A stretch of DNA of 63,290 bases, from assembly GCA_035526585.1 (NCBI GenBank), contig DATLCC010000109.1, positions 1-63,290 of the forward strand. Reading direction: 5' to 3'. The notes beneath the pieces were generated by a model. It made no database searches and was not told the origin of the DNA. It saw only the letters and a list, made by a program, of their open reading frames with translations. Positions within the stretch are counted from its first letter, which is position 1. Every line of letters starts with the position of its first letter. The stretch is from Thermoplasmatota archaeon. GTDB lineage: Archaea > Thermoplasmatota > SW-10-69-26 > JACQPN01 > JAJPHT01. Below, in pieces: positions 1-63,290 of the stretch. The position numbers and the translations under genes were made by a program.

Positions 1-2632
1 GTCGGAGTTGGAGGTCGATCTTGGTGATGGTGCGTGGGCCGTGGGCGGCGCCGCGGATGAGGAAGTCGCCGCGTAGCGTGCTGGTGCGTGTGGGGTTTTC
101 GACGGCGACTGTGGGGGGTGGGTGGTCGGCGGGGGGGAGGCCGATGTCGAGGATGCGTTCGGTCTCGGCGTAGCCGGCTTCGTCGTCTTCGACGAGGAGG
201 CGGGCGGTGTGGACGCCGGCGTGCTCGTAGACGTAGGTGCAGTGGGGTTCGGTGGTCTGGCAATCGTCGTGGCCGTCTCCGTCGGCGTCGAAGCGGTAGT
301 AGGCGAGGTGGCCGTCGGGGTCGGTGGCGTTGGCGAGGAGGGTGGTCGGGTAGGCTGCGACGAGTCCGCCGGGTGCGATGTCGATGGTGGCGGTGGGGGG
401 TGCGTTGTGGACGAGGATGTGGTAGGGGAGGGTGAGGGCGAGTCCGGCTTCGTCGTAGACGGTGACGTTGCCTTGGTAGGTGCCGCTTCGTGGGTAGCGG
501 TGGGTGGGGCTTGTTTCGTTGGAGGTGGTGCCGTCGCCGAATTGCCAGGTTGCGGCGACGATGTTGCCTTCGCGGTCGTCGGCGATGACGTCGAAGCGGG
601 TGGGTTGTTGGGCGCGCGGCTCGGGGGGGTCGATGGTGACGTTGTGGATGGCGGGGGCGCTGTCGAGGATGGTGATGTTCTGCGTGTGGTCGGCGGCGGC
701 GCCGGCGTCGTCGATCACGTGGAGGTCGACGGTGTAGTTGCCGGGCGCGCGGTAGGCGTGGAGGGCGGCGGGGCCGTGGGCGGTGGTGTTGTCGCCGAAG
801 CGCCACGTCCAGTTGGCGAGGGGGCCGTCGGCGTCGGTGCTGGCGTCGAGGAAGAGGACCTCTTCGTAGCTCACGGGGAGGGCGGGCTCGTGGCGGAAGG
901 AGGCGGTGGGGGCGATGTCGTGGACGGGGATGGGCAGGCGCGTCTGGGTGGCGTCGCCGGCGTCGTCGACGACGCGTAGCGTGATGTTGTGCGTGCCGCG
1001 CGTGTCGAAGCGCAGCTGGGGCGCGGCTTCGCCGCTCGTGGTGCCGTCGTCGAAGCTCCACGTTCGCTCGATGAGGAGGCCGTCGTGGTCGAGGCTCGTA
1101 TCGTGGAGGGTGACGACGTCGAGGATGGTGGGGTCGGTGGGTGTCCACTCGAAGCGCGCGAGGGGTGCGCCGTTCTCGACCTGGAGGTTCGTTTCGACGG
1201 TGGTGGCGCCGCCGACGTCGTCGGTCGCGGTGACGTTGGCGAGGAAGCTTCCGCGCTCGGCGTAGCGGTGGCGCGCTTCGGGCTTCGTCGTGACGAGGGT
1301 GGTCCCGTCGCCGAAGCCCCAGCGGTATTCGACGACGCGGCCGTCCTCGTCGCTCGCGTCGACCTTGAAGAGGTGCCCGCCGTCGCCAAGCTGCGGCTCG
1401 CCGACAAAGGCGACGGTGGGGAGCCGGTCGAGCGCGTGGAGAGGGATGCTGGCGCTTGCGGATCGGCCGCGCGGCGAGCTCGTCTGCAGGCTGAGGACGT
1501 GGTCGCCCGGTCTCTCGAGCACGAGCGACGCTTCGGCGCCCTCGGCGACGATCGCGCCGTCGAGCGTCCACGTGGCGCGCTCGGCATCGGCGCCCACGCC
1601 CGAGAAGGCAAGGGGCGTCCCTGTGGGCTGCGGCGCGTCGGTGCCGGCGATCGCGAGCTGGAGCGGCGTGTGCGTCAGGAAACGCACGGTGGCGGCGACG
1701 CCCGGCTGTCCTCCGACGCTCAGCGGGACGAAGCGCAGGACGTGCGTCCCGTTGGCAAGGGCGACCATGGGGAGGCGCGTCGTCCACGTGCCCGTCGGCA
1801 GGAGGTCGGCGTCCTGCGCTGCGAGGCCGTCGAGCTGCACGGCGATGCGGACGGCGTCGGAGGCGGTCCCGGTCGCGAGGATGCAGGCTCCTCCGCAGGC
1901 GAGGTCGCCTTCCTCGCCGTAGCTCGCGTCTGGATGGGGGGAGAGGACGCGCACGGTGGGCGGGGCGGGCGAGCCGGCGGCGACGTGCAGGACGCGCGGA
2001 AGGCTGCGCACGGCTCCGAGGGCCGTCGCCGTGAGCGCGTGCGGGCCCGCGGGCACGTCGATGGCCGCGCTCCATGTGCCCTCGTCGATGGGAACGCGCG
2101 CGGCTTCCTGGCCATCCAGCTCGATGAGCACGGCATCGGCGCGGCCCTGGATGGTGCCTCCGAGGGCGAGCGTCCCCTCCGGCAGCCCATCCCCGTCGGC
2201 GGGTGTCAGGATGCGCAGCGTAGGCGCGTCGCGCCGCACCTCGAGGCGAGCGGGGATCGAGAGCGCGTCGCCGTCGAACGCGCGCACCTCGAGCACGTGG
2301 TCGCCCGGCCCGAGGGGCACTCCGATGGCGAAGGGCGTCGACCGCTGGCCGTGCGCGGCGAGGGGCGCGCTCTGCCAGCGGCCGCCATCGACGCGATAAT
2401 GCACGTCCGCGACGTCGCGCGCGTTCGAGAGCGCTTGACCGGCCAGGGTCACGTTCGCGCCTACACCGTCGCCGTCGGCGGGGCTCAGGACCCGCAGCTC
2501 TGGAGGCGCCGGAATACGCTCGGAGGTGAGGTCGAGAAGGCCAGGAATGCTCGTGGTGGGAAGGCTCCACGCGAGCGCGAGGCCGACGATGAGCAGGGCG
2601 CCGACGACGAGCATCGCTTTTGGATGCTTCAC
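1..2632 (-). CDS. PKD-domain repeat surface protein (3' end cut by window edge)
   Basis: Stop-free reverse frame from GTG 2632 to position 1 (absent from ORF track because there is no stop in the window). N-terminal hydrophobic anchor (KHPKAMLVVGALLIVGLALA), then repeated PKD-like modules (W-x-FGDGT...H-x-Y...G-x-Y-x-V-x-L-x-V-x-D). The GTG overlaps the TGA of the upstream ORF (GTGA). Confidence 0.8.
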   Translation of the reverse strand, partial: MKHPKAMLVVGALLIVGLALAWSLPTTSIPGLLDLTSERIPAPPELRVLSPADGDGVGANVTLAGQALSNARDVADVHYRVDGGRWQSAPLAAHGQRSTPFAIGVPLGPGDHVLEVRAFDGDALSIPARLEVRRDAPTLRILTPADGDGLPEGTLALGGTIQGRADAVLIELDGQEAARVPIDEGTWSAAIDVPAGPHALTATALGAVRSLPRVLHVAAGSPAPPTVRVLSPHPDASYGEEGDLACGGACILATGTASDAVRIAVQLDGLAAQDADLLPTGTWTTRLPMVALANGTHVLRFVPLSVGGQPGVAATVRFLTHTPLQLAIAGTDAPQPTGTPLAFSGVGADAERATWTLDGAIVAEGAEASLVLERPGDHVLSLQTSSPRGRSASASIPLHALDRLPTVAFVGEPQLGDGGHLFKVDASDEDGRVVEYRWGFGDGTTLVTTKPEARHRYAERGSFLANVTATDDVGGATTVETNLQVENGAPLARFEWTPTDPTILDVVTLHDTSLDHDGLLIERTWSFDDGTTSGEAAPQLRFDTRGTHNITLRVVDDAGDATQTRLPIPVHDIAPTASFRHEPALPVSYEEVLFLDASTDADGPLANWTWRFGDNTTAHGPAALHAYRAPGNYTVDLHVIDDAGAAADHTQNITILDSAPAIHNVTIDPPEPRAQQPTRFDVIADDREGNIVAATWQFGDGTTSNETSPTHRYPRSGTYQGNVTVYDEAGLALTLPYHILVHNAPPTATIDIAPGGLVAAYPTTLLANATDPDGHLAYYRFDADGDGHDDCQTTEPHCTYVYEHAGVHTARLLVEDDEAGYAETERILDIGLPPADHPPPTVAVENPTRTSTLRGDFLIRGAAHGPRTITKIDLQLR

Positions 2633-3114
2633 GGGAGGCAGACCCCCGGGACGACGCAGCTCGCGCTCGCAGGACGGTCGACGAGCTCGAACTCGGACGA
2701 AGCGCCGGGCAGGTCGACGACGTGCCCGCGGAAGCGGACGATGATATCGACGTCGACGCCGGCGGCGGGATCGACCTGCAGGCGCCGCACGCCGGGGTGG
2801 CACAGGACCGCATCGTGGCTCGTGGGGAGGACGATGACGCTGGCGCGGCAATCGGTCGTGAGGTAGAACGGCTCGTCCGCCGCGCTCTGCGCCTCGACGA
2901 GGACCTCGGTGGGCTCGGGGATGGTGATCACCCACGAGGCCTCGTCGTTCAAGAGGATCAAGGGGCCCGCCGGCGTGGGGCTCGCGATCAGTCGCTCGAC
3001 GTGGACGTCGAAGGCGCTCCCGACCTGCGCGACGGCCGGGAGGCTAAGGGTCATGGCGAGCGCGACGGCAACGAGAGCCCCAAGGCGCAAAGGCGCGGCC
3101 TCCGTGGCTTCCAA
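2629..3114 (-). CDS. secreted hypothetical protein
   Basis: 161-aa ORF with signal-like LGALVAVALAMTLSLPAVAQ. Its stop overlaps the start of the downstream PKD gene, so they are probably co-transcribed. Confidence 0.6.
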   Translation of the reverse strand: MEATEAAPLRLGALVAVALAMTLSLPAVAQVGSAFDVHVERLIASPTPAGPLILLNDEASWVITIPEPTEVLVEAQSAADEPFYLTTDCRASVIVLPTSHDAVLCHPGVRRLQVDPAAGVDVDIIVRFRGHVVDLPGASSEFELVDRPASASCVVPGVCLP

Positions 3115-3396
3115 CTATGCTCTCGCGAGGGATGGGGTTTCGGTGTCACCGCGCGGGACACCGGCATCCACCGCCTGTACGGCTAAGACGTGATTCTATC
3201 CCTTTGAATCGGAAAAGCGTAACTCTGTACGGATTTCTTGAATCCTGACCAGGTTTTGCGCGTATCGCTCGCAAAAGGGTGGCGGGCGCGCTCGACGCTC
3301 ACGAGCTGATATGACGGCAGGGCAAGGGGGTGGTGCTGTGCGCCCCGAACCGCCGAAACGAGGCGTGGACTTATGTCGCGACGAAAAGCGGTGAAA

Positions 3397-3444
3397 CTAA
3401 CTAGTCCCGTCACTAGACAAGTCACTAGGCAGGTCACTAGATGG
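3397..3444 (+). repeat. 12-bp iterons GTCACTAG-N4 (3 full copies plus one partial ACTAG copy)
   Basis: taACTAGtccc GTCACTAGacaa GTCACTAGgcag GTCACTAGatgg. The last copy contains the ATG (3441) of the AbrB-like gene. It lies at the end of a low-GC spacer. Confidence 0.8.
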
Positions 3445-3758
3445 GGATGGAAACGCGCGTTTGGAGGACCGGATACGAAACCAACCTGCTCACCACCGTG
3501 CCGAAAGCCGTCCGCGAGCAGCTCGCCCTCACCCACGACGACCGGATCCGATGGAGCGTCGAAGGGGGGTTCGCCCGCGTCGCCAAAGCCGGCGCCGACG
3601 ACGGCGAGGCCACGACCTACCGGCTGTACAAGCAGACGCGCGGAAACAGCCTCTACACAACGCTCCCCGCATCGGTGGTCGAGCAGCTGCGCATGACCGA
3701 CCGCTCGCGGGTCGAGTGGGAGCTCCAAGGTGGGATCGCGCACGTCCGCAAGGCTTGA
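3441..3758 (+). CDS. tandem SpoVT/AbrB-like DNA-binding protein
   Basis: 105 aa with two AbrB-like segments (TTVPKAVREQLALTHDDRIRWSV and TTLPASVVEQLRMTDRSRVEWEL) in one chain. Confidence 0.6.
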   Translation: MGMETRVWRTGYETNLLTTVPKAVREQLALTHDDRIRWSVEGGFARVAKAGADDGEATTYRLYKQTRGNSLYTTLPASVVEQLRMTDRSRVEWELQGGIAHVRKA

Positions 3759-3759
3759 G

Positions 3760-4617
3760 GTGCCCCAACCGGACACGAAGCCGGCCATCGTCCTCGACAG
3801 CTCGTACGAGCTTTCGAACGAAATTTCGAAAATTCGATTCCGCGTGCTGACGCGCGTATCCGACGACAAGCTCCGATCCATCCCTCAGCAGCTCGCGGAC
3901 TGCGCGGCCTACGTCCAAGGGCTGACGCGCGACGCCGTGATCGACGGGCTCTACAACCTGGGCGAGCACTCCGGCTTCTCGATGACGGAAAGCGAGGTCT
4001 ACCGGCGCATGCTCGACGACGCGCGCGCCGGCAAGTTCCACGCGCTCGTCGTCCGCGACACGAGCCGCCTCGGCCGCGACTACTGGGAGAAGCTTGGCAC
4101 CCTCCGCGACCTGCGCAGCGCCAAGATCGAGTTCCACGTCGTCGAAGACGGCGGCCGCTTCGATTTCGAAGACCGCCTCTCCAAGGTCAAGAGCTGGGCG
4201 AGCACGTGGGCCGACGAGGAGAAAAAGAAAGAAGAGATCCGGAAGTCGCTGCGAGCCACAGAAGCGCGCCGCGAGATGGGCTTCCCCACGGTACCCCCGC
4301 CGCTGGGCTATCGCGTCGTACGCGATCCCGACATGGGCCGCAAGGTGTGGAAGCTGGACGCAGCCGCCGCCAAGGTGAGCGCCTTGTTCGATGCCTTCGT
4401 CGCCGAGCCCGCCCTCACGTTCTCCGAGCTCGGCCGCCGGTGCGGGCTCGACGCGAAGCAGGTCGCACGCGCGCTCCGTAACCGCGCCTACACCGGGGGC
4501 TTCGTGTGGCAGGGAGGCTTCCGTCGCTGCGCGCCGGAAGTGGTACCTGCGATCGTGGACGAGGGGACGTTCGAGCGGGCGCAGGCCGCGCTCGCGGCCA
4601 GGCGGGACGACGCGTAG
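3760..4617 (+). CDS. serine recombinase (resolvase catalytic domain + recombinase domain), copy 1
   Basis: RVSDDKLRS nucleophile region, VVRDTSRLGRDYWE block, then LGYRV...LRNRAYTGGFVW recombinase-domain-like part. GTG 3760 lies 2 nt after the AbrB-like stop (track start 3730 is the longest alternative). No zinc-ribbon or coiled-coil tail. Confidence 0.8.
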   Translation: MPQPDTKPAIVLDSSYELSNEISKIRFRVLTRVSDDKLRSIPQQLADCAAYVQGLTRDAVIDGLYNLGEHSGFSMTESEVYRRMLDDARAGKFHALVVRDTSRLGRDYWEKLGTLRDLRSAKIEFHVVEDGGRFDFEDRLSKVKSWASTWADEEKKKEEIRKSLRATEARREMGFPTVPPPLGYRVVRDPDMGRKVWKLDAAAAKVSALFDAFVAEPALTFSELGRRCGLDAKQVARALRNRAYTGGFVWQGGFRRCAPEVVPAIVDEGTFERAQAALAARRDDA

Positions 4618-4672
4618 GACCCACGCGGGGGCCGGGTGGCGCCCGGGTGAGGCCACGCGGGTCGACGCGTGG
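4598..4672 (+). repeat. CACGTG-unit intergenic repeat, copy A
   Basis: GCCAGGCGGGACGACGCGTAG (supplies the recombinase stop codon), then CCACGCGGGGG CCGGGTGGC GCCCGGGTGAGG CCACGCGG GTCGACGCGTGGC. Confidence 0.75.
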
Positions 4673-4733
4673 CTGCGCCTGGCAAAGAGGCGGGGAAACT
4701 GTTCATATCTCCGAGCTGCCTCCTTGGGCGCGC

Positions 4734-5078
4734 ATGAACCGCCGCCGCGTCACCACCCGCATGATCCGCCTCTCCCTCGTCCGCTCGCGCATCAAGCTAC
4801 GCATCCTCTTCGCGCTCCTGGACCTGGGAGAGGCGAGCCTCGCGGACCTCGCCCGCGAGGCGCGTGCCAAGCCCGCCCACGTCGAGGGCGCGCTTTTTGG
4901 AGATGGCGTCGCCTTCCGCACAAGCACGGCCCTCGTCGCCTTGGGGCTCGTCCGCGTGCGAGAGAGCGTCTTCTCGCGAACTGCGACCCTCACGCCGCGT
5001 GGTCGCTCCGTCGCCACCGTGTGGCGACGCGAATCCACCCGCGCGACGCTCGGCCTCGCGCGCCACCCGCATGCGTGA
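4734..5078 (+). CDS. winged-helix (ArsR/TrmB-like) DNA-binding protein
   Basis: 114 aa from ATG 4734. RIKLRILFALLDLGEASLADLAREA looks like a wHTH. The upstream part of track ORF 4506.. is repeat-derived Arg/Gly-rich sequence. Confidence 0.55.
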   Translation: MNRRRVTTRMIRLSLVRSRIKLRILFALLDLGEASLADLAREARAKPAHVEGALFGDGVAFRTSTALVALGLVRVRESVFSRTATLTPRGRSVATVWRRESTRATLGLARHPHA

Positions 5079-5083
5079 GACGT

Positions 5084-5146
5084 CCACGTGGCCCCACTTC
5101 AGGACACGTGGCATCCACGTGGGGGCCACACGGGGCGACGCGTGGC
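5084..5146 (+). repeat. CACGTG-unit intergenic repeat, copy B
   Basis: CCACGTGGC CCCACTTCAGGA CACGTGGCAT CCACGTGGGGG CCACACGG GGCGACGCGTGGC. Confidence 0.75.
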
Positions 5147-5226
5147 GCGTTGCGCGACTTTCGGTTCGCTCCGCCTCGTTTCGACTTCGGAGCCTTCTTA
5201 ATCCTCCGCAGTGTCTTGCGCCTTGG

Positions 5227-6225
5227 ATGCACACGCTCGACGCCTTTCTCGCTGAGGTCGATCGCCGCCTGAAGGATGGCGAGGATCGCGATCCTCGCGT
5301 CATCGATCTCCTGCGCCCGGAAGAGACCGCGGCGTTCCGCGCGCGTGGCGCGCGGGTCTACCGCGTCCTCGCGCGCATCAGCGACGACAAGCTGCTGAGC
5401 ATCCCGCAGCAGGTCAAGGAATGCGTCCGATACGCCTGGGGTGACGTCGTCGGCGGCGTCCGTCGCGTGGATGCGGAAACGGTCGGAGGCGTCGTCGACC
5501 GGATCTACAGCCTCGGTGAGCATTCGGGATTCAAGATCGATCAGTCGCCTGTGATGCGTCGCGTCCTTCAGGAGGCGGAAACGCACGAATTCGACGCGCT
5601 CGTCGCTCGCGACGGCGCTCGTCTAGGCCGTGACTATTGGGAGAAGATGGGCACGATCCGGGACTTCCGCCGCTCGAAGGTGGAGCTCCACATCATCGAG
5701 GATGGCGGCTTCTTCGACTACGAGGATTCCATGAACAAGGTCCGTTCCTTCGCGAACACGTGGGGAGACGAGGGAAAGAAGCTCGAGGAGATCCGCAAGT
5801 CGATGAAGGCGACGCAGGCGATCCGCGACGCGCGCTTCCCGACGACGTCGCTCCCGTTCGGCTACGAGCCGGCCGTCGATGCGGTGAGCCGCCGCAAGGT
5901 GTGGCGCCCGACGCCCGAGGCGGAGGTCGTTCGCAGCGTCTTCCGCTCGATCAAAGAGGAGCCCTACGAGGAGTTCAGCTCCCTCTCGCGCCGACACGGC
6001 ATCAGCCGGCAGCTTCTGCGCAAGATCCTCCGCAACCGCGCTTATACGGGCGGATTCAACTGGAAGGGGCAGTTCGTGCGCTGCGAGACCCACGTCATCC
6101 CGCCCCTCGTGGACGAGGTCACGTTCGAGGAGGTCCAGCGGATCCTCACCCGCCGCGAGATGACGGCACGGATCCGGAGCCCGGACCTGATGAACGTCAT
6201 CCTCGGTTTCAGCCAGCAGAGCTAG
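5227..6225 (+). CDS. serine recombinase, copy 2 (paralog of 3760..4617)
   Basis: Shares blocks with copy 1 (LGEHSGF, RLGRDYWEK-GT-RD, EDGG-FD-ED, LRNRAYTGGF-W) and has the RISDDKLLS nucleophile region. ATG 5227 was chosen because the longer track ORF (4864..) overlaps the wHTH gene and repeat B. Confidence 0.8.
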   Translation: MHTLDAFLAEVDRRLKDGEDRDPRVIDLLRPEETAAFRARGARVYRVLARISDDKLLSIPQQVKECVRYAWGDVVGGVRRVDAETVGGVVDRIYSLGEHSGFKIDQSPVMRRVLQEAETHEFDALVARDGARLGRDYWEKMGTIRDFRRSKVELHIIEDGGFFDYEDSMNKVRSFANTWGDEGKKLEEIRKSMKATQAIRDARFPTTSLPFGYEPAVDAVSRRKVWRPTPEAEVVRSVFRSIKEEPYEEFSSLSRRHGISRQLLRKILRNRAYTGGFNWKGQFVRCETHVIPPLVDEVTFEEVQRILTRREMTARIRSPDLMNVILGFSQQS

Positions 6226-6249
6226 TCTCGGAACCTTCGATGACCCCTC

Positions 6250-6286
6250 CCGGCGACCACCATGCGGGTCGCCGGAGAGCGTTTTT
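6250..6286 (+). terminator. hairpin plus T-run after recombinase 2
   Basis: CCGGCGACC (6250-6258) / GGTCGCCGG (6267-6275) with an 8-nt loop, then TTTTT at 6282-6286. Confidence 0.4.
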
Positions 6287-6289
6287 CTC

Positions 6290-6880
6290 GTGCTTTCCAC
6301 CGCCCCGACGGTCATCCCTTTTCTTGCGGAGGGTCAGGTGCGGCCAGGTGACGCCACCTTCTCCCTGGTGCTCTCCTCCTCGGCCCTGCTCGCCGAATTC
6401 GAAGCGCGCCTGCTCCTCGACGCGGCCGCCCGGGGGCAGGATTCCGTCCTCATCTGCGGCGACAACCGTCTCGATGCCTACGGTCTCCTAGCCCGCGCCC
6501 GCGCCATGGGCATCGAGGACGCACTCGCCGACGGCGTGCACCTGGCTCGCGCGTTCACGCTCCACCAGTTCGTCGCGCTCGTCGAGGAGACGCTGCCGCG
6601 CATGGCGCGCGAAACGGACGCCTCGCTCGCTCTCGTCACGGGGTCGCTCGACCTGTTCGCCGACGAGGACGTGACCGAAGCCGAGGCCCGTGTCCTTCTC
6701 CCGCGGATGATGCGACGGCTGGGCGCGCTCGCGCACCGGGACATGATCGTCGTCGCGACCGGCGATGCGCGTTCGCGGCACGCTGACCTCGCGCGCGAGC
6801 ACGCTCCCCACCGCGAGATCTCCAGGATCGCGCCCTCCGCGCGCCAGCCGCGCCTCGACGCGTTCGTGGAGGTGGCATGA
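6290..6880 (+). CDS. RecA-fold (RadB/KaiC-like) protein lacking a P-loop
   Basis: 196 aa with a RadB-like layout by eye (IPFLAEG-VRPGD..., LALVTGSLDLF, IVVATGD). No GxxxxGK[ST]: the position reads LVLSSSALLAE. No clear Walker-B Asp. ATGA overlap with the next ORF. Confidence 0.45.
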   Translation: MLSTAPTVIPFLAEGQVRPGDATFSLVLSSSALLAEFEARLLLDAAARGQDSVLICGDNRLDAYGLLARARAMGIEDALADGVHLARAFTLHQFVALVEETLPRMARETDASLALVTGSLDLFADEDVTEAEARVLLPRMMRRLGALAHRDMIVVATGDARSRHADLAREHAPHREISRIAPSARQPRLDAFVEVA

Positions 6881-7128
6881 TGGGGCGGACCATGCCCACC
6901 TCCCGCGACATCCTGGACCGTCTCGAGTTCGAGTGGCGCGATTTCCGTCGGGGCCTCACCGGCGCCGAGCAGGCGCGCTTCGATGCGCTCTGGCAGATGG
7001 CGCGCGCGCACGCGAGCGCGATGTCGAACCAGGCGCCGCTCGACCCGATGCAGGCCGCGCTCCTGTCGATGCTCCTGGAGTTGCAGAAGGAGGTGGAAGC
7101 GTTACGGAAGGCGTCCTCCTCGACGTGA
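6877..7128 (+). CDS. small helical hypothetical protein
   Basis: 83 aa. Its start overlaps the upstream stop (ATGA) and its TGA overlaps the GTG of the polymerase gene (GTGA). Composition is normal. Confidence 0.45.
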   Translation: MMGRTMPTSRDILDRLEFEWRDFRRGLTGAEQARFDALWQMARAHASAMSNQAPLDPMQAALLSMLLELQKEVEALRKASSST

Positions 7129-9413
7129 CCCCCGACCCGCGTCGACGCGAGATGGTCGCATGGGTGAAGACGCCGACGCGCGTCGTCCCGACCCGGCACT
7201 CGTTCACGCCCGCGTTCTACGTCTCCGGTCCGCGACCCGCGCTCGAAGATCTCGCGCGCACCTTGCCGCTGCTTCCCGGCGTCGAGGCGCCCACCTGGGG
7301 ATCGCATCTTCTTGGCCTTGCGCCCGGTCATCGGCGCGCGCTCAAGGTCCCCGTACGCGACATGAAGCGTCTGATGCAAGTCGCGAAGATGGTGGACGCG
7401 CGCGGGGAGCACCGCGACTTCACGCTCTACGATGTGGATCTGCGCGCAAGCCAGCGCTTCTTCATGGAACGAGGACTGTTCCCTTTCGCGAACGTGCGCC
7501 TGGAGCCCGAGGGGCTCGTCGCGATCGACGATGCGTGGGATCTCCGCTACGACGTCCCTGCCCTCAGCGAGGTCCATCTGGACGTCGTGGTCGAGGACAT
7601 GGCTCGCCTCAAAGGCCCCATCGTGCACATCGAGATCGAGGGAGCGCACTTCGAGGGGAGGGAAGAGGATCTTCTGAGCGAGGCGCAGGCGCGTCTCCAC
7701 GCGCTCGATCCCGACGTCGTGCACACGGACGGCGGCGATCGCTGGATGCTCGACCATCTCGCGGCACGGGCGGCGATCCACGGTATCGCGTGGGACCTGG
7801 GGCGCGACGCGACGCTCTCCGTCCCGAGACGGCGCGCGCGGAGCTTCCATCAGTACGGGCACATCCGATACAGCGCGCCGACGCACCCACTGGTCGGGCG
7901 CATCCACGTCGATCACCAGTCGAGCTTCTTCTTCCGCGAATCGGGGCTCGCGGGGATCATCGATCTCGCCCGCATCTCAGGCGTGCCGTTGGGCGAGATC
8001 GCGCGCCTCGAAGCCGGGACCGCAGTGACCGCGATGCAGATCGGGCACGCGAAGCGCGCCGGCCGCTTGATCCCGTGGAAGAAGAACATGCCCGAGAAAC
8101 CAAAGACGCTGCGTTCTCTCGTCAAGGCCGACCGCGGCGGCTACATCTACGATCCTCGCGTCGGGCTCCACGAGGACGTCATCGAGCTCGACTTCTCCTC
8201 GCTCTACCCCGCGCTCATCGCGAAGCACAACCTCGGCGCGGAAACGATCCTCTGCTCGTGCTGCGACCCCCGCGAACTCGCTCCGGAGTGCTTCGTTCCC
8301 CAGATCGGCTTCCACGTGTGCGACAGGCAACAGGGGCTCGTGCCCCAGGTGCTCACGAAGCTCGTCCACCGCCGCTCTGAGCTCAAGAAGATGCGAAAGC
8401 GTGAGCGCAAAGGCACGCCCAAGTTCAACGAGTACAAGGGGCGTGTGGACGCGCTCAAATGGCTCAACGTCGTCTCCTTCGGCTATCAAGGCTACAAGAA
8501 CGCGCGCTTCGGCTGCATCGAAGCGCACGAGGCCACGTGCGCGTGGGCGCGCGAAGCGCTCCTCTCTGCCGCCGAGGTCGCCCGCGAGAGCGGCTACGAG
8601 GTGCTCCACGGCATCGTCGACAGCCTCTGGCTCGAAAGGACGACGCCGGCCGCCATCTCGGCCGAGGATCTCGCAGAACGCGTCGAGCAGGAGGTCGGCA
8701 TTCCCTTCGAGCCGCAAGGACGCTACCACTGGATCGTCTTCCTGCCCACGCGCGCCCACGTGGCGCCAGGTGCCCCCAGCATCGGGGCGCCCAACCGCTT
8801 CTACGGTCTCTTCGACAAGGAGCCCGACGCGCCCACCCGTAGCCAGGCCGGGCAGGACATCGACCACATCGCGGGCGGCGCGCTCAAGGTGCGCGGGGTC
8901 GAGCTTCGCCAGAGCAGCGCGCCGCAGGTGGTCGCCACGATCCAGGCAGCCTTCCTCGAGGCGCTCTGCAAGGCGAAGAGCGCCGCCGCGTTCCACGCCA
9001 TCATCCCCGACGCGTTCACGGCCGCACGCCCGCACGTGCGCCGGTTGCAGGAGGGCGCATACCCGCTCGAAGAGCTCGTCATCGAGATGAATGTCACGAG
9101 CGGCCTCGAAGGGCGCACCAGCATGACCCACACCACCGCCGCGCTGCACCAGATGAAGAAGCTCGGCCACGAGACCCCCGCCGGGGACCGCGTGCGCTAC
9201 GTCATCACCGACGCGGAGAGCCGCGACCCGGAGCAGCGCGTCCGCGTCGCCTCGCGCCTCCACGAAGGCACGCGCTACGACGCGGACGCGTACCTGACGC
9301 TTGTCGTGCGGGCTCTTACGAGCCTCCTGCTGCCCCTCGGGTATGACGAGGCGCTCGTGCGCGACGCGCTCACCGGCGCGCCGCGGCAGGTCGCGCTGCC
9401 GCGGGCACGGTGA
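7125..9413 (+). CDS. polB: family-B DNA polymerase with non-canonical motif C
   Basis: Motif A LDFSSLYPALI, motif B KWLNVVSFGYQGYKNARFG, motif C region VLHGIVDSLW (IVD where DTD is expected). Start set at GTG 7125 (alternative ATG 7152). The upstream part of track ORF 6765.. is Arg/Pro-rich junk overlapping two other genes. Confidence 0.88.
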   Translation: MTPDPRRREMVAWVKTPTRVVPTRHSFTPAFYVSGPRPALEDLARTLPLLPGVEAPTWGSHLLGLAPGHRRALKVPVRDMKRLMQVAKMVDARGEHRDFTLYDVDLRASQRFFMERGLFPFANVRLEPEGLVAIDDAWDLRYDVPALSEVHLDVVVEDMARLKGPIVHIEIEGAHFEGREEDLLSEAQARLHALDPDVVHTDGGDRWMLDHLAARAAIHGIAWDLGRDATLSVPRRRARSFHQYGHIRYSAPTHPLVGRIHVDHQSSFFFRESGLAGIIDLARISGVPLGEIARLEAGTAVTAMQIGHAKRAGRLIPWKKNMPEKPKTLRSLVKADRGGYIYDPRVGLHEDVIELDFSSLYPALIAKHNLGAETILCSCCDPRELAPECFVPQIGFHVCDRQQGLVPQVLTKLVHRRSELKKMRKRERKGTPKFNEYKGRVDALKWLNVVSFGYQGYKNARFGCIEAHEATCAWAREALLSAAEVARESGYEVLHGIVDSLWLERTTPAAISAEDLAERVEQEVGIPFEPQGRYHWIVFLPTRAHVAPGAPSIGAPNRFYGLFDKEPDAPTRSQAGQDIDHIAGGALKVRGVELRQSSAPQVVATIQAAFLEALCKAKSAAAFHAIIPDAFTAARPHVRRLQEGAYPLEELVIEMNVTSGLEGRTSMTHTTAALHQMKKLGHETPAGDRVRYVITDAESRDPEQRVRVASRLHEGTRYDADAYLTLVVRALTSLLLPLGYDEALVRDALTGAPRQVALPRAR

Positions 9414-9523
9414 TGCCACACGGGACGACGCCTGGCGCCCACGTGTGTGCTATGTGGCGCCCACGTGGGGCCACGTGGGCCCACGTGGCGCCCACCTGGG
9501 TGCCACACGGGACGACGCCTGGC
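9414..9523 (+). repeat. CACGTG-unit intergenic repeat, copy C (terminal module duplicated)
   Basis: TGCCACACGGGACGACGCCTGGC occurs at 9414-9436 and again at 9501-9523, bracketing GCCCACGTG-type units. The copy spans nearly the whole gap between the convergent polB and truD stops. Confidence 0.8.
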
Positions 9524-9529
9524 CCGGCC

Positions 9530-10825
9530 CTAGGCGAGCGCCGCCGCTTCGCTCTTCATGACCTCGCGCAGCACGCACGTCGCGTAGCTGCCTTTGAGGA
9601 GGAAGAACGACAGCTCCGCGTAGTCCCCGCCTGCGTCGTGTCCATCGGCGTAGCGGACGGGCCCGAGCGGCGCGAGGAGCTCGCGGCGTGTGCCGTACGA
9701 GGCGGCTTCCGGGAGGTGCGGGATCAGGAGGTCTTCGGGCGTCCAGCCCATCTCGGAGATGGCTTTGGCCTCGAGCTCGCCCATCGCGCCTTCGGCGAGG
9801 GCGATGTCGCTGCCATAAAGGACGCCCGTGACGAGCGCGCGGCCTTCGCGGCAGAGCTTCTGGACGCGCGTGTGGTTCTGTGCGGTGACTTTGTGTGGGC
9901 GGTCCTTGTCGGGGCGCCCCTCGGCGTCGAGGCCGAAGACGACGTCGCCCGTCTGCGGATCGTTGAGGCCGATGCCGGCGGCCATGCGACGCGCCACGAT
10001 GCGGTTGAAGACGAGGCTTTGCGCGGCGTAGACGAACATCGTCAGGAGGTTGCGCGGGAGGGAGAGGAGCGCGCCTTCGAAGTCGTCGGGGCGTTGCGAG
10101 AGGTGCCAGACCATCTGGCGCTCGAACTGGAGGTGGCGCGGGTAGAGCGGAAGCGCGGCCGGGCCGTCCTTCTCGTACGCGACACGGGCCGCGCGGCAGT
10201 CGGCCGGCTCGTCGGGGCTCGGGTTGCCGACGTAGAGCCGGACGGCTTCGCGCAGGTCGCCGCGGACGATCGCGATGCCTACCTTGTGCGTGACCGGGCG
10301 CGTCACCCCGAAGCGTTGGACGCCGAAGTAGTTGGGGAATCCGCCGGCGCTCTGGAGGCGCTCGATGATGTCGCGTCCCGAGCCTTCGTGCTGTCGGACC
10401 CTCACGACGAAGCGGTTGCCCACGAGCTCGCCGATCTTTGGCGCGCGGTCCACGCGCCGCGTCTCGAGGACCTCGACGTCCTTCATGGCGAGCGCGCGCA
10501 CCTGGGGCTCGGGCGCGCGCAGCGAGACGTATTGCGTGGTGATCGCGCGCTTGTCCTTCGTGCCGGCGAAGAAGATCGCTTCGCGCGAGATGCCGAGCTC
10601 GCGCGCAAGTTCCGCCATCAGGCGGTTCGTCTCCCAGTTGCGCACGCGAAGCGCTGCGACCGTGTACTTCCCCTCGGCCACGGGCGGAGGGAACGCGAGC
10701 GGGACCTCTTCGACGACGAAGTCCTCGGGGAAGGTCTTGAGACGCCCGCCGATCCCTGGCTCGTCCGTGAGGTACTGCTCGAGGCCTACGTCGCGCTCGA
10801 TGCCTGCGGGCGTCGGGCGGACCAT
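9530..10825 (-). CDS. truD: tRNA pseudouridine synthase TruD/Pus7 type
   Basis: 431 aa with FPEDFVVEEV and GTKDKRAITTQ (catalytic Asp motif). Confidence 0.9.
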   Translation of the reverse strand: MVRPTPAGIERDVGLEQYLTDEPGIGGRLKTFPEDFVVEEVPLAFPPPVAEGKYTVAALRVRNWETNRLMAELARELGISREAIFFAGTKDKRAITTQYVSLRAPEPQVRALAMKDVEVLETRRVDRAPKIGELVGNRFVVRVRQHEGSGRDIIERLQSAGGFPNYFGVQRFGVTRPVTHKVGIAIVRGDLREAVRLYVGNPSPDEPADCRAARVAYEKDGPAALPLYPRHLQFERQMVWHLSQRPDDFEGALLSLPRNLLTMFVYAAQSLVFNRIVARRMAAGIGLNDPQTGDVVFGLDAEGRPDKDRPHKVTAQNHTRVQKLCREGRALVTGVLYGSDIALAEGAMGELEAKAISEMGWTPEDLLIPHLPEAASYGTRRELLAPLGPVRYADGHDAGGDYAELSFFLLKGSYATCVLREVMKSEAAALA

Positions 10826-10833
10826 GGGCGCGC

Positions 10834-11115
10834 TCAGGCGCCAGTGGCGCGGACGAGGAGCGTCTCGAACTCGTCGAAGTGCTGGCGCAGGTCCTTCGCC
10901 GCGTTCTTGATGGCGGCGTCGGCCTTGCCGGACCGCATTTCGAAGACGAAGAGCGGGTTGTCGAGGTATGGGTGGCCCATGATGTAGGTGGCGCTCTCGA
11001 CGCCGGGGTCCTCGAGCAGGCGCTGCTTGAGGAGGTTGAGGAGCGTGTCGTTCTCCCCGATGAACTCGAGCTCCATCTTCTTGTCGGTCTTCGAGACCAG
11101 GCGCAGATCCATCAT
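10834..11115 (-). CDS. rpoL: DNA-directed RNA polymerase subunit L (Rpo11)
   Basis: 93 aa with LEFIGENDTLLNLL...ATYIMGHPYL. Sits in the conserved position next to csl4. Confidence 0.85.
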   Translation of the reverse strand: MMDLRLVSKTDKKMELEFIGENDTLLNLLKQRLLEDPGVESATYIMGHPYLDNPLFVFEMRSGKADAAIKNAAKDLRQHFDEFETLLVRATGA

Positions 11116-11124
11116 GATATCACC

Positions 11125-11697
11125 TTACAGGACGTTGCCCTCGCCGTAGTCTTCGGCGAGCTTCTTCATGTCCTTCCAATCGCATTCGGGGCAGACGACG
11201 CCCTTGCCCTTGCGGGACATCTGCGTCCCGCAGCGCGGGCAGTAGGACTTGAGGACGCCGAGACGGGGGCCCTTCGTTGTGAGCTGGATCGCGGGATCGG
11301 TCTCGAGGACCTTCGCGCGGATGACGTCGCGGATGCGGAGGGCGTCCTCCATGTTCTCGACGTACTGGTCGCTCGTCTTGCTGACGTGGAGCGTCCCGTT
11401 CGTGTCGCCGCCGATCCCGCGGTTGGGCATCTCGGCGATGCGCTGGACCTGGACGATGGCCATCGAGCTGCGCGTCATGCCGACGACGCCGATGACGATG
11501 TCCCCGGGCTTCACGACGGCCGGACGGGCGGGGATGATGCTTTCGACGCGCGCGACGAAGTCGTTCGTGTCCAGGGTCAGATAGCCCACGGTCGCGGAGA
11601 AGACGTCTCCGTTCTCCTCGTAGGTGCCAGGTCCGGGGACGAACTCCTCGGCGACGCCGACGTTCTCCCCCGGGTACACAAGGCGCTTCTGGACCAT
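11125..11697 (-). CDS. csl4: exosome complex RNA-binding protein Csl4
   Basis: 190 aa with an S1-like core and a C-terminal zinc ribbon (CPRCG...CPECD). Confidence 0.85.
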   Translation of the reverse strand: MVQKRLVYPGENVGVAEEFVPGPGTYEENGDVFSATVGYLTLDTNDFVARVESIIPARPAVVKPGDIVIGVVGMTRSSMAIVQVQRIAEMPNRGIGGDTNGTLHVSKTSDQYVENMEDALRIRDVIRAKVLETDPAIQLTTKGPRLGVLKSYCPRCGTQMSRKGKGVVCPECDWKDMKKLAEDYGEGNVL

Positions 11698-11724
11698 GGA
11701 AAACGGCGCTGCAATCCCCCGCCC

Positions 11725-11733
11725 TTATTTAAA
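11725..11733 (-). promoter_or_regulatory. TATA-box-like element for csl4-rpoL-truD
   Basis: Reverse-strand TTTAAATAA about 28 nt upstream of the csl4 ATG (11697), in a GC-rich spacer. Confidence 0.5.
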
Positions 11734-11772
11734 GGGTAACCAGCGCAAACGGAACGAGGACTCAGTTGTGCT

Positions 11773-12384
11773 TCAAGCGGATTCGCGTGACTTTGTCAGG
11801 CGAAGTGCGACGACCTCGATCTCCTGCACGGCCTTCTCCTGGTGGCGATATTGGTGCCGGAGGGGAAAGAGGAGTCGCCACGCATGGGTCGCCCGGAAAC
11901 CGCCCTCCGCGGCGTACGACTCGACGAACGCGCGCGTCGCCGCGTTGTGCAGCGTGTAGACGACCGGCGCGCTCGCCATCGCTGCATCGAGGAACGCGCG
12001 GTCCGCGCCGCGCTGCTGCGCTCCGAAGGGCGGGTTCATGAGCACCGTGTCGACGGCCCCGCGCCACCCGCGCACGTCGGCCTCGACCCAGTCGACGGCG
12101 GCGCGCAGCTTCCGCGCCGCGCCGCGCGCCAACTCGATGGAGGCCGCGTCCACGTCGACGCCCGTGGCGCTCGCGGCGCCCAGGAGGGCGGCGCCGATCG
12201 CGAAGACGCCGGTGCCGCAGCCGAGGTCGACGATGCGGCGGCCCTCGATGTCCCCCATCGTCACGGCCTCGAAGAGGAGCGGCGCGGCGAGTGCCGCGGG
12301 CGTCTCGTACTGCTCCAGCTCGAGCTTGGGGGCCGGATGCGGCGGGATGGATGACAGCATCCGTTCGATATCGTTCAGGCGCAT
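11773..12384 (-). CDS. METTL5-like SAM-dependent methyltransferase (NPPF/G type)
   Basis: 203 aa with SAM motif VDLGCGTGVFAIGA and MNPPFG. This is the usual neighbour of csl4/rpoL in archaea. Confidence 0.8.
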   Translation of the reverse strand: MRLNDIERMLSSIPPHPAPKLELEQYETPAALAAPLLFEAVTMGDIEGRRIVDLGCGTGVFAIGAALLGAASATGVDVDAASIELARGAARKLRAAVDWVEADVRGWRGAVDTVLMNPPFGAQQRGADRAFLDAAMASAPVVYTLHNAATRAFVESYAAEGGFRATHAWRLLFPLRHQYRHQEKAVQEIEVVALRLTKSRESA

Positions 12385-12395
12385 GCTATCACCGA

Positions 12396-12434
12396 GCTAT
12401 CATTCCAGTATGATAGCTTGATATCATGATATCA
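12396..12434. promoter_or_regulatory. compound palindromes in AT-rich spacer upstream of the methyltransferase gene
   Basis: GCTATCAT-N6-ATGATAGC (12396-12417), followed by two tandem copies of the self-complementary TGATATCA (12419-12426, 12427-12434). Confidence 0.45.
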
Positions 12435-12869
12435 CATGACTTCGGGGCCGTGGTGGACGGCGGTGGCCTTCTGCGCCTGCTGCTGGTTCTGGAACTGCAC
12501 CTGCGGCAGCGGGATCGGCGGCGGGAGCTGCAGGTCCTTCGCGATGCCGACCGCCTCCGGGACGCAGACGCGCATGACCGCGCTGTGGATCTCGCTCGCC
12601 TGCTCGGGGGCCATCTGGTTCGTCGTGCGCCAGTGCTGCTCGAACGCTTTCGCGTCGCACGCGTAGACCATGTTGCCCTCGATGCGGATGACGCCGATCG
12701 GGCCGTAGGTCGCGGTGTAGCGGAACTCGACGAAGGCTTCCTTCTCGGAGATCTCCTTCACGAGCGTGACCGTGCTGTTATGGTCGATGCGCACGTTGCC
12801 GTGGCGCTCGTTCGTCTTCGAGTAGCGCTTGGCCTCGATGCCGGAGAGCTCCATACGCGTGACGGGCAC
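12432..12869 (-). CDS. conserved-looking hypothetical protein
   Basis: 145-aa ORF with ordinary composition and a Gln-rich tail. No family recognised. Confidence 0.55.
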   Translation of the reverse strand: MPVTRMELSGIEAKRYSKTNERHGNVRIDHNSTVTLVKEISEKEAFVEFRYTATYGPIGVIRIEGNMVYACDAKAFEQHWRTTNQMAPEQASEIHSAVMRVCVPEAVGIAKDLQLPPPIPLPQVQFQNQQQAQKATAVHHGPEVM

Positions 12870-12900
12870 GTACGCCCATCCTGGGGGTCGGCCTTAACCC

Positions 12901-13317
12901 TTAGGGCGAGACCACCAGCACGCCGCGCATGTTCGCGTGGAGCGTACAGAAGTACGGCAGAGCGATGTCGCCCGTCGGGAGCGCGGTCGCGCTCGTGCAC
13001 GTCGCGTCGCGACCGTCGACGGTCGAAACGAGCGCGCCGTCGACGATCGTGAGCGTGGCGGGCGTCGTCGGATCGACCGCGTTGTACCCCAGGTGCTGCA
13101 GGCAGCTCCCGGACGACGCAGGCGTCACTCCATCGGCGATGACATGGCCACCGTCGATGCTGATCCACGAGACGCTCGTGCCGCTCGCGATCGTCGTCGC
13201 GGGCAGCACGAACGCGAGCGCGCTCGACGAGACCATGCACGGGTCCGCGCACGTGGCGGGGATCGCCGCGCCCGCGATCGGGGCGAGCGCGACGAGGGCG
13301 AAGAGGACGAGCTTCAT
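12901..13317 (-). CDS. cupredoxin (amicyanin/plastocyanin-like blue copper protein)
   Basis: 138 aa with a signal peptide. Type-1 Cu ligand pattern YFCTLHANMRGVLVV (C-x2-H-x2-M) plus an upstream His (DGGHV). Confidence 0.75.
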   Translation of the reverse strand: MKLVLFALVALAPIAGAAIPATCADPCMVSSSALAFVLPATTIASGTSVSWISIDGGHVIADGVTPASSGSCLQHLGYNAVDPTTPATLTIVDGALVSTVDGRDATCTSATALPTGDIALPYFCTLHANMRGVLVVSP

Positions 13318-13326
13318 CGCGGCGCC

Positions 13327-15294
13327 TCAGCTCACGAACGGGGCGGGAACGCTTCCGGCCTCGAAGTCGATGCCCGTCGGCCAGACCGCGTTGTTCTGCG
13401 AGGGGCTCGCGCCCGTGTACGCGTCCGCGCCGGCGAGGTCGAGGTAGACGCCGACCGTGTTGCCCGTGAGGCCTTCGCCGCCACCCAGCAGGATGCCGCG
13501 GCCGTGCGTGGAGCCGTAGTTGTTGGCGCCGCCGTTCGGGTGCGCTTCCATGAAGTGGCCGTCGTCGCCGGAGACGTCGAGGAAGACGCCTTCGCCTTCC
13601 GCGGGGCCGCCGAAGCCTTCGTTCATGGTCGCGACGCCGCGGGGGCTGCGCGTGTCGCCGAAGTAGTGGTCGTTGCCGCCCATCTCGAGGAAGACGCCGA
13701 GGCCCGCGAAGCTCGCGGTGCCGAAGGCGCAGTTGAGAAGTGGCACGATGAACGGGTTCTTCGCGCTCTCGACCGCCTGGTAATCGTCGTCGCCGCCGTC
13801 CTCGAAGAAGACGCCGGTGCCGCCGAACGCGCCGAAGCCGTACGCGTAGAAGTCGGTCGTCGTCGCATTGTCCCACGCGTAGTAGTCGTCTGACCCAAGG
13901 CCCGTGTCGGAGAGGACGCCGACGCCGCCGAAGAAGCCCGTGCCTCCGGGGTAGAGGCCCTGGAAGCGGCCGGAGCCGATGCCCGTGTCGAAGCCGTAGG
14001 AGAGCCACTCGTCGTCGCCGCTGCCGTCGGCCGAGATGCCGACGCCGCCCGCGTTGCCGAAGCCCTGCGCGAACGCCCAGATGCTGTTGCCGTGCGAGGT
14101 CACGTCGGCCTCGTACACGTCGTTCCCGACTGCGTCGATCTGGATGCCGACGCCCGCGAGGCCGTACCCCTGGGAGCCCGCGTCGATGTAGCCGAGGACG
14201 CCGCCCCAGAAGGGGCCGAGGCTCGCAGGCTGCACGAAGTTCGAAAGGTACGAGTCGCTGCCCGTCGCGTCGACGAGGACGCCGATGCCGCCGAGGCTGC
14301 CGGAGCCATCCACGTTCGTCGGGACGCCCGAGTAGGCGTACGTGTCGTCGCCCTGGAGGTCCACGACGACGCTCACGGCGAGGCCGTTGCAGTCGTGGAT
14401 GAGGTTCGCTGGGTCGGCGCACGCGCCGGCCGCGGTCGTGTGATAGACGTCGTTCCCGCTCGCGTCGACGATGAGGACCGGGTCGCGCTGGACGCTCGTG
14501 CGCTCGAAGGTGTCGTCGCCGGTCGAGCCGAGGACGACGAGGCCGTTCGGGTCGCTGAAGATCGGCGTGCTCGCCGCGGGCCACTCGAGGCCGGCGACGG
14601 CGGCGCGGAAGTCGTTCTGCGCCGCGACGATGGAGAGCGCGTTCGCGAGCGTCGCGTCGCGCTCGGTCGAGGTGAGCATGAGGTCGGGCGCGCCGCTCGC
14701 GGTCGGCACGCGGGCGACGACGCCCGTCGCGATGGGCGTCTGGGCCTCGTAGGCGACGGCGACGCTCTGCACGAGCTGCGCGAAGGGCGCGCGGATGTCC
14801 GCGGGCACGGCTGCGGCGCGCGCGTCGAGCTCGGCGCGCTGCGCGGCGGTCAGGGGGTGGCCCGCGGCGGCGTCGAGGCGCGCGACCTCGGTCGCGAGGT
14901 CAGCGGCTCCCGCAGGCTCGCCAGAGAGGGAAAGGAGGTTGTCGGCCTGGGCGAGGGAGACCCACTGCGCGACGGTGCGGCCGGCGCGCGGCTCGGCGTT
15001 GAGCGTCTGGCGCGCGACGTCGACGGGGGAGGCTCCGGCAAGGTCGAGGCGCCGCGGGTGGTCCAGCCCGTGGTCGGCAAGGTAGTGCTGCACGCGCGCG
15101 GCGAAGCGCGGGTCCTGCATGCCTTCGTAGGTGAGCTGGCCGAGCGACTTGCCTTGGAGGGGGTGGCCGGGCGCGGTCGCGTCGAGCGCGACGGGAGCGC
15201 GGAGAGCCGATCCGATGGTAGTGACGGAGACCAGAGCGATGAGGACGACGAGGACGATGGAGCGCGAGATGCGACTACCTCCCATGCCCCCCAC
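13327..15294 (-). CDS. secreted repeat protein with G-[NDS]-D-x-[YW] motifs
   Basis: 655 aa with an N-terminal anchor or signal. About ten motifs (GNDVY, GDDTY, GSDSY, GNDVY, GDDEW, GSDDY, GDDDY, GNDHY, GDDGH, GADAY). Ends 9 nt upstream of the cupredoxin gene. ATG 15285 is an alternative start. Confidence 0.7.
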   Translation of the reverse strand: MGGMGGSRISRSIVLVVLIALVSVTTIGSALRAPVALDATAPGHPLQGKSLGQLTYEGMQDPRFAARVQHYLADHGLDHPRRLDLAGASPVDVARQTLNAEPRAGRTVAQWVSLAQADNLLSLSGEPAGAADLATEVARLDAAAGHPLTAAQRAELDARAAAVPADIRAPFAQLVQSVAVAYEAQTPIATGVVARVPTASGAPDLMLTSTERDATLANALSIVAAQNDFRAAVAGLEWPAASTPIFSDPNGLVVLGSTGDDTFERTSVQRDPVLIVDASGNDVYHTTAAGACADPANLIHDCNGLAVSVVVDLQGDDTYAYSGVPTNVDGSGSLGGIGVLVDATGSDSYLSNFVQPASLGPFWGGVLGYIDAGSQGYGLAGVGIQIDAVGNDVYEADVTSHGNSIWAFAQGFGNAGGVGISADGSGDDEWLSYGFDTGIGSGRFQGLYPGGTGFFGGVGVLSDTGLGSDDYYAWDNATTTDFYAYGFGAFGGTGVFFEDGGDDDYQAVESAKNPFIVPLLNCAFGTASFAGLGVFLEMGGNDHYFGDTRSPRGVATMNEGFGGPAEGEGVFLDVSGDDGHFMEAHPNGGANNYGSTHGRGILLGGGEGLTGNTVGVYLDLAGADAYTGASPSQNNAVWPTGIDFEAGSVPAPFVS

Positions 15295-15554
15295 GCGATG
15301 CGGCGCTCATGAACGTGGTGGCGCAAGGATTGTTTCGGCATCCCCTCCAGACCGTATGCACAAATCCACGATCGTCCACTGGAAGCCACGGTCGCCTTGG
15401 AAGCCCTCGATTGCCGCTCCCCCTCCCGCTGCGCGTCGTGCGAGCATCGGCTCGAGGGCGCCTGCATGCTGGAGCGCGCGCTCCAGGAAGCACTGGCAGA
15501 GCGTCCTCGACCCGCGATCGCGGTGGCGATGCTTCCGCGCGCGACCGCCTGAGA

Positions 15555-16700
15555 TCAGCCGAGCTTCTTGCGGAAGTGGTCGAACCAGCCCGCCTTCTTC
15601 GGCTCGCGCCCCTCGAGCTTCGCGAGCTGCTCGAAGAGCGCGCGCTCCTCGGCCGAAAGCTTCTGCGGCGAGTACACGCGCACCGCGATCAGCAGGTCGC
15701 CCTTGCGCGCGCCGCCCAGTTGCGGCAGCCCTTTGCCGCGCAGGCGGAACACCTCGCCGCCCTGTGTGCCCGGCGGCACCTGGATCACGTCGCGGCGCCC
15801 ATCGAGGAGGGGCACCTCGATCTCGTCGCCTAGCGCCGCCTGGCTGAACGTGAGCGGGATCGTCACGTGGAGGTCCTCCCCCTCGCGCTTGAACACGGCG
15901 TGCTCCCGGATCCGCACGCGGACGTACAGGTCGCCCGACGGCGTCCCCTCCTCGCCGGCCTCGCCCTCGCCACGAAGCCGCAGCGTCCCGCCTTCGGGCA
16001 CGCCGGCCGGCACGCTCACGGCGAGCGTCCGCGCGCGCTGGACGCGCCCCTGTCCGCGGCACGCGGGGTCCGGGTCGCTGATGGTCTCGCCGCGGCCGCC
16101 GCAGGTCGGACATGGCGCCGCGGTCTGCACGATGCCGAAGGGCGTGCGCATCGTGCGCGCCACCTGGCCGCGCCCGCCGCACGTCCCGCACCGCTTGGCG
16201 CGCGTGCCCGGCTTCGCGCCCGTGCCCCCGCACGCGTCGCACGTCTCGGCGCGCGAGACACGCACGTCCTTCTCGACACCCTTCGCGACCTCTTCCAGGG
16301 TGATATCGAGCTGCGCCATCACGTCCCGACCGCGCTGCGGCCCGCCGAAGCCTCCCCCGCCAAAGATGGTGCGGAAGATGCCGCCAAGGTCGAAGCCGAA
16401 CTCGCCGAAGTCGGCGCCGCGGAAGATGTCCTCTTGCGTCTGGTACTGCTGATCGAAGCCGGCGTGCCCGACCTGGTCGTAGAGGCGCCGCTTGTCGGCG
16501 TCCGACAGGACGGCGTACGCCTCGCTCACCTCCTTGAACGTCTCCTCCGCGCCCGGCTCCTTGTTCCGGTCCGGGTGATACTGCATCGCGAGCTTGCGGT
16601 ACGCCTTCTTGATGTCGTCGACCGAGGCGTCGCGCGCGACACCGAGGAGCTCGTAGTAGTCGCGCTTGGAGGGCAACGCGAACCGATGAAGAGGGCCCAA
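15555..16700 (-). CDS. dnaJ: chaperone DnaJ
   Basis: J domain (DYYELLGV...HPDRN), a Gly-rich linker and CxxCxGxG zinc-finger repeats. Start is TTG 16700 or the in-frame TTG 16676. Confidence 0.95.
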
Positions 16701-16757
16701 CCTTCAAGATTCCGCCCGGCCGGTGACCCGGCGATGCGAGGCGAAGGGTCGGGCGGA

Positions 16758-16810
16758 CAGGTGGCGCCACGTGGGGACCACGTGGGGGCCAGGCGGGGAG
16801 ACGCGTGGCG
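16758..16810 (+). repeat. CACGTG-unit intergenic repeat, copy D
   Basis: CAGGTGGC GCCACGTGGGGA CCACGTGGGGG CCAGGCGG GGAGACGCGTGGC. Confidence 0.8.
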
Positions 16811-17407
16811 AGCGTGAACGAAGCTTGGCGCTGGCGCGAAGGCCCGCGCCGCGCGCTCCTCGTCGCCGGCACGCTCGCGGCGAGCGCGGCCCTCATCGCG
16901 GTGAAGGCGCTCGCGCTGGGCCCTTTCGTCGCGGCGTACGGCGCGAGCGTGGTGCTGAGCCTCGCGCTCTTCCTCGCTGCGCTCGGGCTTCTTCGCCACC
17001 GGCTGCGGCTGGAATGGGGGGACGCTCTCCTATCAGCCGCGCCTGCGTTCCTCGTCCTCATCGTCGCGCTCGCGAACACTCCGATGACCTACGAGGCCGA
17101 GCGGTTCGCGCTGGCGCTGCCTCACCCCGATGGCGGCGAGTCCCAGGGCGCCTCCGTCCTCCGGCCGTTCGAAGCGCGGCACCCCACGGCGCGGGTGGAA
17201 TGGGCGTATCCCAGTGGAACGGACGCTGAAGTTCTAAGCAAGCGCACGCGCGCGGCGTTCGCCGATGCAGGGTGGCGCGTCGTCACGTCCAGCGCACCCA
17301 GCGAGGGGCTTTCGGGCTTCGTGCAGGCGACGCGTTGGGGGTTCCTCGCCTCGTGCAACGTGTGGGACGAGCCGGACGCGCGGGTGCACTGCCTGGTCAC
17401 GGAGTGA
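16805..17407 (+). CDS. membrane hypothetical protein
   Basis: 200-aa ORF with about 3 hydrophobic segments. The listed GTG start lies inside repeat D; GTG 16814 is also possible. Confidence 0.5.
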   Translation: MASVNEAWRWREGPRRALLVAGTLAASAALIAVKALALGPFVAAYGASVVLSLALFLAALGLLRHRLRLEWGDALLSAAPAFLVLIVALANTPMTYEAERFALALPHPDGGESQGASVLRPFEARHPTARVEWAYPSGTDAEVLSKRTRAAFADAGWRVVTSSAPSEGLSGFVQATRWGFLASCNVWDEPDARVHCLVTE

Positions 17408-18257
17408 ACGAGTACCCGGCGATGAGGTCCGCGCGCGAGAGCTCGACGTCCGTGATCCGGACGCCGGCCTCCTCGTGCCAGAGCGCGAAGGAGGTGAGCT
17501 CCGGGGAGAAGAGGCCGATGTAGAGCTGACGGCAACCGCTCTCCATCGTCGTCGTCTCGAAGTCCGCGCAGCTCACGACGAGGTACTCCTCGAGGACCTC
17601 GTCTCCTGCGTACGTCGTGAACCCGACGATCGCATCCGCGCCCAGGAGATTCCAAGGGGTGAAGAAGATGGCTTCCGGCTCCGAGCCGCGCGCCGTCGCG
17701 ATAGCGGCGCCAAGATCGACGCGCCCCGCGTCGGGCAGGAAGTCGAGCACCTGGGAGACACCGACGTGGTGGTCGATCTGCTTCCCGTCGACTCCGAGGA
17801 AGTGGTAGGTGATATCGACGCTGTCCGGCAGCTCCGTGATGCCCGCGTCGAGGAAAAGGAACGCTCCGTCAGGCTCGACCTGGAGAAGATTCGGGGAGCG
17901 CACGCCCATGGGCGTCTCGATCCAGTACACGCCAAGCCAGGGGTCTTCCCCGGAGCCCGCCCAGACGAGGGAGAGGAAGTCCTCTTGGCCCCGCACGACA
18001 GGCTGAGCGAAGCCCGCCCGGACCTCGAGCTCGCCATTGTGCATCAACATCGCCGGGAGCCCGTTGCGCACCTGTGACAGGAGGGCGCGCGCCGCGCCGA
18101 TCGCGCCCGCCGCGGTGCCGTCGAGCTCGTCCACGCTGTCGCGGACGAGCGCCCGGGCGGCGTGGCGCGTCTCGGGGAACGGCATGCCGGCCGAGGCCGG
18201 CATGGCCGAGATCAGAAGGCTCGCCAGGACGAGGAGGACCACCGCGGTGCGGCGCAT
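17397..18257 (-). CDS. secreted hypothetical protein
   Basis: 286 aa with an ATG start and signal peptide MRRTAVVLLVLASLLISAMPASA. No family recognised. Confidence 0.6.
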   Translation of the reverse strand: MRRTAVVLLVLASLLISAMPASAGMPFPETRHAARALVRDSVDELDGTAAGAIGAARALLSQVRNGLPAMLMHNGELEVRAGFAQPVVRGQEDFLSLVWAGSGEDPWLGVYWIETPMGVRSPNLLQVEPDGAFLFLDAGITELPDSVDITYHFLGVDGKQIDHHVGVSQVLDFLPDAGRVDLGAAIATARGSEPEAIFFTPWNLLGADAIVGFTTYAGDEVLEEYLVVSCADFETTTMESGCRQLYIGLFSPELTSFALWHEEAGVRITDVELSRADLIAGYSFTP

Positions 18258-18375
18258 GAGCCGACCTGCGGCGGCGGGGGTGTAACTCTTTGTTGAACAG
18301 TTCGTACTCTCCGGCGGTGAGGAATCGAGGAAAATGCCGGGATCTCACGTCCAAACGTTGTTCCCACGGCAGGGT

Positions 18376-18434
18376 GACGCCACGTGGAGGCCAGGTGGCG
18401 CCCACGTGGGGGCCAGGCGGGGCGACGCCTGGCG
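18376..18434 (+). repeat. CACGTG-unit intergenic repeat, copy E
   Basis: GCCACGTGGAGG CCAGGTGGC GCCCACGTGGGGG CCAGGCGG GGCGACGCCTGGC. Confidence 0.8.
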
Positions 18435-18443
18435 GGGCGCGGC

Positions 18444-20375
18444 TTAGTCCTTCTTGACCTCATAGTCGACGTCGATGCTGTCTGGGTCCGATGCGTCCGC
18501 CTTCTTGGTCTGTGTCCGGGTGTGGGGCTCACCGGTGTCCGGGGCCGGATCCGAGGCCGAGGGAGGCGCCTGCGGCGCCTCGTACATCTTCGCTCCGACG
18601 CGCTGCACGACCTCGGCGAGCGTGTCCGTCGCCCGCTTCATCTCGGCGACGTTCCCGCCTGCGACGGCGGCCTTCAGCGCGTCGCGCGCGCCCTCGACCT
18701 CGCCACGCAGCTTCGCGTCGACCTTGTCGCCCGCGTCCTTCATCGTTCGCTCGACCGTATAGAGCAGCGAATCCGCTTCGTTGCGGGCGTTGATCTCCTC
18801 CAGCTTCTTGCGGTCCTCTTCTTCGTACTCTTTCGCGGAGCGCTCCGCGCGCTTGACCTCCTCCTCGTTGAGGCGGGTCGAGCCCGTGATCGTGATGCGC
18901 TGCTGGCGGCCGGTGCCGAGGTCCTTCGCGGCGACGTTCACGATGCCGTTCGCGTCGATGTCGAAGGTCACTTCGATCTGCGGGATGCCACGCGGCGCGG
19001 GCGGGATCCCGTCGAGGTGGAAGCGTCCGAGCGACTTGTTGTCGCGCGCGATCGCGCGCTCGCCCTGAAGCACATGCACCTCGACCGATGTCTGCATGTC
19101 CGCGGCCGTCGAGAAGATGCGGCTCTTCTTCGTCGGGATCGTCGTGTTGCGATCGATGAGCTTCGTGTTCACGCCACCCAGCGTCTCGATGCCCAGCGAC
19201 AGAGGCGTGACGTCCAGGAGGAGGAGATCTTTCACCTCGCCGGTGATGACGCCCGCCTGGATCGCCGCGCCCAGAGCGACGGCTTCGTCGGGGTTGACGC
19301 TCCGGTTGGGCTCCTTGCCGGTGAGATCCTTGACGAGCTGTTGGACCGCGGGGATGCGGGTGCTGCCGCCCACGAGAATGATCTCGTTCACGGCGCCCCA
19401 GTCCAGGCCGCTGTCCTTGAGCGCCTGCTCCGTCGGGCCGCGGAGGCGCGCGAGGATCGGCTGGATGAGCTGCTCGAACTTCGGTCGCGTGAGGTCGAGG
19501 TCGATGTGCTGGGGACCGGCCGACGTCACCGTGATGTACGGGAGGTTGACGCTCGTCTTCTGCGCGGAGGAGAGCTCCTTCTTGGCCTTCTCCGCGGCTT
19601 CCTTGAGGCGCTGGACCGCAGTGCGGTCCTTCATGAGGTCGACGCCGGCGCGGTTCTTGAAGTCCTCCGCCAGCCAGCGCATGATGAGCTCGTCGATGTC
19701 GTCGCCGCCGAGGTGGTTGTCGCCGGCCGTGGCCTTGACCTCGAAGACGCCTTCGCCGAACTCGAGGATCGAGACGTCGAACGTGCCGCCGCCGAAGTCG
19801 AAGACGAGGATCGTCTCCCCGACCTTCTTGTCCAGACCGTACGCGAGGGCGGCCGCGGTGGGCTCGTTCACGATGCGGAGGACCTCGAGCCCGGCGATGC
19901 GGCCGGCGTCCTTGGTCGCCTGGCGCTGCGCATCCTCGAAGTAGGCAGGCACGGTGATGACGGCCTTCGTGACCGGCTCGCCCAGGAATGCCTCGGCGTC
20001 GCGCTTCAGCTTTTGGAGGATGAAGGCGCTCATCTCCTCGGGAGCGAACGTCTTGTTGGCGTTCGGGAGCGTGACGTGCGCCTTGCCGTTCGCGCCCTCG
20101 GTCACCTTGAAGGGGACTCGCGCCGCCTCTTGGCGCGTCTCGTGCATCTGGCGCCCCATGAATCGCTTGATCGAGAAGACCGTGTTCTCGGGGTTTACGA
20201 CGGCTTGCCGCTTCGCGACCTCGCCCACGAGAAGCTCGCCGTCCTTCGTGAAGGCGACCACGCTCGGTGTCGTGCGTGCGCCCTCCGCGTTGGAGATGAT
20301 CTCGGCCTTGCCGCCTTCCAGGACGGCGACCGCGGAGTACGTCGTGCCCAGGTCGATGCCGATGACCTTGCTCAT
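18444..20375 (-). CDS. dnaK: chaperone DnaK (Hsp70)
   Basis: 643 aa with [20 protein letters not shown] and [10 protein letters not shown]. Confidence 0.97.
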
Positions 20376-20405
20376 GCGGAACCCGCCCGCGCTAAGATAC
20401 CGCTT

Positions 20406-20414
20406 CTATAAAAC
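20406..20414 (-). promoter_or_regulatory. TATA-box-like element for dnaK
   Basis: Reverse-strand TTTTATAGA about 31 nt upstream of the dnaK ATG (20375). Confidence 0.45.
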
Positions 20415-20511
20415 GCTGACGCATGCTGAGTTCGCAGCTCCGAACCGACCATGGCTCCCGTTGTCTGTGGGGTCGTGACGTGAACCCTTCGACGAGATGC
20501 CGGAAGGCGCT

Positions 20512-20556
20512 GGCCAGGTGGCGCCCACGTGGGTGCCACGCGGGACGACGCCTGGG
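20512..20556 (+). repeat. CACGTG-unit intergenic repeat, copy F
   Basis: CCAGGTGGC GCCCACGTGGGTG CCACGCGG GACGACGCCTGG. Ends immediately before the grpE stop codon. Confidence 0.8.
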
Positions 20557-21066
20557 TCAGGAGGCGACCACGACGCGCGCCGGCCGCACGACCCGGCCAT
20601 CAAGCGCGTACCCCTTCTCCACGGTCGCGACGACCGTACCGCTCTTGACGCCGTCGCGGGGCTCCTGCGCGATCGCCTCGTGCACCTTCGCGTCGAAGGG
20701 CGCGCCCGTGGGATCCAGGACGAGGAGCCCCTGCGCGGCGAGGACGTCCTGCAGCTGGCGCGAGAGCAGGCGCAGCCCCTCGTCCTGCGTGTGGGCGAGG
20801 GCGCGGTCGAGGTTGTCGAGGACGGGAAGGAGCGCCTTCACGAACTCGAGCTTGCCCCGAGCGGCCGCCTGGGCGCCATCCTCGCGCGTGCGGCGTCGGA
20901 AGTTGTCGAAGTCTGCCTGGAGCCGCGCGAGCCGGTCGACGAGCGCCTTCTCTCGCGATTCGAGGGTGGCGACCTTCTCCGTGAGCCCGGTCTGCTCGTG
21001 AGACTGCTCCCGCACGGGTTCGAGGACCTCTTCCGGGCCCTCGACCGCATGCGTGTCCTTCTCCAT
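20557..21066 (-). CDS. grpE: nucleotide exchange factor GrpE
   Basis: Has the ADFDNFRRRT block and a GrpE C-terminal domain. ATG 21066 is preferred over the track TTG 21123 because a TATA-like element lies about 25 nt upstream of it. Confidence 0.88.
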   Translation of the reverse strand: MEKDTHAVEGPEEVLEPVREQSHEQTGLTEKVATLESREKALVDRLARLQADFDNFRRRTREDGAQAAARGKLEFVKALLPVLDNLDRALAHTQDEGLRLLSRQLQDVLAAQGLLVLDPTGAPFDAKVHEAIAQEPRDGVKSGTVVATVEKGYALDGRVVRPARVVVAS

Positions 21067-21090
21067 CGGGAACGGCTCAGTCGCGCGCCG

Positions 21091-21100
21091 GGAAAATAGG
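21091..21100 (-). promoter_or_regulatory. TATA-like element for grpE
   Basis: Reverse-strand CCTATTTTCC about 25 nt upstream of ATG 21066. Confidence 0.35.
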
Positions 21101-21158
21101 TTTCGCGTGTCTCCGACTCGCAAACGGCTTAGGGGACGTCGCCACTCGCCGCGCGACG

Positions 21159-22745
21159 ATGCCTCCCCTTCCCCGCGTCGTGGGTGAGCTCGAAGGCCGC
21201 GCCTTCGATCTGCTCGTCGTCGGGGGCGGGATCAACGGCGCCGGCGTCGCGCGCGACGCGGCACGACGCGGACTCTCCGTCGTGCTCGTGGAAAAGGAAG
21301 ACTTCGGATACGGGACGACCGGGCGATCCACGCGCCTCATCCACGGCGGTCTCCGGTATCTGCAGATGTACGACTTCGGGCTCGTGCGCGAATCGCTCGT
21401 CGAGCGTGAACGCCTCTTCCACAACGCTCCGCATCTCGTGCGGCCGATCACGTTCCTCATCCCCTTCTACGAAGGCCAGAAGACGCCCCCTTGGATGCTC
21501 CGCGTCGGCCTGATGCTCTACGACCTCCTCGCCGGACGAAGCGTCGTCCCGAGGCACCGCAGCTACACACGCGAGGAGGTCCTCGCGCTAGAGCCTGCCC
21601 TGCGGCAGGAGGGGTTGCGCGGCGGCGCGTCCTACGGCGATGGCCAGGTCCCGCTCGTGGAGCGCCTGTGCCTGGAGAACGTGCTCGACGCGACGCGACA
21701 TGGCGCCGTGGCGATCAACCACGCGATCGTGGAATCGCTTCGGCCCACCGGGGACGGCTACGACGTCGGGGTGCACGACACGCTGTCGGAGAAGCGCGTC
21801 ACGGTGCACGCCAGGGGGATCGTCAACACCGCCGGACCGTGGATCGAGCGCGTCCCGGGATTCGAGCACGTTCCCAGCCGCATGACGAAAGGGACGCACA
21901 TCGTCGTCCCGTCCCACACGAAGCATGCGGTCCTTCTCTTCAGCCCGGACGACGCGCGTGTGTTCTTCTCCATCCCCTGGCTGGGCAACCAGCTCGTGGG
22001 CACCACCGACACGGACTTTCGTGCGACGCCCGACGACGTGAGCGCCGATGCGGCGGACGTGGATTACCTCAAGCGCGGCATCGAGTACGTCCTTCCGCGC
22101 GCCGACCTCCAGACCGTCCACTATGCGTACGCCGGGATCCGCAACCTGGTCCCGGAGCCCGGGAAGAGCGAGTCGGCTGTGAGCCGTCGCCACCAGCTCA
22201 TCGTCGACCCCGAGACGCCGCGCGTCGTCAGCCTCGTGGGCGGGAAGATCACGCCGTACCGCGACGTCTGCGAACAGGTCGTGGACCACTTCACCCGCAA
22301 GAAGAGTGACACGGCGCGCGCCCCGCTCCCTGGCGCTCCGGCCCTGCTATCAGACTTGATCCTGCAGCTCGCACGTCGCTGCCGGGCGCTCGGCGTCGCA
22401 GCGCAGCATGCGGAGACTCTCGCGACGACGTATGGGACGCGCGCGCATGATGCCCTCGACCTCATCGACGCAGACCCCTCGATGGCCGAAGTCCTGTGCC
22501 CGCACGCGCCTCTCCTTCGCGCCGAGGTGGCGTTCGTCGTCCGATCCGAGCTCGCGCGCACCGCGAGCGACGTCCTGCTGAGACGTACCCGCGCCGGATG
22601 GGCGGCGTGCGAAGGCAGAGACGCTCTTCCGCGCGTCCTTGACGATCTCGACCGCATCCTTGGCCGCGACGCCGCCGCACGGAAGGTCGACGAGCTCTCG
22701 TTCCTGCGTGAGCTCGCCAAGCGGCACGAGTTCGAGCGCGCGTGA
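21159..22745 (+). CDS. glpD: FAD-dependent glycerol-3-phosphate dehydrogenase (GlpD/GlpA type)
   Basis: 528 aa with DLLVVGGGINGAGVARDAARRG and GTTGRSTRLIHGGLRYL. Confidence 0.85.
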   Translation: MPPLPRVVGELEGRAFDLLVVGGGINGAGVARDAARRGLSVVLVEKEDFGYGTTGRSTRLIHGGLRYLQMYDFGLVRESLVERERLFHNAPHLVRPITFLIPFYEGQKTPPWMLRVGLMLYDLLAGRSVVPRHRSYTREEVLALEPALRQEGLRGGASYGDGQVPLVERLCLENVLDATRHGAVAINHAIVESLRPTGDGYDVGVHDTLSEKRVTVHARGIVNTAGPWIERVPGFEHVPSRMTKGTHIVVPSHTKHAVLLFSPDDARVFFSIPWLGNQLVGTTDTDFRATPDDVSADAADVDYLKRGIEYVLPRADLQTVHYAYAGIRNLVPEPGKSESAVSRRHQLIVDPETPRVVSLVGGKITPYRDVCEQVVDHFTRKKSDTARAPLPGAPALLSDLILQLARRCRALGVAAQHAETLATTYGTRAHDALDLIDADPSMAEVLCPHAPLLRAEVAFVVRSELARTASDVLLRRTRAGWAACEGRDALPRVLDDLDRILGRDAAARKVDELSFLRELAKRHEFERA

Positions 22746-22889
22746 CCAACGATAGGCCGCCGCGACTTGCGGCTGGACGCGGGTGGCTCGTCCGACGACG
22801 CGCCAGGGAGCCCCGCCCGCAACGCCTCGGCCGATCCGCGCATCCCCTCGGCGATCGCCTTGATGGTCACGCGGAAGCTTCCGTCCAAG

Positions 22890-22952
22890 CCCACGCGTCG
22901 TCCCGCGTGGCCCCAGGTGGGCGCCACCTGGGGCGGCAGGGCGCCACGAGGG
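22890..22952 (-). repeat. CACGTG-unit intergenic repeat, copy G (inverted orientation)
   Basis: CCCACGCGTCGTCCCGCGTGG CCCCAGGTGGGC GCCACCTGGGG..., which is the reverse complement of the usual terminal module plus units. Confidence 0.75.
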
Positions 22953-23063
22953 AAGACTTGTCGCAACCAGGCGAGAGATGCCTCCGCGGTCGAGGTGTTC
23001 CACGCGAAGCGGAAGCCCGTCCACCGGCATGGTTTTGTACGGGGGCTCGGATGGTCGTTCCCC

Positions 23064-24692
23064 GTGAAGACGACCAAGTATGTCGTCGTGACGGGCGGCG
23101 TCCTCTCTGGGCTCGGAAAGGGCATCACGACTTCTTCGATCGGAAAGCTCCTCAAGAGCCGCGGCCTCAAGCTGGCTGCGGTGAAGATCGACCCGTACGT
23201 CAACATCGACGCCGGCACGATGAACCCCTTCGAGCACGGGGAAGTGTTCGTGCTGGACGACGGGGGAGAGGTCGACCAGGACCTTGGGAACTACGAGCGC
23301 TTCCTCGACCTTCCAATGGGGCGGGACAACAACATCACCACGGGGAAAGCCTACAAGGCGGTCATCGATCGCGAGCGCCGAGGGGATTATCTCGGGAAGA
23401 CCGTGCAGATCATCCCGCACGTGACGAACGAGGTCCGAGACCACATCAAACGTGCCGCGAAGCTCGCCGACGCTGACGTTTGCCTCGTGGAAGTGGGCGG
23501 AACGGTCGGCGACATCGAGAGCGCGCCATTCCTCGAAGGGCTGCGCCAGCTCGCCCTCGAGGTCGGTCGCGCCAACATCGTCTTCGTCCACACGACCCTT
23601 GTCCCCGTCATGGGAAGCGTCGGGGAGCAGAAGACGAAGCCGACGCAGCACAGCGTCATGGAGATGCGCCGCGTCGGTATCCACCCCGACATGCTGGTCT
23701 GCCGCAGCGAATCGCGCCTGCTTCCCAAGACGCGGGAGAAGCTCGCGCTCTTCTGCGACGTGGACAAGGACGCCGTGATATCGGCACCCGATGCGCGGAC
23801 GATCTACGAAGTGCCCTTGACCCTCGAAGAGCAGGGCGTCGCGGATTGGCTCGTGAAGCGTCTCGACCTCCACACGGAGGGTCGCGACATGACGAAGTGG
23901 AACGAGTTCGTCCAGCACGTGGTCGCGCCGACCCACCACGCGACGATCGGCGTCGTCGGAAAATACACGGACCTCGCCGACGCGTATCTTAGCATCAAGG
24001 AGGCATTCATCCATGCTGGCGCCGCGCAGGACGCGAAGATCGTCGTCCGATGGATCGACGCCGAGGACGTCGAACGCGCGCCCGATCCGGCGGATACGCT
24101 GGGGGCGCTCGACGGGATCCTCGTGCCTGGCGGATTCGGCCCTCGCGGCGCGGAGGGCAAGATCAAGGCGATCCAGTACGCCCGCGAAAAGCGCGTCCCC
24201 TTCCTTGGCATCTGTTACGGATTCCAGCTCGCCACAGTAGAATTCACGCGCAACGTGCTGGGTCTTGCAGGCGCGAACAGCACGGAGATCGACCCGCGAT
24301 CCCCGCATCCCGTGATCGACCTGCTGCCTGGGCACACGGCCGATGAAGCCAAGGGCGCGACGATGAGGTTGGGCGCGAGCGAGGTCCGGCTCGCGCACGG
24401 AAGCAAGGCCTGGCTCATCTACCACAAGCAGGACGTCATCTTCGAGCGCCACCGGCACCGCTGGGAAGTGAACCCCGGCTACATCCACAAGCTGGAGGCC
24501 GCGGGGGTCCGCTATTCCGGAAGGGATCCCTCCGGCGAGCTCATGGAGGTCCTCGAGCTTCCGGATCATCCGTACTTCGTCGCGAGCCAATTCCATCCTG
24601 AATTCAAGTCACGCCCCGAGCGTCCGGCTCCGGTCTTCATGGGTCTCGTGGAAGCGGCGCTCAAGCGCGTCGAAGCGCGGACGCCTCGCTAG
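23064..24692 (+). CDS. pyrG: CTP synthase
   Basis: 542 aa from GTG 23064 (KTTKYVVVTGGVLSGLGKGI), with GATase site GICYGFQL. The track start 22767 runs through repeat G. Confidence 0.95.
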   Translation: MKTTKYVVVTGGVLSGLGKGITTSSIGKLLKSRGLKLAAVKIDPYVNIDAGTMNPFEHGEVFVLDDGGEVDQDLGNYERFLDLPMGRDNNITTGKAYKAVIDRERRGDYLGKTVQIIPHVTNEVRDHIKRAAKLADADVCLVEVGGTVGDIESAPFLEGLRQLALEVGRANIVFVHTTLVPVMGSVGEQKTKPTQHSVMEMRRVGIHPDMLVCRSESRLLPKTREKLALFCDVDKDAVISAPDARTIYEVPLTLEEQGVADWLVKRLDLHTEGRDMTKWNEFVQHVVAPTHHATIGVVGKYTDLADAYLSIKEAFIHAGAAQDAKIVVRWIDAEDVERAPDPADTLGALDGILVPGGFGPRGAEGKIKAIQYAREKRVPFLGICYGFQLATVEFTRNVLGLAGANSTEIDPRSPHPVIDLLPGHTADEAKGATMRLGASEVRLAHGSKAWLIYHKQDVIFERHRHRWEVNPGYIHKLEAAGVRYSGRDPSGELMEVLELPDHPYFVASQFHPEFKSRPERPAPVFMGLVEAALKRVEARTPR

Positions 24693-25573
24693 CGCACGAG
24701 CGCCGCGGCATTGTCCCAAAGGATGCGGCCCTTCGCGGCGTCCGAGAGACCTGGCGTGGCAAGCAGATCCAACACGTTCTGGCGCATGGAGCGGATGCCC
24801 GGAGAGGGCCAGTCCGTCCCCCACACGATCTTCTCGGGGATCTCCGCCAGCCGCGGCAGCGCATCGAACAGTCGTGTGGGCGGGATGCCCGAGATCTCGA
24901 TGTACACATTGGCGTGACGGCGGGCGAGGAAGAACGCCGTTGGCCCCCACAGGGGACGCCCCGCGTGGGCGACAAGAAGCGGAAGCGAAGGATGGTCGGC
25001 CGCGATGTCGTCGATGAAGAGCGGGTCCGTGAAGGTGTTCTTCGCCCGCGGAAAAATGCTCGTTCCGGTATGGATCGTGACGGGGATGCCGTGCTTCTCT
25101 GCGACCTCGTAGAGGGGACGATAGCACGCGTCGTTGGGGTACAGAAGCTGGTGCGCGGGATGCACCTTGAACATCTGGATCCCAAGCTTGACGAGGCGCT
25201 CGGCTTCCGCTCCCACGTTCGCGACCGTGCGCGGATGGACGCTCCCCATCGGCACGAGGCGCGGACGCCCGCGGCAATACGCCGCGACCCAGTCGTTCAC
25301 GTCGGGGCCGAACCCCATGACATGCGGGGAAACGTAGTTGACGCACACAGCACGGTCGACCCCTTCGCCGGCGAGATAGCGTTCGAAAGCTCCGGGGTCG
25401 GATTGCAGCGCGACGAGCTCGTCGACGTCGGAGCGCCCGCGCACCATCACGGGGTAGACCTCCGGGCGCAGCATCCGCCAGGGCTGCATGTGCACGTGGG
25501 CATCGAAGACGCGGTACCCTTCGATCAACGCGGGCCGCGATCGCGGGGCGCGCGGAAAGCGCTTGCGAGCCAC
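24689..25573 (-). CDS. amidohydrolase-2 family metal-dependent hydrolase
   Basis: Has FDAHVHM, VHPAH, IHTG, VAHAG and WGTDWP. Start is GTG 25573 or TTG 25528. Its stop shares the tetranucleotide CTAG with the pyrG stop. Confidence 0.8.
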   Translation of the reverse strand: MARKRFPRAPRSRPALIEGYRVFDAHVHMQPWRMLRPEVYPVMVRGRSDVDELVALQSDPGAFERYLAGEGVDRAVCVNYVSPHVMGFGPDVNDWVAAYCRGRPRLVPMGSVHPRTVANVGAEAERLVKLGIQMFKVHPAHQLLYPNDACYRPLYEVAEKHGIPVTIHTGTSIFPRAKNTFTDPLFIDDIAADHPSLPLLVAHAGRPLWGPTAFFLARRHANVYIEISGIPPTRLFDALPRLAEIPEKIVWGTDWPSPGIRSMRQNVLDLLATPGLSDAAKGRILWDNAAALVR

Positions 25574-25656
25574 GCGTCTCCCCGTCTGGCACCCACCTGG
25601 GGGCCAGGTGGCGCCTACCTGGCCCCACCGAGGGGCCCCGCGGGGAGACGCCTGGC
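25569..25656. repeat. CACGTG-unit repeat, copy H, with 15-bp inverted termini
   Basis: Left end GCCACGCGTCTCCCC (25569-25583) and right end GGGGAGACGCCTGGC (25642-25656) match 14/15 as an inverted repeat. CACCTGG/CAGGTGG units lie between them. Confidence 0.8.
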
Positions 25657-25700
25657 GGGGGGTGTTGCGCGCCGTCGCTTCCTTCGATACGTTCATCTCG

Positions 25701-26375
25701 GTGGCGCGGCTCGCCGATCCCGACGTGGATCCTTCGACCTTCGCGGCAGTCCTCGTGAGCATCTTCGCGATCGTGAACCCCGTGGGCACGATCCCTACGT
25801 TCGTCGCCCTTACGGCAGGCTATTCGTCGCGCGAGCGACGTCACGTCATCACGAAGGCCGTCCTCGTCGGTGCAGGCGTGCTGCTTCTTTTCGGGCTCGC
25901 GGGCGAACGCATCTTCAGCATCTTCAGCATCACGATCCCGGCGTTCCGCATCGCGGGGGGGATCTTGATCTTCAAGGTCGCGTTCGACATGCTCCACGGC
26001 CAACGCCCCGGTTCCGACTCCAACGAGCAAGAGATCACGGATGCGTTGGAGCGCGAGAACGTAGGCATCACGCCGCTTGGTGTTCCCTTGCTTACGGGAC
26101 CCGGCGCGATCACGACCGTCATGATCCTTGTGGCGACGACGGACGCGGCGGGCGACCGGCTCCTCATCTACGGGGCCGTCGCGCTCGTCTTCGCGGCGAG
26201 CTTCGTCCTCCTGTTCGTGGGCGAACGTCTCTTCGGGTTCATGGGACGCAGCGGCCTCATGGTGTTCACGCGGATCATGGGCCTGATCCTCGCCGCCCTC
26301 GCTGTACAATTCGTCGTAACGGGCATCTCGCAAGCGTTGCCAGGTCTCGCTGGTCTGGCTGCGGCTGGCGCGTGA
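25701..26375 (+). CDS. MarC/UPF0056 family membrane protein
   Basis: Multi-TM protein with IFAIVNPVGTIPTF and PLGVPLLTGPGAITT. Start is GTG 25701 or 25725. Confidence 0.8.
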   Translation: MARLADPDVDPSTFAAVLVSIFAIVNPVGTIPTFVALTAGYSSRERRHVITKAVLVGAGVLLLFGLAGERIFSIFSITIPAFRIAGGILIFKVAFDMLHGQRPGSDSNEQEITDALERENVGITPLGVPLLTGPGAITTVMILVATTDAAGDRLLIYGAVALVFAASFVLLFVGERLFGFMGRSGLMVFTRIMGLILAALAVQFVVTGISQALPGLAGLAAAGA

Positions 26376-26881
26376 GCTTCAAGCATCGAGGCAGGGCTGG
26401 CCGCGCCGTGACGCCCTTCATCGAGAAGACGAACCGCTTCGACGTTCCCCCGGAGTACTGTCTGGCGTGGTGCAACGATTTTCGTCCGGAGGATGACCAG
26501 AACCTGACGGGCGGCCGGGACCTGATCAACGTCACTCGACTTGCGGACGGCCGGATCAAGCGCGAGTTCGTCACCCCCCTTGGCCCGTTCATGACCGTGA
26601 CCACCGTGACGACTCCGCGTTGGGTCTCGGCAGGAGAGCAGTACGACAAGAAGGGGCGCGTCGTCGCGCGATGGGACGTCACCGAATGGGTCGAGCCCGA
26701 TGGAAAGGGTGGCACCATCCATCACGCGGAGATCAGCAAGCCGCGCGATACGACGCTGAAGATGAAGATCATGATCCCGATGATGAGGCCCATGCTCAAG
26801 AAGAACCTCGACAAGCTTTTCGCGAACGCGAAGACCCAGATGGAAGACCTTTACCGCAGCGGGAAGCCCGCGACGGCGTGA
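26372..26881 (+). CDS. hypothetical protein, possibly SRPBCC/START-like fold
   Basis: 169 aa. The GTG overlaps the marC TGA (GTGA); GTG 26408 is an alternative. The fold call is a by-eye impression only. Confidence 0.45.
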   Translation: MSFKHRGRAGRAVTPFIEKTNRFDVPPEYCLAWCNDFRPEDDQNLTGGRDLINVTRLADGRIKREFVTPLGPFMTVTTVTTPRWVSAGEQYDKKGRVVARWDVTEWVEPDGKGGTIHHAEISKPRDTTLKMKIMIPMMRPMLKKNLDKLFANAKTQMEDLYRSGKPATA

Positions 26882-26969
26882 GCCAGGCGTCGTGTCGCCT
26901 ATCACCCACCTGGCACCCAGATGGGGCCCACCCGGCCCCACGTGAGAGCCACGCGGGACGACGCGTGGC
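26882..26969. repeat. CACGTG-unit repeat, copy I, with imperfect inverted termini
   Basis: Left end GCCAGGCGTCGTG and right end GACGACGCGTGGC match 11/13 as an inverted repeat. Internal units are CACCCACCTGGC ACCCAGATGGGG CCCACCCGGC CCCACGTGAGAG. Confidence 0.75.
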
Positions 26970-27033
26970 CGATGCACGTGCGCCACGTCCTCGCGGCAAA
27001 CTTCAAGTCCCCCTCCCCCTCGTCCCCCGCGAG

Positions 27034-28002
27034 ATGCGCGCGCTCGTCGCCTTGGTGCTCGTCATCGCGTTGACTGGCTGCATCAAGCCCGCCCCGCCCG
27101 ATGAGGCAGATGCGCACCGCGGCCCCCTCGCGCCCCCAAGCGCTGGCGCGGTCGCTCCTGGAGGGCCGCAGACCGGCGCGCTCTCGGTCGTTGCGCTATT
27201 CGCGGACCGCACGCCCCTTGCCGGTGTGAACGTCACGGTCGCGAACGATAGCCAGCTCACGGACGCGACAGGCCTCGCACGCTTCCCCGCGCTCGCTGCG
27301 GGAACGTACACCCTCCTCGCGACGAAGACCGCGCACCGAGCGGCGCAGCAAGAGATCGCGATCGTCGCCGGGCAGGAGAGCCACGCGGAGGTCGTGCTCG
27401 CCGCCGAGGACGGCGGCCAGCACGCGCACAAGCTGGGTTTCGCGTCGCACACGGACGTGTATGCGTTCCAAGGCCATTTCGACTGCAGCGCCACCTACGT
27501 CATCATCCCTGGCGACTGCCTGATCCTCGTCGAGAACGCCACGAACCAGGCCGGGCTCCCCGATCCCGTGTCGAACGCGACGAGCGAGCGCAACGTCATC
27601 GACTTCCCGCTCGACGTGAACTGGAGCGCGCTCGTCGTCGAGATGACATGGGACGCATCCACCGCTCCCGCGTCGGACGGCATGACGCTGGCCCTTGAGC
27701 CGGCCGAAGCGCCCGTCGACGGTCACAGCGCGAAATACGCGCGCGTCGATGGCTCCTCGCCACTGCGCATCGACCTTGCTCCGGGCGTGCAGCATCCGAG
27801 CGCGACGGAGAAGGACATGCCGAATGCTGCCGGCGGCGAGGTCATCCGAGCGCGTGCGTTCGTCCGCGGCTTCGGCCACCACCCTGCCGGGACGGATTTC
27901 CTTGGCGTCGGCGTCGCCAAGGACTTCGACTTCACGCTGTACGTGAGCGTGTTCTACGGCGAGCCAGCGCCCGAGGGCTACTCGGCGATCCATGCCCGCT
28001 GA
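27034..28002 (+). CDS. lipoprotein with carboxypeptidase-regulatory-like domain
   Basis: 322 aa from ATG 27034 with lipobox LTGC and VTVANDSQLTDATGLARFPALAAGTYTLLA. Confidence 0.65.
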   Translation: MRALVALVLVIALTGCIKPAPPDEADAHRGPLAPPSAGAVAPGGPQTGALSVVALFADRTPLAGVNVTVANDSQLTDATGLARFPALAAGTYTLLATKTAHRAAQQEIAIVAGQESHAEVVLAAEDGGQHAHKLGFASHTDVYAFQGHFDCSATYVIIPGDCLILVENATNQAGLPDPVSNATSERNVIDFPLDVNWSALVVEMTWDASTAPASDGMTLALEPAEAPVDGHSAKYARVDGSSPLRIDLAPGVQHPSATEKDMPNAAGGEVIRARAFVRGFGHHPAGTDFLGVGVAKDFDFTLYVSVFYGEPAPEGYSAIHAR

Positions 28003-28093
28003 GCCACGACGCCAACGGCTCCACTGGAACCCGCGCTTCGCTCGTGGGATACACCTAAATACGGAGCCCCTTCATGGGCGCAGGGTCCCCCGG

Positions 28094-29236
28094 ATGAAGG
28101 CGCGCTTGGTCCTCGAAGACGGCACGGTCGTCGAAGGCGCGGGCTTTGGCGCGAAGGCCACGCGCTTTGGCGAGCTCGTGTTCAACACGGGCATGACGGG
28201 CTATCAGGAGGCGCTCACGGATCCGAGCTATCACGGCCAGATCCTGATGCTCACGTACCCGCTCATCGGCAACTACGGCATCGATCCGAAGGCCAACGAG
28301 AGCGAGAAGATCTGGACCTGGGGCCTCGTCGTGCGGGAGTGGTCGCGCCATCCGTCCCACCGCTCGTCCACCAAGAACGTCAGCCAGTTCCTCGAGGAGC
28401 ACGGGATCCCCGGCATCGAGGGCGTGGACACGCGCGCGCTCACCATCAAGACGCGCAGCCGCGGCGTCCTACGCGCGTGCCTCACCACCGAAGACGACCT
28501 CAGTACCGAGGAGATCTTCCACCGCGTGCAACGCATGCCGTTCCCCGACAAGGAGAACCTCGTGCACGACGTCTCGGTCAAGGAGACCTTGAGGCTGTCG
28601 GGCCGCGGCGAAGGCACGGTCGCGCTCATCGACACGGGCGTGAAGGAGAACATCGTACGCAACCTGCGCGCACGCTTCGGCACGGTCGTCAAGGTGCCGT
28701 GGAACGCGACGAGCGCGGACGTCGAGGCGCTGCGCCCAGACGGCATCTTCATGTCGAACGGCCCGGGCGACCCGGCGCACCCCGACATCCTGCGCCACAC
28801 GGTGCCGATGCTGCGCGACGTGATGGAGAAGTATCCCACGCAAGGCATCTGCCTCGGCCACCAGCTCCTCGCGCTCGCGTATGGCCTCAAGACGTACAAG
28901 CTGAAGTTCGGCCACCGCGGCGCGAACCAGCCCGTGAAGAACCTCGAGACCGGGCGCGTCTACATCACAAGCCAGAACCACGGCTTCGCGGTCGATCCCG
29001 CGTCGTGCCCGGACGACGTCGTCATCACCGAGGTGAACGCGAACGATGGCACGGTCGAAGGGCTGCGCCACCGGAAGCTCCCCGTGCTGAGCTCGCAGTA
29101 CCACCCCGAGGCATGCCCCGGTCCGCGCGACACGGAGTTCCTCTTCGACCGCTACAAGCTTTGGCTCGACCGCGGCGGCAAGGGGACGCCGACGGAGTCC
29201 GCGGACGCCGGATTCCGCGCCGTCAAGATCGCGTGA
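28094..29236 (+). CDS. carA: carbamoyl-phosphate synthase small subunit
   Basis: 380 aa from ATG 28094 with GATase site GICLGHQLLA and the typical N-domain. Confidence 0.95.
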   Translation: MKARLVLEDGTVVEGAGFGAKATRFGELVFNTGMTGYQEALTDPSYHGQILMLTYPLIGNYGIDPKANESEKIWTWGLVVREWSRHPSHRSSTKNVSQFLEEHGIPGIEGVDTRALTIKTRSRGVLRACLTTEDDLSTEEIFHRVQRMPFPDKENLVHDVSVKETLRLSGRGEGTVALIDTGVKENIVRNLRARFGTVVKVPWNATSADVEALRPDGIFMSNGPGDPAHPDILRHTVPMLRDVMEKYPTQGICLGHQLLALAYGLKTYKLKFGHRGANQPVKNLETGRVYITSQNHGFAVDPASCPDDVVITEVNANDGTVEGLRHRKLPVLSSQYHPEACPGPRDTEFLFDRYKLWLDRGGKGTPTESADAGFRAVKIA

Positions 29237-29290
29237 GCGACGCTGCGGGGCGCCATCCGGCCATCAGACCTTGCCAACACGCGCCCCCCC

Positions 29291-29370
29291 GCCTGGCACC
29301 CACGTGGATCCACCTGGATCCACCTGGCACCCAATGGAGCCCACGCGGGACGACGCGTGGCGGCGCCTGG
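29291..29370 (+). repeat. CACGTG-unit intergenic repeat, copy J
   Basis: GCCTGGC ACCCACGTGGAT CCACCTGGAT CCACCTGGC ACCCAATGGAG CCCACGCGG GACGACGCGTGGC. Confidence 0.8.
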
Positions 29371-29393
29371 AGACCGCGCCCACTCGCCCCGGC

Positions 29394-31148
29394 TCACCTC
29401 ACGAACCGCGTCCGGAACGTCCACACGCCGACAAAGAAGGCGAGTCCGAGCGTCAGAGGCGCGAGCGAGAGGCCGGGGGGCACGGCGCGCGCCTGGACCG
29501 CGACGCTAAGGACGCTTGGCATGTACACGAAGCTGTCCATCGGCATCGGGCCGCCCTGCTGCGTCATGCTGGACGTGTACGCGAACCCCTCGGCGAGCAC
29601 GTAAGGGACGATGTTGTACGTGCCGCTGGACCGGCCGACGACCTGGATCGTCGCGTTCACGGTGCCTCCCGGGCGCAGCGTGCCCAAACTCGACGTGGGC
29701 GTGCTGGAGAGGACGAGGGTGTCGGCGAAGCCTGGTCGGTAGCGGGAGCCTGATGTCGTCGACGGGTCGCGATAGTAGTTCGAGCCAGCGGAGATGCGTA
29801 GCTGCGCGTCCTGCAGCGTGTCCGTGGACTCGAGAACGACGCCTACTTCGACGGGCTCGCCGATGCGCGCGAAGATCTGGTCCGTCCGGTCGAAGCCGAT
29901 GCGAAGCGGTCCCTTCACCTCGAACGAGGCGCCGCCGCCCATGCCGAATCCCTGCGCGGCCTGCCACAGCGTGGACGCTTGCCAGGCGCCCGTGACGCGC
30001 GGGGTGAACTCGATCGCGCCGCTCGTGCGCTCGCCGGGCCCGAGAGCGACGTGCACCTGATGCGTCTCTGGCCCTTGGACCTCGTAGAAGAGACCGCTTG
30101 GCGTCATGAGGGTGATCGTGAGCGTGCCTTGCGCGGGCGTCGTCTGCAGGTTCGTGAGGTTGTACTTCAGTCGGGTCGGCGCTCCGAGCTGCGGGTCGCG
30201 TGGCGCGAAGATGTCCACCGCCAAGCCGTCCTGGATGTCGATCGTCGCGAACGTCGGCGACGCGTCGACGACCGCGCCTCGGTCCAGGCGGAAATGCATC
30301 GCGCCGGCTGTGATCGGCGCGCCGCCCACGGTGAGCTCCGCGTTGGGGCGCAGCTCCTGCCTGCCCATCGGCCCGCCGAAGAAGGGGCCTCCGAAGCTCG
30401 CCTCGAGCGGCGTGAACTCGGGGAACTCGGCGACGAACGTGTCGCCGGGCTCCAACGAGGGAACGTCGACCGACGGCGAGGTAGGGCCCGTCTGCATCGT
30501 GAGGCGGAATCCGGCGGTCGTCGTCTCGAACGGGTTCGCGAGCTCGACGCGGGGCGCGATCGACTCGCCCGGCCGCACGCGCGCGTACGCGTCGATGCCC
30601 ATCCGCGGGCCGGTGAAGACGTCCACCTGCTCGAACTCCTCGTCCTCGCTCGTCTCGGGCTCCTCGGGGGGATCGAGGAAGCGCATGCTCGGGAGCGCGA
30701 GCGCGGGCGCGTCGAACACGGCGCGCAGCGGTTCGCCCCCCGTCTGGAACGCGTCGACCGCGCCTGCGACGATGCTCACCATGCCCGCGTCGTCGGGGTG
30801 AACGACGAACGTGCGTCCAACGTAGCCGTAGGGCTCGGCGCTCAACGTGATATCCTCCGAAGAGAACGTCGCGCCCGTGACGTTGAGGTGGAACGTCGCG
30901 TTCATCGGCACGTCGGCGTCGTTGCGGAGCGTGAGGTTCAGGACGTTGTCCTGTCCGAGGACGAGCCACGGGTTCTGGAAGGGCGCGTAGTCCTTGTCCT
31001 TGCTCTCGATGCGGATCTCGGCGAACGGTCCGCCAAAGCCGACCTTCACGCCAGGCTCGGTCATCATGGGCGGGCGGACCGCCATCTGCGCGACCGCCGC
31101 GGGCGCGAGCAGGAGCGCCGCAAGGAGCGAGATGGTCGCGCGCCTCAT
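29394..31148 (-). CDS. large secreted/anchored hypothetical protein (ABC-2 module 1)
   Basis: 584 aa from ATG 31148 (ATGA overlap with the permease stop). Has a signal peptide and a C-terminal PPGL-hydrophobic-RTRFVR anchor. No family recognised. Confidence 0.7.
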   Translation of the reverse strand: MRRATISLLAALLLAPAAVAQMAVRPPMMTEPGVKVGFGGPFAEIRIESKDKDYAPFQNPWLVLGQDNVLNLTLRNDADVPMNATFHLNVTGATFSSEDITLSAEPYGYVGRTFVVHPDDAGMVSIVAGAVDAFQTGGEPLRAVFDAPALALPSMRFLDPPEEPETSEDEEFEQVDVFTGPRMGIDAYARVRPGESIAPRVELANPFETTTAGFRLTMQTGPTSPSVDVPSLEPGDTFVAEFPEFTPLEASFGGPFFGGPMGRQELRPNAELTVGGAPITAGAMHFRLDRGAVVDASPTFATIDIQDGLAVDIFAPRDPQLGAPTRLKYNLTNLQTTPAQGTLTITLMTPSGLFYEVQGPETHQVHVALGPGERTSGAIEFTPRVTGAWQASTLWQAAQGFGMGGGASFEVKGPLRIGFDRTDQIFARIGEPVEVGVVLESTDTLQDAQLRISAGSNYYRDPSTTSGSRYRPGFADTLVLSSTPTSSLGTLRPGGTVNATIQVVGRSSGTYNIVPYVLAEGFAYTSSMTQQGGPMPMDSFVYMPSVLSVAVQARAVPPGLSLAPLTLGLAFFVGVWTFRTRFVR

Positions 31149-31933
31149 GCCGCGGCCTCCTGGCGGGCGAAGACGACGAAGGCCAACGCGCAGAAGAGGA
31201 GCGCGGCCGCGACGGTGAACGCGATCGGCCCCCACGGCATCTGGCCCCCTTGGATCGCGACGCGGGCGGCCTGGTGCGATGCTTCGAAGGGCGTGTAGGC
31301 CGCGACGCCGCGCAAGCCTGGATAACGCTGGTAGAGGAGCTGGAGCGGGCCATCCGTCATGAGGAAGAAGAGCGGCAGGAAGATGCCTGACGCGGTGCCG
31401 ATCGCGACCTTGCTCGACGAGGAGACGACGCCAAGCAGGAGGCCGAGGCCCAATAGGAAGAGGTAGAGGATGAGGAACGGACCTGCGTAGAGCAGGGCGA
31501 GCATCTGGAATGCGGGGAAGCCCATGGCCAGGGCGAGGATGGTGGCAGGCCCGATCGTGACGACGAACGAGGCGAGGTAGACGACGATCCCCGCAAGCAG
31601 CTTCGCGAGCACGATGTGCCAGCGCACGATCGGCTTCGCTGCGACGAGAGCGAGCATCCCCGCTTCGCGCTCCTTCGTGATGCCGTCGGTAAGGACGAAG
31701 AGCGCGAGGACGGCGAAGCCGATGCCGTAGAAGTAGAAGGCAGGCTCCACGAGGGAAACGATGCTCTGGGGGTTCTGCGGGCCGTAGAAGCCCCCGCTCG
31801 AACGCTCCATGCTTCCAAGGTAGAAGAAGAGGAAGACCATCCAGAAGGCGAGGAAGGTGAGCGCCCACGCGCCGAAGCGCTTCTCGCGGACGAGATCGCC
31901 AAGCTCCTTGCGCGCGATGGCGACAAGGCTCAC
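31145..31933 (-). CDS. ABC-2 type transporter permease
   Basis: 262 aa with about 6 TM helices. Its start overlaps the ATPase stop. Confidence 0.8.
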   Translation of the reverse strand: MSLVAIARKELGDLVREKRFGAWALTFLAFWMVFLFFYLGSMERSSGGFYGPQNPQSIVSLVEPAFYFYGIGFAVLALFVLTDGITKEREAGMLALVAAKPIVRWHIVLAKLLAGIVVYLASFVVTIGPATILALAMGFPAFQMLALLYAGPFLILYLFLLGLGLLLGVVSSSSKVAIGTASGIFLPLFFLMTDGPLQLLYQRYPGLRGVAAYTPFEASHQAARVAIQGGQMPWGPIAFTVAAALLFCALAFVVFARQEAAA

Positions 31934-32868
31934 GCGCCCACCTCCATCGGGGCGGGCGCTTCCTCGCCCGTCTCGATGTATTCCGCGTAGAGCTGGTCGA
32001 GCGAAGGCTCCTTGTCCTCCAGGAAGAGGAGCGTCGCGCCCGCTCGCCGCACGGCGCGGGCGAGCTCGCGTCGGTCCATCTCCGCGGCGCCCCGCACGCG
32101 CAGCCGGCCGTCGACGGCTTCGACGCCGCCCACGTGCGCGAGGGCGCGCACGGCGTCCGCCGCGGCGCCGAGGTCGCCCTCGACCTCCATCTCGACGAGG
32201 CGCCCCTCGAGCCCGGCGCCCACAGAGCGCACCTGGACGAGCTTTCCCTTGCGGATGAAGCCGATCTTGTGCGCGACGGCTCGCACCTCGCCGAGGTCGT
32301 GGCTGCAGAGGAACACCGTCGCGCCCGACGAGGCAAGCTCCTGGATGAGCGTGCGGATGCCGCGACGCCCCGTGGGATCGAGGCCGCTTGCGGGCTCGTC
32401 GAGGAAGACGACCTCAGGCTCGTGGAGGATGGCGCGCGCGATCCCCAGCCGCTGCACCATGCCCTTGCTGAACGCGCCGCTTCGCCTGTGCTCGACGTCG
32501 ACGAGGCCCACGCGTCGCAGCGACGCCTCGATACGCTCCTCGAGGCCTGCCTCCGGCACGCCGTGGAGACGCGCGAAGTAGCGCAGGTCCTCGCGCGCGG
32601 TGAGCGGCTTGTAGACCGGGACCTTCTCGGGGAGATAACCAATGCGGCGACGCACCTCGGGCGCCTCGCGGACGATATCGAAGCCGCACACGCGCGCCGT
32701 GCCGGCGGTGGGGCGAATCAGGGTGCAGAGGAGCTTCGTCGCGGTGCTCTTCCCGGCGCCGTTCGGGCCGAGGCAACCGAACACCTCGCCCTTCCCGATG
32801 GACAACGTGAAGCCCTCGAGCGCGGTGAAGGTCCCGAAGCGCTTCGAGAGCCCCTCAGCTTCGATCAT
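31930..32868 (-). CDS. ABC transporter ATP-binding protein
   Basis: 312 aa from ATG 32868. Walker A GPNGAGKST, signature SKGMVQRL, Walker B VVFLDEP. Confidence 0.9.
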   Translation of the reverse strand: MIEAEGLSKRFGTFTALEGFTLSIGKGEVFGCLGPNGAGKSTATKLLCTLIRPTAGTARVCGFDIVREAPEVRRRIGYLPEKVPVYKPLTAREDLRYFARLHGVPEAGLEERIEASLRRVGLVDVEHRRSGAFSKGMVQRLGIARAILHEPEVVFLDEPASGLDPTGRRGIRTLIQELASSGATVFLCSHDLGEVRAVAHKIGFIRKGKLVQVRSVGAGLEGRLVEMEVEGDLGAAADAVRALAHVGGVEAVDGRLRVRGAAEMDRRELARAVRRAGATLLFLEDKEPSLDQLYAEYIETGEEAPAPMEVGA

Positions 32869-32970
32869 CGCCCACGGATGGCCGAGAGTGAGATAACATT
32901 TTGCCAGATGGCGCTGGACGATCCGCCTCACAGTTCCGAAACCGTCTTCCCTGGGCGCAACTTCTGCCTG

Positions 32971-34704
32971 ATGAGCGTGACGCCCCGCCGTCTTCTTCTC
33001 CTGCTCGCCTTGCTCCTGCTGGCCCTCCCAGCGCCGCAGCCGGCGCTCGCCCAGGCGGAGGGGCCCTTCACGGTGCTCGCGCTCGAGCGCTCGGGCGACC
33101 GGCTCGAAGTGACGCTGCGCTCCGCCACCGATCTGCGCGACGTCGTCGTCCGACTCACCTCGGATGGCGCCGTCGCGGGCCTTCCGGACTGGGAGCGCGC
33201 ACGCTGGCACCGAGGCGACGTCGCGAGCTCCAACTTCACGCTCCTCGAGGACGTCGACGTCGCCGCCATCGCGTACAGCGCGGAGGAGGTCGGGACGGGC
33301 GACATGGTTTCGGGCTCGATCCCGATCGTCGTCCCTGCAGCCGGCTTCGACGAGCCTCTCACGGTCGTCGAGGTCGCGCGTACGCGCGACGCGCTCGTCG
33401 TCGCCCTCCGCGCGACAGAGAACCTGACGGACGTCGTCGTGCGGCTCACCGAGGACGACGCGATCGTCGGGCTGCCGGAGTGGCGCCGCGAGAGCTGGGA
33501 CGAGGACGAGCGCGCCGCGTGGTCGTTCGAGCTTCTGCACGATCTGACACGTGCAGCGCTCGACTGGGAGGCGCTCGACGCGCACGGAGAGCCGCGCTCG
33601 GGCACGCTCGCCGTCGCCGTGCCCGCCGCGCCCACGAGCGATGGGGACGGCACGCGCCTCATGGTCACAACCGCGCTCCTCCAGGGAACGACCGCGACCA
33701 TCACGGTCACGAACTACGGCGACGAGGCGGCGCGCGACCTCGTCGTCTCGATCGAGGACCGGGACGAGCGTCGCATCGCGACGCCGCTCACCGCGCTCGT
33801 CGCGTCGCTCGCGCCAGGCGCCCGTGCGTCGCCGCAGTTCACGCTCCCGGAGAACGTCGTCGACGTGGTGGTCGTGCTGGACCATGCGAACGCGACGACG
33901 CGCACAGCGCTCACCCTGCAGCGGGCAGGCGTCGGCAACGGCACGGACACGGGCGGACCCAACGTCACGCTCTCCACGGACCTTCCCTTCCGCGAGGTGG
34001 ACCTTGGCCGCAGCGCCGACTTCTCCGTGCAGGTGCGCAACAACGGCGCACCCGCGCTCGTGCAGCTGCGCGCCGACGGCCTCCCCCAAGGCTACTCGGC
34101 GCGCTTCTTCGTCGGAGGCTCTGCCGTTCCGTCGCTCTACCTTGACCGCAACCAGACCCGCCAGGCCACGCTCACGGTCACGGTCCCGTCCGCGCGCACC
34201 GAGGTCGACCGCACCGCGGACTTCGCGGTCGTCGCGAGCGTGAACGGCACCGAGACCCAGCGGCTCAAGATGGGGGTCGCGGTGCGCGGCGTCGGCCAAC
34301 TCGAGGTGAGCTCGGCCGAGAGCGAGGCGCCGCTCACCCCCGGCGGTACGGCGACGTTCCAGGTCGTCGTGAAGAACAGCGGCAGCGCGCCCGTGTTCAA
34401 CGTCGAGCTCGACAGCCGGCGCCCCTACGGTTGGACCGTGCGCGTCGAGCCGCGCCGCCTCGATCGTCTCGACCCTGGCGCGACGAGCGCCGTGAGCGTG
34501 GAGGTGCGCGCGCCGGACGTGATCGGCGGCGGACGCTACACGGTGGACGTCGCCGCGAAGGCCGACGACCTCACCTCGCGCTACGTGCCCCTGGCGATGA
34601 GCATCGACGAGCCCAGCGGCGGCGGCGGGTGGGTATGGGGCGTCATGCTCGTGGCCATCGCGGGGATCCTCGGCTTCGCCGCGTGGTGGAAATGGCGCGG
34701 GTGA
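32971..34704 (+). CDS. large anchored surface protein with NEW3/CARDB-like Ig modules (ABC-2 module 2)
   Basis: 577 aa from ATG 32971 with a signal peptide. Has ATFQVVVKNSGSAPVFNVEL...PYGWTVRVEP...GRYTVDVAA and a C-terminal TM anchor. Confidence 0.7.
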   Translation: MSVTPRRLLLLLALLLLALPAPQPALAQAEGPFTVLALERSGDRLEVTLRSATDLRDVVVRLTSDGAVAGLPDWERARWHRGDVASSNFTLLEDVDVAAIAYSAEEVGTGDMVSGSIPIVVPAAGFDEPLTVVEVARTRDALVVALRATENLTDVVVRLTEDDAIVGLPEWRRESWDEDERAAWSFELLHDLTRAALDWEALDAHGEPRSGTLAVAVPAAPTSDGDGTRLMVTTALLQGTTATITVTNYGDEAARDLVVSIEDRDERRIATPLTALVASLAPGARASPQFTLPENVVDVVVVLDHANATTRTALTLQRAGVGNGTDTGGPNVTLSTDLPFREVDLGRSADFSVQVRNNGAPALVQLRADGLPQGYSARFFVGGSAVPSLYLDRNQTRQATLTVTVPSARTEVDRTADFAVVASVNGTETQRLKMGVAVRGVGQLEVSSAESEAPLTPGGTATFQVVVKNSGSAPVFNVELDSRRPYGWTVRVEPRRLDRLDPGATSAVSVEVRAPDVIGGGRYTVDVAAKADDLTSRYVPLAMSIDEPSGGGGWVWGVMLVAIAGILGFAAWWKWRG

Positions 34705-34708
34705 TCGC

Positions 34709-35416
34709 GTGATCGTCGCCGACCGCCTCGCGCGCACCTTCCGCGACGGCACCGTCGCGGTCGAGGAGGCGAGCTTCGACGTGCGCCCCGGGGAGGTGCT
34801 CGCGCTCCTTGGGCCCAACGGAGCCGGCAAGACCACCACCCTTCACATGATCCTCGGGCTCCTGCGGCCCAGCGCGGGGCGCGCGCTCCTGGGCGGGATC
34901 GACGTGCAGGAGGACCCAGCGGGGGCGTACCGCCTCGTGGGATATCTCAGCGAGAACGTCCTCCTCTATGGCAACCTCACCGCGCGCGAGAACCTCCGCT
35001 TCTTCGCCGACGTGAGCGGCGCGACCGTACCCGCGTCGCGGCTCGACGCGCTGCTCGACGACGTGGGCCTCGCGCACGTGGCGGATCGGCGCGTCCACGC
35101 CTACTCGAAAGGCATGCGGCAGCGCCTGGGCCTCGCGATCGCGCTCGTGAAGGACCCGCCCGCGCTCGTGCTCGACGAGCCCACGACCGGGCTGGATCCT
35201 GAAGGAACGGAGACGCTCCTCGCCCTGATCCGAGGCCTTCGCGACGAAGGGCGCGCCATCCTCCTCTCCACGCACGATCTGCACCGCGTGCAGGAGGTCG
35301 CCGACCGCGTCGCGATCATGGGCGGCCACCGCGTGCGCACCATCCTCGCCAACGACGAGCTCGCCGGCGCCGACATCGGCGCGCTCTATCGCGAGCACGC
35401 GGGAGGAGCGCCGTGA
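34709..35416 (+). CDS. ABC transporter ATP-binding protein
   Basis: 235 aa. Walker A GPNGAGKTT, signature SKGMRQRL, Walker B ALVLDEP. Confidence 0.9.
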   Translation: MIVADRLARTFRDGTVAVEEASFDVRPGEVLALLGPNGAGKTTTLHMILGLLRPSAGRALLGGIDVQEDPAGAYRLVGYLSENVLLYGNLTARENLRFFADVSGATVPASRLDALLDDVGLAHVADRRVHAYSKGMRQRLGLAIALVKDPPALVLDEPTTGLDPEGTETLLALIRGLRDEGRAILLSTHDLHRVQEVADRVAIMGGHRVRTILANDELAGADIGALYREHAGGAP

Positions 35417-36786
35417 GGCCCGCGCTCGCGATCGCGCGGCGCGAGGTGCGCGAGAACGTCGTCACGTGGAAGCTCCCGCTCGCGATCATCCTCACTTCCG
35501 TCCTCCTCCTCGCGGGCGTCACCTCGCTCGCCGCCGCCTACCGCGACGCGGTCGACACGCACGCCCTGGTGCAGGACGAATACGACGCGCGAGGCGAGGA
35601 GAGCAGCCCACAGGCGCTCGCGCACCGCTTCCTCGCGCGGCCCAACGCGCTCGCGCTCGTGGTCGGCGGTCCGGCCGAGAGCATCCGCGCCTCGCTCGCG
35701 AGCGTGCCGGTCGTCACCGATGAAAGCGCGCGCGAGCGGCAGGACCCGCTGCTGCTGCGCTTCGCCCCCACGGACCTCGCAAGCCTAGGCGTCGGCGTCC
35801 TTTCGCTCCTCGCGATCCTCGTCGCCTACGATGGCGTCTCGGGCGAGAAGGAGCGCGGCACGCTGAAGCTCCTCCTCATCAACCCCCTCACGCGCGGCCA
35901 CGTGCTCCTCGGGAAGTATCTCGGCGCGATGGCGACGATCCTGGGCTCGCTTCTCGTCGCGCTTCTCCTCGCCGCGATCCCGCTCGCGCGTGCCGGCGTG
36001 CGCTTCGAAGCGAGCGACTTCGCGCGCCTTGGCCTCATCCTCCTGACGCTCGTCCTGTTCCTGAGCGTCCTCGTCCTCGCGTCCCTCGCCGTGAGCTCGA
36101 TGACGACGCGCTCCACCGTCGCGATCCTTGCGCTCACGCTCCTCTGGCTCGTCGCCGTCTCGGGCGCCGGCACGCTCGCCGCCACCGCGGCCGGCGCCCA
36201 GCCTGAGGGTCGCACATCCGAGGAGCTCCTTCGCGAACTGCGCATCCTGCACGCATCGTACGACGAGGAGGAGCTCGCCGTGAACGCGAGCCTCGCGCAG
36301 CTCGAAGCGAAGAACGCGACGCAGAACGGCACGCTCGCGCCCGAGGACGCGGCGCGCCTGCGGGGGCTTCGCGACGAGCGCGCATCGCTCGAGCGCCAGC
36401 GCGTCGAGGACGAGCAGGCGCTCCTCGTCGCGTACGTGCAAGGGCGCGAGATCGACCTGCGCAAGGCGGAGCGCTTCGCAGCCGTCTCGCCGGCGGAGGC
36501 GTTCCGCTCCGCGTCGCAGCGCCTCGCGCAGACGGACTATGATGCCGCCCGCGCGCGCCTCGACGAGTTCGGAGCGTACGCGCGCGAGGTGAAGGAGCTG
36601 CGCGACGAGCACGACGCGACGGGCGGCGCGGCGGACGATTTCCAGCCGCCCGCGCTCCGCAGCGCGCCCTCGCGCGTGGGGAGCGACGCGTCGGAGGCGG
36701 GGCCGTTCCTCGCGGCCCTCGCGCTCCAGAACGCGCTCGCGGGCGCGCTCGCCATCGCGGCGTTCACCCGCTACGACGTGCGCTGA
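35413..36786 (+). CDS. ABC-2 type permease with long charged insert
   Basis: 457 aa with a GTGA overlap with the ATPase. Has TM segments plus a coiled-coil-like insert (EELAVNASLAQLEAKNATQNG...). Confidence 0.75.
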   Translation: MRPALAIARREVRENVVTWKLPLAIILTSVLLLAGVTSLAAAYRDAVDTHALVQDEYDARGEESSPQALAHRFLARPNALALVVGGPAESIRASLASVPVVTDESARERQDPLLLRFAPTDLASLGVGVLSLLAILVAYDGVSGEKERGTLKLLLINPLTRGHVLLGKYLGAMATILGSLLVALLLAAIPLARAGVRFEASDFARLGLILLTLVLFLSVLVLASLAVSSMTTRSTVAILALTLLWLVAVSGAGTLAATAAGAQPEGRTSEELLRELRILHASYDEEELAVNASLAQLEAKNATQNGTLAPEDAARLRGLRDERASLERQRVEDEQALLVAYVQGREIDLRKAERFAAVSPAEAFRSASQRLAQTDYDAARARLDEFGAYAREVKELRDEHDATGGAADDFQPPALRSAPSRVGSDASEAGPFLAALALQNALAGALAIAAFTRYDVR

Positions 36787-36799
36787 GCCCGGACCGGCC

Positions 36800-38335
36800 T
36801 CACGCCGCGCGCTCGTCCAGCTCCGCGAGGATCATCCGCACCGCGCGGCGGAGCTCGCGGCACTCGTCGCGCCCGAGCTCCCGCATGCAGTGCCCTTCCG
36901 CGTCGTGGACCAGCATCGCGAGGCCCGCCGCGCTCTTCGCGTATCCCGCGGGAAGGGTCACGTCGTCGAGCCAGTCGTCCACCTGGACCTCGTCCACGTG
37001 GTGCCACCAGTGCTTCCACCAGCCGTGTCCGTGGTGGCGCCCCGCGCTGCGGCCATCGTGCTCGCCACCGTCGCCTTCATCGTCGTCGCGCGGCGCGACG
37101 GTCGCGTTCTTCACGAGGAAGTCCTGGTCCACCGCGATCGACCCGACCGTCACGTGGATGGCGCGCGCCCCGCTCGAGGGCGACGTGGCGACCCAGCCGC
37201 TGGGAAGCGCGACGCGAAGGGTCACGTCGCCCAGCGGGAGCCATGCGAGGCGGTAGTGTCCATGGGAGTCGGTCTCGTCCGCGGGCTCGCTCTCGTCGCG
37301 GCGGCCATCGTGGTCGAGGTCCGCGTAGACGACGACGTCTTCGACGCCCTCGCCATCGCGCGCATCGCGAACGCCGCCGCTCGCCTCGCCAAGGCGCGTC
37401 ACGACGAACGAGCACTGGACGAGCTCGCCCGGGGTGGGATCGACCTCGTCGCAGGGCGCCTGCGTGATGCGCCAGCCGCGGGGCGCGGAGAGCGAGAGCT
37501 CGTAGTCGTCGCCCGGATCGAGCCTCGTGAAGTTGCGCCAAGCGAGTCCGTCGTCCGTCTCGATGCGGAAGGGATGGGCGTCGTCCCCTTCCTGCCCGAA
37601 GCGTAGGGTGAAGCTCGCGTCGCCGCCCAACGCCAGCACAAAGACGTGGATCTCCGCGAGGCGCGTGAGCACGAAGACGCACTCCGCGCTGCCGTTCGCG
37701 GACGACTCGACGTCGTCGCACGCGCCCGCGTCGCGGCGCCACCCCTCGGGGAGGACGATCGTCGCGGTGTGCTCGCTGCGATCGTCGACGACGAAGCTCG
37801 TGGAGCCCGTTCCGTTCCTCGTGGTGATGTTGAAGCTCGCCGGTACGTCGTCCCCTTCCGCATCCACCCGGAAGGTGCCGTCGCCTCCGTGCGTGCGCAG
37901 CGTCACGCGGAACGTCGCGACCTTGTCCTCGTCGAACCAGCACGTCGTCGTGCCGTTGTCGAGAAGCTCGATGTCGGTGGGCGTCCCTTCGCTGCAGCCG
38001 GAGGCGACGAGTTGCCACCCTTCGCGGCTCGCGACGGAGAGGCTCGCATTGTCGTCGGCGTGGAGCTCTCCGAACCGCGCCGTCGCCGTACCGTTCCGCG
38101 TGGCGAGCGTGAAGGAGCCGGGAAGCCCGGCGCCCAGCGCAGCGAAGGACACGTCGAGGTCGCCGCCGCTCGCGTTCAGCATGACGACGAGCGTGGCGGT
38201 CCCGGGGGCCTCCAGCGTCTCGACGACGCCGGTCGCGAGGCGGGCGGCGCGCTCGCCCGGCGGGCGCGCCACGGCGGCGGGGGCAAGGGAAGCGAGCAGG
38301 AGCAGGGCGAGGGCGAAGAGGGTGCGGCCGCGCAT
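36800..38335 (-). CDS. secreted repeat protein with SdrD/Cna-B-like segment
   Basis: 511 aa from ATG 38335 with a signal peptide. Has repeated modules (F..TRNGT....F), DLDHDGRRDESEP...HGHYRLAWLPLGDVTLRV and a His/Trp-rich tail. Confidence 0.7.
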   Translation of the reverse strand: MRGRTLFALALLLLASLAPAAVARPPGERAARLATGVVETLEAPGTATLVVMLNASGGDLDVSFAALGAGLPGSFTLATRNGTATARFGELHADDNASLSVASREGWQLVASGCSEGTPTDIELLDNGTTTCWFDEDKVATFRVTLRTHGGDGTFRVDAEGDDVPASFNITTRNGTGSTSFVVDDRSEHTATIVLPEGWRRDAGACDDVESSANGSAECVFVLTRLAEIHVFVLALGGDASFTLRFGQEGDDAHPFRIETDDGLAWRNFTRLDPGDDYELSLSAPRGWRITQAPCDEVDPTPGELVQCSFVVTRLGEASGGVRDARDGEGVEDVVVYADLDHDGRRDESEPADETDSHGHYRLAWLPLGDVTLRVALPSGWVATSPSSGARAIHVTVGSIAVDQDFLVKNATVAPRDDDEGDGGEHDGRSAGRHHGHGWWKHWWHHVDEVQVDDWLDDVTLPAGYAKSAAGLAMLVHDAEGHCMRELGRDECRELRRAVRMILAELDERAA

Positions 38336-38418
38336 GGCAGACGCACCGCGAGCCCGCGAGGAGCGTGAGTCGGTTCCGGGGCGGTCATCGAAGGGACGCC
38401 GCCGCCCTCCGCTGCCCT

Positions 38419-39429
38419 TCACGCATCCACGAGGAAGCTCGCGCTCGTCACCCACGTGCAGAGCGTGGGCACGTCGACGCGGTCCATCGAGACGGTGACG
38501 GAGCGCGTCCCCGTGAGCTGTGCCAGCGCCGCTGCGTCGAGCGCGACGCGGAAGGGCGGGATCTCTCCCGCATTCGCGTGCGCTCCCGCCTGGTCCGCGG
38601 CCTGCTGCGCGGTCCACCATGCAAGCTGATGGATCAGGACCTCCTGCTCGCCCGCGGTGCCGTCCGCGCCCGCGAAGCCGAGGAACGCGTAGGTGTACGG
38701 CAGCATCGTCGCGTGCCCGACCTCCACGCCATCCACGGCCACGCGCACGACGCGCGCGCCGCCGCCGTTCTGGAACCAGAACTCCTCCGCGCCGTGGCCA
38801 GAGAGGAAGAGCTCGAGCGTCGCCGCCGAGGGCGCGGACGCGCCGAAGTCCACCGTGCGCGTGAAGCTCGTCCCCGTGCAGAGCCCGCCGAAGCGCTGCA
38901 CGTTCACGACCGCGTCCGTCGGCGCGACGAGCGCGACCGGCTCGGCGTAGAAGCGCAGCTTCAGCGTCAGGGCGCTCGCCGCGACCCACGTGTCCGTGTA
39001 CGCCTCGACGCGCGCGAGTCCGCCCTGTGGGAGCAGCGCGCCGTAGCGCGTGATGTCCTTCTCCACGGTCATGGGCGCGCGCGGCGTCGTGCCCCGGAGG
39101 ACCTCCACGCCAGCGACGCTCGCGGAGAACGTGCGGTCCCACGGGTCGCCCAGCGGCTCGTGCGTGAGCTCCATCACGACGCGGTCCCAGCCCAACGGGA
39201 CGTCGATGTCACGGCCGCGGAAACCGGCAGTGTAGGAGTAGACCTCGTGGTCGAGCACCGTGACGACGGCGATCGGCTCCGTGAGCGCGGGCACGTCAGG
39301 CCCCTCCTCCGGAAGCGCGGTCCCCGAGGAGGCAAGGCCGTGCGGGACGAGGGCGAGGAAGAGGACGAGCGCGAGGGCTGCGGGGCGGAGCGTGCGGATG
39401 CCTCCGGAGGCCCGAGCCGCCTCCCGCAC
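38419..39429 (-). CDS. secreted PNGase-A-like (peptide N-glycan amidase A family) protein, tentative
   Basis: 336 aa with a GTG start and a signal peptide. Blocks WDRTFSASVAGVEVLRGTTPR...VEKDITRYGALL and LSGHGAEEFWFQN resemble PNGase A by eye. Confidence 0.5.
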   Translation of the reverse strand: MREAARASGGIRTLRPAALALVLFLALVPHGLASSGTALPEEGPDVPALTEPIAVVTVLDHEVYSYTAGFRGRDIDVPLGWDRVVMELTHEPLGDPWDRTFSASVAGVEVLRGTTPRAPMTVEKDITRYGALLPQGGLARVEAYTDTWVAASALTLKLRFYAEPVALVAPTDAVVNVQRFGGLCTGTSFTRTVDFGASAPSAATLELFLSGHGAEEFWFQNGGGARVVRVAVDGVEVGHATMLPYTYAFLGFAGADGTAGEQEVLIHQLAWWTAQQAADQAGAHANAGEIPPFRVALDAAALAQLTGTRSVTVSMDRVDVPTLCTWVTSASFLVDA

Positions 39430-39529
39430 GATAGCCCTTCGCCCCCGATGCTTGATACGACGGGCGCGCGCTCGCCCGCACGTGGCGAGACCGAGCCGCG
39501 CCGAGGACGCGCGACCGCACCTTCCGGAG

Positions 39530-40189
39530 ATGGTGGTGCACCTCGACGACGTGCAGCACTACAGCGGCGTCCACCGCATCTCAGGCCTCGCGGATGGCGT
39601 CTTCAGCATCGCGATGACGCTCCTTGTCCTCGAGATCGCGATCCCGGCGACGCACGAGGAGTTCCTCGGCGACGTCCTGCCGCATCTGCTCGTCTTCGCG
39701 ATGAGCTTCATCATCCTCGGGACGTACTGGGTCGGTCACGCGATCCAATTCCACTACGTGATCCGCGCGGACCGCCCGCTCATGGTGCGCACGGTCCTCT
39801 TCCTGATGTTCGTGAGCCTCGTGCCCTTCTCGACCGCGTTCCTCGCCGCCGATCGGACGGACCGCCTCGCCATCGGCGTGTACACGGCGAACCTCGCCCT
39901 CTGCGGCCTTTTCATGCAGAACACGCTCCTCTACGCGACGCGGGACCCGCTCATGCTCCACCCGGTCATGGATCGGCGCATCTTCCGCGGCATCCGCGCC
40001 GCGTACGTCGTCGGCCCGATGCTCTATGCCATCGCGTTCCTCGTCGCGCTCGGCTCGCCCATCGCGGGCTTCGTCATCTGCGTCGCGGTGCCGATCATGA
40101 CGTTCTTCCCCAACCCGTTCTGGGGTCGGGTGTATCGTCGGATCGTGAACCGCCCCATGCCCGACGATCCACCCGAACGCGCGCCCTAG
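39530..40189 (+). CDS. TMEM175/DUF1211 family potassium-channel-like membrane protein
   Basis: 219 aa from ATG 39530 with RISGLADGVFSIAMTLLVLEI and about 6 TM helices. Confidence 0.75.
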   Translation: MVVHLDDVQHYSGVHRISGLADGVFSIAMTLLVLEIAIPATHEEFLGDVLPHLLVFAMSFIILGTYWVGHAIQFHYVIRADRPLMVRTVLFLMFVSLVPFSTAFLAADRTDRLAIGVYTANLALCGLFMQNTLLYATRDPLMLHPVMDRRIFRGIRAAYVVGPMLYAIAFLVALGSPIAGFVICVAVPIMTFFPNPFWGRVYRRIVNRPMPDDPPERAP

Positions 40190-40225
40190 AAAAAGTTGAA
40201 GGTCGGCCACGCCGAGCGCCCCTGG

Positions 40226-40714
40226 ATGCGGAGCTGGCTCGCGCTCGCCCTCGCCCTCGTCGCCGGGTGCGCGAGCGAGCCGCCCGGCCCGCTCGTCGCG
40301 GGCGAGCCGGCCTACGGCGACGGGCCCCCGTTCCTGCCGGAGGAGCCCCCCACCCTCCTTTGGGAGACGATCGCAGCGGGCGACCTGCTCCTCTCGCCTT
40401 CGCAGAGCGCGCTCGCCGTCACGGTCCCCAACGGCACCATCCGCATCATGACGAACTTCACGCTCGTCGCAGGAAGCGGCTACGGGCTCGGGCTTCAGCT
40501 GGGCGAATGCCAGCGCCGCGTCGATGCGCTCCTCAGCGGTCCCGGCGCGGTGCTGCCCGTCGATTGCGGCGGAGTGCTCGACGGATCAACGCAGCTCCAG
40601 GTGACGCTCACCGCCGGCGCGATCGAAGCGCGCGCCGAGGTCCTCGCGCTCACCTGCACCGCGCCCCCCGGGCACTGGCGCTGCCCAGGGCGCGCGCCGG
40701 TGCCGGAAGGATGA
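40226..40714 (+). CDS. lipoprotein, hypothetical
   Basis: ATG 40226 gives MRSWLALALALVAGC (lipobox). The track start TTG 40196 is less likely. Confidence 0.55.
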   Translation: MRSWLALALALVAGCASEPPGPLVAGEPAYGDGPPFLPEEPPTLLWETIAAGDLLLSPSQSALAVTVPNGTIRIMTNFTLVAGSGYGLGLQLGECQRRVDALLSGPGAVLPVDCGGVLDGSTQLQVTLTAGAIEARAEVLALTCTAPPGHWRCPGRAPVPEG

Positions 40715-41166
40715 GCCTCGTCGCGACCGCAGCGCTCATCCGCGCCCAAGCGCCTCGACCGGCGATGCTCCGCACGCCCCTCGTCACGGTCATCCTGGCG
40801 CTCACCCTCACAGGCTGCACCGACACCCACGACGCGACCAACGGCCTCGCAGCGCGCGGCGAGCCCCTCTACGAGGGGACGCTGGCGCTGCGGCCGGGCT
40901 CGGTCGCGTCCGCCGACGTCCAGGTCCCCGCCAACGTCACGTCCGCCGACCTCACGTTCCGCATCACGGGCGCCGTGACCGGACTCTCCTGGGCGATCGC
41001 GGGATGTTCGGGCTCCACCGGGGGACTCCAAGTCGGGCAGAGCAACGAGGTCAACGGCCGATGCGGCCCCCTCTCCGTCGGCGCACAGACCTTCGAGCTG
41101 CGTCCGACGCAGGGCACAGGCTCAGGGAGCGTCCGGGCGACGATCGTGGCGCACATCCAGAGCTGA
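40711..41166 (+). CDS. lipoprotein, hypothetical
   Basis: ATGA overlap with the upstream stop. ATG 40765 is an alternative and gives MLRTPLVTVILALTLTGC (lipobox). This is the only real part of the 933-aa track ORF. Confidence 0.55.
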   Translation: MSLVATAALIRAQAPRPAMLRTPLVTVILALTLTGCTDTHDATNGLAARGEPLYEGTLALRPGSVASADVQVPANVTSADLTFRITGAVTGLSWAIAGCSGSTGGLQVGQSNEVNGRCGPLSVGAQTFELRPTQGTGSGSVRATIVAHIQS

Positions 41167-41167
41167 A

Positions 41168-42700
41168 TCAACCTTCCATCGCGGAGGGGCGTTCCACGGT
41201 CGCGACGAACACGTCGGCCTTCTCGTGGCGCGTGTCCACCCACACGAAGCTCGCGCGGCCCGCCACGGCGCTGTCGGAGTCGCGGTAGTCGCCCAGGAAC
41301 ACCATGCCGTTCTGGTGGTGTGACCATTGCTCGTCGCTCGACACGCTCGTGATGCGGACGTTCCTCGAAAGCGTCGCGCCTCCGTCGACCGAGTAGGCGT
41401 AGTACGTGTCGAAGAGGTGGTTCTGCGCGTCGTCGCGACGGTCCTGCCAGGAGAGGTCGACCGTGCCGTCGGGGCCGACGCTCACGACGGGCATGAACTG
41501 GTCCGCCTCGCCGGCGTCGTCGCTCACGCGCTTGGGCGCGGTCCACGTCGTCCCGTGGTCGTCGCTCCACGTGAGGAGCGCCTCGCCGTTCGTCCCCGCA
41601 TGGTCGAAATACGTCACGTAGACACGCCCCGCGTGCGCAGCGCTGCGGTCGACCGCGAGCGACCCGTACGGCACGAGGCGGAAGAGGGAGCCACGCAAGG
41701 TGGGCCAGCCGTACTCGTTCCTCTCCGGGCCGTTCGTGAAATTCGCGATCGGCACGGGCTCGTCCCACGTGAGGCCATCCTCGCTGTGGGTGACGAGGAT
41801 CTGCCCTTCCTCGAAGCCTTCCGCGAGCGCCATCCACACGTGCCCATCGGCGCTGAAGTCGATCCACGGGAATCCGCCGGCGTCCGTCGCGACCGTCATC
41901 GCGCTCCAGGTGTCTCCCCGGTCCGTGCTCTTGCTGCAGACCACGCTCGAGGGCTGGGTGAGGTAGAGCGGATCGTCCGCGTCGGGCGGGGACGCGGGGA
42001 GCGGCGCGGTCTGCCCCACGGGGTTCGCGTAATCCCAGCACAGGAGCACCATGTCCCCGGCCGGCGACACGGCGAGCCACTGCTTGTCGTGCGCGAGGCG
42101 CGGGCCCTCGACGACGATGCGCGCCTTGTCGAGCGGCCACGTGTCCCCACCATCGTCGCTCACAAGGACCGCCATCGCGCTGCAGCTCCACGCCCAGTCG
42201 TTGAAGCCGCCCTGGGGCAGGGTGCCGCGCCCGGTCTTCGAGCCCGTCGCCGGATCGCACTGGTAAGGCATCACGGTCCAATAGGCGCGCCCATCGGGGC
42301 CGAAGGCGACGACCGGATCCGTGGCGCACCAGTACTTCGTGAACATCGTCTGCGGCGCCGTCGGGTCCGCAAGGCGCGCCCACGGAGAGCCAGGCACGTT
42401 CTGGTCCGTCCACGTCTTCCCACCATCGTGCGTGGCATACACGCCCGCCCACGTGCAATCGCCGGCCTGGCCCGGCGTGTAATCCTTCCCCGTCGCGATG
42501 ATGTTCAGGGGATCCAGCGGGTTCACCGCGATGCTCAGCTCGTTGGCCTGCCGGGCGTCAGGCTCCACCGTGGCCTCGAGGTCGCAGAGGCCCGCAACGC
42601 ACAAGGTCGCATGGTCCGCAGCCGAAGGAAGAGGCCCGGCGGAGGGCGTGACGCATCCGGCCGCGAGGAGGCCGGCAAGGAGGACGAGCGCGGCGCGCAT
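41168..42700 (-). CDS. BNR/Asp-box repeat (sialidase-like beta-propeller) lipoprotein
   Basis: 510 aa from ATG 42700 with lipobox LAAGC. Asp-boxes: THDGGKTW, SDDGGDTW, STDRGDTW, SEDGLTW, SDDHGTTW. Confidence 0.8.
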   Translation of the reverse strand: MRAALVLLAGLLAAGCVTPSAGPLPSAADHATLCVAGLCDLEATVEPDARQANELSIAVNPLDPLNIIATGKDYTPGQAGDCTWAGVYATHDGGKTWTDQNVPGSPWARLADPTAPQTMFTKYWCATDPVVAFGPDGRAYWTVMPYQCDPATGSKTGRGTLPQGGFNDWAWSCSAMAVLVSDDGGDTWPLDKARIVVEGPRLAHDKQWLAVSPAGDMVLLCWDYANPVGQTAPLPASPPDADDPLYLTQPSSVVCSKSTDRGDTWSAMTVATDAGGFPWIDFSADGHVWMALAEGFEEGQILVTHSEDGLTWDEPVPIANFTNGPERNEYGWPTLRGSLFRLVPYGSLAVDRSAAHAGRVYVTYFDHAGTNGEALLTWSDDHGTTWTAPKRVSDDAGEADQFMPVVSVGPDGTVDLSWQDRRDDAQNHLFDTYYAYSVDGGATLSRNVRITSVSSDEQWSHHQNGMVFLGDYRDSDSAVAGRASFVWVDTRHEKADVFVATVERPSAMEG

Positions 42701-42754
42701 GCGCGGGGACCGGAGGACCCTGCGATAATCGTTCTGGCGCCGGCCTTGCGCGGG

Positions 42755-42865
42755 CCACGTGGCGCCACGTGGGCCCACATGGCGCGCTGGGCGTCAGGTG
42801 GCCCTCGGGTGAGGATCGGGTGGCGCTCAGGTGCGGGCCAGGTGTCCCTCAGGTGTGGCGTGAGG
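42755..42865. repeat. degenerate 10-bp-phased CACGTGG/CAGGTG array, copy K (no terminal module)
   Basis: CCACGTGGCG CCACGTGGGC CCACATGGCG CGCTGGGCGT CAGGTGGCCC TCGGGTGAGG ATCGGGTGGC GCTCAGGTGC GGGCCAGGTG TCCCTCAGGT GTGGCG. Confidence 0.7.
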
Positions 42866-43012
42866 CGGCGCTCGACTCGGCGCCGCGTGGCGACCCGACG
42901 CGCCGCCCTGGGCCCGCCGCCCCGCCTGCACCGGCGCCACCGGAAACTGCGCTTCCCGTCCGGGGCCAATGCTCAAGTAGAGGACCCCGAATGTGCGCAA
43001 GGTCGGCACCTC

Positions 43013-46000
43013 TTGCCCAAGCGCACCGACATCCGGAAGATCCTCATCATCGGCTCGGGTCCGATCGTCATCGGCCAGGCCGCGGAGTTCGATTTCTCAG
43101 GGAGCCAGGCGGCTCTCGCGCTGAAGGAGGAAGGCTATCAGATCGTCATCGTCAACTCGAACCCGGCGACGATCCAGACCGACCCGGATATGGCGGACGC
43201 CGTCTACGTCGAGCCGTTGACGATCGAGACGCTCACGCGCATCCTGGACAAGGAGCGTCCCCACGGGCTTCTGGCAGGCATGGGCGGCCAGACGGCGCTC
43301 AACCTCGCCTCCGAGCTTGCGGAGAAGGGGATCCTCGAGAAGTTCCATTGCGAGCTCCTCGGCACGAACCTGGATTCGATCCAGAAGGCGGAGGATCGCG
43401 ACCTTTTCAAGAAGACGATGGAGTCGATCGGCGAGACGTGCCCGAAGGCGGACGTCGCGCACACGCTGGCGGAGGCGCACGAGGTGCGCCGCAAGCTCGA
43501 TCTCTCGTATCCGGTGCTCATCCGCCCTGCGTACACGCTTGGGGGCACGGGTGGCGGGGTCGCTTGGAACGACGAGGAGTTCGAGGCGATCACGGGCCGC
43601 GGGCTCGTCTACAGCCGCACGAAGCAGGTCCTCATCGAGGAGAGCGTGCTGGGGTGGAAGGAGTACGAGTACGAGGTCATGCGCGACCGGCTCGACAACT
43701 GCCTTATCATCTGCAACATGGAGAACCTCGACGCGATGGGCGTCCACACCGGCGAATCCATCGTCGTCGCGCCCGCGCAGACGCTCTCCGACGAGGATCA
43801 TCAGGTGCTCCGCAGCGCGGCGATCCGCATCATCCGCGCGCTCCGCATCGCGGGCGGGTGCAATGTGCAGTTCGCGTTCAACCACGACACCGGCGAGTAT
43901 CGCGTCATCGAGGTGAATCCGCGCGTCTCGCGCAGCTCGGCGCTCGCGTCGAAGGCGACGGGCTACCCGATCGCGCGCGTTGCCGCGAAGATCGCGGTGG
44001 GCCTCACCCTGGACGAGATCCCGAACTCGGTCACGAAGACGACGCCCGCCTCCTTCGAGCCCGCGCTCGATTACATCATCACGAAGATCCCGCGCTGGCC
44101 GTTCGACAAGTTCCGCACGGTGGATCGCAAGATCGGCACGCAGATGAAGAGCACGGGCGAAGTGATGGCGATCGGCCGGAGCTTCGAGGAGAGCGCGATG
44201 AAGGCGATCCGCTCGCTCGAGACGGACCGATGGGGCCTCGAGATGCCCGAACTCTCCGATGCGGAGATCGAGGAGGAGCTGAAGCGCGCGACGGATCGGC
44301 GGTTCTACACGATCGCGCAGGCGTTCCGCCAGGGGTGGAGCCTGGAGCGCGTGAAGGCGCTCTCGCACTACGATCCGTGGTTCCTCACCAAGATGAGGGA
44401 TCTCGTCACGCTCGAGAAGGAGATCCGCGAGAGGCCTCGCGACGTCGAGATCCTGAAGCGCGCGAAGAAGTACGGCTTTGCGGATGGCCAGATCGGCGAG
44501 TGGTGGGGCATGGACGAGAATGCGGTCGGCCTCATGCGCCGCGAGCACGGGATCGTCCCGCGCTTCCGCATGGTCGACACGTGCGCCGCCGAGTTCGAGG
44601 CGTACACGCCCTACATGTATTCGACGTACGAAGACCTCGAGAGCAAGGTCGACGTCTCCGAAGCCCCGAGAACGGACAGAAGGAAGATCATCATCGTGGG
44701 CGGCGGGCCGATCCGGATCGGCCAGGGGATCGAGTTCGACTATTGCGTCGTGCACGCCGTGCAGGAGCTGCGCGCGCAGGGCATCGAGGCGATCGTCATC
44801 AACAACAATCCGGAGACGGTGTCGACGGATGCGCAGACGGCCGACAAGCTCTACTTCGAGCCGTTGAACCTGGAGGATGTCCTCAACATCCTCGAGCGCG
44901 AGGACCCTGACGGGATCGTGCTGCAATTTGGCGGCCAGACGTCGATCCTCCTCGCGGTCCCGCTGGAGAAGGCGCTGAAGACGCGCCCGTGGATCAAGAC
45001 GAAGATCATGGGCACGTCACCCGACGCGATGGACCTCGCGGAGGACCGCCGCCGCTTCTCCGACCTCATGGAGAAGATGCGCATCCCGCAGCCCGCCTCG
45101 GGCACGGGATATTCCTTCGAGGAGGTCCGCGAGGTCGCCGCGAAGATCGGCTATCCGGTGCTCGTGCGTCCGAGCTATGTCCTGGGCGGCCGCGGGATGG
45201 AGATCGTCTACGACGAGAAAGACCTCGAGGACTACATGCGCGAGGCCGTGAAGGCCTCGAAGAAGCATCCGGTGCTCGTGGACAAGTACCTCTCGCACGC
45301 CGTGGAGATCGACGTCGACGCCATCTGCGACGGGAACGACGTCCTCATCTGCGGCGTGCAGGAGCACGTCGAGCAGGCCGGCGTGCACAGCGGCGACGCG
45401 ACCACGATCCTTCCATCCCCTTCGCTTCCGCGTGAGGTGCAGGAGACGATCCGGCTCTATTCGAAGCGCGTCGCGAAGGAGCTGGGCGTCGTCGGCCTCG
45501 TGAACTTCCAGTGGGCCGTCAAGGACGGCGTCGTCTACATCCTGGAGGCGAACCCGCGCGCCAGCCGCACGGTGCCCTACGTCTCGAAGGCGCTCGGGAT
45601 CCCGATGGCGAAGGTCGCGACGCGCTGCATCCTCGGCCAGTCGCTCGCGCAGCAGAAGGCGACGGAGCCGCGCATGCAGCACGTCGCCGTGAAGGCGCCC
45701 GTCTTCCCCTTCCTCAAGCTCCCCGGCGTCGACAGCATCCTCGGTCCCGAGATGAAGAGCACGGGCGAGGTCATGGGGATCGACCACAGCGTCGAGCGCG
45801 CCTATTACAAGGCGATGGAGGCCGCGGGGATGCGGCTCCCCACGAGCGGCGCGATCTACATGAGCGTCCGGGACGAGGACAAGGTCAAGGTCCTCCCGCT
45901 CGCGAAGGACCTCGCCGAGATGGGCTTCACGCTCTACGCGACCGTCGGCACAGCGCAGTACCTGCGCGAGTTCGGCGTCCCGGTGCAGACGGCATGGCGC

Positions 46001-46243
46001 ATCGCGGAGAAGAAGAGCCCCGACGCGATCGACCTCATGCGCAAAGGCGAGATCAAGCTCATCATGAACACGCCCTCGCAATCGCGCGGCGCGAAACGCG
46101 ACGGCGCGATGATGCGCCGGCTCGCGGTGGAACTCGGCATCCCCTTCCTCACCACGACCGCCGCCTGCACCGCCGCGACGGCCGCCATCCGGGCGATCAA
46201 GACGGGCCAGGCCGAGACGAGCGCGCTGCGGACCTACTATTGA
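43013..46243 (+). CDS. carB: carbamoyl-phosphate synthase large subunit
   Basis: 1076 aa from TTG 43013 (PKRTDIRKILIIGSGPIVIGQAAEFDFSG) with two ATP-grasp halves. The upstream 560 codons of the track ORF are antisense to the BNR gene. Confidence 0.97.
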   Translation: MPKRTDIRKILIIGSGPIVIGQAAEFDFSGSQAALALKEEGYQIVIVNSNPATIQTDPDMADAVYVEPLTIETLTRILDKERPHGLLAGMGGQTALNLASELAEKGILEKFHCELLGTNLDSIQKAEDRDLFKKTMESIGETCPKADVAHTLAEAHEVRRKLDLSYPVLIRPAYTLGGTGGGVAWNDEEFEAITGRGLVYSRTKQVLIEESVLGWKEYEYEVMRDRLDNCLIICNMENLDAMGVHTGESIVVAPAQTLSDEDHQVLRSAAIRIIRALRIAGGCNVQFAFNHDTGEYRVIEVNPRVSRSSALASKATGYPIARVAAKIAVGLTLDEIPNSVTKTTPASFEPALDYIITKIPRWPFDKFRTVDRKIGTQMKSTGEVMAIGRSFEESAMKAIRSLETDRWGLEMPELSDAEIEEELKRATDRRFYTIAQAFRQGWSLERVKALSHYDPWFLTKMRDLVTLEKEIRERPRDVEILKRAKKYGFADGQIGEWWGMDENAVGLMRREHGIVPRFRMVDTCAAEFEAYTPYMYSTYEDLESKVDVSEAPRTDRRKIIIVGGGPIRIGQGIEFDYCVVHAVQELRAQGIEAIVINNNPETVSTDAQTADKLYFEPLNLEDVLNILEREDPDGIVLQFGGQTSILLAVPLEKALKTRPWIKTKIMGTSPDAMDLAEDRRRFSDLMEKMRIPQPASGTGYSFEEVREVAAKIGYPVLVRPSYVLGGRGMEIVYDEKDLEDYMREAVKASKKHPVLVDKYLSHAVEIDVDAICDGNDVLICGVQEHVEQAGVHSGDATTILPSPSLPREVQETIRLYSKRVAKELGVVGLVNFQWAVKDGVVYILEANPRASRTVPYVSKALGIPMAKVATRCILGQSLAQQKATEPRMQHVAVKAPVFPFLKLPGVDSILGPEMKSTGEVMGIDHSVERAYYKAMEAAGMRLPTSGAIYMSVRDEDKVKVLPLAKDLAEMGFTLYATVGTAQYLREFGVPVQTAWRIAEKKSPDAIDLMRKGEIKLIMNTPSQSRGAKRDGAMMRRLAVELGIPFLTTTAACTAATAAIRAIKTGQAETSALRTYY

Positions 46244-46331
46244 TCGGGTCGCTCGCGAGGGAGGAGTCGCACCGGTCCACCTACGGTCCGGTAGCGCAAA
46301 GCTCAAGCGGCCACCAGCGGGCGACCGGGCC

Positions 46332-46511
46332 ATGGACGACGAGGACGAGGTCGAGCGCCTGAAGGTGAAGGTCGCGCTCGACATGCTCGATCACGTCGCG
46401 CGCTCCGATGGCGAGCTCGCGACGCCCGGCAGCGCGGTCGCGCGCGTGCGCCGGGACGTGCTGCGCGGGCTCAACGGGCGGCCATCGACCTCCCGGTCAG
46501 AATCCAAGTAG
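46332..46511 (+). CDS. small hypothetical ORF (59 aa)
   Basis: MDDEDEVERLKVKVALDMLDHVARSDGELATP... with GC3-rich codon usage like neighbouring genes. It is below the track length cutoff and lies 24 nt upstream of the kinase gene. Confidence 0.3.
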   Translation: MDDEDEVERLKVKVALDMLDHVARSDGELATPGSAVARVRRDVLRGLNGRPSTSRSESK

Positions 46512-46535
46512 GCGAGCAGACGTCTCACGTCCCGG

Positions 46536-47810
46536 ATGGCCGCTCACGGCGTCGACCTTTCCGCGCGCCTCGACGCGCGCGTCGCGCGCAGGGTGCCCGC
46601 GCTGTGCGCGGCCATCAGCGCCGCGTTCGCCTTCTTCTGCGCCGTCACGCTCGCTACGCGCCCCGTCGGGGCGACGATCGCGCTCGCGATCATCGACGGC
46701 GCGGGCGCGCTCGCGTTCCTCGCCGCAGCTCTCACGGCTCGCCGCGGGGGCGTTCCACGGCGCGCCGCGAACGGCGCCGCCGCCGCGGCGCTCCTTGTGA
46801 CGCTCGCCGCGAGCCTTGCCGCGATCAAGCTCCTCCATCTTCCGGCGCAGTCCACGAACCTCCTCATCCTCGAGCTCGTCGGCAGCATCATCCTCCTGAG
46901 CGCGCGCTGGAACGCCGCGCTCATCGCTGCGACGCTCGCAGGATGGGGGCTCGTCATGTGGACGGAAGGGGTCGACGAGGCCTGGCTCAACGCCTCGTTC
47001 GCGCTCGTCGCCGCGAGCCTCATGAGCTGGACCGTCCAGCATGTGCGGCTGCGGGACGCGCGTCGCGCCGAGGCGCTCCTCGCCGAGAACGAGGCGAAGG
47101 CCGCCAGCCTGGAAGCCTTCGCCTTCGTCATCTCCCACGACCTGAAGGAGCCCATCCGCGCGACGGGGATCTTCCTCTCCGACGCGCTCGCAAGCGCCGA
47201 CAAGGCCGAGCGCGACGAGCTCCTCGGGCGTGCGCGAAGCAGCCACGAGCAGCTTGCGCGGCTCGTCGATGGCCTCCTTGGATGGAGCCGCCTCGCGAGC
47301 ACGCCCGTGCGTCCGGAGCCGCTGGACCTCCACGCGCTCCTGCAGGATGCGACGACTCGCGCGCAGTTCGGCCAGGCGCTCGCGGAGCGGCGCGCGAAGC
47401 TTCTGGTGGAGCCCGGGCTGCCGCTCGTGCTCGCGACGGAGCCTCTCGCGCGGCAGATCCTCGGGAACCTGATCCTGAACGCCGTGAAGCACAACCCCCG
47501 CGAGGGTCCGCAGGTCCGCGTCTACGCGGCGCCCGACGCGCCGCGCGGGAAAGTGGACCTCGTCGTCGAGGACAACGGTCCGGGCTTCCCACCCGAGCTT
47601 CTCGGGCAACGCCCGCGCGACGCGCCCCGGACGATCAAGCGCGGCTTCGGCATGGAGATCGCGCGCCGGGCGACGGAGCTTCTCGGCGGAGAGCTCCACG
47701 TGCAGAACCTGCGCGACGGCGGCGCCGCGGTCCACGTGCTGCTGCCCGCCGCGAAGCGGCCGAGCGCGCGGCCCGAGCCTGCCGGCGGCGCGCCTCGGAC
47801 GCGTGCCTAA
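46536..47810 (+). CDS. membrane sensor histidine kinase
   Basis: 424 aa with N-terminal TM segments. H-box FVISHDLKEP; N/G boxes LILNAVKHN, EDNGPGFP, GFGMEIA. Confidence 0.85.
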   Translation: MAAHGVDLSARLDARVARRVPALCAAISAAFAFFCAVTLATRPVGATIALAIIDGAGALAFLAAALTARRGGVPRRAANGAAAAALLVTLAASLAAIKLLHLPAQSTNLLILELVGSIILLSARWNAALIAATLAGWGLVMWTEGVDEAWLNASFALVAASLMSWTVQHVRLRDARRAEALLAENEAKAASLEAFAFVISHDLKEPIRATGIFLSDALASADKAERDELLGRARSSHEQLARLVDGLLGWSRLASTPVRPEPLDLHALLQDATTRAQFGQALAERRAKLLVEPGLPLVLATEPLARQILGNLILNAVKHNPREGPQVRVYAAPDAPRGKVDLVVEDNGPGFPPELLGQRPRDAPRTIKRGFGMEIARRATELLGGELHVQNLRDGGAAVHVLLPAAKRPSARPEPAGGAPRTRA

Positions 47811-49387
47811 GGCGCCGCTTCGCGCTTCGACGCCGGCGTCCACTCGCGCGCGCGTCGCAGCAGCGCGTCCAGACCGGGCGCGAGCGCGACGAGCATCCAC
47901 AGCGCGCCGACGATCCCGACGAGGATCCGCACCTCAGGCTGCGCGAGCATCGCGACCCCTTCTCCCGCGTGCAGCAATGGCACGCCCGCGTAGAGCACGA
48001 AGTAGGCCCCGAAGATCGCCGTGCCCACGAGCCGCGGACGCTCCACGAGGGTCGCAAGACGCAGCCACCCGGCGACGGCGGCCACGCTGAAGAGCGGGAG
48101 GAGCGGCGCGAAGTAGCGGACACTGCGCACCAGGGGGTAGATCCACACGAACGTGGCGAAGGTCGCGCCCACCGCGAGCGGCAGGAACCACCATGCGCGC
48201 TGCCTCGTGAGGGTCAGGCACGCGACGAGCGCGAGCGCGAAGACGAGCGGCGTGAGCGCGCTCTCCTCGGGCGCGGTGCCCACCCAGGCGCCGCCTTCGC
48301 TCTCCTGCGCGGGCCAGCGGCCGCTGCCGAAGAGGTCGAAGGCCTGCCATTCCACGCTCTGCCACAAGCGCGTCGCGGCGTCCCGCCAGGTGTGGTGGGA
48401 GGCATAGTCGCTGAGGGTCTCGCGTGGGGCGCCGTGCTCGGGCGTGTACGCGGACCACCAGGCGTCGTTGAGGTCCCACAGGTCGTCCGCCCAGAAGCGC
48501 TGGTTCGTCCCATAGTCGAAGGGGCTCGAGAGCTGGGAGCCTCGCCAGGCGAGGTACGGTGACGCCACGAGCAGGAAGGCGATCCCGCTCGCGGCCATCC
48601 ACATGGCGGTCCGGCGGTTCGCGCGCAGGGACCGCCACGAGCCGTGCCACAGGAGGATCGCGGCGAAGGCCATGAGCATGACGAACATCACGAGCCCGTT
48701 GACCTTCATCATGTGCGCGAACGCCATGAGCGTGCCCGTCGCGAGGAGCCACGCAGGATGCTTGCGAGCGCGTAGGACCGTCATCGTCGCGAGCACGAAG
48801 AGCGGCACGTAGAGCGGCTCCGAGAGCGCGCTCGTGGAGAGCCGCAGCAGGTACGGGTCGAGCGCCACGAGCGCGCCGGCCAGGAGCGCCGCGGGGCGCG
48901 AGAGGACCTCGCGCGCAAGGAGCAGCGTCGCCGCGACCGCACCCACGGAGAGCATCGCGGAGAGAGTGTGGGCGACGAGGGCGGCGCGCGCGGCCTCGCC
49001 CGTCATCGGCGCGCCGTAGGCGTTCCAGCCCGTGGCGGGCGCGAAGCCGAAGAGCTTGAGCGTCGCGAAGAGGAGGAGCTGCCAGCCGCTGCCGCGATGA
49101 CCATCGGGGAAAAGGTTGCCTCGCAAGTACTCCGCGTACGCCTGATGGAAGTAGACCCAGCTGTCGGGGTGGCCGCAGCAGACGTCCGTCGCGCGGGCGA
49201 CGAGGGGCAGGCGGACGAGGATCGCGACGAGGACGAGGCCGGCGCTCGCCCACAGGTACGGACCGGGCCGTTCGAGCGCAGCGCCCGCGCGCGCGAGGCC
49301 CGCCTCCCAGCGGTCGAGACGCTCCTTCCACGCCACGCGCTGGCCACCGAAAGGGGCACCATAACGTTGTTGGCGAGGATGGGCCAA
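47807..49387 (-). CDS. GT-C fold (ArnT/PMT_2-like) membrane glycosyltransferase, tentative
   Basis: 526 aa, about 12 TM helices, TTG start. The call rests on topology and loop pattern only. Confidence 0.55.
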   Translation of the reverse strand: MAHPRQQRYGAPFGGQRVAWKERLDRWEAGLARAGAALERPGPYLWASAGLVLVAILVRLPLVARATDVCCGHPDSWVYFHQAYAEYLRGNLFPDGHRGSGWQLLLFATLKLFGFAPATGWNAYGAPMTGEAARAALVAHTLSAMLSVGAVAATLLLAREVLSRPAALLAGALVALDPYLLRLSTSALSEPLYVPLFVLATMTVLRARKHPAWLLATGTLMAFAHMMKVNGLVMFVMLMAFAAILLWHGSWRSLRANRRTAMWMAASGIAFLLVASPYLAWRGSQLSSPFDYGTNQRFWADDLWDLNDAWWSAYTPEHGAPRETLSDYASHHTWRDAATRLWQSVEWQAFDLFGSGRWPAQESEGGAWVGTAPEESALTPLVFALALVACLTLTRQRAWWFLPLAVGATFATFVWIYPLVRSVRYFAPLLPLFSVAAVAGWLRLATLVERPRLVGTAIFGAYFVLYAGVPLLHAGEGVAMLAQPEVRILVGIVGALWMLVALAPGLDALLRRAREWTPASKREAAP

Positions 49388-49390
49388 CGT

Positions 49391-49837
49391 TCAGCCAGAG
49401 ACCTCGACAGGAGGCGCGCGCCACCCGCTCGCGTTCCAGTCTTCCCACCGCACGCGGCGGCACGCGTCAAGGTAGAGCGTGACGAGCGCGTCGGCGAGCG
49501 CGCCCGGGTCGGCGAGCCCGAGCGCGGGCGAGGCGTCGAGGTGCGTCCGGAGTAGGTGGAGCCCTTCGGCCATCTGGCGCTTGAAGCCGCTTTCCTTGCC
49601 GCGCGTGGCGTTCTCGAGCGCGGCCGCGACGAGGATCAGCCCGTGGAGGCATTCGGCCGCGCGCGACTCCTGCGCGGCGCGAAGCGCATGCCACGCGCTT
49701 TCCCAGGCTTCGTGGGCGTGCCAGAAGCGGCGCGCGCCGAACTCGTGCGCGCCTTCGCGCAGCAGGCGCGGGACGTCCGCGCGCGGCGCGGGGGCTGCGC
49801 GCGGGTCGGGGCCTTTCGCCACGCGCGGCGAGCGCAT
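49391..49837 (-). CDS. DUF309-like helical protein
   Basis: 148 aa from ATG 49837 with FWHAHEAWESAW...GLILVAAAL. Confidence 0.6.
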   Translation of the reverse strand: MRSPRVAKGPDPRAAPAPRADVPRLLREGAHEFGARRFWHAHEAWESAWHALRAAQESRAAECLHGLILVAAALENATRGKESGFKRQMAEGLHLLRTHLDASPALGLADPGALADALVTLYLDACRRVRWEDWNASGWRAPPVEVSG

Positions 49838-49856
49838 CGTCGCCGCATCAACGTTG

Positions 49857-50315
49857 TCAGAAGACGCCGCTTCGCTCGGCGATGACGCTCGCGAGGGCGA
49901 GCTCGCGCGCGGCGTCGTAGTCGTAGAGCTCGATCGTGCGCGCGCCGCTCTCATCCGTGGAGAAGCGCACGAGCGTCGCGCCCGCGTCGTCCGCGCGGAC
50001 GAGCTGCGTCGAGTCGGCGTGCGGGTCGTGGATCCATCCTTCGCGGGCGAAGCTCTCGCAGCCAGGCTGCGCGGCTTGCACGTCGACGCGGAAGCGGTAC
50101 ATGCCGGCGTGCTCTCCGACGAGGACGGGACCGACGGCGCGCGTCGCGATCTCGCCGCCGCAGGGCGTCCCGGTGCCCTCCTGGTCCGGGGCGCCGGGGG
50201 AGGGACCCTGCCACGCGGCGTGGCCGAATGCGCTCCAGCGCTCCGGGAGGACCGCGCCCGCGGCGGCGAGCGGCGTGACGAGGAGGAGGGCGAGGACGAG
50301 GGCGAGCGCGCGCAT
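49857..50315 (-). CDS. secreted hypothetical protein
   Basis: 152 aa with signal peptide MRALALVLALLLVTPLAAAGA. Confidence 0.55.
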   Translation of the reverse strand: MRALALVLALLLVTPLAAAGAVLPERWSAFGHAAWQGPSPGAPDQEGTGTPCGGEIATRAVGPVLVGEHAGMYRFRVDVQAAQPGCESFAREGWIHDPHADSTQLVRADDAGATLVRFSTDESGARTIELYDYDAARELALASVIAERSGVF

Positions 50316-50382
50316 ACGCTGAGCACGCGTGATAGCTGGGTTCTCCTTTCTGTTGGGGTTTCGTACCGTTCCTCGTGAGCCC

Positions 50383-51609
50383 CTAGTCGGATGCGCGCAT
50401 CCGGAGCAGTGTCACTCCGGTGACGACGCCCGCGAGGGCGAGCGCGGCGCCCAGCACGAACGATCGGCCCCCCAGCGTCGCGAGGAGCGTGCCGCCCAAC
50501 GCGCCTCCGGTCGCCCAGCCCGCGTTCCACGCGAGGCTCCCGTAGGCCTGCGTCTCGGCGCGGCGTCCGCTCTTCGCGCGCGTCATCACGATCGCGTTCA
50601 TGCCCGGCGCGACCGTGGTCGAGAAGAAGCTGCGCGCGAGGAACGCCGCCGCGAAGGCGAAGGTCGCGAGCGGGAGCGCGAAGGCGACGCTCGCGACGAG
50701 CATGGCGACCATGCCTGCGACCGCGACGGGCGGCGTGGGCAGGCGGCGCGAGAGAGTGCCCGCAAGGATGGCACCGGCTGCGCTGGCGAGCGTGCCCGCC
50801 GCGAGCAGGTACCCCCAGGCGGGCCCGGGCATCCCCAGGTCGTCCAGGAACCACGTCGTGAAGTAGGGCGCCGTCATGCCGTACCCCGCGCCCATGAGGA
50901 CGTACATGAGGGCGATCGGCGCGGCCGCGCGAACGGCGTGGTGCCATCGGCCGCGCTCGTGGGCCGCGGGGGGCGCGTGCGCAAGGCTCGGCAGGCGCAG
51001 CGTCAGCGCGATGGCGGCGGCCGAGGCCGCGAGGAAGACGAGCGCGCTCGCGCGGAGGCCGGCGACGGGGGTCGCGCTCGCGCGCAGCACGAGCGCGGCG
51101 GCGAGCGGCCCTGCGGCGGTCGCGAGGATGCCCCACGCGCTCGATCGGGCATACGCCCCGGCACGATCCTCGTCGCGCAGCAGGTCCGCGACGTACGATT
51201 GGAAGGAGACGAAGAGGAGCGCGAGCCCGACGCCGGACGCGACGACGCCCGCCACGATCGGTCCGAGGGCGAGGGGCGCAAGGAGGGCCAGGTAGGAGGA
51301 GCCCAGGAGCGCGAGGCCCGCGCGGAGCACGTAGCGGCGGGGCACGCGATCCGCGAGGCGCCCCGCGGGGACGACGGCGAGCCCCATCGCGACCGCGATG
51401 AGCGAGAAGAGGAGCGCGTCCTTGCCCACGATGCCGGCAGCGCGCAGCGCGAGCGGCGCCAGGTAATACATGTAGGTCGAATGCGCGGTCACTCCCAGCG
51501 TGTTCGCGGCGGTCGCGATCGCGAGCGAGGGAGAGGATGGAACGTCGCGCTGGGTCTCCATGCCTGCGTCGTCCTTCCTTTTCACTTCGCCTTCCTCAGA
51601 GGAACGCAT
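50383..51609 (-). CDS. MFS transporter
   Basis: 408 aa, about 12 TM helices, motif-A-like GRLADRVPRR. Start is ATG 51609 (14-nt overlap with the upstream gene) or ATG 51561. Confidence 0.85.
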   Translation of the reverse strand: MRSSEEGEVKRKDDAGMETQRDVPSSPSLAIATAANTLGVTAHSTYMYYLAPLALRAAGIVGKDALLFSLIAVAMGLAVVPAGRLADRVPRRYVLRAGLALLGSSYLALLAPLALGPIVAGVVASGVGLALLFVSFQSYVADLLRDEDRAGAYARSSAWGILATAAGPLAAALVLRASATPVAGLRASALVFLAASAAAIALTLRLPSLAHAPPAAHERGRWHHAVRAAAPIALMYVLMGAGYGMTAPYFTTWFLDDLGMPGPAWGYLLAAGTLASAAGAILAGTLSRRLPTPPVAVAGMVAMLVASVAFALPLATFAFAAAFLARSFFSTTVAPGMNAIVMTRAKSGRRAETQAYGSLAWNAGWATGGALGGTLLATLGGRSFVLGAALALAGVVTGVTLLRMRASD

Positions 51610-52315
51610 GTCCGCGCTTCTGCAGCTCGCTCTTCACGTCCCTCTGGACGATGTCCCGCACGTCCCGCGCGATCGTCTCGGCGACGTCCTCGTCGGGCGT
51701 CTGGCGGTCGAGGTAGGCGTGCGTGTCGATGGGCTCGCCGACGCGGATGCGCCACTTCGCGGGGAGCGGGAGAAGCGAGAGAGGGATGGGGATGGGCACG
51801 TCGAGGAGATCCTCCAGCGGCGTCACACGGCCCAGGGTGGGGCTTGCGTCCTCGCCGCCCACGATCGCGACGGGCACGATCGGCGCGAGGCTCGCGAGCG
51901 CGACGCGCGCGAAGCCGGGCTTGAAGGGCTGCACCTGGTAGCGCTTCCAGATGGGCTTGAAGTTCCCGTCCTCGCCCTCGGGGAAGAAGCAGACGAGCCC
52001 CTTCTCGTCGAGGATCTGCGTCGCGGTCTGGACGCTCACTTCGAAGAAGCCGAGCCTCTCCGCGCGCGGCCGCAGCGGCGCCATGCGGAAGTAGCTCGGG
52101 TGCACGGCGACGCGCGGGATGCGGCCGAGGCCGTCGTAGATGCTGAGGAAGAGCATCGCGTAGTCGAGCCCGGCCCACCCGGTGTGGTTCGCGACGAGGA
52201 TCGCGGGGCCTTCCGGCAGCCGCTCGAGCCCTTCGACGCGGAGCCGCCCGTACGCGCGCAGCTTCCGCATCGTGCGGAGGACGCGCTCGATCGCCTCAGG
52301 GTCCGGCTCGTGCAC
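51596..52315 (-). CDS. PlsC-like (lysophospholipid/glycerol-phosphate) acyltransferase
   Basis: 239 aa with blocks ANHTGWAGLD (HX4D-like with two extra residues) and CFFPEGEDG. Confidence 0.75.
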   Translation of the reverse strand: MHEPDPEAIERVLRTMRKLRAYGRLRVEGLERLPEGPAILVANHTGWAGLDYAMLFLSIYDGLGRIPRVAVHPSYFRMAPLRPRAERLGFFEVSVQTATQILDEKGLVCFFPEGEDGNFKPIWKRYQVQPFKPGFARVALASLAPIVPVAIVGGEDASPTLGRVTPLEDLLDVPIPIPLSLLPLPAKWRIRVGEPIDTHAYLDRQTPDEDVAETIARDVRDIVQRDVKSELQKRGHAFL

Positions 52316-52340
52316 GAGGGCGGGACGTCCCGCGCCCGCT

Positions 52341-55300
52341 TCAAGCTAGGCCGGAGAGGGCCGCGAGCGCCTGGCCGCCGGTGGGGTCCACGTAGAAGAC
52401 CTTCACCGGGCTCTGCGCCGTGACGGCTCCGATGGGCGAGACCCACGCGCGGACCTCCCAGCGACCGATGGGGTAGACGCCGCCTGCGATCGCGTTCGCG
52501 ACGCACGGGCTCGCGCCGTCGAACTCCCACGCGAAGGTGCCATCGGGGTCGGTCGTCGTGAGATCGACGACGCACCATCCCAGGAGCGTGTTCGACTGCG
52601 CGTTCGAGGGCGCGGCGTTCCGCGTGTTCTCGAGAACGATGAGAGGCACGTAGCGCGCCTCGATCTCCACGCGGGAGCCCATCGCGACGAGCGTGCCGTC
52701 GGCGAACTGAGCCGTGCCGGTGCCGTGCGGCCTCTCCTGCATGTCGCGGTAGAGCGGGTCGCCGCCTGCCGTGTAGTTCTCGTTGGGGAAGAGGAGCGGC
52801 AGGAACGGCGCGCGCTCGCCGGGCGCGGGAATGACGGTCGCGCGGACCGGCATGCCGATCTCGATTGGCACGATGATCGACGGCACTCCGTCGTCGAGGT
52901 CCCTCGTGACGACGACGAGGTTGCTCGCGCCGGGGTAGTTCAGCGTGATGCGGAGGACGTCCGTGTCGATCCACAGCTCCGGAGCGATGGTCGCGATGAC
53001 ATCGAAGCCGTCGGGCACGAGGTCGGGGACGTCGATCTGGCCGTTGACCTTGAGGCTCAGCGAGACGCCGCCGATCGTGAGGTCCGCGGGCCGGTCGCCG
53101 GGGAGCGTCGCGTTGAGGCGCACGGAGATCGGGTGGTTCGCGCCGACGCGGATGCTCTGCGTCGTCTTCGGGCTGGGCTTGCCGCCGCTGTCGACGACGA
53201 GGCCCACCGGGTAGACGCCGCTGTGGCTGAACGTGTGCGTCGGGGCGACGCCGGTGCCTGGCGCGGCGTTGAACCGGTCGCCGAAGGTCCACGTGTAGTT
53301 CACGATGGGCTGGCCGTCGGGGTCGCTCGACGTGCTGCCGTTGAAGAAGAACGGAGTGTTGCGCACGGCGGGCTGGTTGTCGGTGTGGTACGTCCAGGCC
53401 GCCGTCGGGAGGCGATCCTGGACCGCGACGGTCTTCGTCGCGACGCCTGTCGTGTTGTGGTCGTCCCACACGGTGAGCGTCGTCGTGTACGCGCCCGGAC
53501 GGTCATACGTCTTCGTGGGGTGCATGACGGTCGAGGTGTTCCCCTCGCCAAAGTCCCAGAGCCAGGCCACGATCACGCCGTCGTCGTCGACGGAAAGGTC
53601 GCGGAACTGCTGCTCCTCGTTGAGCTTCACGGGGTCCACGGGCGCCTCGAAGCGCGCGATCGGACGGAGGTTCACGAAGACCTGCTTCGTGAGCGAGCTG
53701 GACTCGTTGAAGACGTCCCACACCTTGAGCGAGACGAAGAACGTGCCGTTCGAGGGGAAGACGAAGGATGGGTTGGGGTCCGCCGAGCTCGCCGCAGGGA
53801 TGGTGCCGAAGTCCCACTGCCAGCGGTCGATGGGCGCGCTGGGCGCGGGGATGCTGAGGTCGTGGAAGTGGACCGCCTCGCCTTTCACGGGGACGATCGG
53901 CTCGAAGGAGAAGTTCACCTTCGGCTGCGCGCGCAGCACGGTCACGCCGCGGATGACGGGCTGCGAGAGGCCGCCGTCCTGGTCGCGCGAGTGGAGCACG
54001 ACGGAGTAGTTGCCGGGGATCAGGAACGTCCGGTTCACGATCTGGCCCGTGAGCTGGACGCCGTCGCTGAACGACCACTCGAACGTGAGGGGCGCGGTGG
54101 GCACGTCGGGGTCGATGCCCTGCGCGGTGAAGACGACGTCGTCGCCGGCCACGGGCGGCCGCGGCGCGAACTCGAGCGACGCGGTCGGCGGGCGGTTGAG
54201 GATGCGGATGAAGCGCGTGACGCTCGCAGGCGTACCGCCGGAATCCGTGACCGTGAGGGTGACGCTCTTCGTGCCCACTCCCGTGTAGACGTGGTGGATG
54301 ACCTTCCCGAACTTCACGTCGCCATCGCCCAGGTCCCACGTCCAGTTCACGAGCGCGTCCCCGTCGGGGTCGATGCTCGAGTCGCTGAACGTGACCTCCG
54401 CACCGCGGAAGGCGGGCGTGGGGTTCGCGCCGAAGTTGGCGCGGGGCGCGCTGTTCGCGACCGTGACGCTCTTCGTGATGTTCGACTGGCCGAGGTTGTT
54501 GTCCGTCGTCGTGAGCTTGACGTTGAAGGTGCCGGCGCGCGGGAACGTGTGCGACACGACGCCGCCGCGGGACGACGCCGTTCCGTCGCCGAACTCCCAA
54601 AGGCTCGAGAGGATGAGGCCGTCGACGTCGACGGACGTGCTCGCGAAGGTGACGGGGACGTTCGCGGGCTCGCCGTTGGGCGTCCACGTGAAGTCCGCGA
54701 AGGGCTCGCGGTTGGAGACCATGATGTTCGTCGAGACGGTGTCCGTGTCGCCGCCGTCGTCCGTGACGGAGAGGCTCACCGTGAAGACGCCGGGACGCGC
54801 GTAGGCGTGGATGGGCGCGGAGCCGGAGCCGAAGGAGCCGTCGCCGAAGCTCCAGTTCCAGAGCGCGATGACGCCGTCCGTGTCGGTCGAGTTGTCGAGG
54901 AACTGGATCGCATCGAGCGTCTGCGGCGCGGTGCCGTTCACGGTGCTGAAGCTGAATCCCGCGAGCGGCGGCGAGTTGCGCACGATGACGACCTTCGAGA
55001 GCGCGGAGCGCGCGCCCAGCTCGTCGGTCGTGGTGAGGGTGACGGTCACGTTCTGGCCGCGCGTGAACCGGTGCGAGGGGTGGCGCGAGAAGGAGGACGA
55101 GCCGTCGCCGAAATCCCAGCTCCAGTTCGTGAGCGTGCCGTCGGGATCGAACGACTGGTCGGTGAAGGCGACCATCGTCTCGGTCGTCACGACCTTGGGC
55201 GAGAAGTCGAAGTCGGAGACGGGGTCGGCGTTGCGCACGACGATCGTCCGCGTGAGGTTCGACGTCTGCAGGTCGTTGTCGGTCGCCGACAGCGTGACCT

Positions 55301-56492
55301 CGTAGGAGCCAGGGCGCGCGAAGCGGTGCGTGGGCGTCTCGAGAGCCACGGAGCTCGAGCCGTCGCCGAAGTCCCACTGGCGGAAGACGACGATCCCGCC
55401 GTCGTCCTCGGAGAGGTCGGTGAACTGGACGGTGTCCGTCGTCTTGGGGCTCACCGGCTGGAAGTCGAAGTTGACAAGCGGCGCGCCGGGGCCGCCCAGC
55501 TGCGGGATGGCGAGCGCGGACCCCGTGGTGAAGGAGGCGGCGTAGCCGTCGAGTCGCACGCGCATCATGCCGCCCGAGACCTGGTAGATGAGGTACTCGC
55601 CGACGAAGTCCTCGATCACGACGCGCTCGCCGCCAGCGATCTCGGCGACCTCGCCATTGAACTCGAGGACGACGCTGCGCGAGACGGCGTCGGCGGGCTG
55701 GAACTCGATCTTCTTGATCGATCCGTCGCCCCACGTGTACTCCCGCACGAGCTTGTTGTCGATCTTGACCCACGTCGCGAGGAGGTTGCCCGGCTCGGAC
55801 TTCGCGTCGCTCGCCGTGACGGCTTCCTCCGTGAAGATGCGCGCGCCGCCGTCCTCGACGGCGACCGTGTCGACCTTTTCTCCGGTCGTGAGGACGACGT
55901 AGGCGACCTTGCTCTCGTCGCCAGGCTTCGTGTCGGCCTGCTTGACGCCGCCGAGGTCGAGATCGCCCGGTGTCGTGAGGACCTTGTTGCGGATGTCGCC
56001 CTCCTTGAGCACGGTCGTCTTGACCTGACCCTGGAGCTGCACGGACGCGAGCGCCGTGCCGACGCCGCGGTAGGAGAAGTCGCCGTGGAACATGCGCACG
56101 GTGATGATATCAGTCGGGTGGAGCTCGACGGTCCTGTCGCCGACGGCGAGCGCGACGCCGTCCACGTCCTTGACTCCGATCTTGAACTTGATCTCGTCGA
56201 CCTGTCCGGTACCCCACGCGTCCTCGGTGACGCGGCGGCCGTCGACCTCGACCCACAGCACGCTCACGCGCGCGAAGGCCTGGCCGTCGCCCGTGCGCAG
56301 CGTCGTGAGGGTCTGCTCCGCCGTGTCGGCGCCGAAGGCATGGGAGCCCGAACCGTCGTTCGAGGCGAAAAGGCCCGCAGGCGAGAGAGCGCCGACGACG
56401 CTCATCACCAACCCCAGGACGACGACAAGGATCTTCTGAAGCAACCCCGAACCCTCCGTTGAGCTAGCCTTCCCAGACCTAGCGTCCGCCAC
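52341..56492 (-). CDS. giant PKD-domain repeat surface protein
   Basis: 1383 aa with a GTG start, an N-terminal TM anchor and more than 10 PKD-like modules (W-x-FGDGS...H-x-[FY]...G-x-[FY]-x-V-x-L-x-V-x-D). Confidence 0.9.
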   Translation of the reverse strand: MADARSGKASSTEGSGLLQKILVVVLGLVMSVVGALSPAGLFASNDGSGSHAFGADTAEQTLTTLRTGDGQAFARVSVLWVEVDGRRVTEDAWGTGQVDEIKFKIGVKDVDGVALAVGDRTVELHPTDIITVRMFHGDFSYRGVGTALASVQLQGQVKTTVLKEGDIRNKVLTTPGDLDLGGVKQADTKPGDESKVAYVVLTTGEKVDTVAVEDGGARIFTEEAVTASDAKSEPGNLLATWVKIDNKLVREYTWGDGSIKKIEFQPADAVSRSVVLEFNGEVAEIAGGERVVIEDFVGEYLIYQVSGGMMRVRLDGYAASFTTGSALAIPQLGGPGAPLVNFDFQPVSPKTTDTVQFTDLSEDDGGIVVFRQWDFGDGSSSVALETPTHRFARPGSYEVTLSATDNDLQTSNLTRTIVVRNADPVSDFDFSPKVVTTETMVAFTDQSFDPDGTLTNWSWDFGDGSSSFSRHPSHRFTRGQNVTVTLTTTDELGARSALSKVVIVRNSPPLAGFSFSTVNGTAPQTLDAIQFLDNSTDTDGVIALWNWSFGDGSFGSGSAPIHAYARPGVFTVSLSVTDDGGDTDTVSTNIMVSNREPFADFTWTPNGEPANVPVTFASTSVDVDGLILSSLWEFGDGTASSRGGVVSHTFPRAGTFNVKLTTTDNNLGQSNITKSVTVANSAPRANFGANPTPAFRGAEVTFSDSSIDPDGDALVNWTWDLGDGDVKFGKVIHHVYTGVGTKSVTLTVTDSGGTPASVTRFIRILNRPPTASLEFAPRPPVAGDDVVFTAQGIDPDVPTAPLTFEWSFSDGVQLTGQIVNRTFLIPGNYSVVLHSRDQDGGLSQPVIRGVTVLRAQPKVNFSFEPIVPVKGEAVHFHDLSIPAPSAPIDRWQWDFGTIPAASSADPNPSFVFPSNGTFFVSLKVWDVFNESSSLTKQVFVNLRPIARFEAPVDPVKLNEEQQFRDLSVDDDGVIVAWLWDFGEGNTSTVMHPTKTYDRPGAYTTTLTVWDDHNTTGVATKTVAVQDRLPTAAWTYHTDNQPAVRNTPFFFNGSTSSDPDGQPIVNYTWTFGDRFNAAPGTGVAPTHTFSHSGVYPVGLVVDSGGKPSPKTTQSIRVGANHPISVRLNATLPGDRPADLTIGGVSLSLKVNGQIDVPDLVPDGFDVIATIAPELWIDTDVLRITLNYPGASNLVVVTRDLDDGVPSIIVPIEIGMPVRATVIPAPGERAPFLPLLFPNENYTAGGDPLYRDMQERPHGTGTAQFADGTLVAMGSRVEIEARYVPLIVLENTRNAAPSNAQSNTLLGWCVVDLTTTDPDGTFAWEFDGASPCVANAIAGGVYPIGRWEVRAWVSPIGAVTAQSPVKVFYVDPTGGQALAALSGLA

Positions 56493-56574
56493 TCCGTCGG
56501 AGAATGTATCATGTGTCGCTTGTCACCGGCCGGAGCGACGTCGTTCCCGAGACCGGCTCGGCCGCAACACCAAG

Positions 56575-56584
56575 CCTATATAGG
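56575..56584 (+). promoter_or_regulatory. palindromic TATA box CCTATATAGG
   Basis: This is the only TATATA in the local GC-rich context, 24 nt upstream of GTG 56606. It lies inside the N-terminal extension of the track ORF. Confidence 0.5.
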
Positions 56585-56605
56585 CACTCCTCGGGATTCG
56601 CGCGC

Positions 56606-58387
56606 GTGGGCGACCGCGGCGACAGCGTCCAGGAGAGCCTGGAGCAGTCCGCGAGGATCAGCCGGACCGTCTTCAACGCCCCCCCGACGCTCCTCACCTA
56701 CGCCTACGTCGTCCTCGCGTCGGCCGTCTTCGGCCTCTTCCTGAGCCCCGACCCCCAGGGCGCCCTCGCCGGCTTCCTCGCCCTGGGCGTCCCCGCGCTC
56801 CTCGCCGGCCCCCTGTCCGCCCCGATCGCCAACGCCCTGGGCGGGACCCTCTACTACAAGCGCGCCGCCTTCATCGCCGCCGTCGGGCTCACGATCGTGG
56901 GCGCGACGCTCGTCGTGAGCGTGCCGTTCCGGCTCCTCTGGAGCGTCCCCTTGGCGCACGTGCTCCTCGTGGGCTACATGATGGCGACGAGCTTCCGCCA
57001 CACCGCGTTCTTCATCACGAGCGACAACCGGCACCTGCGGAGCCTCCCCGTGAGCCTCCTCCAGGCGCTCGCGGCGCTCCCCTTCCTGGGAGCGCTTGGC
57101 CACATCACGCCGCGCGAGCTGTGGATCGCCTTCGCGCTCGCCGTCATCTTCCTCGCGCCCCTGATCTTCTTCCTGGAGATCTTCGACACGCCCTTGAAGA
57201 AGAGCTTCCACGTCTCCGCAAGCGAGCTCTTCCGCTACTACCTCGACCACATCACGAGCGGCCGGATGGACGGCGAGCACATCCTGAACCGCTTCGCCGA
57301 GCCGATCCGGGCCAAGTTCGGCGTCATCGGGTTCCGCCGCCCCTCCGGGGGTCTGAAGGCCGCGATCGTCGTGCCCGCGGTCCACCCGGGGCCCATCGGG
57401 CGCCTGGGCGGCTCGGACCTCCCGGCGAAGGTCGCCGAGTCGATCGAGGACGCCGACATGGTCCTCGTGCCGCATTCCAGCGCGACGCACGACTACAACC
57501 CCGTCTCCACGAGCGAGGTCGAGCGGCTCGGTCGCGCCGCAGCCGACCTCCTGAAGAAGGTCGAGTACGCGCCCCATGGCTCGAAGGCCGTGACGGTCGG
57601 AGACGACATCAGGGTCACGAGCCAGGTCTTCGGCGACACGGCGCTCCTCACGTACACGAGCTGGCCGCTCCCCATCGACGACGTCGAGTACGGCGTCGGG
57701 AACGCGGCCGAGCTCACGGCGCAGCTCCACGGCGTGAAGCACGCGTGCTTCGTCGACTGCCACAACTCCCTTCTCCCGGGCGCCGGCGCCGTGCACCTCT
57801 GCACGCCGCGCGCGGACGCCATCATCGACGCGAGCGGCAAGGCCGCCTCCGCATGCAGGCCCACGGCGCCCATGCGCGTGGGCGTGGCGCAGGACAAGAC
57901 GACGTTCAGCCGCGAGAAGGGCATCGGCGCGCAGGGCGTGCAGGTCGTCGCCGTCGAGTGCGAAGGACAGCGCTTCGCCTACATCCTGTGGGATGGCAAC
58001 AACGCCGTGCCCGAGGTGACGCGCGCGATCGGCGAGCAGGTGAAGGGCCTCGTCGACGGTTTCCAGGTGATGACGACCGACAACCACAGCGTCAACGCCA
58101 TCGCCGGGAGCTACGGCCCGGTGGGCCACCTCGCGCCGCCAAGCGAGATCGCGAAGGCGACGCGCCTCGCCCTCGAGCAGGCCCTCTCCGACCTCGAGCC
58201 CGTGCACGCCGGCGGCGCGAAGGGTGTCGTCGAGGACTTCCGCGTCTTTGGCAACCAGAAGACGGTGCAGCTCACCGCTTCGATCAACACGATGGCGAGC
58301 ATCCTCGTGCAGCTCACGCTCGCGACCGTCACCATGCAGGCGATGGGGACGGCGCTGCTGTTCTTGGTGCTGCGGGCCGTGGCTTGA
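56606..58387 (+). CDS. DUF2070-like archaeal membrane protein
   Basis: About 593 aa from GTG 56606 with a multi-TM N-half and a soluble C-half. The family call is based on layout only. Confidence 0.65.
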   Translation: MGDRGDSVQESLEQSARISRTVFNAPPTLLTYAYVVLASAVFGLFLSPDPQGALAGFLALGVPALLAGPLSAPIANALGGTLYYKRAAFIAAVGLTIVGATLVVSVPFRLLWSVPLAHVLLVGYMMATSFRHTAFFITSDNRHLRSLPVSLLQALAALPFLGALGHITPRELWIAFALAVIFLAPLIFFLEIFDTPLKKSFHVSASELFRYYLDHITSGRMDGEHILNRFAEPIRAKFGVIGFRRPSGGLKAAIVVPAVHPGPIGRLGGSDLPAKVAESIEDADMVLVPHSSATHDYNPVSTSEVERLGRAAADLLKKVEYAPHGSKAVTVGDDIRVTSQVFGDTALLTYTSWPLPIDDVEYGVGNAAELTAQLHGVKHACFVDCHNSLLPGAGAVHLCTPRADAIIDASGKAASACRPTAPMRVGVAQDKTTFSREKGIGAQGVQVVAVECEGQRFAYILWDGNNAVPEVTRAIGEQVKGLVDGFQVMTTDNHSVNAIAGSYGPVGHLAPPSEIAKATRLALEQALSDLEPVHAGGAKGVVEDFRVFGNQKTVQLTASINTMASILVQLTLATVTMQAMGTALLFLVLRAVA

Positions 58388-58564
58388 GGCGTGCCGTAGC
58401 GAGACGTGACCGAACGGTCCCATGTCGACCACGAGGAGCGCGCTTGCACCTGCGCCGGGATCCTAGCACGCGCGCGGGACATGTCCCGCCATAAGCTCAC
58501 ATCGTGGACGAGGATAAGGGAGCGCCCGGAGTCCGTCCGGGAGGCTCATTTCGGAGTGTTCAGC

Positions 58565-59359
58565 ATGTTCAACACCAAGATCGTCTTCGCCATGCTCGTC
58601 ACGGGCGCCATGATGCTCCCCGTCAGCGGCGCGCTCAAGGTCGACACGGAGGCCGTCGTCCCCGACTTCGCGCTCGAGTACCTCCTTCCGGCCGACTTCG
58701 GCTGCGAGAGCGGCTCGCACACGTACACCTTCCCGGACCCCACGCACCCCGGCGTCATGGCGTCCGTGGACATCCTGTGCCCCAACCCGAATGAGGTGTC
58801 GCTCGACGCCCTGACGGACTGCCCCGGCACCTCCTGGTCCCACTGGCAGGGCCCCGCCGCGCAGGCCTGGACCTACACGTACGACACGACGAACCCCTTC
58901 GGCTTCTCGCAGGCGAACGTCGCGAGCGCCTGGGACGGCGCGAACGCCGCGTGGGACGCGCAGGTCGCAAAGCAGCTCTTCGCCGGCCACGTCTTTGGCG
59001 GCACGAGCGCGGACTCGGGCGTCTACGACAGCTACATCCTCGCCGAGTTCCGCTCCATGGGCGGCCAGCTGCGCAACGCGGTCGGCGTCCAGTGGGCCTG
59101 GGCCTCCGGCGGCAAGATCGTCCACACGGACGCGGCGTACAACACGAACTACCCGTTCGCGCTGGGCGCGGTCGCCAACAAGTACGACCTCCAGTCCATC
59201 GCGGCCCACGAGATGGGCCACGGCTACGGCATGGGCCACTCCGACACCTCGACGGCGTCGCAGTGCCTGACCGTCTACCCGTACGCCACGCTCGGCTCGG
59301 CCCACGGCCGCACGCTGGGCGACGGCGACATCCTTGGGATCCAGGCCCGCGGCTACTGA
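58565..59359 (+). CDS. secreted metzincin-type zinc metalloprotease
   Basis: 264 aa from ATG 58565 with a signal peptide and HEMGHGYGMGH (HExxHxxGxxH). Confidence 0.8.
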   Translation: MFNTKIVFAMLVTGAMMLPVSGALKVDTEAVVPDFALEYLLPADFGCESGSHTYTFPDPTHPGVMASVDILCPNPNEVSLDALTDCPGTSWSHWQGPAAQAWTYTYDTTNPFGFSQANVASAWDGANAAWDAQVAKQLFAGHVFGGTSADSGVYDSYILAEFRSMGGQLRNAVGVQWAWASGGKIVHTDAAYNTNYPFALGAVANKYDLQSIAAHEMGHGYGMGHSDTSTASQCLTVYPYATLGSAHGRTLGDGDILGIQARGY

Positions 59360-59451
59360 GGCCCACAGGCCGAAGGAGCCGAGGCCTGAATACCAAGGAC
59401 GCGGCGCGCCTCACAAGACGCGACGCAGGTCCTTGGGATCCAGGCCCGCGG
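59331..59451 (+). repeat. 22-bp perfect direct repeat spanning the protease 3' end
   Basis: TCCTTGGGATCCAGGCCCGCGG occurs at 59331-59352 (last codons of the protease gene) and again at 59430-59451. Confidence 0.85.
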
Positions 59452-59484
59452 ATCCTAAAGCTGCAGGCGAAGATCACGCCATCC

Positions 59485-59520
59485 GGGGCCGCTCGCGGCC
59501 CCCTTTTTTCTTCTTTCTCT
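59485..59520 (+). terminator. GC hairpin plus T-rich tract
   Basis: GGGGCCGC-tc-GCGGCCCC (59485-59502), followed by TTTTTT (59504-59509) and CTTCTTTCTCT. Confidence 0.5.
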
Positions 59521-59565
59521 GAGTGAGCGCCAGCGCTGTGCCGATAGCGACCGCGCGCTCCCACC

Positions 59566-59658
59566 CGGGTCCCGCCTGGCCGGCACCCGGGACGCATTCA
59601 GGTGGATCCCCCGAGATGTTCTGTCTGAGGGACCCGGGTGCGTTCCAGGCGGGACCCG
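59566..59658. repeat. nested perfect inverted repeats (14 bp + 9 bp), long hairpin-forming element
   Basis: CGGGTCCCGCCTGG (59566-59579) pairs with CCAGGCGGGACCCG (59645-59658). GCACCCGGG (59583-59591) pairs with CCCGGGTGC (59633-59641). There is a 3x3 internal loop and a 41-nt apical region. Confidence 0.8.
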
Positions 59659-59750
59659 CCTGGGCCCACACATGCAGCTGCCCTGCGTTGCGGTCGCGAC
59701 GGCTGCGAATCTCCGCGTTCGCGCTGGGGCTGCGCGTTTCCGCGACCGTC

Positions 59751-60551
59751 TCACTTCCTGCGGACCAGCGCGAGTCCCGCCGCGATCGCCACGAGGGCGA
59801 GAAGGCCCGGCGCCGGCGTCTTGGCCGGGCTCGCGGTGACGAGGGGGCCCTTGATCTCGAACGGGATCTCCGGCAGGCTTGCGTGCCCGATGCCGTGCTG
59901 GTCGCTCGCGACCGTGAGGACGTAGGATCCCGGCGAGGGGAAGACGCGCGAGAAGACGACGCTTCCCATGCGGCCCGGGGGCAGCGTGACGTCCTCCGTG
60001 TCGACGGGGGTCCCGTTCACGAGGCGCGAAAGCCGCCCGCTCGCCGGTTCCTTCGCGGCGACGACGATCCCGGTCTCATCGTCGAGGAAGAACAGCTCCG
60101 CGTTCACGGGTCTCTCCGCATAGTGGTAGTTCGTGCGCAGGTTGCTCGACTCCAGCCACACCGAGGTCGGCGGGTAGACATGGATCGGGATGCGCCGCAA
60201 TACGCCCTCGGTGTGGACGAGGAATGTCCACTCGCCGGGCGCGGGGAACGCGGCCTCGACCCGGAATCCACCCTCGCGATGCGTGACGGTCGCGTTCATC
60301 TGGCCCGCTCCCGTGGCCTCGATCTCCACGCTCGCATTCGGGAGCACCTCCGGCTTCCCTGAGGCGTTGGACACGACCGTCCCGTTGAACGTGACCGGAT
60401 CCTGCGCCTTGACCACGACCCGGTCAGCCTGGAGGAACACCGCGAGACCATCGGCTTGCGCGGAGAAGACGCCGGTGAAGTCCCCGATGTGGGCCAGCGC
60501 GGAAGGCGCCACGAGGATCGCCGCGAGAAGGGTCAGGACCAGCGCGCGCAT
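59751..60551 (-). CDS. secreted protein with PGF-CTERM-like sorting signal
   Basis: 266 aa with a signal peptide. C-terminal TPAPGLLALVAIAAGLALVRRK. Confidence 0.7.
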   Translation of the reverse strand: MRALVLTLLAAILVAPSALAHIGDFTGVFSAQADGLAVFLQADRVVVKAQDPVTFNGTVVSNASGKPEVLPNASVEIEATGAGQMNATVTHREGGFRVEAAFPAPGEWTFLVHTEGVLRRIPIHVYPPTSVWLESSNLRTNYHYAERPVNAELFFLDDETGIVVAAKEPASGRLSRLVNGTPVDTEDVTLPPGRMGSVVFSRVFPSPGSYVLTVASDQHGIGHASLPEIPFEIKGPLVTASPAKTPAPGLLALVAIAAGLALVRRK

Positions 60552-60633
60552 GCGAGGGCAATCCTGGGACCGGTCTTCAACCTGCCCCGCGACCGAAGGC
60601 GCTCATGCTCGCCGGCGCGCGCCCACACATGAG

Positions 60634-60688
60634 CCGCACCTGCACCCCACCTGCACCGCACCTGCACCGCACCTGTGGCCCACGTGCG
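60634..60688 (+). repeat. five tandem 11-bp units with CACCTG/CACGTG core, copy L
   Basis: CCGCACCTGCA CCCCACCTGCA CCGCACCTGCA CCGCACCTGTG GCCCACGTGCG. Ends 3 nt before the subtilase stop. Confidence 0.85.
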
Positions 60689-60691
60689 CGC

Positions 60692-62560
60692 TCACGCGCT
60701 CCCGACGACCACGAGCGCGAAGGGCTGCGGCCCCATCGGCACGCTCCAGCCGCGCACGCGGATCGTGTACTCGCCCGTCTCCGTCGCATCGAGGAGCACG
60801 CGCTCCACGACGTTCGCGCGGTCCGGCGCGCCAAGCGCGGCGTTGCCTAGAGTGACGGCGCCCGAAGGCGCTTCGACCTCGAGGTCCAGGTCGTTCACGA
60901 GCGCGGGCGATGCGCCAGGCGCGGCCGCGTGGTCCGTCCACGCCACGACGACGCGCAGGGGCCCGCCGCTTGCCGTCGCGGTCGTCGTCCACTGGTCGCC
61001 GGTCGAAAGGGCGGCGTCTTCGTCATGGATGGTGAGCCCGGCCCCAGGCGCGAGCGCGTCGTCGAGCTGCGGGCGGCCCCACCCCTGCTCCGCAGGCGTC
61101 GCGCCCAGGTCGTCGGCGCTCGCGACGAGCACCGCACGCACGAGCGCGGAGGAGGCGTCGCGGGCGTCGGCGGGAGTGGCGACGCCGCTCGGGTAGAACC
61201 CTTTGGCGAACTGGTCGCGCACGAGCGTCGCCGCGCCGGCCGCGACGGGCGTCGCTTGGCTCGTGCCGCTCACGCAACGATATGCGGTCGGGCCCGCGAG
61301 GGCCGCGCTCGTGACGCACGCGCCCGGCGCGACGAGATCGGGCTTCACGCGGCCATCGCCCGCGGGGCCGCGCGTGCTGAAGGGCTCCACCGTCTCGTTC
61401 GCCGCGTCGCTGCGCGACGCGCCGATCGCGAGCACGCTCTTCGCCATCGTCTCGGGCCGGAAGATCCCGCTCGTGCCGCCGTTCCCCATGCTGCGGAGGA
61501 TGAGGAAGTCCCGGTGCTCCCATGCGTACGCGTCGTGGTCGTGCGCGACAAGGGCGTACTCGCCCGAGGCGCTCGACACGCCCCAGCTGTTGCTGTGCAC
61601 GCGCGCGCCGATCTCGTACGCGGGCTGCCAGTACCCGGTGTAGTTCGCGAGCACCTGGAAGCCGCGCGTGGTCGTCGCGTCGCACACGGCAAGGCGCGCG
61701 GCGAAAGCGACGCCATCGTGGCCATCCCGCACTCCAAGGACGCCGGCGTCACCCGCGAGCGTGCCGGCGACGTGCGTGCCGTGGCCATCGTCGTCGTCGA
61801 GGTCGCCCCGCAGGCCTCCGGCATCGAGGGGCGCGTAGTAGAGGGCGACCTTGCGATGCCAGGGAGAGGGAACGTTCTGGATCAGAGGAAGAGGGTCTGC
61901 GAACATCTCGTGGAGCGTGCGCCCGGCCCCGTTCTGCAAGGGCGCGTCGGTATCGAGGCCCGTGTCGCAGTAGGCGACGATCTGGCTGCTCCCGTTCACC
62001 CCGCGCGCGTGGAGGGGCCAAGCCTCGTTCTCGCCGCTCTGGACGATGCTCGACGCGCGCTCGTTGTCCAGCGTCGCCTCGCGGCGAAGGGGCTCGACCC
62101 ATCGGATCTCCTCGTGGGCGAGAAGCCTCGAGAGCGGGACAGCGCTGAGCGTCCCATCGAGCACGAGGTCGCCCGCGGGCGCGACACGCATGCCTTCGAG
62201 CGCGAGGCGAGCGGCGAGGGCACTGATATCAGAACCAGGATAGGCGAGAAGGCGGACGTCGCGCGTGTCTGGACCGACCTCGCGAGAGACTCGGCTCGTG
62301 GGAGCGACGTCCTCCACGCCAAGGACGGCGGAGCGCTCGAGCAGCGCGGCGCGCGCATGCGGCGTGAGCTGCACGAGGAAACCGAAAGGCGGCACGAACT
62401 CGGCCGGCTCGCCCGCGAGATCGACAAGGAACGCGCGCTCCGAGGGCGCGACAGGGCCCTCGTAACGCACGACCTGCCACATGCTCGCGCCGCCGCCCGC
62501 GGGCGCCGCGAGGGGCGCGAGGAGGAGCAAGGCGAGCACGAGGGCGATGCGGGCCTCCAC
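60692..62560 (-). CDS. secreted subtilisin-like serine protease (S8)
   Basis: 622 aa from GTG 62560 with a signal peptide. Triad blocks YCDTGLD, HGTHVAGT, SGTSQATP. Confidence 0.9.
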   Translation of the reverse strand: MEARIALVLALLLLAPLAAPAGGGASMWQVVRYEGPVAPSERAFLVDLAGEPAEFVPPFGFLVQLTPHARAALLERSAVLGVEDVAPTSRVSREVGPDTRDVRLLAYPGSDISALAARLALEGMRVAPAGDLVLDGTLSAVPLSRLLAHEEIRWVEPLRREATLDNERASSIVQSGENEAWPLHARGVNGSSQIVAYCDTGLDTDAPLQNGAGRTLHEMFADPLPLIQNVPSPWHRKVALYYAPLDAGGLRGDLDDDDGHGTHVAGTLAGDAGVLGVRDGHDGVAFAARLAVCDATTTRGFQVLANYTGYWQPAYEIGARVHSNSWGVSSASGEYALVAHDHDAYAWEHRDFLILRSMGNGGTSGIFRPETMAKSVLAIGASRSDAANETVEPFSTRGPAGDGRVKPDLVAPGACVTSAALAGPTAYRCVSGTSQATPVAAGAATLVRDQFAKGFYPSGVATPADARDASSALVRAVLVASADDLGATPAEQGWGRPQLDDALAPGAGLTIHDEDAALSTGDQWTTTATASGGPLRVVVAWTDHAAAPGASPALVNDLDLEVEAPSGAVTLGNAALGAPDRANVVERVLLDATETGEYTIRVRGWSVPMGPQPFALVVVGSA

Positions 62561-62666
62561 GCACCAAAGGCTCGCTGGCAGGCTATGAACCCTCTCGGTG
62601 GTCCGGCTCCGCGATCCGACGGCGACCCCTCCCAGCCTTCTTGGGAACCTCGTCGCTTGCCCATGC

Positions 62667-63290
62667 ATGCGGAAGGAAGAGAGCCTGAGCGTCGCCGACG
62701 CCGAGGCGCTGGCGAACGAGCTGAAGGCGCTGGCGAGCCCGCTGCGCCTGGCGATCCTCTGGTCGCTTCGGTTCCCGAAGAAGGTCGCCGACATCCGATT
62801 GCCCGCCGGTGCCGAGTGGGCGGGCTTTCAGGCAGAGCGATCGCTCACCCGGTCCACCGTCACCCACCATGTGGAGCTCTTGGCCGGCGAAGGATTCGTC
62901 GAGCGCGTGGACGAGGAAGGCCGGTACGTCGTGAATCAGCAACGGATGTTCTCGTTCCTCGAAGGCCTCGGCGGGCTCGCGCGGTTGAAGCCCGTCGTCG
63001 ACCTCGATGTGCGAGAGACCGTCGCGGTCGACGCGCGCGAGCCGCCGCCGCTTCCCACCGGACCGCGCCTCCTTCTCGTGTCAGGCCCGAAGGAAGGGCA
63101 GGCCCTCGCCTTCGACGGCGAAGGGCCGTGGACGATCGGTCGCGGACCCACCGCGCATCTGCGCCTCGAATACGACCCCCACGTGAGCCGCGCGCATGTC
63201 GTCGTTTCTCGCGACGCGGCCGGCGCCCTTGTGATCGAGCGCGCAGCGGAAGCGAAGAACGTGCCGCTTCTCAACTACAGGGCGCTCCCT
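62667..63290 (+). CDS. ArsR-type wHTH fused to FHA domain (3' end cut by window edge)
   Basis: Stop-free frame from ATG 62667 to the window end (not in the ORF track). LRLAILWSL...STVTHHVELLAGEGFVER, then WTIGRGP...LRLEYDPHVSRAHVVV (FHA-like). Confidence 0.7.
   Translation, partial: MRKEESLSVADAEALANELKALASPLRLAILWSLRFPKKVADIRLPAGAEWAGFQAERSLTRSTVTHHVELLAGEGFVERVDEEGRYVVNQQRMFSFLEGLGGLARLKPVVDLDVRETVAVDAREPPPLPTGPRLLLVSGPKEGQALAFDGEGPWTIGRGPTAHLRLEYDPHVSRAHVVVSRDAAGALVIERAAEAKNVPLLNYRALP

Follow-up and report, generated by a model that had tools for sequence, protein, structure and literature searches.

A conserved serine recombinase locus with a tandem-AbrB partner at a fixed chromosomal site in soil Thermoplasmatota

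Closest described systems

To our knowledge, the serine recombinases described in archaea belong to mobile elements (for example, IS607-type transposases or the resolvases of plasmids and proviruses), and XerA, a tyrosine enzyme, is the only recognised archaeal housekeeping site-specific recombinase. The locus described here was found in the window (the whole 63,290-nt stretch of DNA that was analysed) and encodes two paralogous serine recombinases, Rec1 and Rec2, together with a tandem-AbrB DNA-binding protein, referred to below as AbrB. Rec1 and Rec2 have the catalytic domain, the long helix E and the recombinase domain in common with the serine integrases of phiC31, Bxb1, SPbeta, TP901-1 and A118. 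However, they are only ~285-332 aa in length compared to 450-700 aa for the integrases, and are without both the zinc ribbon and the coiled coil, which in the integrases are involved in outer att half-site reading and directionality. Unlike the integrases, they are also not phage- or plasmid-borne and an attP/attB pair is not evident.

Adjacent paralogous serine recombinases situated by the 3' end of a housekeeping gene and accompanied by variable cargo resemble CcrA/CcrB of the staphylococcal SCC elements. The Ccr proteins are full-length large serine recombinases, however, while Rec1 and Rec2 are truncated. SCC elements are bounded by direct repeats and are present or absent between strains, whereas here the recombinases are fixed, the cargo alone varies and lineages with a single recombinase exist. 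There is also a likeness to the Tn3-family resolvase/res and Hin/Gin systems, in which a serine recombinase has its binding site in the promoter region beside its own gene, and it is plausible that this locus, like resolvases and invertases, is autoregulated through occupancy of the site and undergoes local inversion. These small enzymes possess a C-terminal HTH, where Rec1 and Rec2 have the recombinase domain instead, and no three-subsite res, enhancer or hix-like inverted repeat pair was found at this locus.

The YneB-type resolvase-like genes of Bacilli are likewise serine-recombinase homologs with a fixed chromosomal place and no associated mobile element. Matches to the NCBIfam YneB-type family were weak (E = 1e-4 to 8.5e-4) and membership of that family was rejected, as the scores were far below the cut-off. 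YneB is without a recombinase domain and without an AbrB partner.

The small DNA-binding protein of the locus recalls MraZ, which regulates the dcw operon and is a single-chain protein of AbrB-like fold of which one subunit occupies each repeated box of its own promoter (PMC12957436). Two AbrB-type half-domains in one polypeptide and three or four direct repeat boxes in the own promoter are common to both, as are boxes approximately one helical turn apart and a place as first gene of the operon under control (PMC12957436). AbrB differs from MraZ in having no match to the MraZ family, CTAG-based boxes with a 12-bp spacing, an archaeal host and a recombinase downstream.

Layout and components of the locus

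The features of the locus in the window are listed below by position and strand.

2-2599 (-), PKD-repeat protein; conserved left flank, cut by the window edge
2629-3114 (-), small fast-evolving protein; conserved left flank, divergent from AbrB together with the PKD gene
3355-3363 (+), GAAACGAGG half-site, termed site A; left edge of the conserved module
3382-3440 (+), BRE/TATA promoter-like stretch followed by four [A/C]ACTAG iterons
3441-3758 (+), AbrB, a tandem SpoVT/AbrB (MazE-like) single-chain DNA-binding protein of 105 aa (Pfam, internal repeat)
3730-4617 (+), Rec1 serine recombinase, alternative start 3760 (Pfam, orthologue alignment)
4597-4673 (+), copy of a window-wide intergenic palindromic repeat (GCCACRCGGGNCGACGCSTGGC); not module-specific
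4734-5078 (+), EarA-like winged-helix protein of 114 aa, cargo of slot A (Pfam)
5076-5149 (+), copy 2 of the window-wide repeat, containing 10-nt CCACGTGG arrays
5174-5204 (+), Rec2 promoter block CCTCGTTTCGACTTCGGAGCCTTCTTAATC, ending in the TATA-like TTCTTAATC; conserved
5227-6225 (+), Rec2, serine recombinase paralogue of 332 aa; conserved N-terminal extension and C-terminal helix tail
6290-9413 (+), cargo operon of slot B: 196-aa protein, 83-aa protein and PolB2-like polymerase
9415-9526 (+), third local copy of the window-wide repeat, between the PolB gene and the TruD stop
9530-12384 (-), TruD, RpoL, Csl4 and methyltransferase; conserved right flank

All four genes described in an earlier note on this DNA (AbrB, Rec1, winged-helix, Rec2) were recovered with Pfam matches above the cut-off. 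Its description of the recombinases as paralogous, truncated relatives of large serine recombinases with two domains also held, with 50% identity between Rec1 and Rec2 over 266 aa (E = 7e-92) and matches of both to Resolvase PF00239 (45.9 and 32.7 bits, respectively, cut-off 23.3) and Recombinase PF07508 (25.4 and 25.8 bits, cut-off 21.1). Large serine recombinases were also the best profile matches of the two proteins, and the AlphaFold model of Rec2 (pLDDT 88) best matched the N-terminal and recombinase domains of the SPbeta, phiC31 and Bxb1 integrases, ending there (Foldseek E ~1e-9), with its recombinase-domain fold matching 4bqq, 9y66 and 9rah. Absence of a zinc-ribbon or coiled-coil tail was upheld: no Pfam zinc-ribbon match was obtained for Rec1 or Rec2, both chains stop ~15-35 residues past the recombinase domain, and the Rec2 model terminates in one or two short helices only, with no zinc-ribbon or coiled-coil part. 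Beyond its own members the family is isolated, as only 5 of 1.8 billion cluster representatives matched below 1e-30 and the next matches were generic serine recombinases.

The catalytic Ser/Arg residues are kept, with R32, S34, R103 and R106 of Rec1 invariant in 27 of 27 family sequences. These equal R8, S10, R68 and R71 of gamma-delta in a numbering that we take to follow from the motif pattern R-x-S ... R-L-G-R-D. Judged on these residues, both recombinases are apparently catalytically intact and active. The start of Rec1 is most likely GTG 3730 rather than 3760, because its orthologues open with 'MSARLE', matching 'SARLE' upstream of 3760, and Rec1 would therefore overlap the AbrB stop by 29 nt.

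The tandem-AbrB identity of the gene preceding Rec1 was confirmed by a match to PF04014 in two stretches (30.1 bits, cut-off 24.7) and by an internal repeat, the halves sharing 40% identity over 45 aa (E = 1e-11). Its homologs (n = 99, 59-91% identity) come from Thermoplasmatota metagenome bins wherever the source was named. The AF2 model of AbrB was mediocre (pLDDT 71), mainly beta, and gave no Foldseek match at E = 0.001. AbrB is coupled to Rec1 across the two-recombinase loci and is its conserved partner, dedicated to it as the earlier note had proposed.

The four iterons (3400, 3412, 3424, and 3436) are spaced at exactly 12 nt and the last abuts the AbrB ATG. All three CACTAG copies of the window lie inside this array. 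Eleven two-recombinase loci keep the four-iteron array, and L100 and L103-L106 have CTAG iterons as well. By analogy with MraZ, AbrB would repress its own operon through the four CTAG iterons between the TATA-like box and the ATG, each box probably being bound by one two-domain protein.

There are only two exact copies of GAAACGAGG in the 63-kb window (3355 and 5174) and these are mutually inverted, the second forming the first 9 nt of the Rec2 promoter block. Site A (3355) is the exact point at which nucleotide homology to L011 and L092 sets in, and homology to L092 starts again at 5174. In the single-recombinase lineages, site A is a full palindrome, AACGAGG-N2-6-CCTCGTT, which shows symmetric changes in L100, L104, L105, and L106, and in the two-recombinase clade it has shrunk to a half-site. 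No recombination-site pair was identified, and between Rec1 and TruD the Rec2 promoter block is the sole non-coding element common to most loci; its best 11-mer is present in 8 of 11 loci and it travels with Rec2 upon inversion. The iterons and the AACGAGG palindrome or half-site are conserved non-coding parts of the module. The repeats flanking the EarA-like gene and the Rec2-PolB segment recur all over the window. As with resolvases, the recombinases may bind the AACGAGG palindrome or half-sites, which bound both transcription units.

The intergenic slots Rec1-Rec2 and Rec2-TruD carry differing genes in many lineages. In slot A of the window, the winged-helix gene matches EarA-like PF07381 (47.7 bits, cut-off 22, E = 1.4e-12, scored on the longer ORF 4506-5078). 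It had been proposed as a dedicated partner of Rec2, which was not borne out: it is missing from the closest relatives L011 and L092 and also from L091, L001, L007, L094, and L096, and the homolog in L005 shares only 33% identity and lies on the opposite strand. The EarA-like gene is a lineage-specific cargo. In slot B, three genes linked through ATGA/GTGA overlaps encode proteins of 196 aa (6290-6880) and 83 aa (6877-7128) and a PolB2-like DNA polymerase of family B (7125-9413). Besides the window, only L008 and L096 have this operon, the three representing as many subclades; it is absent from the single-recombinase lineages and from L011 and L092, in which Rec2 nearly abuts TruD. The polymerase aligned over its full length with NCBIfam PRK05761.1-4/-2 at 401 bits (cut-off 692), and its motif C reads HGIVDS instead of DTDS; it is PolB2-like, and not a confirmed PolB2 member. 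Nearby gene order also varies at other junctions, such as past the 144-aa gene, and any 'hot spot' status of the slots is therefore relative.

Inheritance, selection and rearrangement

At least 12 Thermoplasmatota loci, independent of one another, have AbrB-Rec1 and Rec2 between the PKD-protein operon and TruD-RpoL-Csl4. The full order (PKD/p161, AbrB-Rec1 ... Rec2, TruD-RpoL-Csl4-MTase) is seen in the window, L001, L003, L005, L007, and L008, and identically in L009, L011, L092, L094, and L096, and all sampled members of the clade carry the core locus at this one chromosomal position. Deeper lineages (TruD 50-53% identical) have AbrB and a single recombinase, adjoining TruD in L100, L103, L104, and L105; L106 has the same pair without TruD nearby. 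Sister lineages with this TruD block are without the module.

The earlier note had read the locus as a tandem duplication of a module of two genes. Only the recombinase has a paralogue, however, the two small DNA-binding genes being mutually unrelated, and since the deeper lineages carry AbrB with one recombinase at the site, it was only the recombinase that was duplicated. The ancestral unit is a tandem-AbrB gene with a single serine recombinase of medium size downstream, the latter comprising only the catalytic domain, helix E and the recombinase domain. After duplication in the sub-lineage of the window, Rec1 stayed coupled to AbrB, and Rec2 has its own conserved promoter block.

Divergence was compared over a matched set of 8 loci. 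Values of dS for Rec2, Rec1 and AbrB (0.73, 0.69, and 0.80) match those of the neighboring genes (0.53-0.78), so that the synonymous divergence of the module is that of the flanking housekeeping genes. With dN/dS of 0.19 for Rec2 and 0.175 for AbrB compared to 0.29-0.37 for neighboring genes (0.425 for Rec1), both recombinases are under purifying selection, and that on Rec2 and AbrB is at least as strong as on TruD, RpoL and Csl4. Orthologue identity is 59-72% for Rec1 and 80-92% for Rec2, the latter above that of TruD, RpoL and Csl4, and Rec2 identity tracks the identity of these three proteins (r = 0.68). The behavior of the locus is that of a chromosomal feature inherited vertically in a soil Thermoplasmatota lineage, and its fixed site and conservation at the level of housekeeping genes therefore make it look likely to be a long-kept host tool and not a mobile element.

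A search of the window for repeats bounding an element gave no att-like direct repeats, and none were recognisable around the module or its cargo. No tRNA genes were found as potential targets, no empty/occupied polymorphism was seen inside the clade, and no relatives were detected in IMG/VR, the INPHARED phages or the PLSDB plasmids. Taken with the syntenic site and host-like divergence, these results give no support to the proposal of an integrative or mobile element. A two-recombinase directionality system, also proposed there, is conceivable. That note had also stated that homologs occurring always as single chromosomal genes in a housekeeping context, or no sign of mobility or inversion together with catalytic residues not conserved, would speak against its view; one half of this, the fixed housekeeping context and the single recombinase of deeper lineages, was indeed found. 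The catalytic residues are invariant.

Its alternative proposal of an invertible element was supported in part. The Rec2 unit has been inverted at least twice, L009 showing an event separate from that of L001 and L094, the inverted block being 1.06 kb and extending from approximately -50/-60 of Rec2 through its stop codon only; however, no conserved inverted repeats were detected at the two ends of this block. The AbrB segment has one orientation throughout ~16 lineages. Arrangements were identical in six same-species contig pairs from different samples, and there is therefore no sign of ongoing flipping.

Possible roles of the locus

The explanation that we favor, with somewhat better than even confidence, is a chromosomally fixed, vertically inherited and AbrB-autoregulated resident recombinase locus that acts locally, and not a duplicated mobile module. 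As to target and role, we infer that the recombinases would act on local DNA and that the locus may be a resident 'landing pad' or rearrangement site, not a self-moving element, as suggested by the flips of Rec2 and the differing slot cargo. Intact serine recombinases and an AbrB-type partner are kept at one chromosomal address across ~50% TruD identity, with amino-acid constraint on Rec2 and AbrB tighter than on the neighboring RNA polymerase subunit gene. A fixed address and tight constraint over such deep divergence therefore point to an undescribed host-level function.

Some features would suit the decay of an ancient integrated plasmid or virus with AbrB, a recombinase and p196-p83-PolB2, of which the recombinases would be selfish or neutral leftovers and the content would vary by piecemeal loss. 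The PolB2-like operon adjoins Rec2 in the window, L008 and L096, which belong to three separate subclades, and has diverged further than the core, fitting an old origin and repeated loss; p83 and p196 match viral PHROG families of unknown function, Rec1 and Rec2 match a phage integrase PHROG, and the GC3 of the module (0.81-0.87) is slightly under that of the flanking genes (0.90-0.96). We nevertheless consider such a remnant unlikely. Leftovers are expected to decay, yet dN/dS of Rec2 and AbrB is the lowest in the neighborhood and all catalytic residues are invariant down to lineages at 50% TruD identity; moreover, the core is in every sampled member, the PolB operon is absent from single-recombinase lineages and no related element was found in viral or plasmid records. 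It is quite unlikely that the recombinase has a housekeeping duty in which the adjacent AACGAGG palindrome serves as a res- or dif-like site for resolving chromosome or replicon multimers, given that this palindrome is only a half-site in the two-recombinase clade, that the module is missing from sister lineages having the same TruD block, and that dimer resolution leaves the duplication and local rearrangements unexplained. Such a duty would be analogous to recombinase genes lying beside their own site (XerS/difSL, resolvase/res) and would agree with a single-copy, strongly constrained and vertically inherited gene, and with a conserved palindrome of suitable size (~20-24 bp) in the adjoining divergent promoter region, the arms of which change symmetrically between lineages. 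The layout is akin to that of res between tnpA and tnpR.

The sole two exact copies of GAAACGAGG (3355, 5174) are inverted and bracket AbrB-Rec1-EarA, two near-identical palindromes bracket the promoter and AbrB in L100, and Rec2 orientation varies among lineages, all of which would be compatible with a phase-variation switch, whereby inverted AACGAGG sites flip a promoter segment and alter the expression of Rec2, AbrB-Rec1 or the PKD surface-protein operon. This is improbable in view of the constant orientation of the AbrB segment in ~16 lineages, of the inversion of Rec2 alone with inverted repeats not detected at its two ends, and of an arrangement that never differs among same-species contigs of different samples. 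We give very little credence to the active integrative element of the earlier note, in which two recombinases with their own DNA-binding partners would carry out integration and excision in the manner of CcrA/CcrB: the site is the same in all relatives, divergence equals that of host genes, direct repeats do not bound the locus, mobile relatives were not found, the winged-helix 'partner' is not conserved and one recombinase suffices in deeper lineages. In its favor, the paralogous recombinases are neighbors, adjoin the 3' end of a conserved housekeeping gene and have variable cargo alongside, and the catalytic domain gives a weak NCBIfam CcrB match (E = 3.8e-6) that falls far short of the cut-off. 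Matches to MazE/PrlF antitoxins in Pfam and NCBIfam, the overlapping genes and the operator repeats in the AbrB promoter bring to mind a toxin-antitoxin-like pair, with the AbrB/MazE-fold protein neutralising a toxic recombinase. That is highly implausible, as AbrB consists of two AbrB domains without a toxin-binding tail, no PADLOC or toxin family match was obtained, the downstream gene is a recombinase, Rec2 has no AbrB-type partner, and, in contrast to toxin-antitoxin loci, this one occurs in single copy, in synteny and with vertical inheritance.

A doubtful though possible reading is that a serine recombinase was taken over for an archaeal cellular task, this being either res/dif-like resolution at the AACGAGG palindrome or an AbrB-gated platform for capture or rearrangement. 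Such a capture platform could combine fixed recombinases with turnover of cargo (the DNA-repair polymerase operon, regulators and others), and would be loosely integron-like with serine recombinases. Following their duplication, the two recombinases may work together as a heteromer whose half-sites are asymmetric. Concrete candidate DNA substrates exist in the conserved iterons and palindrome, and if Rec1 and Rec2 are active on short, simple sites without a zinc ribbon, they would be compact recombinases of possible practical use.

Genes of the AbrB/serine-recombinase module

The module lies in a window of about 69% G+C. Together with the gene found between its two recombinases, it comprises:

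3441-3758, + strand: tandem-AbrB gene, 105 aa, two SpoVT/AbrB repeats in one chain
3730-4617, + strand: Rec1, directly 3' of the AbrB gene, open frame from a GTG at 3730
4734-5078: EarA-like winged-helix gene (PF07381), after a 116-nt spacer behind Rec1
5227-6225: Rec2, 148 nt after the EarA-like gene

The AbrB protein was matched by PF04014 above cut-off in two stretches, and its halves are 40% identical to one another (E=1e-11). An earlier note, made from the sequence alone, had placed the start of Rec1 at 3760; the GTG at 3730 is most likely the true start, as the orthologues begin with MSARLE and the window encodes a matching SARLE upstream of 3760. With this start, Rec1 and the stop of the AbrB gene overlap by 29 nt.

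Rec1 and Rec2 share 50% identity across 266 residues (E=7e-92), and both carry Resolvase and Recombinase domains above the Pfam cut-offs. The Arg-x-Ser nucleophile motif was invariant across 27 aligned family members, as were the arginines of R-L-G-R-D. An AlphaFold model of Rec2 (mean pLDDT 88), for which 29 family members served as input, found its best fold matches in the SPbeta, phiC31 and Bxb1 integrases and in the crystal structure of the phiC31 N-terminal plus recombinase domains, with the Rec2 chain ending where the integrases go on into a zinc ribbon and coiled coil. The domains, paralogy, model and alignment together confirmed the description of these genes in the earlier note. In domain content, Rec1 and Rec2 belong with the serine recombinases of the LSR lineage, and they differ from serine integrases in that the zinc-ribbon/coiled-coil and mobile-element features defining the latter are absent from the locus. 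Direct sequence searches of the PDB with Rec1, Rec2, AbrB and p196 returned nothing useful, LSR catalytic domains being reached by the family profile only. For AbrB, the structure model had moderate confidence, and a fold search with it was uninformative.

Chromosomal setting and inheritance

There is good support for a locus that resides in the host, is inherited vertically and is under strong constraint. A search with Rec1 returned 72 proteins in two groups, Rec1-like (~285 aa) and Rec2-like (~330 aa), and all of those with a named organism came from Thermoplasmatota metagenome bins. On every long contig the left flank consists of NMD3, DUF424, the Lhr helicase, a ~1200-aa PKD-repeat protein and a small protein in this order on one strand, followed by AbrB, Rec1 and Rec2 and then, on the opposite strand, by TruD, RpoL, Csl4 and a methyltransferase. 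This layout is shared by the relatives' loci L011, L091, L092, L094, L096 and L097, added by a TruD genome scan and a Rec2 metagenome scan. The window begins within the PKD gene and has flanks as in the relatives, and its remainder is ordinary chromosome (DnaJ, DnaK, CTP synthase, CarA, ABC transporters), in which neither a further copy of any module gene nor a tRNA gene as potential target was found. The nearest lineages lacking the module (L012, L013) were considered as empty sites and rejected, since the PKD/Lhr flank is missing there too.

Nothing closer than 25% identity was found in three scans of IMG/VR (with Rec2, the family profile and PolB) or in tblastn searches of Rec2 against phage (INPHARED) and plasmid (PLSDB) collections. 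Given the constant chromosomal context and this lack of viral, phage or plasmid relatives, the integrative element suggested in the earlier note was not supported. Among 1.8 billion cluster representatives searched with a profile, only five matched below 1e-30, the next being generic serine recombinases at ~1e-20. No account of this family, or of an archaeal pairing of AbrB with a serine recombinase, was found in the literature.

Identity between the window and its orthologues was 80-92% for Rec2, 76-83% for AbrB and 59-72% for Rec1, and for the flanking genes 68-79% (TruD), 74-85% (RpoL) and 68-78% (Csl4). With the Nei-Gojobori method applied to one set of eight loci, common to all genes, dS was 0.73 for Rec2, 0.69 for Rec1 and 0.80 for AbrB, and 0.53-0.78 for the four neighbours. 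The age of the module in these genomes therefore equals that of the surrounding genes. The corresponding dN/dS values were 0.19, 0.43 and 0.18, with the neighbours at 0.29-0.37. Pairwise Rec2 identity tracks that of TruD/RpoL/Csl4 (r=0.68), and by both measures the closest relatives are L011 and L092.

Two further observations were made on neighbouring proteins. The small protein divergent from AbrB (window 2629-3114, - strand) and its orthologues have an N-terminal hydrophobic, signal-like segment (by eye) and evolve very fast (mean identity 44%, dN/dS ~0.8) among conserved neighbours. Elsewhere in the window (52341-56492, - strand) there is another very large gene for a PKD-repeat protein (1383 aa); over repeated segments, its product shares ~28-32% identity with the L001 orthologue of the module-flanking PKD protein.

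Duplication, inversion and variable cargo

In the deeper lineages L100-L106, with TruD 50-53% identical to that of the window, AbrB (34-66% identical) is accompanied by a single recombinase, which adjoins TruD in L100-L105; L106 has no TruD nearby. A neighbour-joining tree, the topology of which is only indicative, placed most of the single genes (L100 and the P0059, P0062, P0067, P0073 and P0074 groups) alongside Rec2, that of L103 in a basal position and the Rec1 clade outside the Rec2 grouping. From these lineages and the tree, AbrB with one recombinase is taken as ancestral and the second recombinase as specific to the sub-lineage, and duplication of the recombinase in the window's sub-lineage is well supported. 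The duplicated unit of DNA-binding protein plus recombinase described in the earlier note was not recovered: the winged-helix gene belongs to no repeated unit. It is absent from L011 and L092, where the Rec1-Rec2 gap holds only 295 or ~170 non-coding bases, and L005 has at the corresponding place an EarA-type gene on the opposite strand that is only 33% identical.

In L101 (10392-11495) and L102 (7130-8233), RpoL and Csl4 were called as one fused 367-aa ORF, and in L100 (10392-11593), which belongs to the same lineage, as two genes. A frameshift, a difference in assembly or an artefact of gene calling may be the cause.

In most loci, Rec2 is directed away from Rec1. An inverted Rec2 is found in the sister loci L001 and L094 and, as a separate case, in L009, whose own sister (L005) is not inverted. 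The earlier note suggested an integrative or invertible element, and for the Rec2 unit inversion between lineages was observed. By BLASTN, the inverted block (~1.06 kb) begins ~50-60 nt ahead of the ATG of Rec2 and ends at its stop codon. Two spaces beside Rec2 differ in content among loci.

Contents of slot A (between Rec1 and the Rec2 promoter) and slot B (after Rec2, before TruD)
Slot A, empty: L001, L007, L011, L092, L094, L096
Slot A, EarA gene in either orientation: window, L005
Slot A, PhzF gene and small ORF: L003
Slot A, other small ORFs: L008, L009
Slot A, ~2 kb: L097
Slot B, empty: most loci
Slot B, 196-aa/83-aa/PolB2-like operon: window, L008, L096
Slot B, 674-aa repeat protein: L007
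Slot B, 172-aa gene separating TruD from the promoter side of the inverted Rec2: L001
Slot B, vWA-like gene and two large partners: L106

The operon in slot B of the window (6290-9413) consists of genes for a 196-aa protein, an 83-aa protein and a PolB2-like polymerase, with ATGA and GTGA overlaps of stop and start codons between them, and the same trio follows Rec2 in L008 and L096. The two small proteins have no Pfam family and match viral PHROG families of unknown function. The polymerase gave a full-length yet sub-threshold match to PolB2-type NCBIfam models and has HGIVDS instead of DTDS in motif C. It is well supported that this operon and the winged-helix gene are variable cargo. As gene order changes at other junctions in these genomes too, the term "hot spot" applies only as a matter of degree.

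At L106 3300-7292 the recombinase is followed by three genes, encoding a vWA-like protein (weak Pfam matches), a 297-aa protein with no matches and a 744-aa protein that has an HhH domain and, by eye, a kinase-like HGDLxxxN motif; the set may resemble the TerY-type vWA/phosphatase/kinase triad. Slot A often contains lineage-specific short tandem repeats, which lie between AbrB/Rec1 and the Rec2-type promoter, differ among lineages and are local to the spacer within the available stretches:

L104 5405-5470: GCAACAAAY, at least 6 copies
L005 11342-11469: 35-nt palindromic unit, four copies
L011 ~4940-5020 (reverse strand): CGCAGGTGC-like units, 10-11-nt period
L008 11531-11560: CCTCCGCGT
L105 7780-7830: TTCGCGCGAA

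Conserved non-coding elements and possible mode of action

In every locus, AbrB is preceded by four [A/C]ACTAG boxes at an exact 12-nt spacing, the first abutting an A/T-rich TATA-like stretch and the last abutting the ATG. CTAG boxes with the same spacing are kept in the single-recombinase lineages, and all three occurrences of CACTAG in the 63-kb window fall inside this iteron array. The MraZ protein, AbrB-like and consisting of a single chain, recognizes its own promoter at three or four repeated boxes, each of which is bound by one subunit (PMC12957436). The module AbrB is likewise a single chain with repeated boxes in its promoter, and by this analogy it would bind the iterons and repress its own operon.

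A second element, GAAACGAGG, lies ~85 nt upstream of the AbrB ATG in the window. At its position the single-recombinase lineages have a full palindrome, the arms of which change together:

L100: GGAACGAGG-AGGGGG-CCTCGTTTC
L104: AAACGAGGCC-CA-GGCCTCGTG
L105: CAACGAGG-CCCCCT-CCTCGTTG
L106: GAACAAGGCC-CAGG-CCCTGTTGAC

L100 has a second copy, in opposite orientation, between AbrB and the recombinase. In the window the 9-mer occurs without mismatch only twice, at 3355 (+) and 5174 (-), each occurrence forming the 5' edge of one of two blocks that align at the nucleotide level with L011 and L092. The copy at 5174 opens a ~30-nt block, CCTCGTTTCGACTTCGGAGCCTTCTTAATC, the sole non-coding element between Rec1 and TruD common to most loci. 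Since serine recombinases bind palindromic sites as dimers, this AACGAGG element is a putative recombinase site.

The reading we favor is that Rec1 and Rec2 form an AbrB-autoregulated pair, which would bind the AACGAGG element and may rearrange or capture DNA beside its own genes. Five alternatives are less likely and are given here in descending order of likelihood. The locus could be an old mobile-element remnant, against which stand the invariant catalytic residues and the strong constraint on Rec2. It could also be a res/dif-like resolution system acting at the palindromic element.

An invertible switch would be in keeping with the inverted Rec2 units. Six same-species contig pairs from different samples had identical arrangements with no rearrangement, and the window's exact Rec2 protein, when looked up, was on no other contig, so there is no evidence of ongoing switching. 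An active CcrAB-like element might be suggested by the paired recombinases and the variable cargo; no crossover-site pair flanking Rec2 or the cargo was found, and a k-mer search of 11 loci for a shared site pair around Rec2 gave the Rec2 promoter block only. A TA-like pair could be read from the overlapping AbrB and Rec1 genes, and PADLOC defence-system models gave no match to the module proteins.

Repeats at 4597-4673, 5076-5149 and 9415-9526, which bracket the EarA gene and the Rec2-PolB segment, were considered as att sites or cassette boundaries. They were rejected as module-specific sites because the window has them at 10 or more further intergenic positions, 5' of genes as well as 3', and they are absent from the relatives' loci. 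They belong to a window-wide family, further members of which are at 16767-16809, 18380-18433, 20525-20556, 22890-22911, 25569-25656, 26948-26969, 29300-29361 and 42755-42772. This dispersed intergenic repeat has a REP-like appearance and seems to be specific to the species. A near-palindromic 22-mer, GCCACRCGGGNCGACGCSTGGC, forms its core (13 matches in the window against 0.16 expected), and in most cases CCACGTGG units spaced 10 nt apart precede it (16 matches, with 1.2 expected).

Follow-up and report, generated by a model that had tools for sequence, protein, structure and literature searches.

The intergenic regions of the analyzed window, a 63,290-nt stretch of DNA from an uncultured Thermoplasmatota archaeon of 69% GC, harbor a dispersed repeat family. 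In its basic element, n tandem 10-12-bp units built on a CCA-S-S-TGG core lead into a 22-nt end module, itself an inverted repeat, whose outer boundary is sharp. Monomers, head-to-tail dimers and TIR-like head-to-head dimers are all found, the last resembling MITEs or REPINs. We put at about even the chances that they are genome-specific, fast-turning-over, non-autonomous mosaic repeats, akin to REP/BIME/REPIN or BOX elements, dispersed by a trans-acting enzyme, changing length through slippage and tolerated at the 3' ends of genes. The family is private in sequence to this one high-GC archaeon and, by appearance, corresponds in an archaeon to the REP/BIME or BOX elements of bacteria.

The end module (consensus GCCAsrCGGGrmGACGCsTGGC) is a GC-rich, imperfect palindrome with 8-bp arms, and every copy is preceded by units of this kind. 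Searching the window for CCASRCGGGRMGACGCSTGG with up to 2 mismatches returned 13 matches versus 0.10 expected, a count reached in 0 of 100 shuffles, and an nhmmer profile identified 14 module copies (E ≤ 1e-3) at 10 intergenic loci and no further copies in the window. The conserved terminal module proposed in an earlier note on this DNA holds upon alignment of these 14 copies, which present a mean column identity of 89%, the non-palindromic loop GGrmGA included, and an information content that drops from 1-2.7 bits to ~0.1 bit right after the last module base. The unit core, CCA[CG][CG]TGG, is likewise in intergenic excess within the window, with 23 of its 29 instances in 4,751 nt of intergenic sequence and 6 in 58,539 nt of coding sequence, a roughly 47-fold difference in density. 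Genomes of this kind commonly contain GC-rich palindromes, and CACGTG appears inside genes at expectation (37 observed vs 34.3 expected), but the probability that the family is a chance or compositional artefact of 69% GC sequence is next to nil: that explanation is refuted by the shuffles, the intergenic enrichment and the profile copies, and elements E8, E9 and E10 can be aligned over their full ~88 nt, with 75% mean column identity and 22-nt inverted ends.

The content of the dispersed intergenic family described in the earlier note is present at all 12 of its loci (Table 1), but the single architecture assigned to them applies to 10; the unit-only loci E11 and E12 are not of the same type, being older CAGGTG arrays shared with relatives. 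Five elements contain two modules, in direct orientation in E1 and E3 and inverted in E8, E9 and E10. The last of these had been placed at 29291-29370, and its left limit extends to ~29270 through a degenerate inverted module. The description of the family as oriented is weakly supported, with 7 of the 8 elements that are not inverted dimers lying on the + strand (p = 0.07), and the density of about one copy per 5 kb proved to be uneven. All module copies fall in the first 29 kb of the window, spanning ~25 kb, and module elements occupy 10/17 gaps in the first 29.5 kb vs 0/12 gaps in the rest (Fisher p = 0.001). A gene insertion specific to the window has the mini-array at 6335-6356 as its left edge and E3 as its right edge.

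Table 1. Repeat elements and unit arrays in the window.
Element	Position	Strand	Structure	Surroundings
E1	4597-4682	+	Head-to-tail dimer; modules 4597-4618 (left) and 4652-4673 (right), ~3 degenerate units between; extra CGCCTGG half-arm	
E2	5084-5146	+	Monomer; 3 units + module 5125-5146	5 bp past stop of gene 4734-5078
E3	9414-9523	+	Head-to-tail dimer; modules 9415-9436 and 9502-9523, 5-6 units between	Fills convergent gap PolB (stop 9413) / TruD (stop 9530)
E4	16757-16810	+	Monomer; 3 units + module 16788-16809	Divergent gap upstream of dnaJ
E5	18376-18434	+	Monomer; 3 units + module 18412-18433	9 bp from dnaK stop
E6	20512-20556	+	Monomer; 2 units + module 20535-20556	Abuts grpE stop codon
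E7	22890-22952	-	Sole minus-strand monomer; module 22890-22911, 2-3 units to right	Mid-gap, glycerol-3-phosphate dehydrogenase-like gene / pyrG
E8	25569-25656	.	Head-to-head dimer; inverted modules 25569-25590 (-) and 25635-25656 (+), 4 units between	
E9	26882-26969	.	Head-to-head dimer; degenerate inverted module 26882-26903, module 26948-26969	Begins right after stop of gene 26408-26881
E10	29270-29370	.	Head-to-head dimer; decayed inverted left module ~29270-29297, 4-5 units, module 29340-29361; extra GCGCCTGG half-arm	Convergent gap carA / 29394-31148
E11	42755-42865	.	Unit-only array, ~10 units: CCACGTGG x2, then 11-bp CTCAGGTG-type; no family module; older CAGGTG-array type	
E12	60634-60688	.	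Unit-only: (CCGCACCTGCA)x4 + one CACGTG unit; no module	3 bp from stop of subtilase gene 60692-62560
Mini-array	6335-6356	.	Two CAGGTG units	Upstream of ORF 6368-6880

No occurrence of the module was recovered from 185,579 reference genomes (GTDB representatives), JGI metagenomes and the viral contigs of IMG/VR, which yielded chance singletons or nothing, no copy was found in plasmids or phages, and nhmmer searches of the closest relatives (L077, L078, L163-L168) returned nothing. The nearest relatives, with TruD 78-80% identical, carry related CAGGTG arrays of 10-12-bp units ending in an inverted unit, and relatives with TruD at 67-72% present arrays of unrelated 8-10-bp units, some with an 8-bp period, in the same kinds of gaps; as judged from these sequences, repeat type tracks phylogeny. 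Four genomes retain the CAGGTG core but differ in spacers, orientation and end modules. Arrays of different sequence are found at the same junctions 3' of the serine recombinase gene 3760-4617 (Res1; window, L077 and L168), 3' of TruD (window and L167) and upstream of a 144-aa gene (L077, L167 and L168); in the nearest relatives, some of the CAGGTG arrays occupy such shared junctions. The suggestion that the family is undescribed stands insofar as neither Rfam nor the searched sequence collections hold a match, although its architecture has precedents in REP/BIME, REPIN and BOX elements.

Core-to-core distances within the arrays are 10 bp (11 intervals), 11 bp (25) and 12 bp (8), or multiples thereof, and the 44 of 55 intervals at 10-12 bp agree with the earlier proposal of about one palindrome per helical turn. 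The binding array implied by its term, a helically phased E-box array, stays a rival only. According to this main rival, which we regard as possible but distinctly less probable than mosaic repeats, the arrays are phased sites bound by a protein dimer with sequence specificity for DNA (for instance, a regulator or a factor acting in chromatin, boundaries or silencing), with one CCAS/STGG palindrome per helical turn allowing cooperative polymerisation along one DNA face and the end module, a split site with wider spacing, serving as the filament cap. Besides the spacing, it is favored by the independent variation of half-sites (CCAC 78%, CCAG 22%), with CG, CC+GG and GC core centres observed 16, 13 and 0 times vs ~17.5, 10 and 1.4 expected under independence; by the variable module positions 5 and 18, at which the edge of the half-site takes C or G symmetrically, unlike random decay, and without covariation; and by the core kept in four genomes and the arrays recurring at the Res1, TruD and 144-aa gene junctions. 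Conservation, however, is not limited to cores: E4-E7 share spacers, carrying CAGGTGGCGCC(C)ACsTGGGkGCCA, the module loop is also conserved, boundaries are sharp, and head-to-head, TIR-like dimers are typical of element families. Most copies lie at the 3' ends of genes rather than at promoters, with TATA-like boxes no closer than 70 bp; isolated sites show neither enrichment nor avoidance within genes; no candidate for the binding protein was found; and the 8-bp-period arrays of unrelated units in more distant relatives indicate that helical phasing is not general.

Placement with respect to genes and folding bear on a second alternative. Seven of the 12 elements lie within 9 bp of a stop codon, and 7 of the 9 located in tandem or convergent gaps sit ≤9 bp from a stop and 51-136 bp from the next start. 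As noted earlier, one stop codon is supplied by the repeat, the left module of E1 encoding the last 6 codons and TAG of Res1, and the recurrent end peptides of over-long ORFs are translated repeats. Tandem, convergent and divergent gaps are all occupied, elements may point with or against the upstream gene, and they contain no TATA-like or T-rich tract; hence, canonical promoters or terminators are rejected, in line with the earlier claim that the copies are not simply either. The second alternative holds that the copies are selected RNA elements, either 3'-UTR hairpins that block 3'-to-5' decay or define transcript ends where the genome is too GC-rich for oligo-T terminators, or small RNA genes. 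A role of this type has been proposed for bacterial REPs (PMC3733652), and proximity to stop codons would fit it, as would the very stable folding of module-bearing elements on both strands (-23 to -72 kcal/mol, z -1.9 to -7.0 vs dinucleotide shuffles), which in E8 gives an 88-nt near-perfect hairpin (-70 kcal/mol, z = -7). The folding signal, though, is a trivial consequence of palindromic units. No compensatory variation was found among copies of the module stem, pair 5-18 forming in only 7 of the 13 distinct copies, which does not exceed the shuffled level; there is no U-tract, both orientations and divergent gaps are used, and Rfam gave no match even at E ≤ 1, all of which makes selected RNA elements improbable.

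The arrays might instead be res/att-like sites of, or have been dispersed by, the lineage-specific serine recombinase pair Res1 and Res2 (5227-6225), an option that we consider very improbable. E1 overlaps the Res1 3' end, and Res2 has E2 located 80 bp upstream; arrays also follow Res1 in L077, L166 and L168; the gene content of the Res2-TruD gap differs between genomes, the insertion in the window being bracketed by two arrays; Res2 is inverted in L169 and L170; and the recombinases have only 80 homologues, all within this clade and more conserved than TruD. Against this, 8 of the 10 module elements lie 3-24 kb from the recombinase genes, L169 and L170 encode both recombinases and have no adjoining arrays, Res2 is 81-94% identical among genomes with unrelated repeat units, and no crossover-site logic could be derived.

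Bacterial REP/BIME/REPIN elements are mobilised by RAYT Y1 transposases. Each REP family is particular to a species, is found mostly 3' of genes and includes head-to-head dimers (PMC3733652), and in BOX elements the number of tandem internal modules varies (PMC3049150). The short-palindrome monomers and dimers (head-to-tail and head-to-head), sharp ends, 3'-of-gene position and genome-specific sequence seen here are hallmarks of REP/BIME, REPIN and modular BOX elements (PMC3733652, PMC3049150). Like REPs, the archaeal family combines a short GC-rich imperfect palindrome with many extragenic copies, mostly just 3' of genes (PMC3733652), as singlets, head-to-tail clusters and head-to-head dimers giving long hairpins, with a sequence confined to a single genome or lineage and no target-site duplication visible in the flanks of any element. 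Unlike in REPs, its stem is not flanked by a GTAG or CGTC tag, its palindrome is always preceded by the sub-unit array, which REPs lack, and its host is an archaeon; Pfam detected no transposase of any kind in the 63-kb window, RAYT and other IS200/IS605 genes included. With the BOX elements of Streptococcus (boxA-(boxB)n-boxC) it shares terminal modules plus variable tandem internal modules, size changes through internal-module gain or loss, stem-loop folding, and insertion at gene ends that makes or alters ORF ends (PMC3049150). There is no sequence similarity between the two, and BOX elements have TIRs, TSDs and a suspected IS partner, whereas TIRs are present in 3 of 10 archaeal elements and TSDs in none. 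The archaeal internal unit is 10-12 bp long and itself palindromic, whereas boxB measures tens of bp (~45 bp). Archaeal MITEs include PATEs, palindrome-associated transposable elements of IS200/IS605 type in haloarchaea, and E8-E10 are similarly non-coding, 88-100 bp long and extensively self-pairing, with ~22-nt terminal inverted repeats; the family differs in lacking TSDs and known matching IS ends, in that most copies are single-ended, and in its internal tandem micro-units, unusual for MITEs. Iteron- or centromere-like arrays, such as the ten 11-bp repeats of plasmid R1 parC, are bound by ribbon-helix-helix or ParR-type proteins and also consist of ~11-bp direct repeats in helical phase (2-10 per array here), but they are single loci beside their own partition or regulatory genes, whereas here a dozen dispersed gene-3'-end loci share a terminal module and no par genes are present.

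As mosaic repeats, the elements would have spread to many intergenic sites via a DNA-level copy or gene-conversion process, presumably dependent on a trans-acting enzyme encoded outside the window. Units are homogenised within loci (GGATCCACCT x2.8 at 94% matches, CCGCACCTGCA x3.8 at 93%), which points to in-situ slippage, and slipped-strand mispairing between units may thus lengthen or shorten arrays locally. Copies would persist only where promoters and reading frames stay intact, mainly 0-9 bp downstream of stop codons, and the family type would turn over quickly between related genomes. Transcribed copies in 3' UTRs are predicted to form very stable GC hairpins in either orientation, and 3'-end protection or transcription-unit insulation is therefore likely a side-effect, and possibly a co-opted role. 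Evidence against mosaic repeats includes the missing Pfam transposase, target-site duplication and GTAG/CGTC tag, as well as the ~25-kb clustering of modules, which could have arisen without transposition, by local gene conversion or duplication; the symmetric C/G choices and recurrent junctions with different sequences are explained no less well by protein recognition or by selection acting on the site.

A different small hairpin, GCGGCGCTCGACTCGGCGCCGC, is located just downstream of the E11 array.

All 12 intergenic loci that the earlier note had proposed as copies of one repeat family (E1 to E12, numbered from left to right) carry the sequences described for them, and the observation stands with some corrections. 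When up to two mismatches were allowed, the 22-nt module that forms the conserved end of the elements (CCASRCGGGRMGACGCSTGG) was matched 13 times in the window against 0.10 matches expected, a count reached by none of 100 dinucleotide shuffles, and an nhmmer profile of the last unit plus module retrieved 14 copies at E <= 1e-3, with no further match in the window. The 8-mer core of the units, CCA[CG][CG]TGG, occurs 29 times. Of these copies, 23 fall within the 4.75 kb between genes and 6 within the 58.5 kb of coding sequence, so that the core is ~47-fold denser in intergenic DNA. Within genes, CACGTG was observed 37 times versus a Markov expectation of 34.3 and therefore shows no genome-wide avoidance or excess; restriction-site-like avoidance in the window's genes was considered and not seen. 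A highly iterated palindrome of the HIP1 type was rejected, given that CCACGTGG occurs three times in coding DNA versus 7.6 expected, with its excess entirely within the intergenic arrays. The proposed helical-turn phasing was borne out by core-to-core spacings within loci of 10 bp (11 times), 11 bp (25 times) and 12 bp (8 times), the remaining spacings being doubles of 10-12 bp at decayed units. Both TRF and the repeat finder recovered the same arrays independently (families D8, D11, D12 and D15); most of the long direct-repeat families (D1-D7) stem from two very large PKD-repeat surface proteins and are unrelated to the intergenic family. Six-frame translation of the repeats yields the recurrent peptides that had been noticed at the ends of over-long ORFs, among them ATRDDAW, PRGTTRG/HGTTPG and APTWGP.

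Right-anchored alignment gave the module consensus GCCAsrCGGGrmGACGCsTGGC, with nine invariant columns, seven more at least 90% conserved and a mean column identity of 89%, preceded every time by a unit (c)CCAC(G/C)TGGG(g/t). The outer boundary of the elements is sharp, since information content collapses from 1-2.7 bits per position to ~0.1 bit directly past the last base of the module. The single architecture originally ascribed to all loci, units closed by a module, holds for ten of them; E11 and E12 are arrays of 11-bp CAGGTG/CACCTG units without a module. Among the module elements, E2, E4, E5, E6 and E7 are monomers consisting of (units)n plus module, E1 and E3 are head-to-tail dimers with a module of the same direction at both ends, and E8, E9 and E10 are head-to-head dimers with inverted modules facing outward. 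The latter three are mutually alignable over their entire ~88 nt, and E8 folds along its 88 nt into an almost perfect hairpin (-70 kcal/mol, z = -7). Module elements carry 2-6 units each, the number varying between loci, and units are homogenised within loci (E10, GGATCCACCT x2.8 at 94% matches; E12, CCGCACCTGCA x3.8 at 93% matches), a pattern that points to local expansion of units by slippage.

Positions of the repeat loci and of neighbouring or conserved features in the window and in contigs of related genomes
Feature	Window	L077	L165	L166	L167	L168	L169	L170	L171
E1	4597-4682								
E2	5084-5146								
E3	9414-9523								
E4	16757-16810								
E5	18376-18434								
E6	20512-20556								
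E7	22890-22952								
E8	25569-25656								
E9	26882-26969								
E10	29270-29370								
E11	42755-42865								
E12	60634-60688								
Mini-array of two CAGGTG units	6335-6356								
PKD-repeat surface proteins	2-2614; 52341-56444								
Small gene at E4	16805-17407 (+)								
Recombinase cluster	3447-6225	8052-10532		89-2547		3791-6197	10001-12298	10001-12738	8500-10999
Res2-TruD gap	6226-9413								
GTCACTAG boxes	3409-3441	10533-10580		60-88		3750-3790			8450-8499
TGATAGC/GCTATCA clusters	12385-12434	4997-5071			5062-5237	9206-9293	6294-6352; 19618-19728		17290-17408
dnaJ-downstream block	15295-15554			7762-8024	5673-6089	9729-10222			
~170-bp mosaic repeat			2233-2682; 4222-4586; 5850-5988; 6835-7128; 9615-10000; 12756-12992; 14689-15227						692-1200; 11000-11522

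The module is a dyad with 8-bp arms and a 6-nt loop, in which 84.6% of cells are paired. Of the stem pairs, only that at positions 5/18 varies often, each position being C or G; it is complementary in 7 of 13 distinct copies, helix pairing is no better than in column-shuffled controls (380 of 500 shuffles equalled or exceeded the observed value), and a covariation count over the 14 modules detected no compensatory change beyond that of shuffles. The central positions of the units vary independently (half-site CCAC ~78%, CCAG ~22%), CG, CC+GG and GC centres being observed in proportions of 16 : 13 : 0 versus ~17.5 : 10 : 1.4 expected under independence. Together, stem pairing no better than shuffled and independent half-sites give no evidence of selection on an RNA helix. 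That the elements act at the RNA level, as hairpins at transcript 3' ends, is a plausible by-product, but covariation is absent and the orientation of the elements is inconsistent. A known RNA family was ruled out by the lack of any Rfam 15 covariance-model match, with none at gathering thresholds in the whole window and none at E <= 1 between 4 and 30 kb. The C/G ambiguity is symmetric and resembles degeneracy tolerated in a recognised half-site more than it does random decay.

Genes were mapped by codon usage and their domains assigned by Pfam scans. The window, which is a complete contig (69.4% GC over 63,290 bp), encodes archaeal TruD, RNA polymerase subunit L/Rpb11, an exosome Csl4/Rrp4-type protein, a family-B DNA polymerase and DUF2070, along with a grpE-dnaK-dnaJ region, carA/carB, pyrG and the large PKD-repeat surface proteins. 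The best named relatives of its DnaK are 'Candidatus Thermoplasmatota archaeon' MAG proteins (79-88% identity), and TATA-like boxes in intergenic DNA, such as CTTCTATAAAACGC 5' of dnaK, are consistent with archaeal promoters. No tRNAs were found in the window, and a replication-related signal was rejected because GC skew follows gene strand only.

As had been noted, copies occur in every type of gap, with seven elements in tandem, two in convergent and three in divergent gaps. Nine of the gaps hold a gene 3' end; in these, 7 elements lie at most 9 bp from the stop codon, three of them exactly adjacent to it and one overlapping it, and these stop-proximal elements leave 51-136 bp to the next start; the convergent gap between PolB and TruD is filled completely by E3. 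The stop codon thought to be supplied by a repeat is that of the first serine recombinase gene (Res1, 3760-4617), whose last six codons and TAG are encoded by the left module of E1, and its relative on contig L077 has a different C-terminal end. Ancestral C-termini are retained in GrpE, TruD and DnaK, with the element just past the stop. The family had been called oriented; a weak strand bias is seen, 7 of the 8 elements that are not head-to-head lying on the + strand (p = 0.07), and orientation does not follow the neighbouring gene. Its reported density likewise needs qualification, as the ten module elements are confined to 4.6-29.4 kb, amounting to about one per 2.5 kb across a 25-kb stretch, with none elsewhere in the window (gaps of at least 40 bp occupied, 10 of 17 versus 0 of 12; Fisher p = 0.001).

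In REPs, one end of the palindrome bears a conserved, unpaired tag (GTAG or CGTC); REPs are species-specific, lie mostly downstream of genes and commonly form head-to-head dimers (PMC3733652). The elements described here resemble REP/BIME (REPIN) sequences in the 22-nt module, which corresponds to the 20-40-nt imperfect stem-loop, with variation that is not compensatory; in the presence of many extragenic copies mostly downstream of genes (14 modules spread over 10 gaps of a single 63-kb contig); and in their dimers and clusters of alternating orientation (three head-to-head, two head-to-tail). Alignment of the 14 copies with their flanks revealed no conserved tetranucleotide outside the arms, CGTC occurring only inside the loop-stem junction on the complementary strand. 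Terminal inverted repeats, a MITE feature, are present only in E8, E9 and E10, the other seven module elements being single-ended or direct dimers; no direct repeat flanks any of the ten, and the window contains neither an IS that could be the partner of such ends nor, by Pfam, a RAYT, IS200/IS605 Y1 or other transposase. Because the GTAG/CGTC tag, target-site duplications, an IS partner and any RAYT or other transposase are lacking in these 63 kb, membership in the REP or MITE classes is not claimed. In BOX elements, terminal modules enclose internal modules that are repeated in tandem a varying number of times, and ORF ends are altered by them (PMC3049150). The present elements share this plan by analogy only, there being no sequence relation and the unit here measuring 10-12 bp. 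A partition or iteron array of the ParR/RHH type would be a single array beside its partition or regulator genes and was rejected, because the 12 loci are dispersed and the window encodes nothing ParA/ParR-like. CRISPR was rejected because the units are contiguous at a 10-12-bp period with no spacers.

An exact degenerate-pattern scan of GTDB representatives (one genome per species, 185,579 species) returned 76 single hits to the module in unrelated taxa, and JGI metagenomes another 83; these are chance matches, since none adjoins unit arrays. The same pattern had no match in IMG/VR, BLAST of the elements against plasmids and phages had none, a 344-aa concatenation of six-frame repeat translations had no hit in protein space at E <= 10, and a literature search on archaeal CACGTG arrays or on repeats between Thermoplasmatota genes turned up no relevant work. 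DnaK and recombinase homologues served to retrieve syntenic contigs from related MAGs, and the module is absent from all those compared. At TruD identities of 80% or less, these relatives are too diverged for an empty- versus filled-site comparison of boundaries or target-site duplications; at the E4 gap, the window copy also holds an extra gene. This small gene, probably encoding a membrane protein, has no Pfam match, bears E4 at its 5' edge, and is missing from the relatives' junction between dnaJ and a 286-aa gene (gap there 44-71 bp).

The three closest relatives by TruD identity (L077, 80%; L168, 79%; L167, 78%) have 10-12-bp arrays built on a CAGGTG/CACCTG core and closed by either an inverted unit or a small palindrome, two of them in L168 (4939-5004 and 9798-9887) being homologous over ~90 bp. 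An array directly 3' of Res1 is common to the window (E1), L077 and L168, one 3' of TruD to the window (E3) and L167, and one upstream of a conserved 144-aa gene is shared by L077, L167 and L168 only. E11, E12 and the mini-array belong to this older CAGGTG-array type. In farther relatives (TruD 67-72%), gaps of these kinds are occupied by other mosaic repeats of short units: inverted arrays of GGAGATTCG type in L078, GGGCGCGCG arrays in L166, and GCCAAGAC x3-4 plus TTCCGCG modules filling nearly every gap in L165/L171. Repeat type thus tracks phylogeny with fast turnover; carrying short-unit arrays is, on the contigs compared, common within the clade, and, to judge from contigs of at least nine related genomes, most members seem to have a short-unit mosaic family of their own that is rapidly replaced. 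In the genome from forest-soil sample ERZ1758434, the repeat is a ~170-bp mosaic with GCCAAGAC x3-4 arrays flanking a GGTTCCGCGTTTCCGCGCGTTCCGTGGCAGAAAATGGACG core, which is far denser than the window's family and occupies nearly every intergenic gap. A common sample, similar GC and a common repeat family suggest that L165 and L171 represent this one genome. L078, L079 and L169 probably belong to another single genome, because the gene tables of L078 and L079 are identical and the 378-kb contig of L079 is also on record as encoding the recombinase through which L169 was retrieved.

The main rival to a repeat family is that a dimeric DNA-binding protein would recognise the loci as phased arrays of binding sites, as would fit the helical phasing, the independent half-site degeneracy, the recurrence at orthologous junctions and a core kept across four genomes while spacers differ. 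Within the window, however, spacers and module loop are conserved too, some elements are TIR-type dimers and elements sit at gene 3' ends rather than promoters, and the next relatives have unrelated units of 8-bp period. The best-supported interpretation is that the family consists of genome-specific, non-autonomous mosaic repeats that would work like REP/BIME/REPIN or modular BOX elements, because similarity extends over whole elements, spacers and loop included, with sharp ends; because monomeric, head-to-tail and head-to-head forms coexist with locus-specific unit expansion; and because copies survive just 3' of stops, occasionally remodel a C-terminus and are absent from close relatives. 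We infer both the dispersal of the copies and the enzyme behind it. The feature itself is real, a private and dense repeat family of an uncultured archaeon. Small dispersed palindromic repeats such as REP/RAYT, BOX and Correia elements are well studied in bacteria; to our knowledge they have hardly been studied in archaea, and not at all in uncultured soil Thermoplasmatota. If confirmed genome-wide, the family would offer a tractable archaeal system for how repeat families arise, spread and are replaced, and by which enzyme, as well as strain-typing markers for organisms known only from MAGs. It would also be a warning for the annotation of high-GC archaeal MAGs, where these repeats give rise to spurious long ORFs, wrong starts and changed C-termini, and would matter for assembly, because dense hairpin-forming repeats break assemblies.

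A link between the elements and the two serine recombinases flanking E1/E2 (Res1 and Res2, the latter at 5227-6225) is an intriguing idea: the pair is confined to the clade, is strongly conserved, adjoins a variable-gene hot spot and has Res2 inverted relative to Res1 in two genomes (L169 and L170). Most elements nevertheless sit at a distance from the pair, and in L169 and L170 no array adjoins the recombinases, so that a master copy beside the recombinases, true in the nearest relatives, fails in these two. We regard as very improbable the more ambitious proposal that the arrays are not inert sequence but cis-sites of a lineage-specific machinery dedicated to them, phased platforms for a host protein that would disperse and maintain them and also act at the Res2-TruD hot spot, as an archaeal serine-recombinase counterpart of REP-RAYT; under that proposal, the conserved, single-locus, divergent pair beside E1/E2 would be the only candidate in view.

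The recombinases form part of a conserved cluster (AbrB/MazE-like gene, Res1, in some cases an EarA-like gene, and Res2) that always lies beside TruD. Only 80 Res2 homologues were found among 5.8 billion proteins, all those with a source name being labelled Thermoplasmatota; at 81-94% identity to the window copy versus 67-80% for TruD, Res2 is the more conserved. Both recombinases keep the catalytic R(V/I)S motif, and neither had a solved-structure match by sequence (PDB sequence search for Res2). Gene content of the Res2-TruD gap differs between genomes: two unknown ORFs and the family-B DNA polymerase in the window, where it is bracketed by the 2-unit CAGGTG array and E3, a 595-aa DUF6798 protein in L166, a 674-aa unknown in L171, a 172-aa ORF in L169, only a 41-aa ORF call in L168, and nothing in L077 and L167. 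Immediately 5' of the AbrB/MazE-like gene, three to four GTCACTAG boxes at 11-12-bp spacing are kept in every relative examined and probably represent an operator or iteron array of the cluster. Palindromic TGATAGC/GCTATCA (and GATATC) clusters 5' of a small-domain methyltransferase gene are conserved across relatives and look like a candidate transcription-factor binding-site array. Finally, the gap downstream of dnaJ contains a block, …CTCGA(T/C)TGCCGCTC…TGCGAGCA…, that is conserved between genomes and may be an uncalled small Cys-rich ORF.

Follow-up and report, generated by a model that had tools for sequence, protein, structure and literature searches.

Gene layout and upstream elements

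The window, i.e., the whole 63,290-nt stretch of Thermoplasmatota DNA that was analysed, carries at positions 6290-9413 three chained ORFs, all on the + strand, for the proteins iRadA, PPB2 and PolB2. ORF1 (6290-6880) has a GTG start and encodes 196 aa, ORF2 was first listed at 6877-7128 with 83 aa, and ORF3 is annotated at 7125-9413 from GTG 7125 with 762 aa; the GC3 of the three (0.82-0.86) is of the coding type. The preliminary description reported three overlapping ORFs chained by 4-nt overlaps, and the sequence indeed contains ATGA (6877-6880) and GTGA (7125-7128). The first overlap is most likely shorter. The true PPB2 start is most likely ATG 6880 (6880..7128, +, 82 aa), since every ORF2 homolog begins with M-G-R-T and the identical database protein is called as 82 aa; from this start, iRadA and PPB2 overlap by 1 nt (TGATG) and PPB2 and PolB2 by 4 nt.

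Two Shine-Dalgarno-like GGAGGTG motifs can be read from the sequence on the + strand, one at 6868-6874, 5 nt before the PPB2 ATG, and another at 7089-7095, 5-8 nt before the codons GTT 7101 and ACG 7104, which is kept in the related loci L004 (GGAGGTG) and L008 (GAGGTGA). Homologs place the ATG or GTG start of polB2 at the position matching these two codons, and the conserved PolB N-terminus xEGxLLD, here TEGVLLD, is encoded in frame 5' of GTG 7125 from about 7104, the position from which we list PolB2 (7104..9413, +). The true polB2 start is uncertain, because no ATG, GTG or TTG occurs at the homologous position. An apparent fourth chained ORF at 9410-10987 was rejected as spurious; it is an antisense frame of TruD (9530-10825, - strand).

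Upstream of iRadA lies a candidate promoter or damage-response element, ACCTTCGATGACCCCTCCC (6233..6251, +), at position -57 relative to the start of that gene. It differs by a single mismatch from the Sulfolobales motif ANTTTC, the site of Orc1-2 (PMC6061795), and in alignment seven related loci show (N)NTTTC-N4-6-CCC at this position. Of 72 PolB2 operons, 22 carry the pattern NNTTTC[ACG]N2-6CCYC between about -55 and -68, versus 0.7 expected from random positions. This may point to a regulatory function of the candidate element and hints that promoter elements of the ANTTTC type go with PolB2 operons beyond the Sulfolobales as well. The 64-nt spacer between the serine recombinase gene res2 and iRadA further contains a hairpin, CCGGCGACC-N8-GGTCGCCGG followed by TTTTT (6250..6289, +), which probably serves as the terminator of res2 or else is a degenerate version of the genome's REP-like palindrome. 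It partly matches the repeat family D5, and a hairpin of another sequence with a T-run occupies the same place in L008.

The three protein families and their conservation

The reading of the first ORF as an inactivated RecA/RadA fold was borne out by both profile and structure comparison. The homolog profile of iRadA (6290..6880) matched RadA and RAD51 structures in the PDB (E = 1.9e-7 for RadA 5jed), and its AlphaFold2 (AF2) model with a pLDDT of 85.9 matched RAD51, RadA and DMC1 in Foldseek at a probability of 1.00, with TMq 0.6-0.7 against the RAD51/RadA cores. The core spans residues 24-176, the N-terminus (1-19) is disordered and the N-terminal HhH domain is missing. The ATPase is dead, with the P-loop deleted and the position of the Walker B Asp (IVDS in RadA) taken by the invariant Gly118 (LVTGS). 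The C-terminus ...RQPRLDAFVEVA fits Q-x-x-L-x-x-F-V, with the PIP-like QPRLDAFV at residues 186-193, and Q-x-x-[LI]-x-x-F ends 13 of the 30 retrieved iRadA homologs, including the ten closest. Published PolB2 operons frequently, though not always, encode a clamp-binding motif at the C-terminal end of either iRadA or PolB2.

PPB2 (arCOG07300 / Pfam DUF8156) was correctly described as helical. Its AF2 model (pLDDT 79) consists of three helices, 8-24, 28-48 and 56-81, preceded by an extended N-terminal arm, MGRTMPTSR. PF26485 (DUF8156) was detected in all 36 PPB2 homologs. Across the family, G2, R3 and T4 are invariant and M1 and R9 nearly so (at least 90%); PPB2 of the Haloarcula marismortui PolB2 operon also starts with MGRT.

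ORF3 was introduced as a divergent family-B polymerase with an altered catalytic motif, which agrees with its match to Pfam DNA_pol_B (7.8e-24) and with its motif C, HGIVDS, in which Ile (I497) replaces the first Asp and the second (D499) is kept. Motif C could be located in 120 PolB2 homologs, and 113 of them have HG[IL][VI]D. Motif A reads DFSSLYP (D356) and motif B KWLNVVSFGYQGYKN; D356 and Y361 of motif A, K445 and N459 of motif B and D499 of motif C are invariant among 24 diverse homologs. The exonuclease is dead, as DxE (ExoI) and YxxxD (ExoIII) are absent and ExoII is reduced to GGDRW, and the Pfam scan of ORF3 gave no match to the exonuclease domain DNA_pol_B_exo1. The C-terminus, RQVALPRAR, has no aromatic residues and no canonical PIP motif.

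The D(K/R) motif, a conserved hallmark of the PolB2 loop that contacts the PPB2 arm in the published PolB2 operon, is represented by D336-R337 in ADRGGY, with D336 invariant and R or K at position 337 across homologs; by its relative position it would correspond to Sis 253-DK-254. The loop upstream of it reads [FW]-[KR]-x-A in most homologs (FKTA in 56/116) and PKTL in the sub-clade of the window (19/116). In the published models iRadA docks on a beta-alpha motif ahead of D(K/R) that resembles the oligomerisation motif of Rad51. According to our reading of published work, the [FW]-[KR]-x-A loop is the presumed iRadA-docking motif, and the PolB2-iRadA interface may thus differ in this sub-clade.

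Profile scores place ORF3 in the PolB2 clade, not among PolB1, PolB3, casposon or pipolin polymerases. Its best NCBIfam model is NF004418 with 401 bits over the full length, followed by NF004416 with 339 bits, both below the trusted cut-offs of these models, while the Haloarcula PolB2 reaches 1431 bits on NF004418 and the PolB1/B3-type ('DNA polymerase I/II') models give the window polymerase 75-132 bits. A casposon or pipolin PolB was rejected on further grounds, i.e., no Cas1 among the Pfam-scanned ORFs covering most of window positions 1-37,000, no terminal repeats flanking the operon, a syntenic chromosomal site and the dead exonuclease.

The trio is conserved as a unit. iRadA and PPB2 lie adjacent to PolB2, upstream and co-oriented, in 63 of the 68 GTDB loci with enough flank to judge, and these trio-bearing loci span Thermoplasmata, Bathyarchaeia, Halobacteriota, Thaumarchaeota and bacterial MAGs. 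The trio also recurs across the close relatives compared for neighbourhood, and other close relatives lack the operon at the same site. The operon is dispensable, because several close relatives have lost it. Repair genes neighbour it in relatives, with DUF72 after PolB2 in L004 and UvrC divergently upstream in L002 and L006, which fits a repair role. Gene structure, folds, motifs and conservation of the trio are direct observations. The preliminary description had proposed structure prediction with Foldseek and a neighbourhood analysis as checks, and named a missing RecA fold, an unconserved trio and an ordinary replicative PolB as results that would speak against it; the RAD51/RadA core and the conserved neighbourhood were found, and none of the three contrary results was.

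Proposed function and competing readings

The locus is very probably a chromosomal archaeal PolB2 operon with the order iRadA-PPB2-PolB2, encoding a translesion complex in a high-GC Thermoplasmatota genome. Such a system is already known, so the suggested novelty of this composition is not borne out; the iRadA-PPB2(arCOG07300)-PolB2 operon, or 'PolB2 mutasome', was defined by Makarova 2014 (PMC4104785) and Timinskas 2025 (PMC11791011), and the order found here is the commonest one published. In Sulfolobus, Dpo2 with the same I-x-D substitution is still an active polymerase needed for damage-induced mutagenesis (PMC11791011), and it is both dependent on Orc1-2 and inducible by damage (PMC6061795). 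By extrapolation from Sulfolobales, the most likely function is that of a damage-tolerance (translesion) polymerase complex, and the damage-tolerance role suggested earlier is probable from homology with the PolB2 mutasome.

Assembly of the complex, its translesion activity, its binding to PCNA and its induction by damage are carried over from the literature, from which the following mechanism can be proposed. Judging from Sulfolobales homology and published structural models, the products would assemble into a heteropentamer, in which a trimer of PPB2 joins a single PolB2 and a single iRadA. PolB2 would be the catalytic subunit, lacking proofreading and keeping two of the three classical carboxylates (D356, D499). 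Since this carboxylate state equals that of the active Sulfolobus Dpo2 (IID), the enzyme should be able to extend primer ends that carry mismatches or lesions. iRadA, predicted to be unable to bind or hydrolyse ATP, would serve as a scaffold docked on the PolB2 loop just upstream of the D(K/R) motif, and through its PIP-like tail QPRLDAFV the complex is probably anchored on PCNA. One PPB2 would insert the invariant MGRT/Arg3/Arg9 arm into the PolB2-iRadA cleft beside the DNA. The tight overlaps and internal Shine-Dalgarno-like motifs would couple translation of the three genes, in keeping with the co-expression proposed in the preliminary description. Transcription of the operon is probably damage-inducible, for which the ANTTTC-like element at -57, of a type enriched before PolB2 operons, is an indirect hint.

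An older reading of PolB2 holds that the polymerase is catalytically dead and that the trio has a structural or regulatory role at stalled forks or in origin/Orc function. The replaced first Asp of motif C and the lost exonuclease motifs are in line with it, Makarova 2014 proposed inactivation with a regulatory role and noted a link to arORC2 (PMC4104785), the evidence for activity comes from Sulfolobales and not from the euryarchaeal branch, and the H. volcanii polB2 deletion is viable. However, the Sulfolobus enzyme with the same substitution is active and required for mutagenesis (PMC11791011), and the invariance of D356, Y361, K445, N459 and D499 is unexpected for a dead site. We therefore regard a dead polymerase as unlikely.

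Directly 5' of the operon are two serine recombinases (res1, res2), an AbrB/MazE-like gene and a wHTH gene. In this sub-clade the PolB2 operon may be functionally coupled to this resident pair of small recombinases and the AbrB-like and EarA-like regulators, so that recombinase-driven rearrangement would switch the cassette on and off, or in and out, in the population, with the lost canonical polB2 start codon and the change from FKTA to PKTL as further layers of restraint or rewiring; we consider this quite improbable.

The same neighbours underlie the proposal that an integrated mobile element, delimited by the two serine recombinases, uses the trio as its module for replication or repair; the preliminary description had named the replication module of an integrated element as an alternative. 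In its favour, GC3 is lower at 3441-9413 (0.81-0.87) than in the housekeeping genes on either side (0.90-0.97), closely related genomes either have or lack the operon between res2 and TruD, with res2 inverted in two of them, and a canonical serine recombinase lies just 5' of iRadA in one Halobacteriota MAG (L014). However, the cassette keeps its chromosomal site with or without the operon (L090, L091, L093, L094, L097), and the 'empty' sites are of unequal length (14, about 170 and about 680 nt), indicating that excision was not precise. In the res2 tree, operon carriers are basal and interleaved with non-carriers, which fits ancestral presence and repeated loss of the operon. The operon shares conserved chromosomal synteny with TruD-RpoL-Csl4, the linkage of PolB2 to these genes persists in more distant relatives, and in other clades UvrC lies upstream instead. 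No att-like repeats were found flanking the operon, the sole shared repeat being the genome-wide REP-like palindrome; res2 has no relatives in viral contigs, and a recombinase stands beside the operon in just 1 of 80 GTDB loci. The operon is chromosomal and syntenic with TruD-RpoL-Csl4, and a mobile-element replication module is therefore very unlikely. The recombinase cassette is a separate resident feature, which occupies the same site in relatives without the operon.

That ORF3 is the ordinary replicative PolB3 of the lineage with two unrelated 5' neighbours can practically be dismissed. ORF3 does span a whole PolB, in which the N-terminal, palm, fingers and thumb regions can be made out, and its best PDB matches are replicative archaeal PolBs (1e-33), but this similarity lies mainly within the palm and fingers (residues 280-516), the ExoI, II and III catalytic residues are absent, DTD is replaced by IVD (PolB3: YGDTDS), the profile scores favour the PolB2 type, the neighbours are conserved partners, and absence of the operon from close relatives would be impossible for an essential replicase, which PolB3 is as a single-gene enzyme.

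Relation to known systems

Recognition of the PolB2 operon turns two 'hypothetical proteins' and one 'DNA polymerase domain-containing protein' into a defined repair system. The window brings nothing conceptually new to the PolB2 system, only modest details, i.e., the sub-clade variant of the presumed iRadA-docking motif, the odd polB2 start, repeated operon loss at one chromosomal site and the promoter-element hint.

The closest counterpart is the published PolB2 mutasome operon of the Saccharolobus/Sulfolobus islandicus Dpo2 type, modelled across archaea and bacteria (Makarova 2014; Timinskas 2025), with the same three families in the same commonest order. Shared with it are the replacement of the first motif-C Asp by Ile, the decayed exonuclease domain and D(K/R), the ATPase-dead RadA core without the N-terminal domain, the PPB2 MGRT arm with Arg3 and Arg9, and a PIP-like motif on the iRadA C-terminus with no canonical one on PolB2. 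The window differs in its Thermoplasmatota lineage, its longer polymerase (762 aa), PKTL for F/W-x-x-A and the lack of a canonical start at the conserved PolB2 N-terminus; it adjoins the serine-recombinase cassette and TruD, and no orc1/cdc6 neighbour was found among the Pfam-scanned ORFs covering most of positions 1-37,000.

Haloarchaea provide further examples. On pHMA155 of Haloarcula marismortui, an iRadA-like protein, PPB2 and PolB (WP_011222489, WP_011222488, WP_011222486) are followed by orc1/cdc6, which is the published context, and a second example is HVO_A0065 of H. volcanii. The haloarchaeal PolB is 32% identical to that of the window over 98% of its length and contains HGIVD, DRGG and DFSSLYP, and the PPB2 starts with MGRTNPTYRD and matches the window PPB2 profile at 9e-25. 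These loci differ in being megaplasmid-borne, in having one more gene (130 aa) and orc1/cdc6 next to them, and in an iRadA of greater length (312 aa) that has diverged strongly (3.5e-9).

In many archaea the PolB2 complex is regarded as the chief mutagenic polymerase induced by damage, and as a B-family equivalent of Pol V in bacteria and Pol zeta in eukaryotes. E. coli Pol V (UmuD'2C-RecA) and ImuA-ImuB-DnaE2 likewise serve damage tolerance and combine an error-prone polymerase with a RecA-family partner, bound via an oligomerisation-like motif, and a small subunit inserting an N-terminal arm. However, Pol V is of the Y family and ImuABC of the C family, which makes this an analogy and not homology of the catalytic subunit; moreover, the RecA that works with Pol V is active as an ATPase and also serves recombination, and UmuD' is unrelated to PPB2. 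Membership of the locus in either system was rejected: these have Y-family (UmuC, ImuB) and/or C-family (DnaE2) polymerase subunits, the sole polymerase here is of the B family, and the likeness is confined to architecture. Eukaryotic Pol zeta (Rev3-Rev7(2)-Pol31-Pol32) differs in its unrelated accessory subunits and in having no Rad51-like subunit, but like the proposed PolB2 complex it is a pentameric, damage-induced B-family 'extender' with an inactive exonuclease.

The three genes and their products

By its sequence, the gene trio at 6290-9413 is an ordinary member of the already known PolB2 operon family, and the earlier impression of a composition without a described counterpart was wrong. 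Makarova, Krupovic and Koonin (2014) predicted operons in which an 'inactivated' PolB2 is joined by a RadA-family ATPase, likewise inactivated, and by arCOG07300, an alpha-helical protein of ~90 aa (PMC4104785). Timinskas et al. (2025) renamed the partners iRadA and PPB2 and gave iRadA-PPB2-PolB2 as a major gene order (PMC11791011).

The preliminary description had chained three ORFs, and the chain, on the + strand, is real: iRadA (ORF1, 6290-6880, 196 aa from a GTG start), PPB2 (ORF2, first called at 6877-7128, 83 aa) and PolB2 (ORF3, called at 7125-9413, 762 aa), with the ATGA (6877-6880) and GTGA (7125-7128) overlaps both in the sequence. The window has ~69% GC and therefore many spurious ORFs; the trio has a third-position GC (GC3) of 0.82-0.86, GC by codon position of the coding type and sensible translations. 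An ORF at 9410-10987, overlapping the end of PolB2 by 4 nt, was rejected as the antisense frame of TruD (9530-10825, - strand), which lies 3' of PolB2. The - strand genes downstream of the operon, i.e., TruD, RpoL, Csl4, a methyltransferase, DnaJ, DnaK and GrpE, are of the housekeeping type and the homologs carry Thermoplasmatota labels in the databases, thus the window is archaeal chromosomal DNA. A sigma-70 promoter scan was uninformative, the host being an archaeon.

Direct searches with ORF1 against Pfam, NCBIfam and, as a single sequence, the PDB gave no match, and its homology became visible only through a profile of homologs and a structure model. Two of its 30 homologs have an annotated Rad51 domain (PF08423), and a profile from 24 of the 30 matches RadA, RAD51 and DMC1 structures (top 5jed, E = 1.9e-7). 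The AF2 model is a Rad51/RadA ATPase core (pLDDT 85.9, pTM 0.80) that lacks the N-terminal HhH domain, and Foldseek aligns it with RAD51, RadA, DMC1 and XRCC3 complexes at probability 1.00 (TMq 0.6-0.7). Since the P-loop is deleted between strand 1 and helix 1 (LVLS-SSA-LLAEF) and the Walker B 'IVDS' of RadA corresponds to 'LVTGS' with a Gly118 invariant across the family, the wording 'P-loop-less RecA fold' was correct, as the profile and the model also bear out. The C-terminus ends in RQPRLDAFVEVA, which reads Q-x-x-L-x-x-F-V and is kept in the ten closest homologs.

All 36 homologs of ORF2 carry PF26485 (DUF8156), an assignment that rests on annotations precomputed for identical or homologous proteins, the local Pfam copy being silent. 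They start with M-G-R-T; G2, R3 and T4 never vary, and M1 and R9 hardly do. An identical protein in the database is called at 82 aa with the MGRT start, and a Shine-Dalgarno-like GGAGGTG (6868-6874) lies 5 nt 5' of ATG 6880. Most likely, therefore, PPB2 starts at 6880 and not at 6877, so the iRadA/PPB2 overlap would be the 1-nt TGATG, a form also present in the related loci L001, L004, L006 and L007. Given this start, the N-terminus reads MGRTMPTSR, with Arg3 and Arg9. In the AF2 model, three helices come after an extended N-terminal arm; Foldseek against the PDB returned nothing significant (best E 3.9) and did not reproduce the published sigma-factor-like resemblance.

Active site, start codon and presumed docking loop of PolB2

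Pfam places ORF3 among the family-B polymerases (DNA_pol_B, 7.8e-24), with no match to an exonuclease domain; the catalytic residues of ExoI, ExoII and ExoIII are lost. Of the polymerase motifs, A (DFSSLYP) and B (KWLNVVSFGYQGYKN) are intact, and motif C reads HGIVDS, with Ile for the first Asp of DTD and an invariant second Asp, D499; a divergent PolB with an altered catalytic motif had thus been recognized rightly. The view held before 2020, that such polymerases form a catalytically dead, purely regulatory complex, could appeal to this substitution, yet the active-site residues are invariant and Sulfolobus offers a precedent of an active enzyme, so a dead complex is disfavoured, if conceivable, for this branch.

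The start of polB2 is unusual. The family begins with M-x-(E/D)-G-x-(L/I)-L-D, and the window encodes ...V-T-E-G-V-L-L-D-V-T-P-D in frame 5' of GTG 7125, where the frame with the conserved residues TEGVLLD shares 25 nt with the end of PPB2. The homologous start site holds no canonical start codon, only GTT (7101) and then ACG (7104), preceded at 5-8 nt by a second GGAGGTG (7089-7095). The two closest relatives are alike (GCT-ACG in L004, CCT-ACG in L008); L001, L006, L095 and the homolog P0069 have a canonical GTG or ATG at this position. Translation may begin at GTG 7125, with the conserved strand dropped and the N-terminus truncated, or at a non-canonical codon, perhaps the ACG. Since the PolB frame stays open and conserved 5' of 7125, a -1 frameshift joining PPB2 and PolB2 into one protein came into question; no slippery site is evident and the idea was left unsupported.

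The D(K/R) motif is present as A-D336-R337-GGY. In the loop before it (residues 326-329, ~8100-8111) most homologs have F/W-x-x-A, which resembles the Rad51 FxxA oligomerisation motif and is found as FKTA in 56/116. We infer that this motif corresponds to the published iRadA-docking element. The window's sub-clade, 19 of the 116 homologs (P0067-P0084), has PKTL instead, and its PolB2-iRadA interface may have co-evolved. Between motifs A and B, 24 diverse homologs share an invariant cluster of cysteines (C377-x-C379-C380...C399, ~8253-8321), perhaps a metal site or a disulphide pair; in the available portions of the published PolB2-operon descriptions, no discussion of it was found. In some Thermoplasmata PolB2 homologs of ~900 aa (P0114, P0125 and P0133), an annotated intein (PF14890) of ~170 aa interrupts motif B exactly between KWLLVT and FGY.

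Recombinase cassette, repeats and the mobile-element question

The + strand DNA 5' of the operon carries an AbrB/MazE-like gene (3441-3758), a small serine recombinase gene, res1 (~3745-4617), an EarA-like wHTH gene (4734-5078) and a second serine recombinase gene, res2 (5227-6225; 332 aa from ATG 5227, MHTLDAF...). The 453-aa ORF at 4864-6225 that had been read as one recombinase does contain res2, but it merges two real genes, the wHTH gene lying in another frame. The two recombinases are paralogs (phmmer E ~1e-81) that keep the catalytic R-[VI]-S and have SRLGR in place of DRLSR, and the res1 region of the window shares 49-53% identity with the res2 orthologs from L007 and L008.

The preliminary description also considered the trio as the replication module of an integrated element, i.e., a mobile-element module, and this was not borne out. 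The cassette, with a 148-aa ORF and a PKD-domain protein on its left, is syntenic in L007 and L008, and a metagenome scan with res2 added nine further loci. Its chromosomal position is shared by roughly a dozen related genomes from metagenomes (L007, L008, L090-L098). The res2 protein is the best-conserved product of the neighbourhood (80-94% identity among related genomes). In L095 the PolB2 operon comes after res2, the arrangement of the window, where it lies in the res2-TruD interval 6226-9529; in the closely related L090, L091 and L097 res2 is followed directly by TruD, with gaps of 14, ~170 and ~680 nt and no PolB2 operon, and L093 and L094 likewise lack the operon and have res2 in inverted orientation with respect to both flanks. 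More distant relatives (L001, L004) also have PolB2 beside TruD-RpoL-Csl4, and another clade (L002, L006) has UvrC upstream. In a neighbour-joining tree of res2, operon-bearing genomes are basal and interleaved with operon-less ones, which fits an operon ancestral at the res2-TruD site and lost at least twice and agrees with the patchy, loss-prone distribution reported for PolB2 (PMC4104785). No relatives of res2 were found in viral contigs. The synteny, the imprecise and unequal 'empty' sites, the res2 tree and the lack of res2 relatives in viral contigs contradict the mobile-element reading, and we conclude that the PolB2 operon does not belong to a mobile element and that the cassette is an independent resident feature; the res2-TruD site itself is clearly rearrangement-prone. 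The loss of the exonuclease motifs and the absence of the operon from close relatives contradict a reading of the polymerase as an ordinary replicative PolB, as do the NCBIfam profiles, of which NF004418 scores best (401 bits at full length; 1431 bits for Haloarcula marismortui PolB2) and the PolB1/B3-type 'DNA polymerase I' models reach at most 132 bits.

The region is rich in repeats. A REP-like 22-nt palindrome, GCCACRCGGGNCGACGCNTGGC, with an 8-bp stem and a 6-nt loop, occurs in 13 copies in the window (0.27 expected), near the cassette and PolB2 (4597-4618, 4652-4673, 5125-5146, 9415-9436 and 9502-9523) and further on (16788, 18412, 20535, 22890, 25569, 25635, 26948 and 29340), mostly just beyond gene ends, e.g., 3' of DnaK and GrpE. 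Because it flanks the wHTH gene and recurs downstream of PolB2, an integron-like cassette recombination site was considered and then rejected in favour of a REP-like element, since the 13 copies are scattered from 4.6 to 29 kb of the window, where unrelated housekeeping genes end; possible identities are terminators or a repeat family found throughout the genome. Palindromic CCACGTG(G) units cluster at 5085-5125 and 9437-9501, adjoining or between REP-like copies, and the block 9415-9523, 3' of PolB2, has four such units between two REP copies. Directly 5' of the AbrB-like gene, a tandem 23-24-nt direct repeat (3395-3441), rich in (G)TCACTAG(A) and unusually AT-rich for this genome, is likely an operator or promoter. 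The GC3 of the cassette and operon (3441-9413) is 0.81-0.87, lower than the 0.90-0.97 of the flanking housekeeping genes and compatible with low expression or an older foreign origin. Contigs L001, L004 and L005 each stop upstream of iRadA, 125-277 nt away, perhaps as a sign of a heterogeneous population at that spot.

Proposed function and comparison with known PolB2 operons

By homology, PolB2, iRadA and a PPB2 trimer would assemble into one complex, as in the PolB2:iRadA:PPB2(3) heteropentamer modelled by Timinskas et al. (2025) (PMC11791011). Without proofreading, PolB2 would be predicted to elongate primers that end in a mispair or opposite a lesion; iRadA would act as an ATP-independent scaffold whose PIP-like C-terminal tail, a candidate PCNA-binding motif, probably recruits PCNA, and one PPB2 arm (MGRT, R3, R9) would reach the active-site cleft and the DNA. 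The initial guess of damage tolerance was probably right. The present analysis shows the gene structure, folds, motifs and conservation, whereas complex formation, translesion activity, PCNA binding and regulation are predicted from published work on the PolB2 operon family.

Regulation may be shared as well. The Sulfolobales operon is induced by DNA damage via Orc1-2, which binds ANTTTC (PMC6061795), and 57 nt upstream of iRadA the window has ACCTTCGATGACCCC (6233-6251), which aligns with NNTTTC-N-CCC in related loci. Among 72 PolB2 operons, taken from loci L001-L088, ACTTTC lies upstream of iRadA in 24 (3.2 expected), ANTTTC at -110 to -25 in 25 (4.8 expected) and NNTTTC[ACG]N2-6CCYC in 22, clustered at about -55 to -68 (0.7 expected), enrichments that are over-stated because the crude background was of random, mostly coding positions. 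The motif would suggest an Orc1-2-like damage-response element conserved outside Crenarchaeota and, by analogy, damage induction of the operon in the window. Minor leads are this element, the unusual start of polB2, the PKTL loop and the recombination-prone neighbourhood.

Conservation was surveyed by a PolB alignment against GTDB species genomes, which gave 80 loci, 68 of them with at least 1.5 kb upstream. Both iRadA and PPB2 are co-oriented just 5' of PolB2 in 63 of these 68, directly adjacent in 52 of the 63. The trio occurs likewise in close relatives and, more widely, in Thermoplasmata, Methanomassiliicoccales, Bathyarchaeia, Halobacteriota and Thaumarchaeota and in MAGs of Nitrospirota, Methylomirabilales and Thermodesulfobacteriota. 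Repair-related genes around the operon in relatives include a DUF72 gene directly 3' of PolB2 in L004 (3298-4107), matching literature reports, a divergent UvrC 5' of the operon in L002 (6784-8688) and L006 (7866-9749), and a SprT-like gene downstream in L006 (13480-13839).

The published hallmarks of the family are a PolB2 with a substituted first Asp of DxD (Sis 401-IID-403), a decayed exonuclease domain and a D(K/R) motif preceded by a Rad51-oligomerisation-like motif that docks iRadA, an N-terminal 'MGRT' arm on PPB2 with Arg3 and Arg9, and a PCNA-binding motif that is commoner at the iRadA C-terminus than on PolB2 (PMC11791011). On plasmid pHMA155 of Haloarcula marismortui, tblastn found an iRadA-like gene (312 aa), PPB2 (MGRTNPTYRD), a 130-aa ORF, PolB (HGIVD, DRGG) and orc1/cdc6, in this order, which is the published haloarchaeal PolB2 context. 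The hallmarks, the conservation and this context make membership of the PolB2 operon family well supported. The window matches the published operon in its IVD, D336-R337, MGRTMPTSR and PIP-like iRadA tail, and its PolB2 keeps D356 and D499, as does the active Sulfolobus Dpo2.
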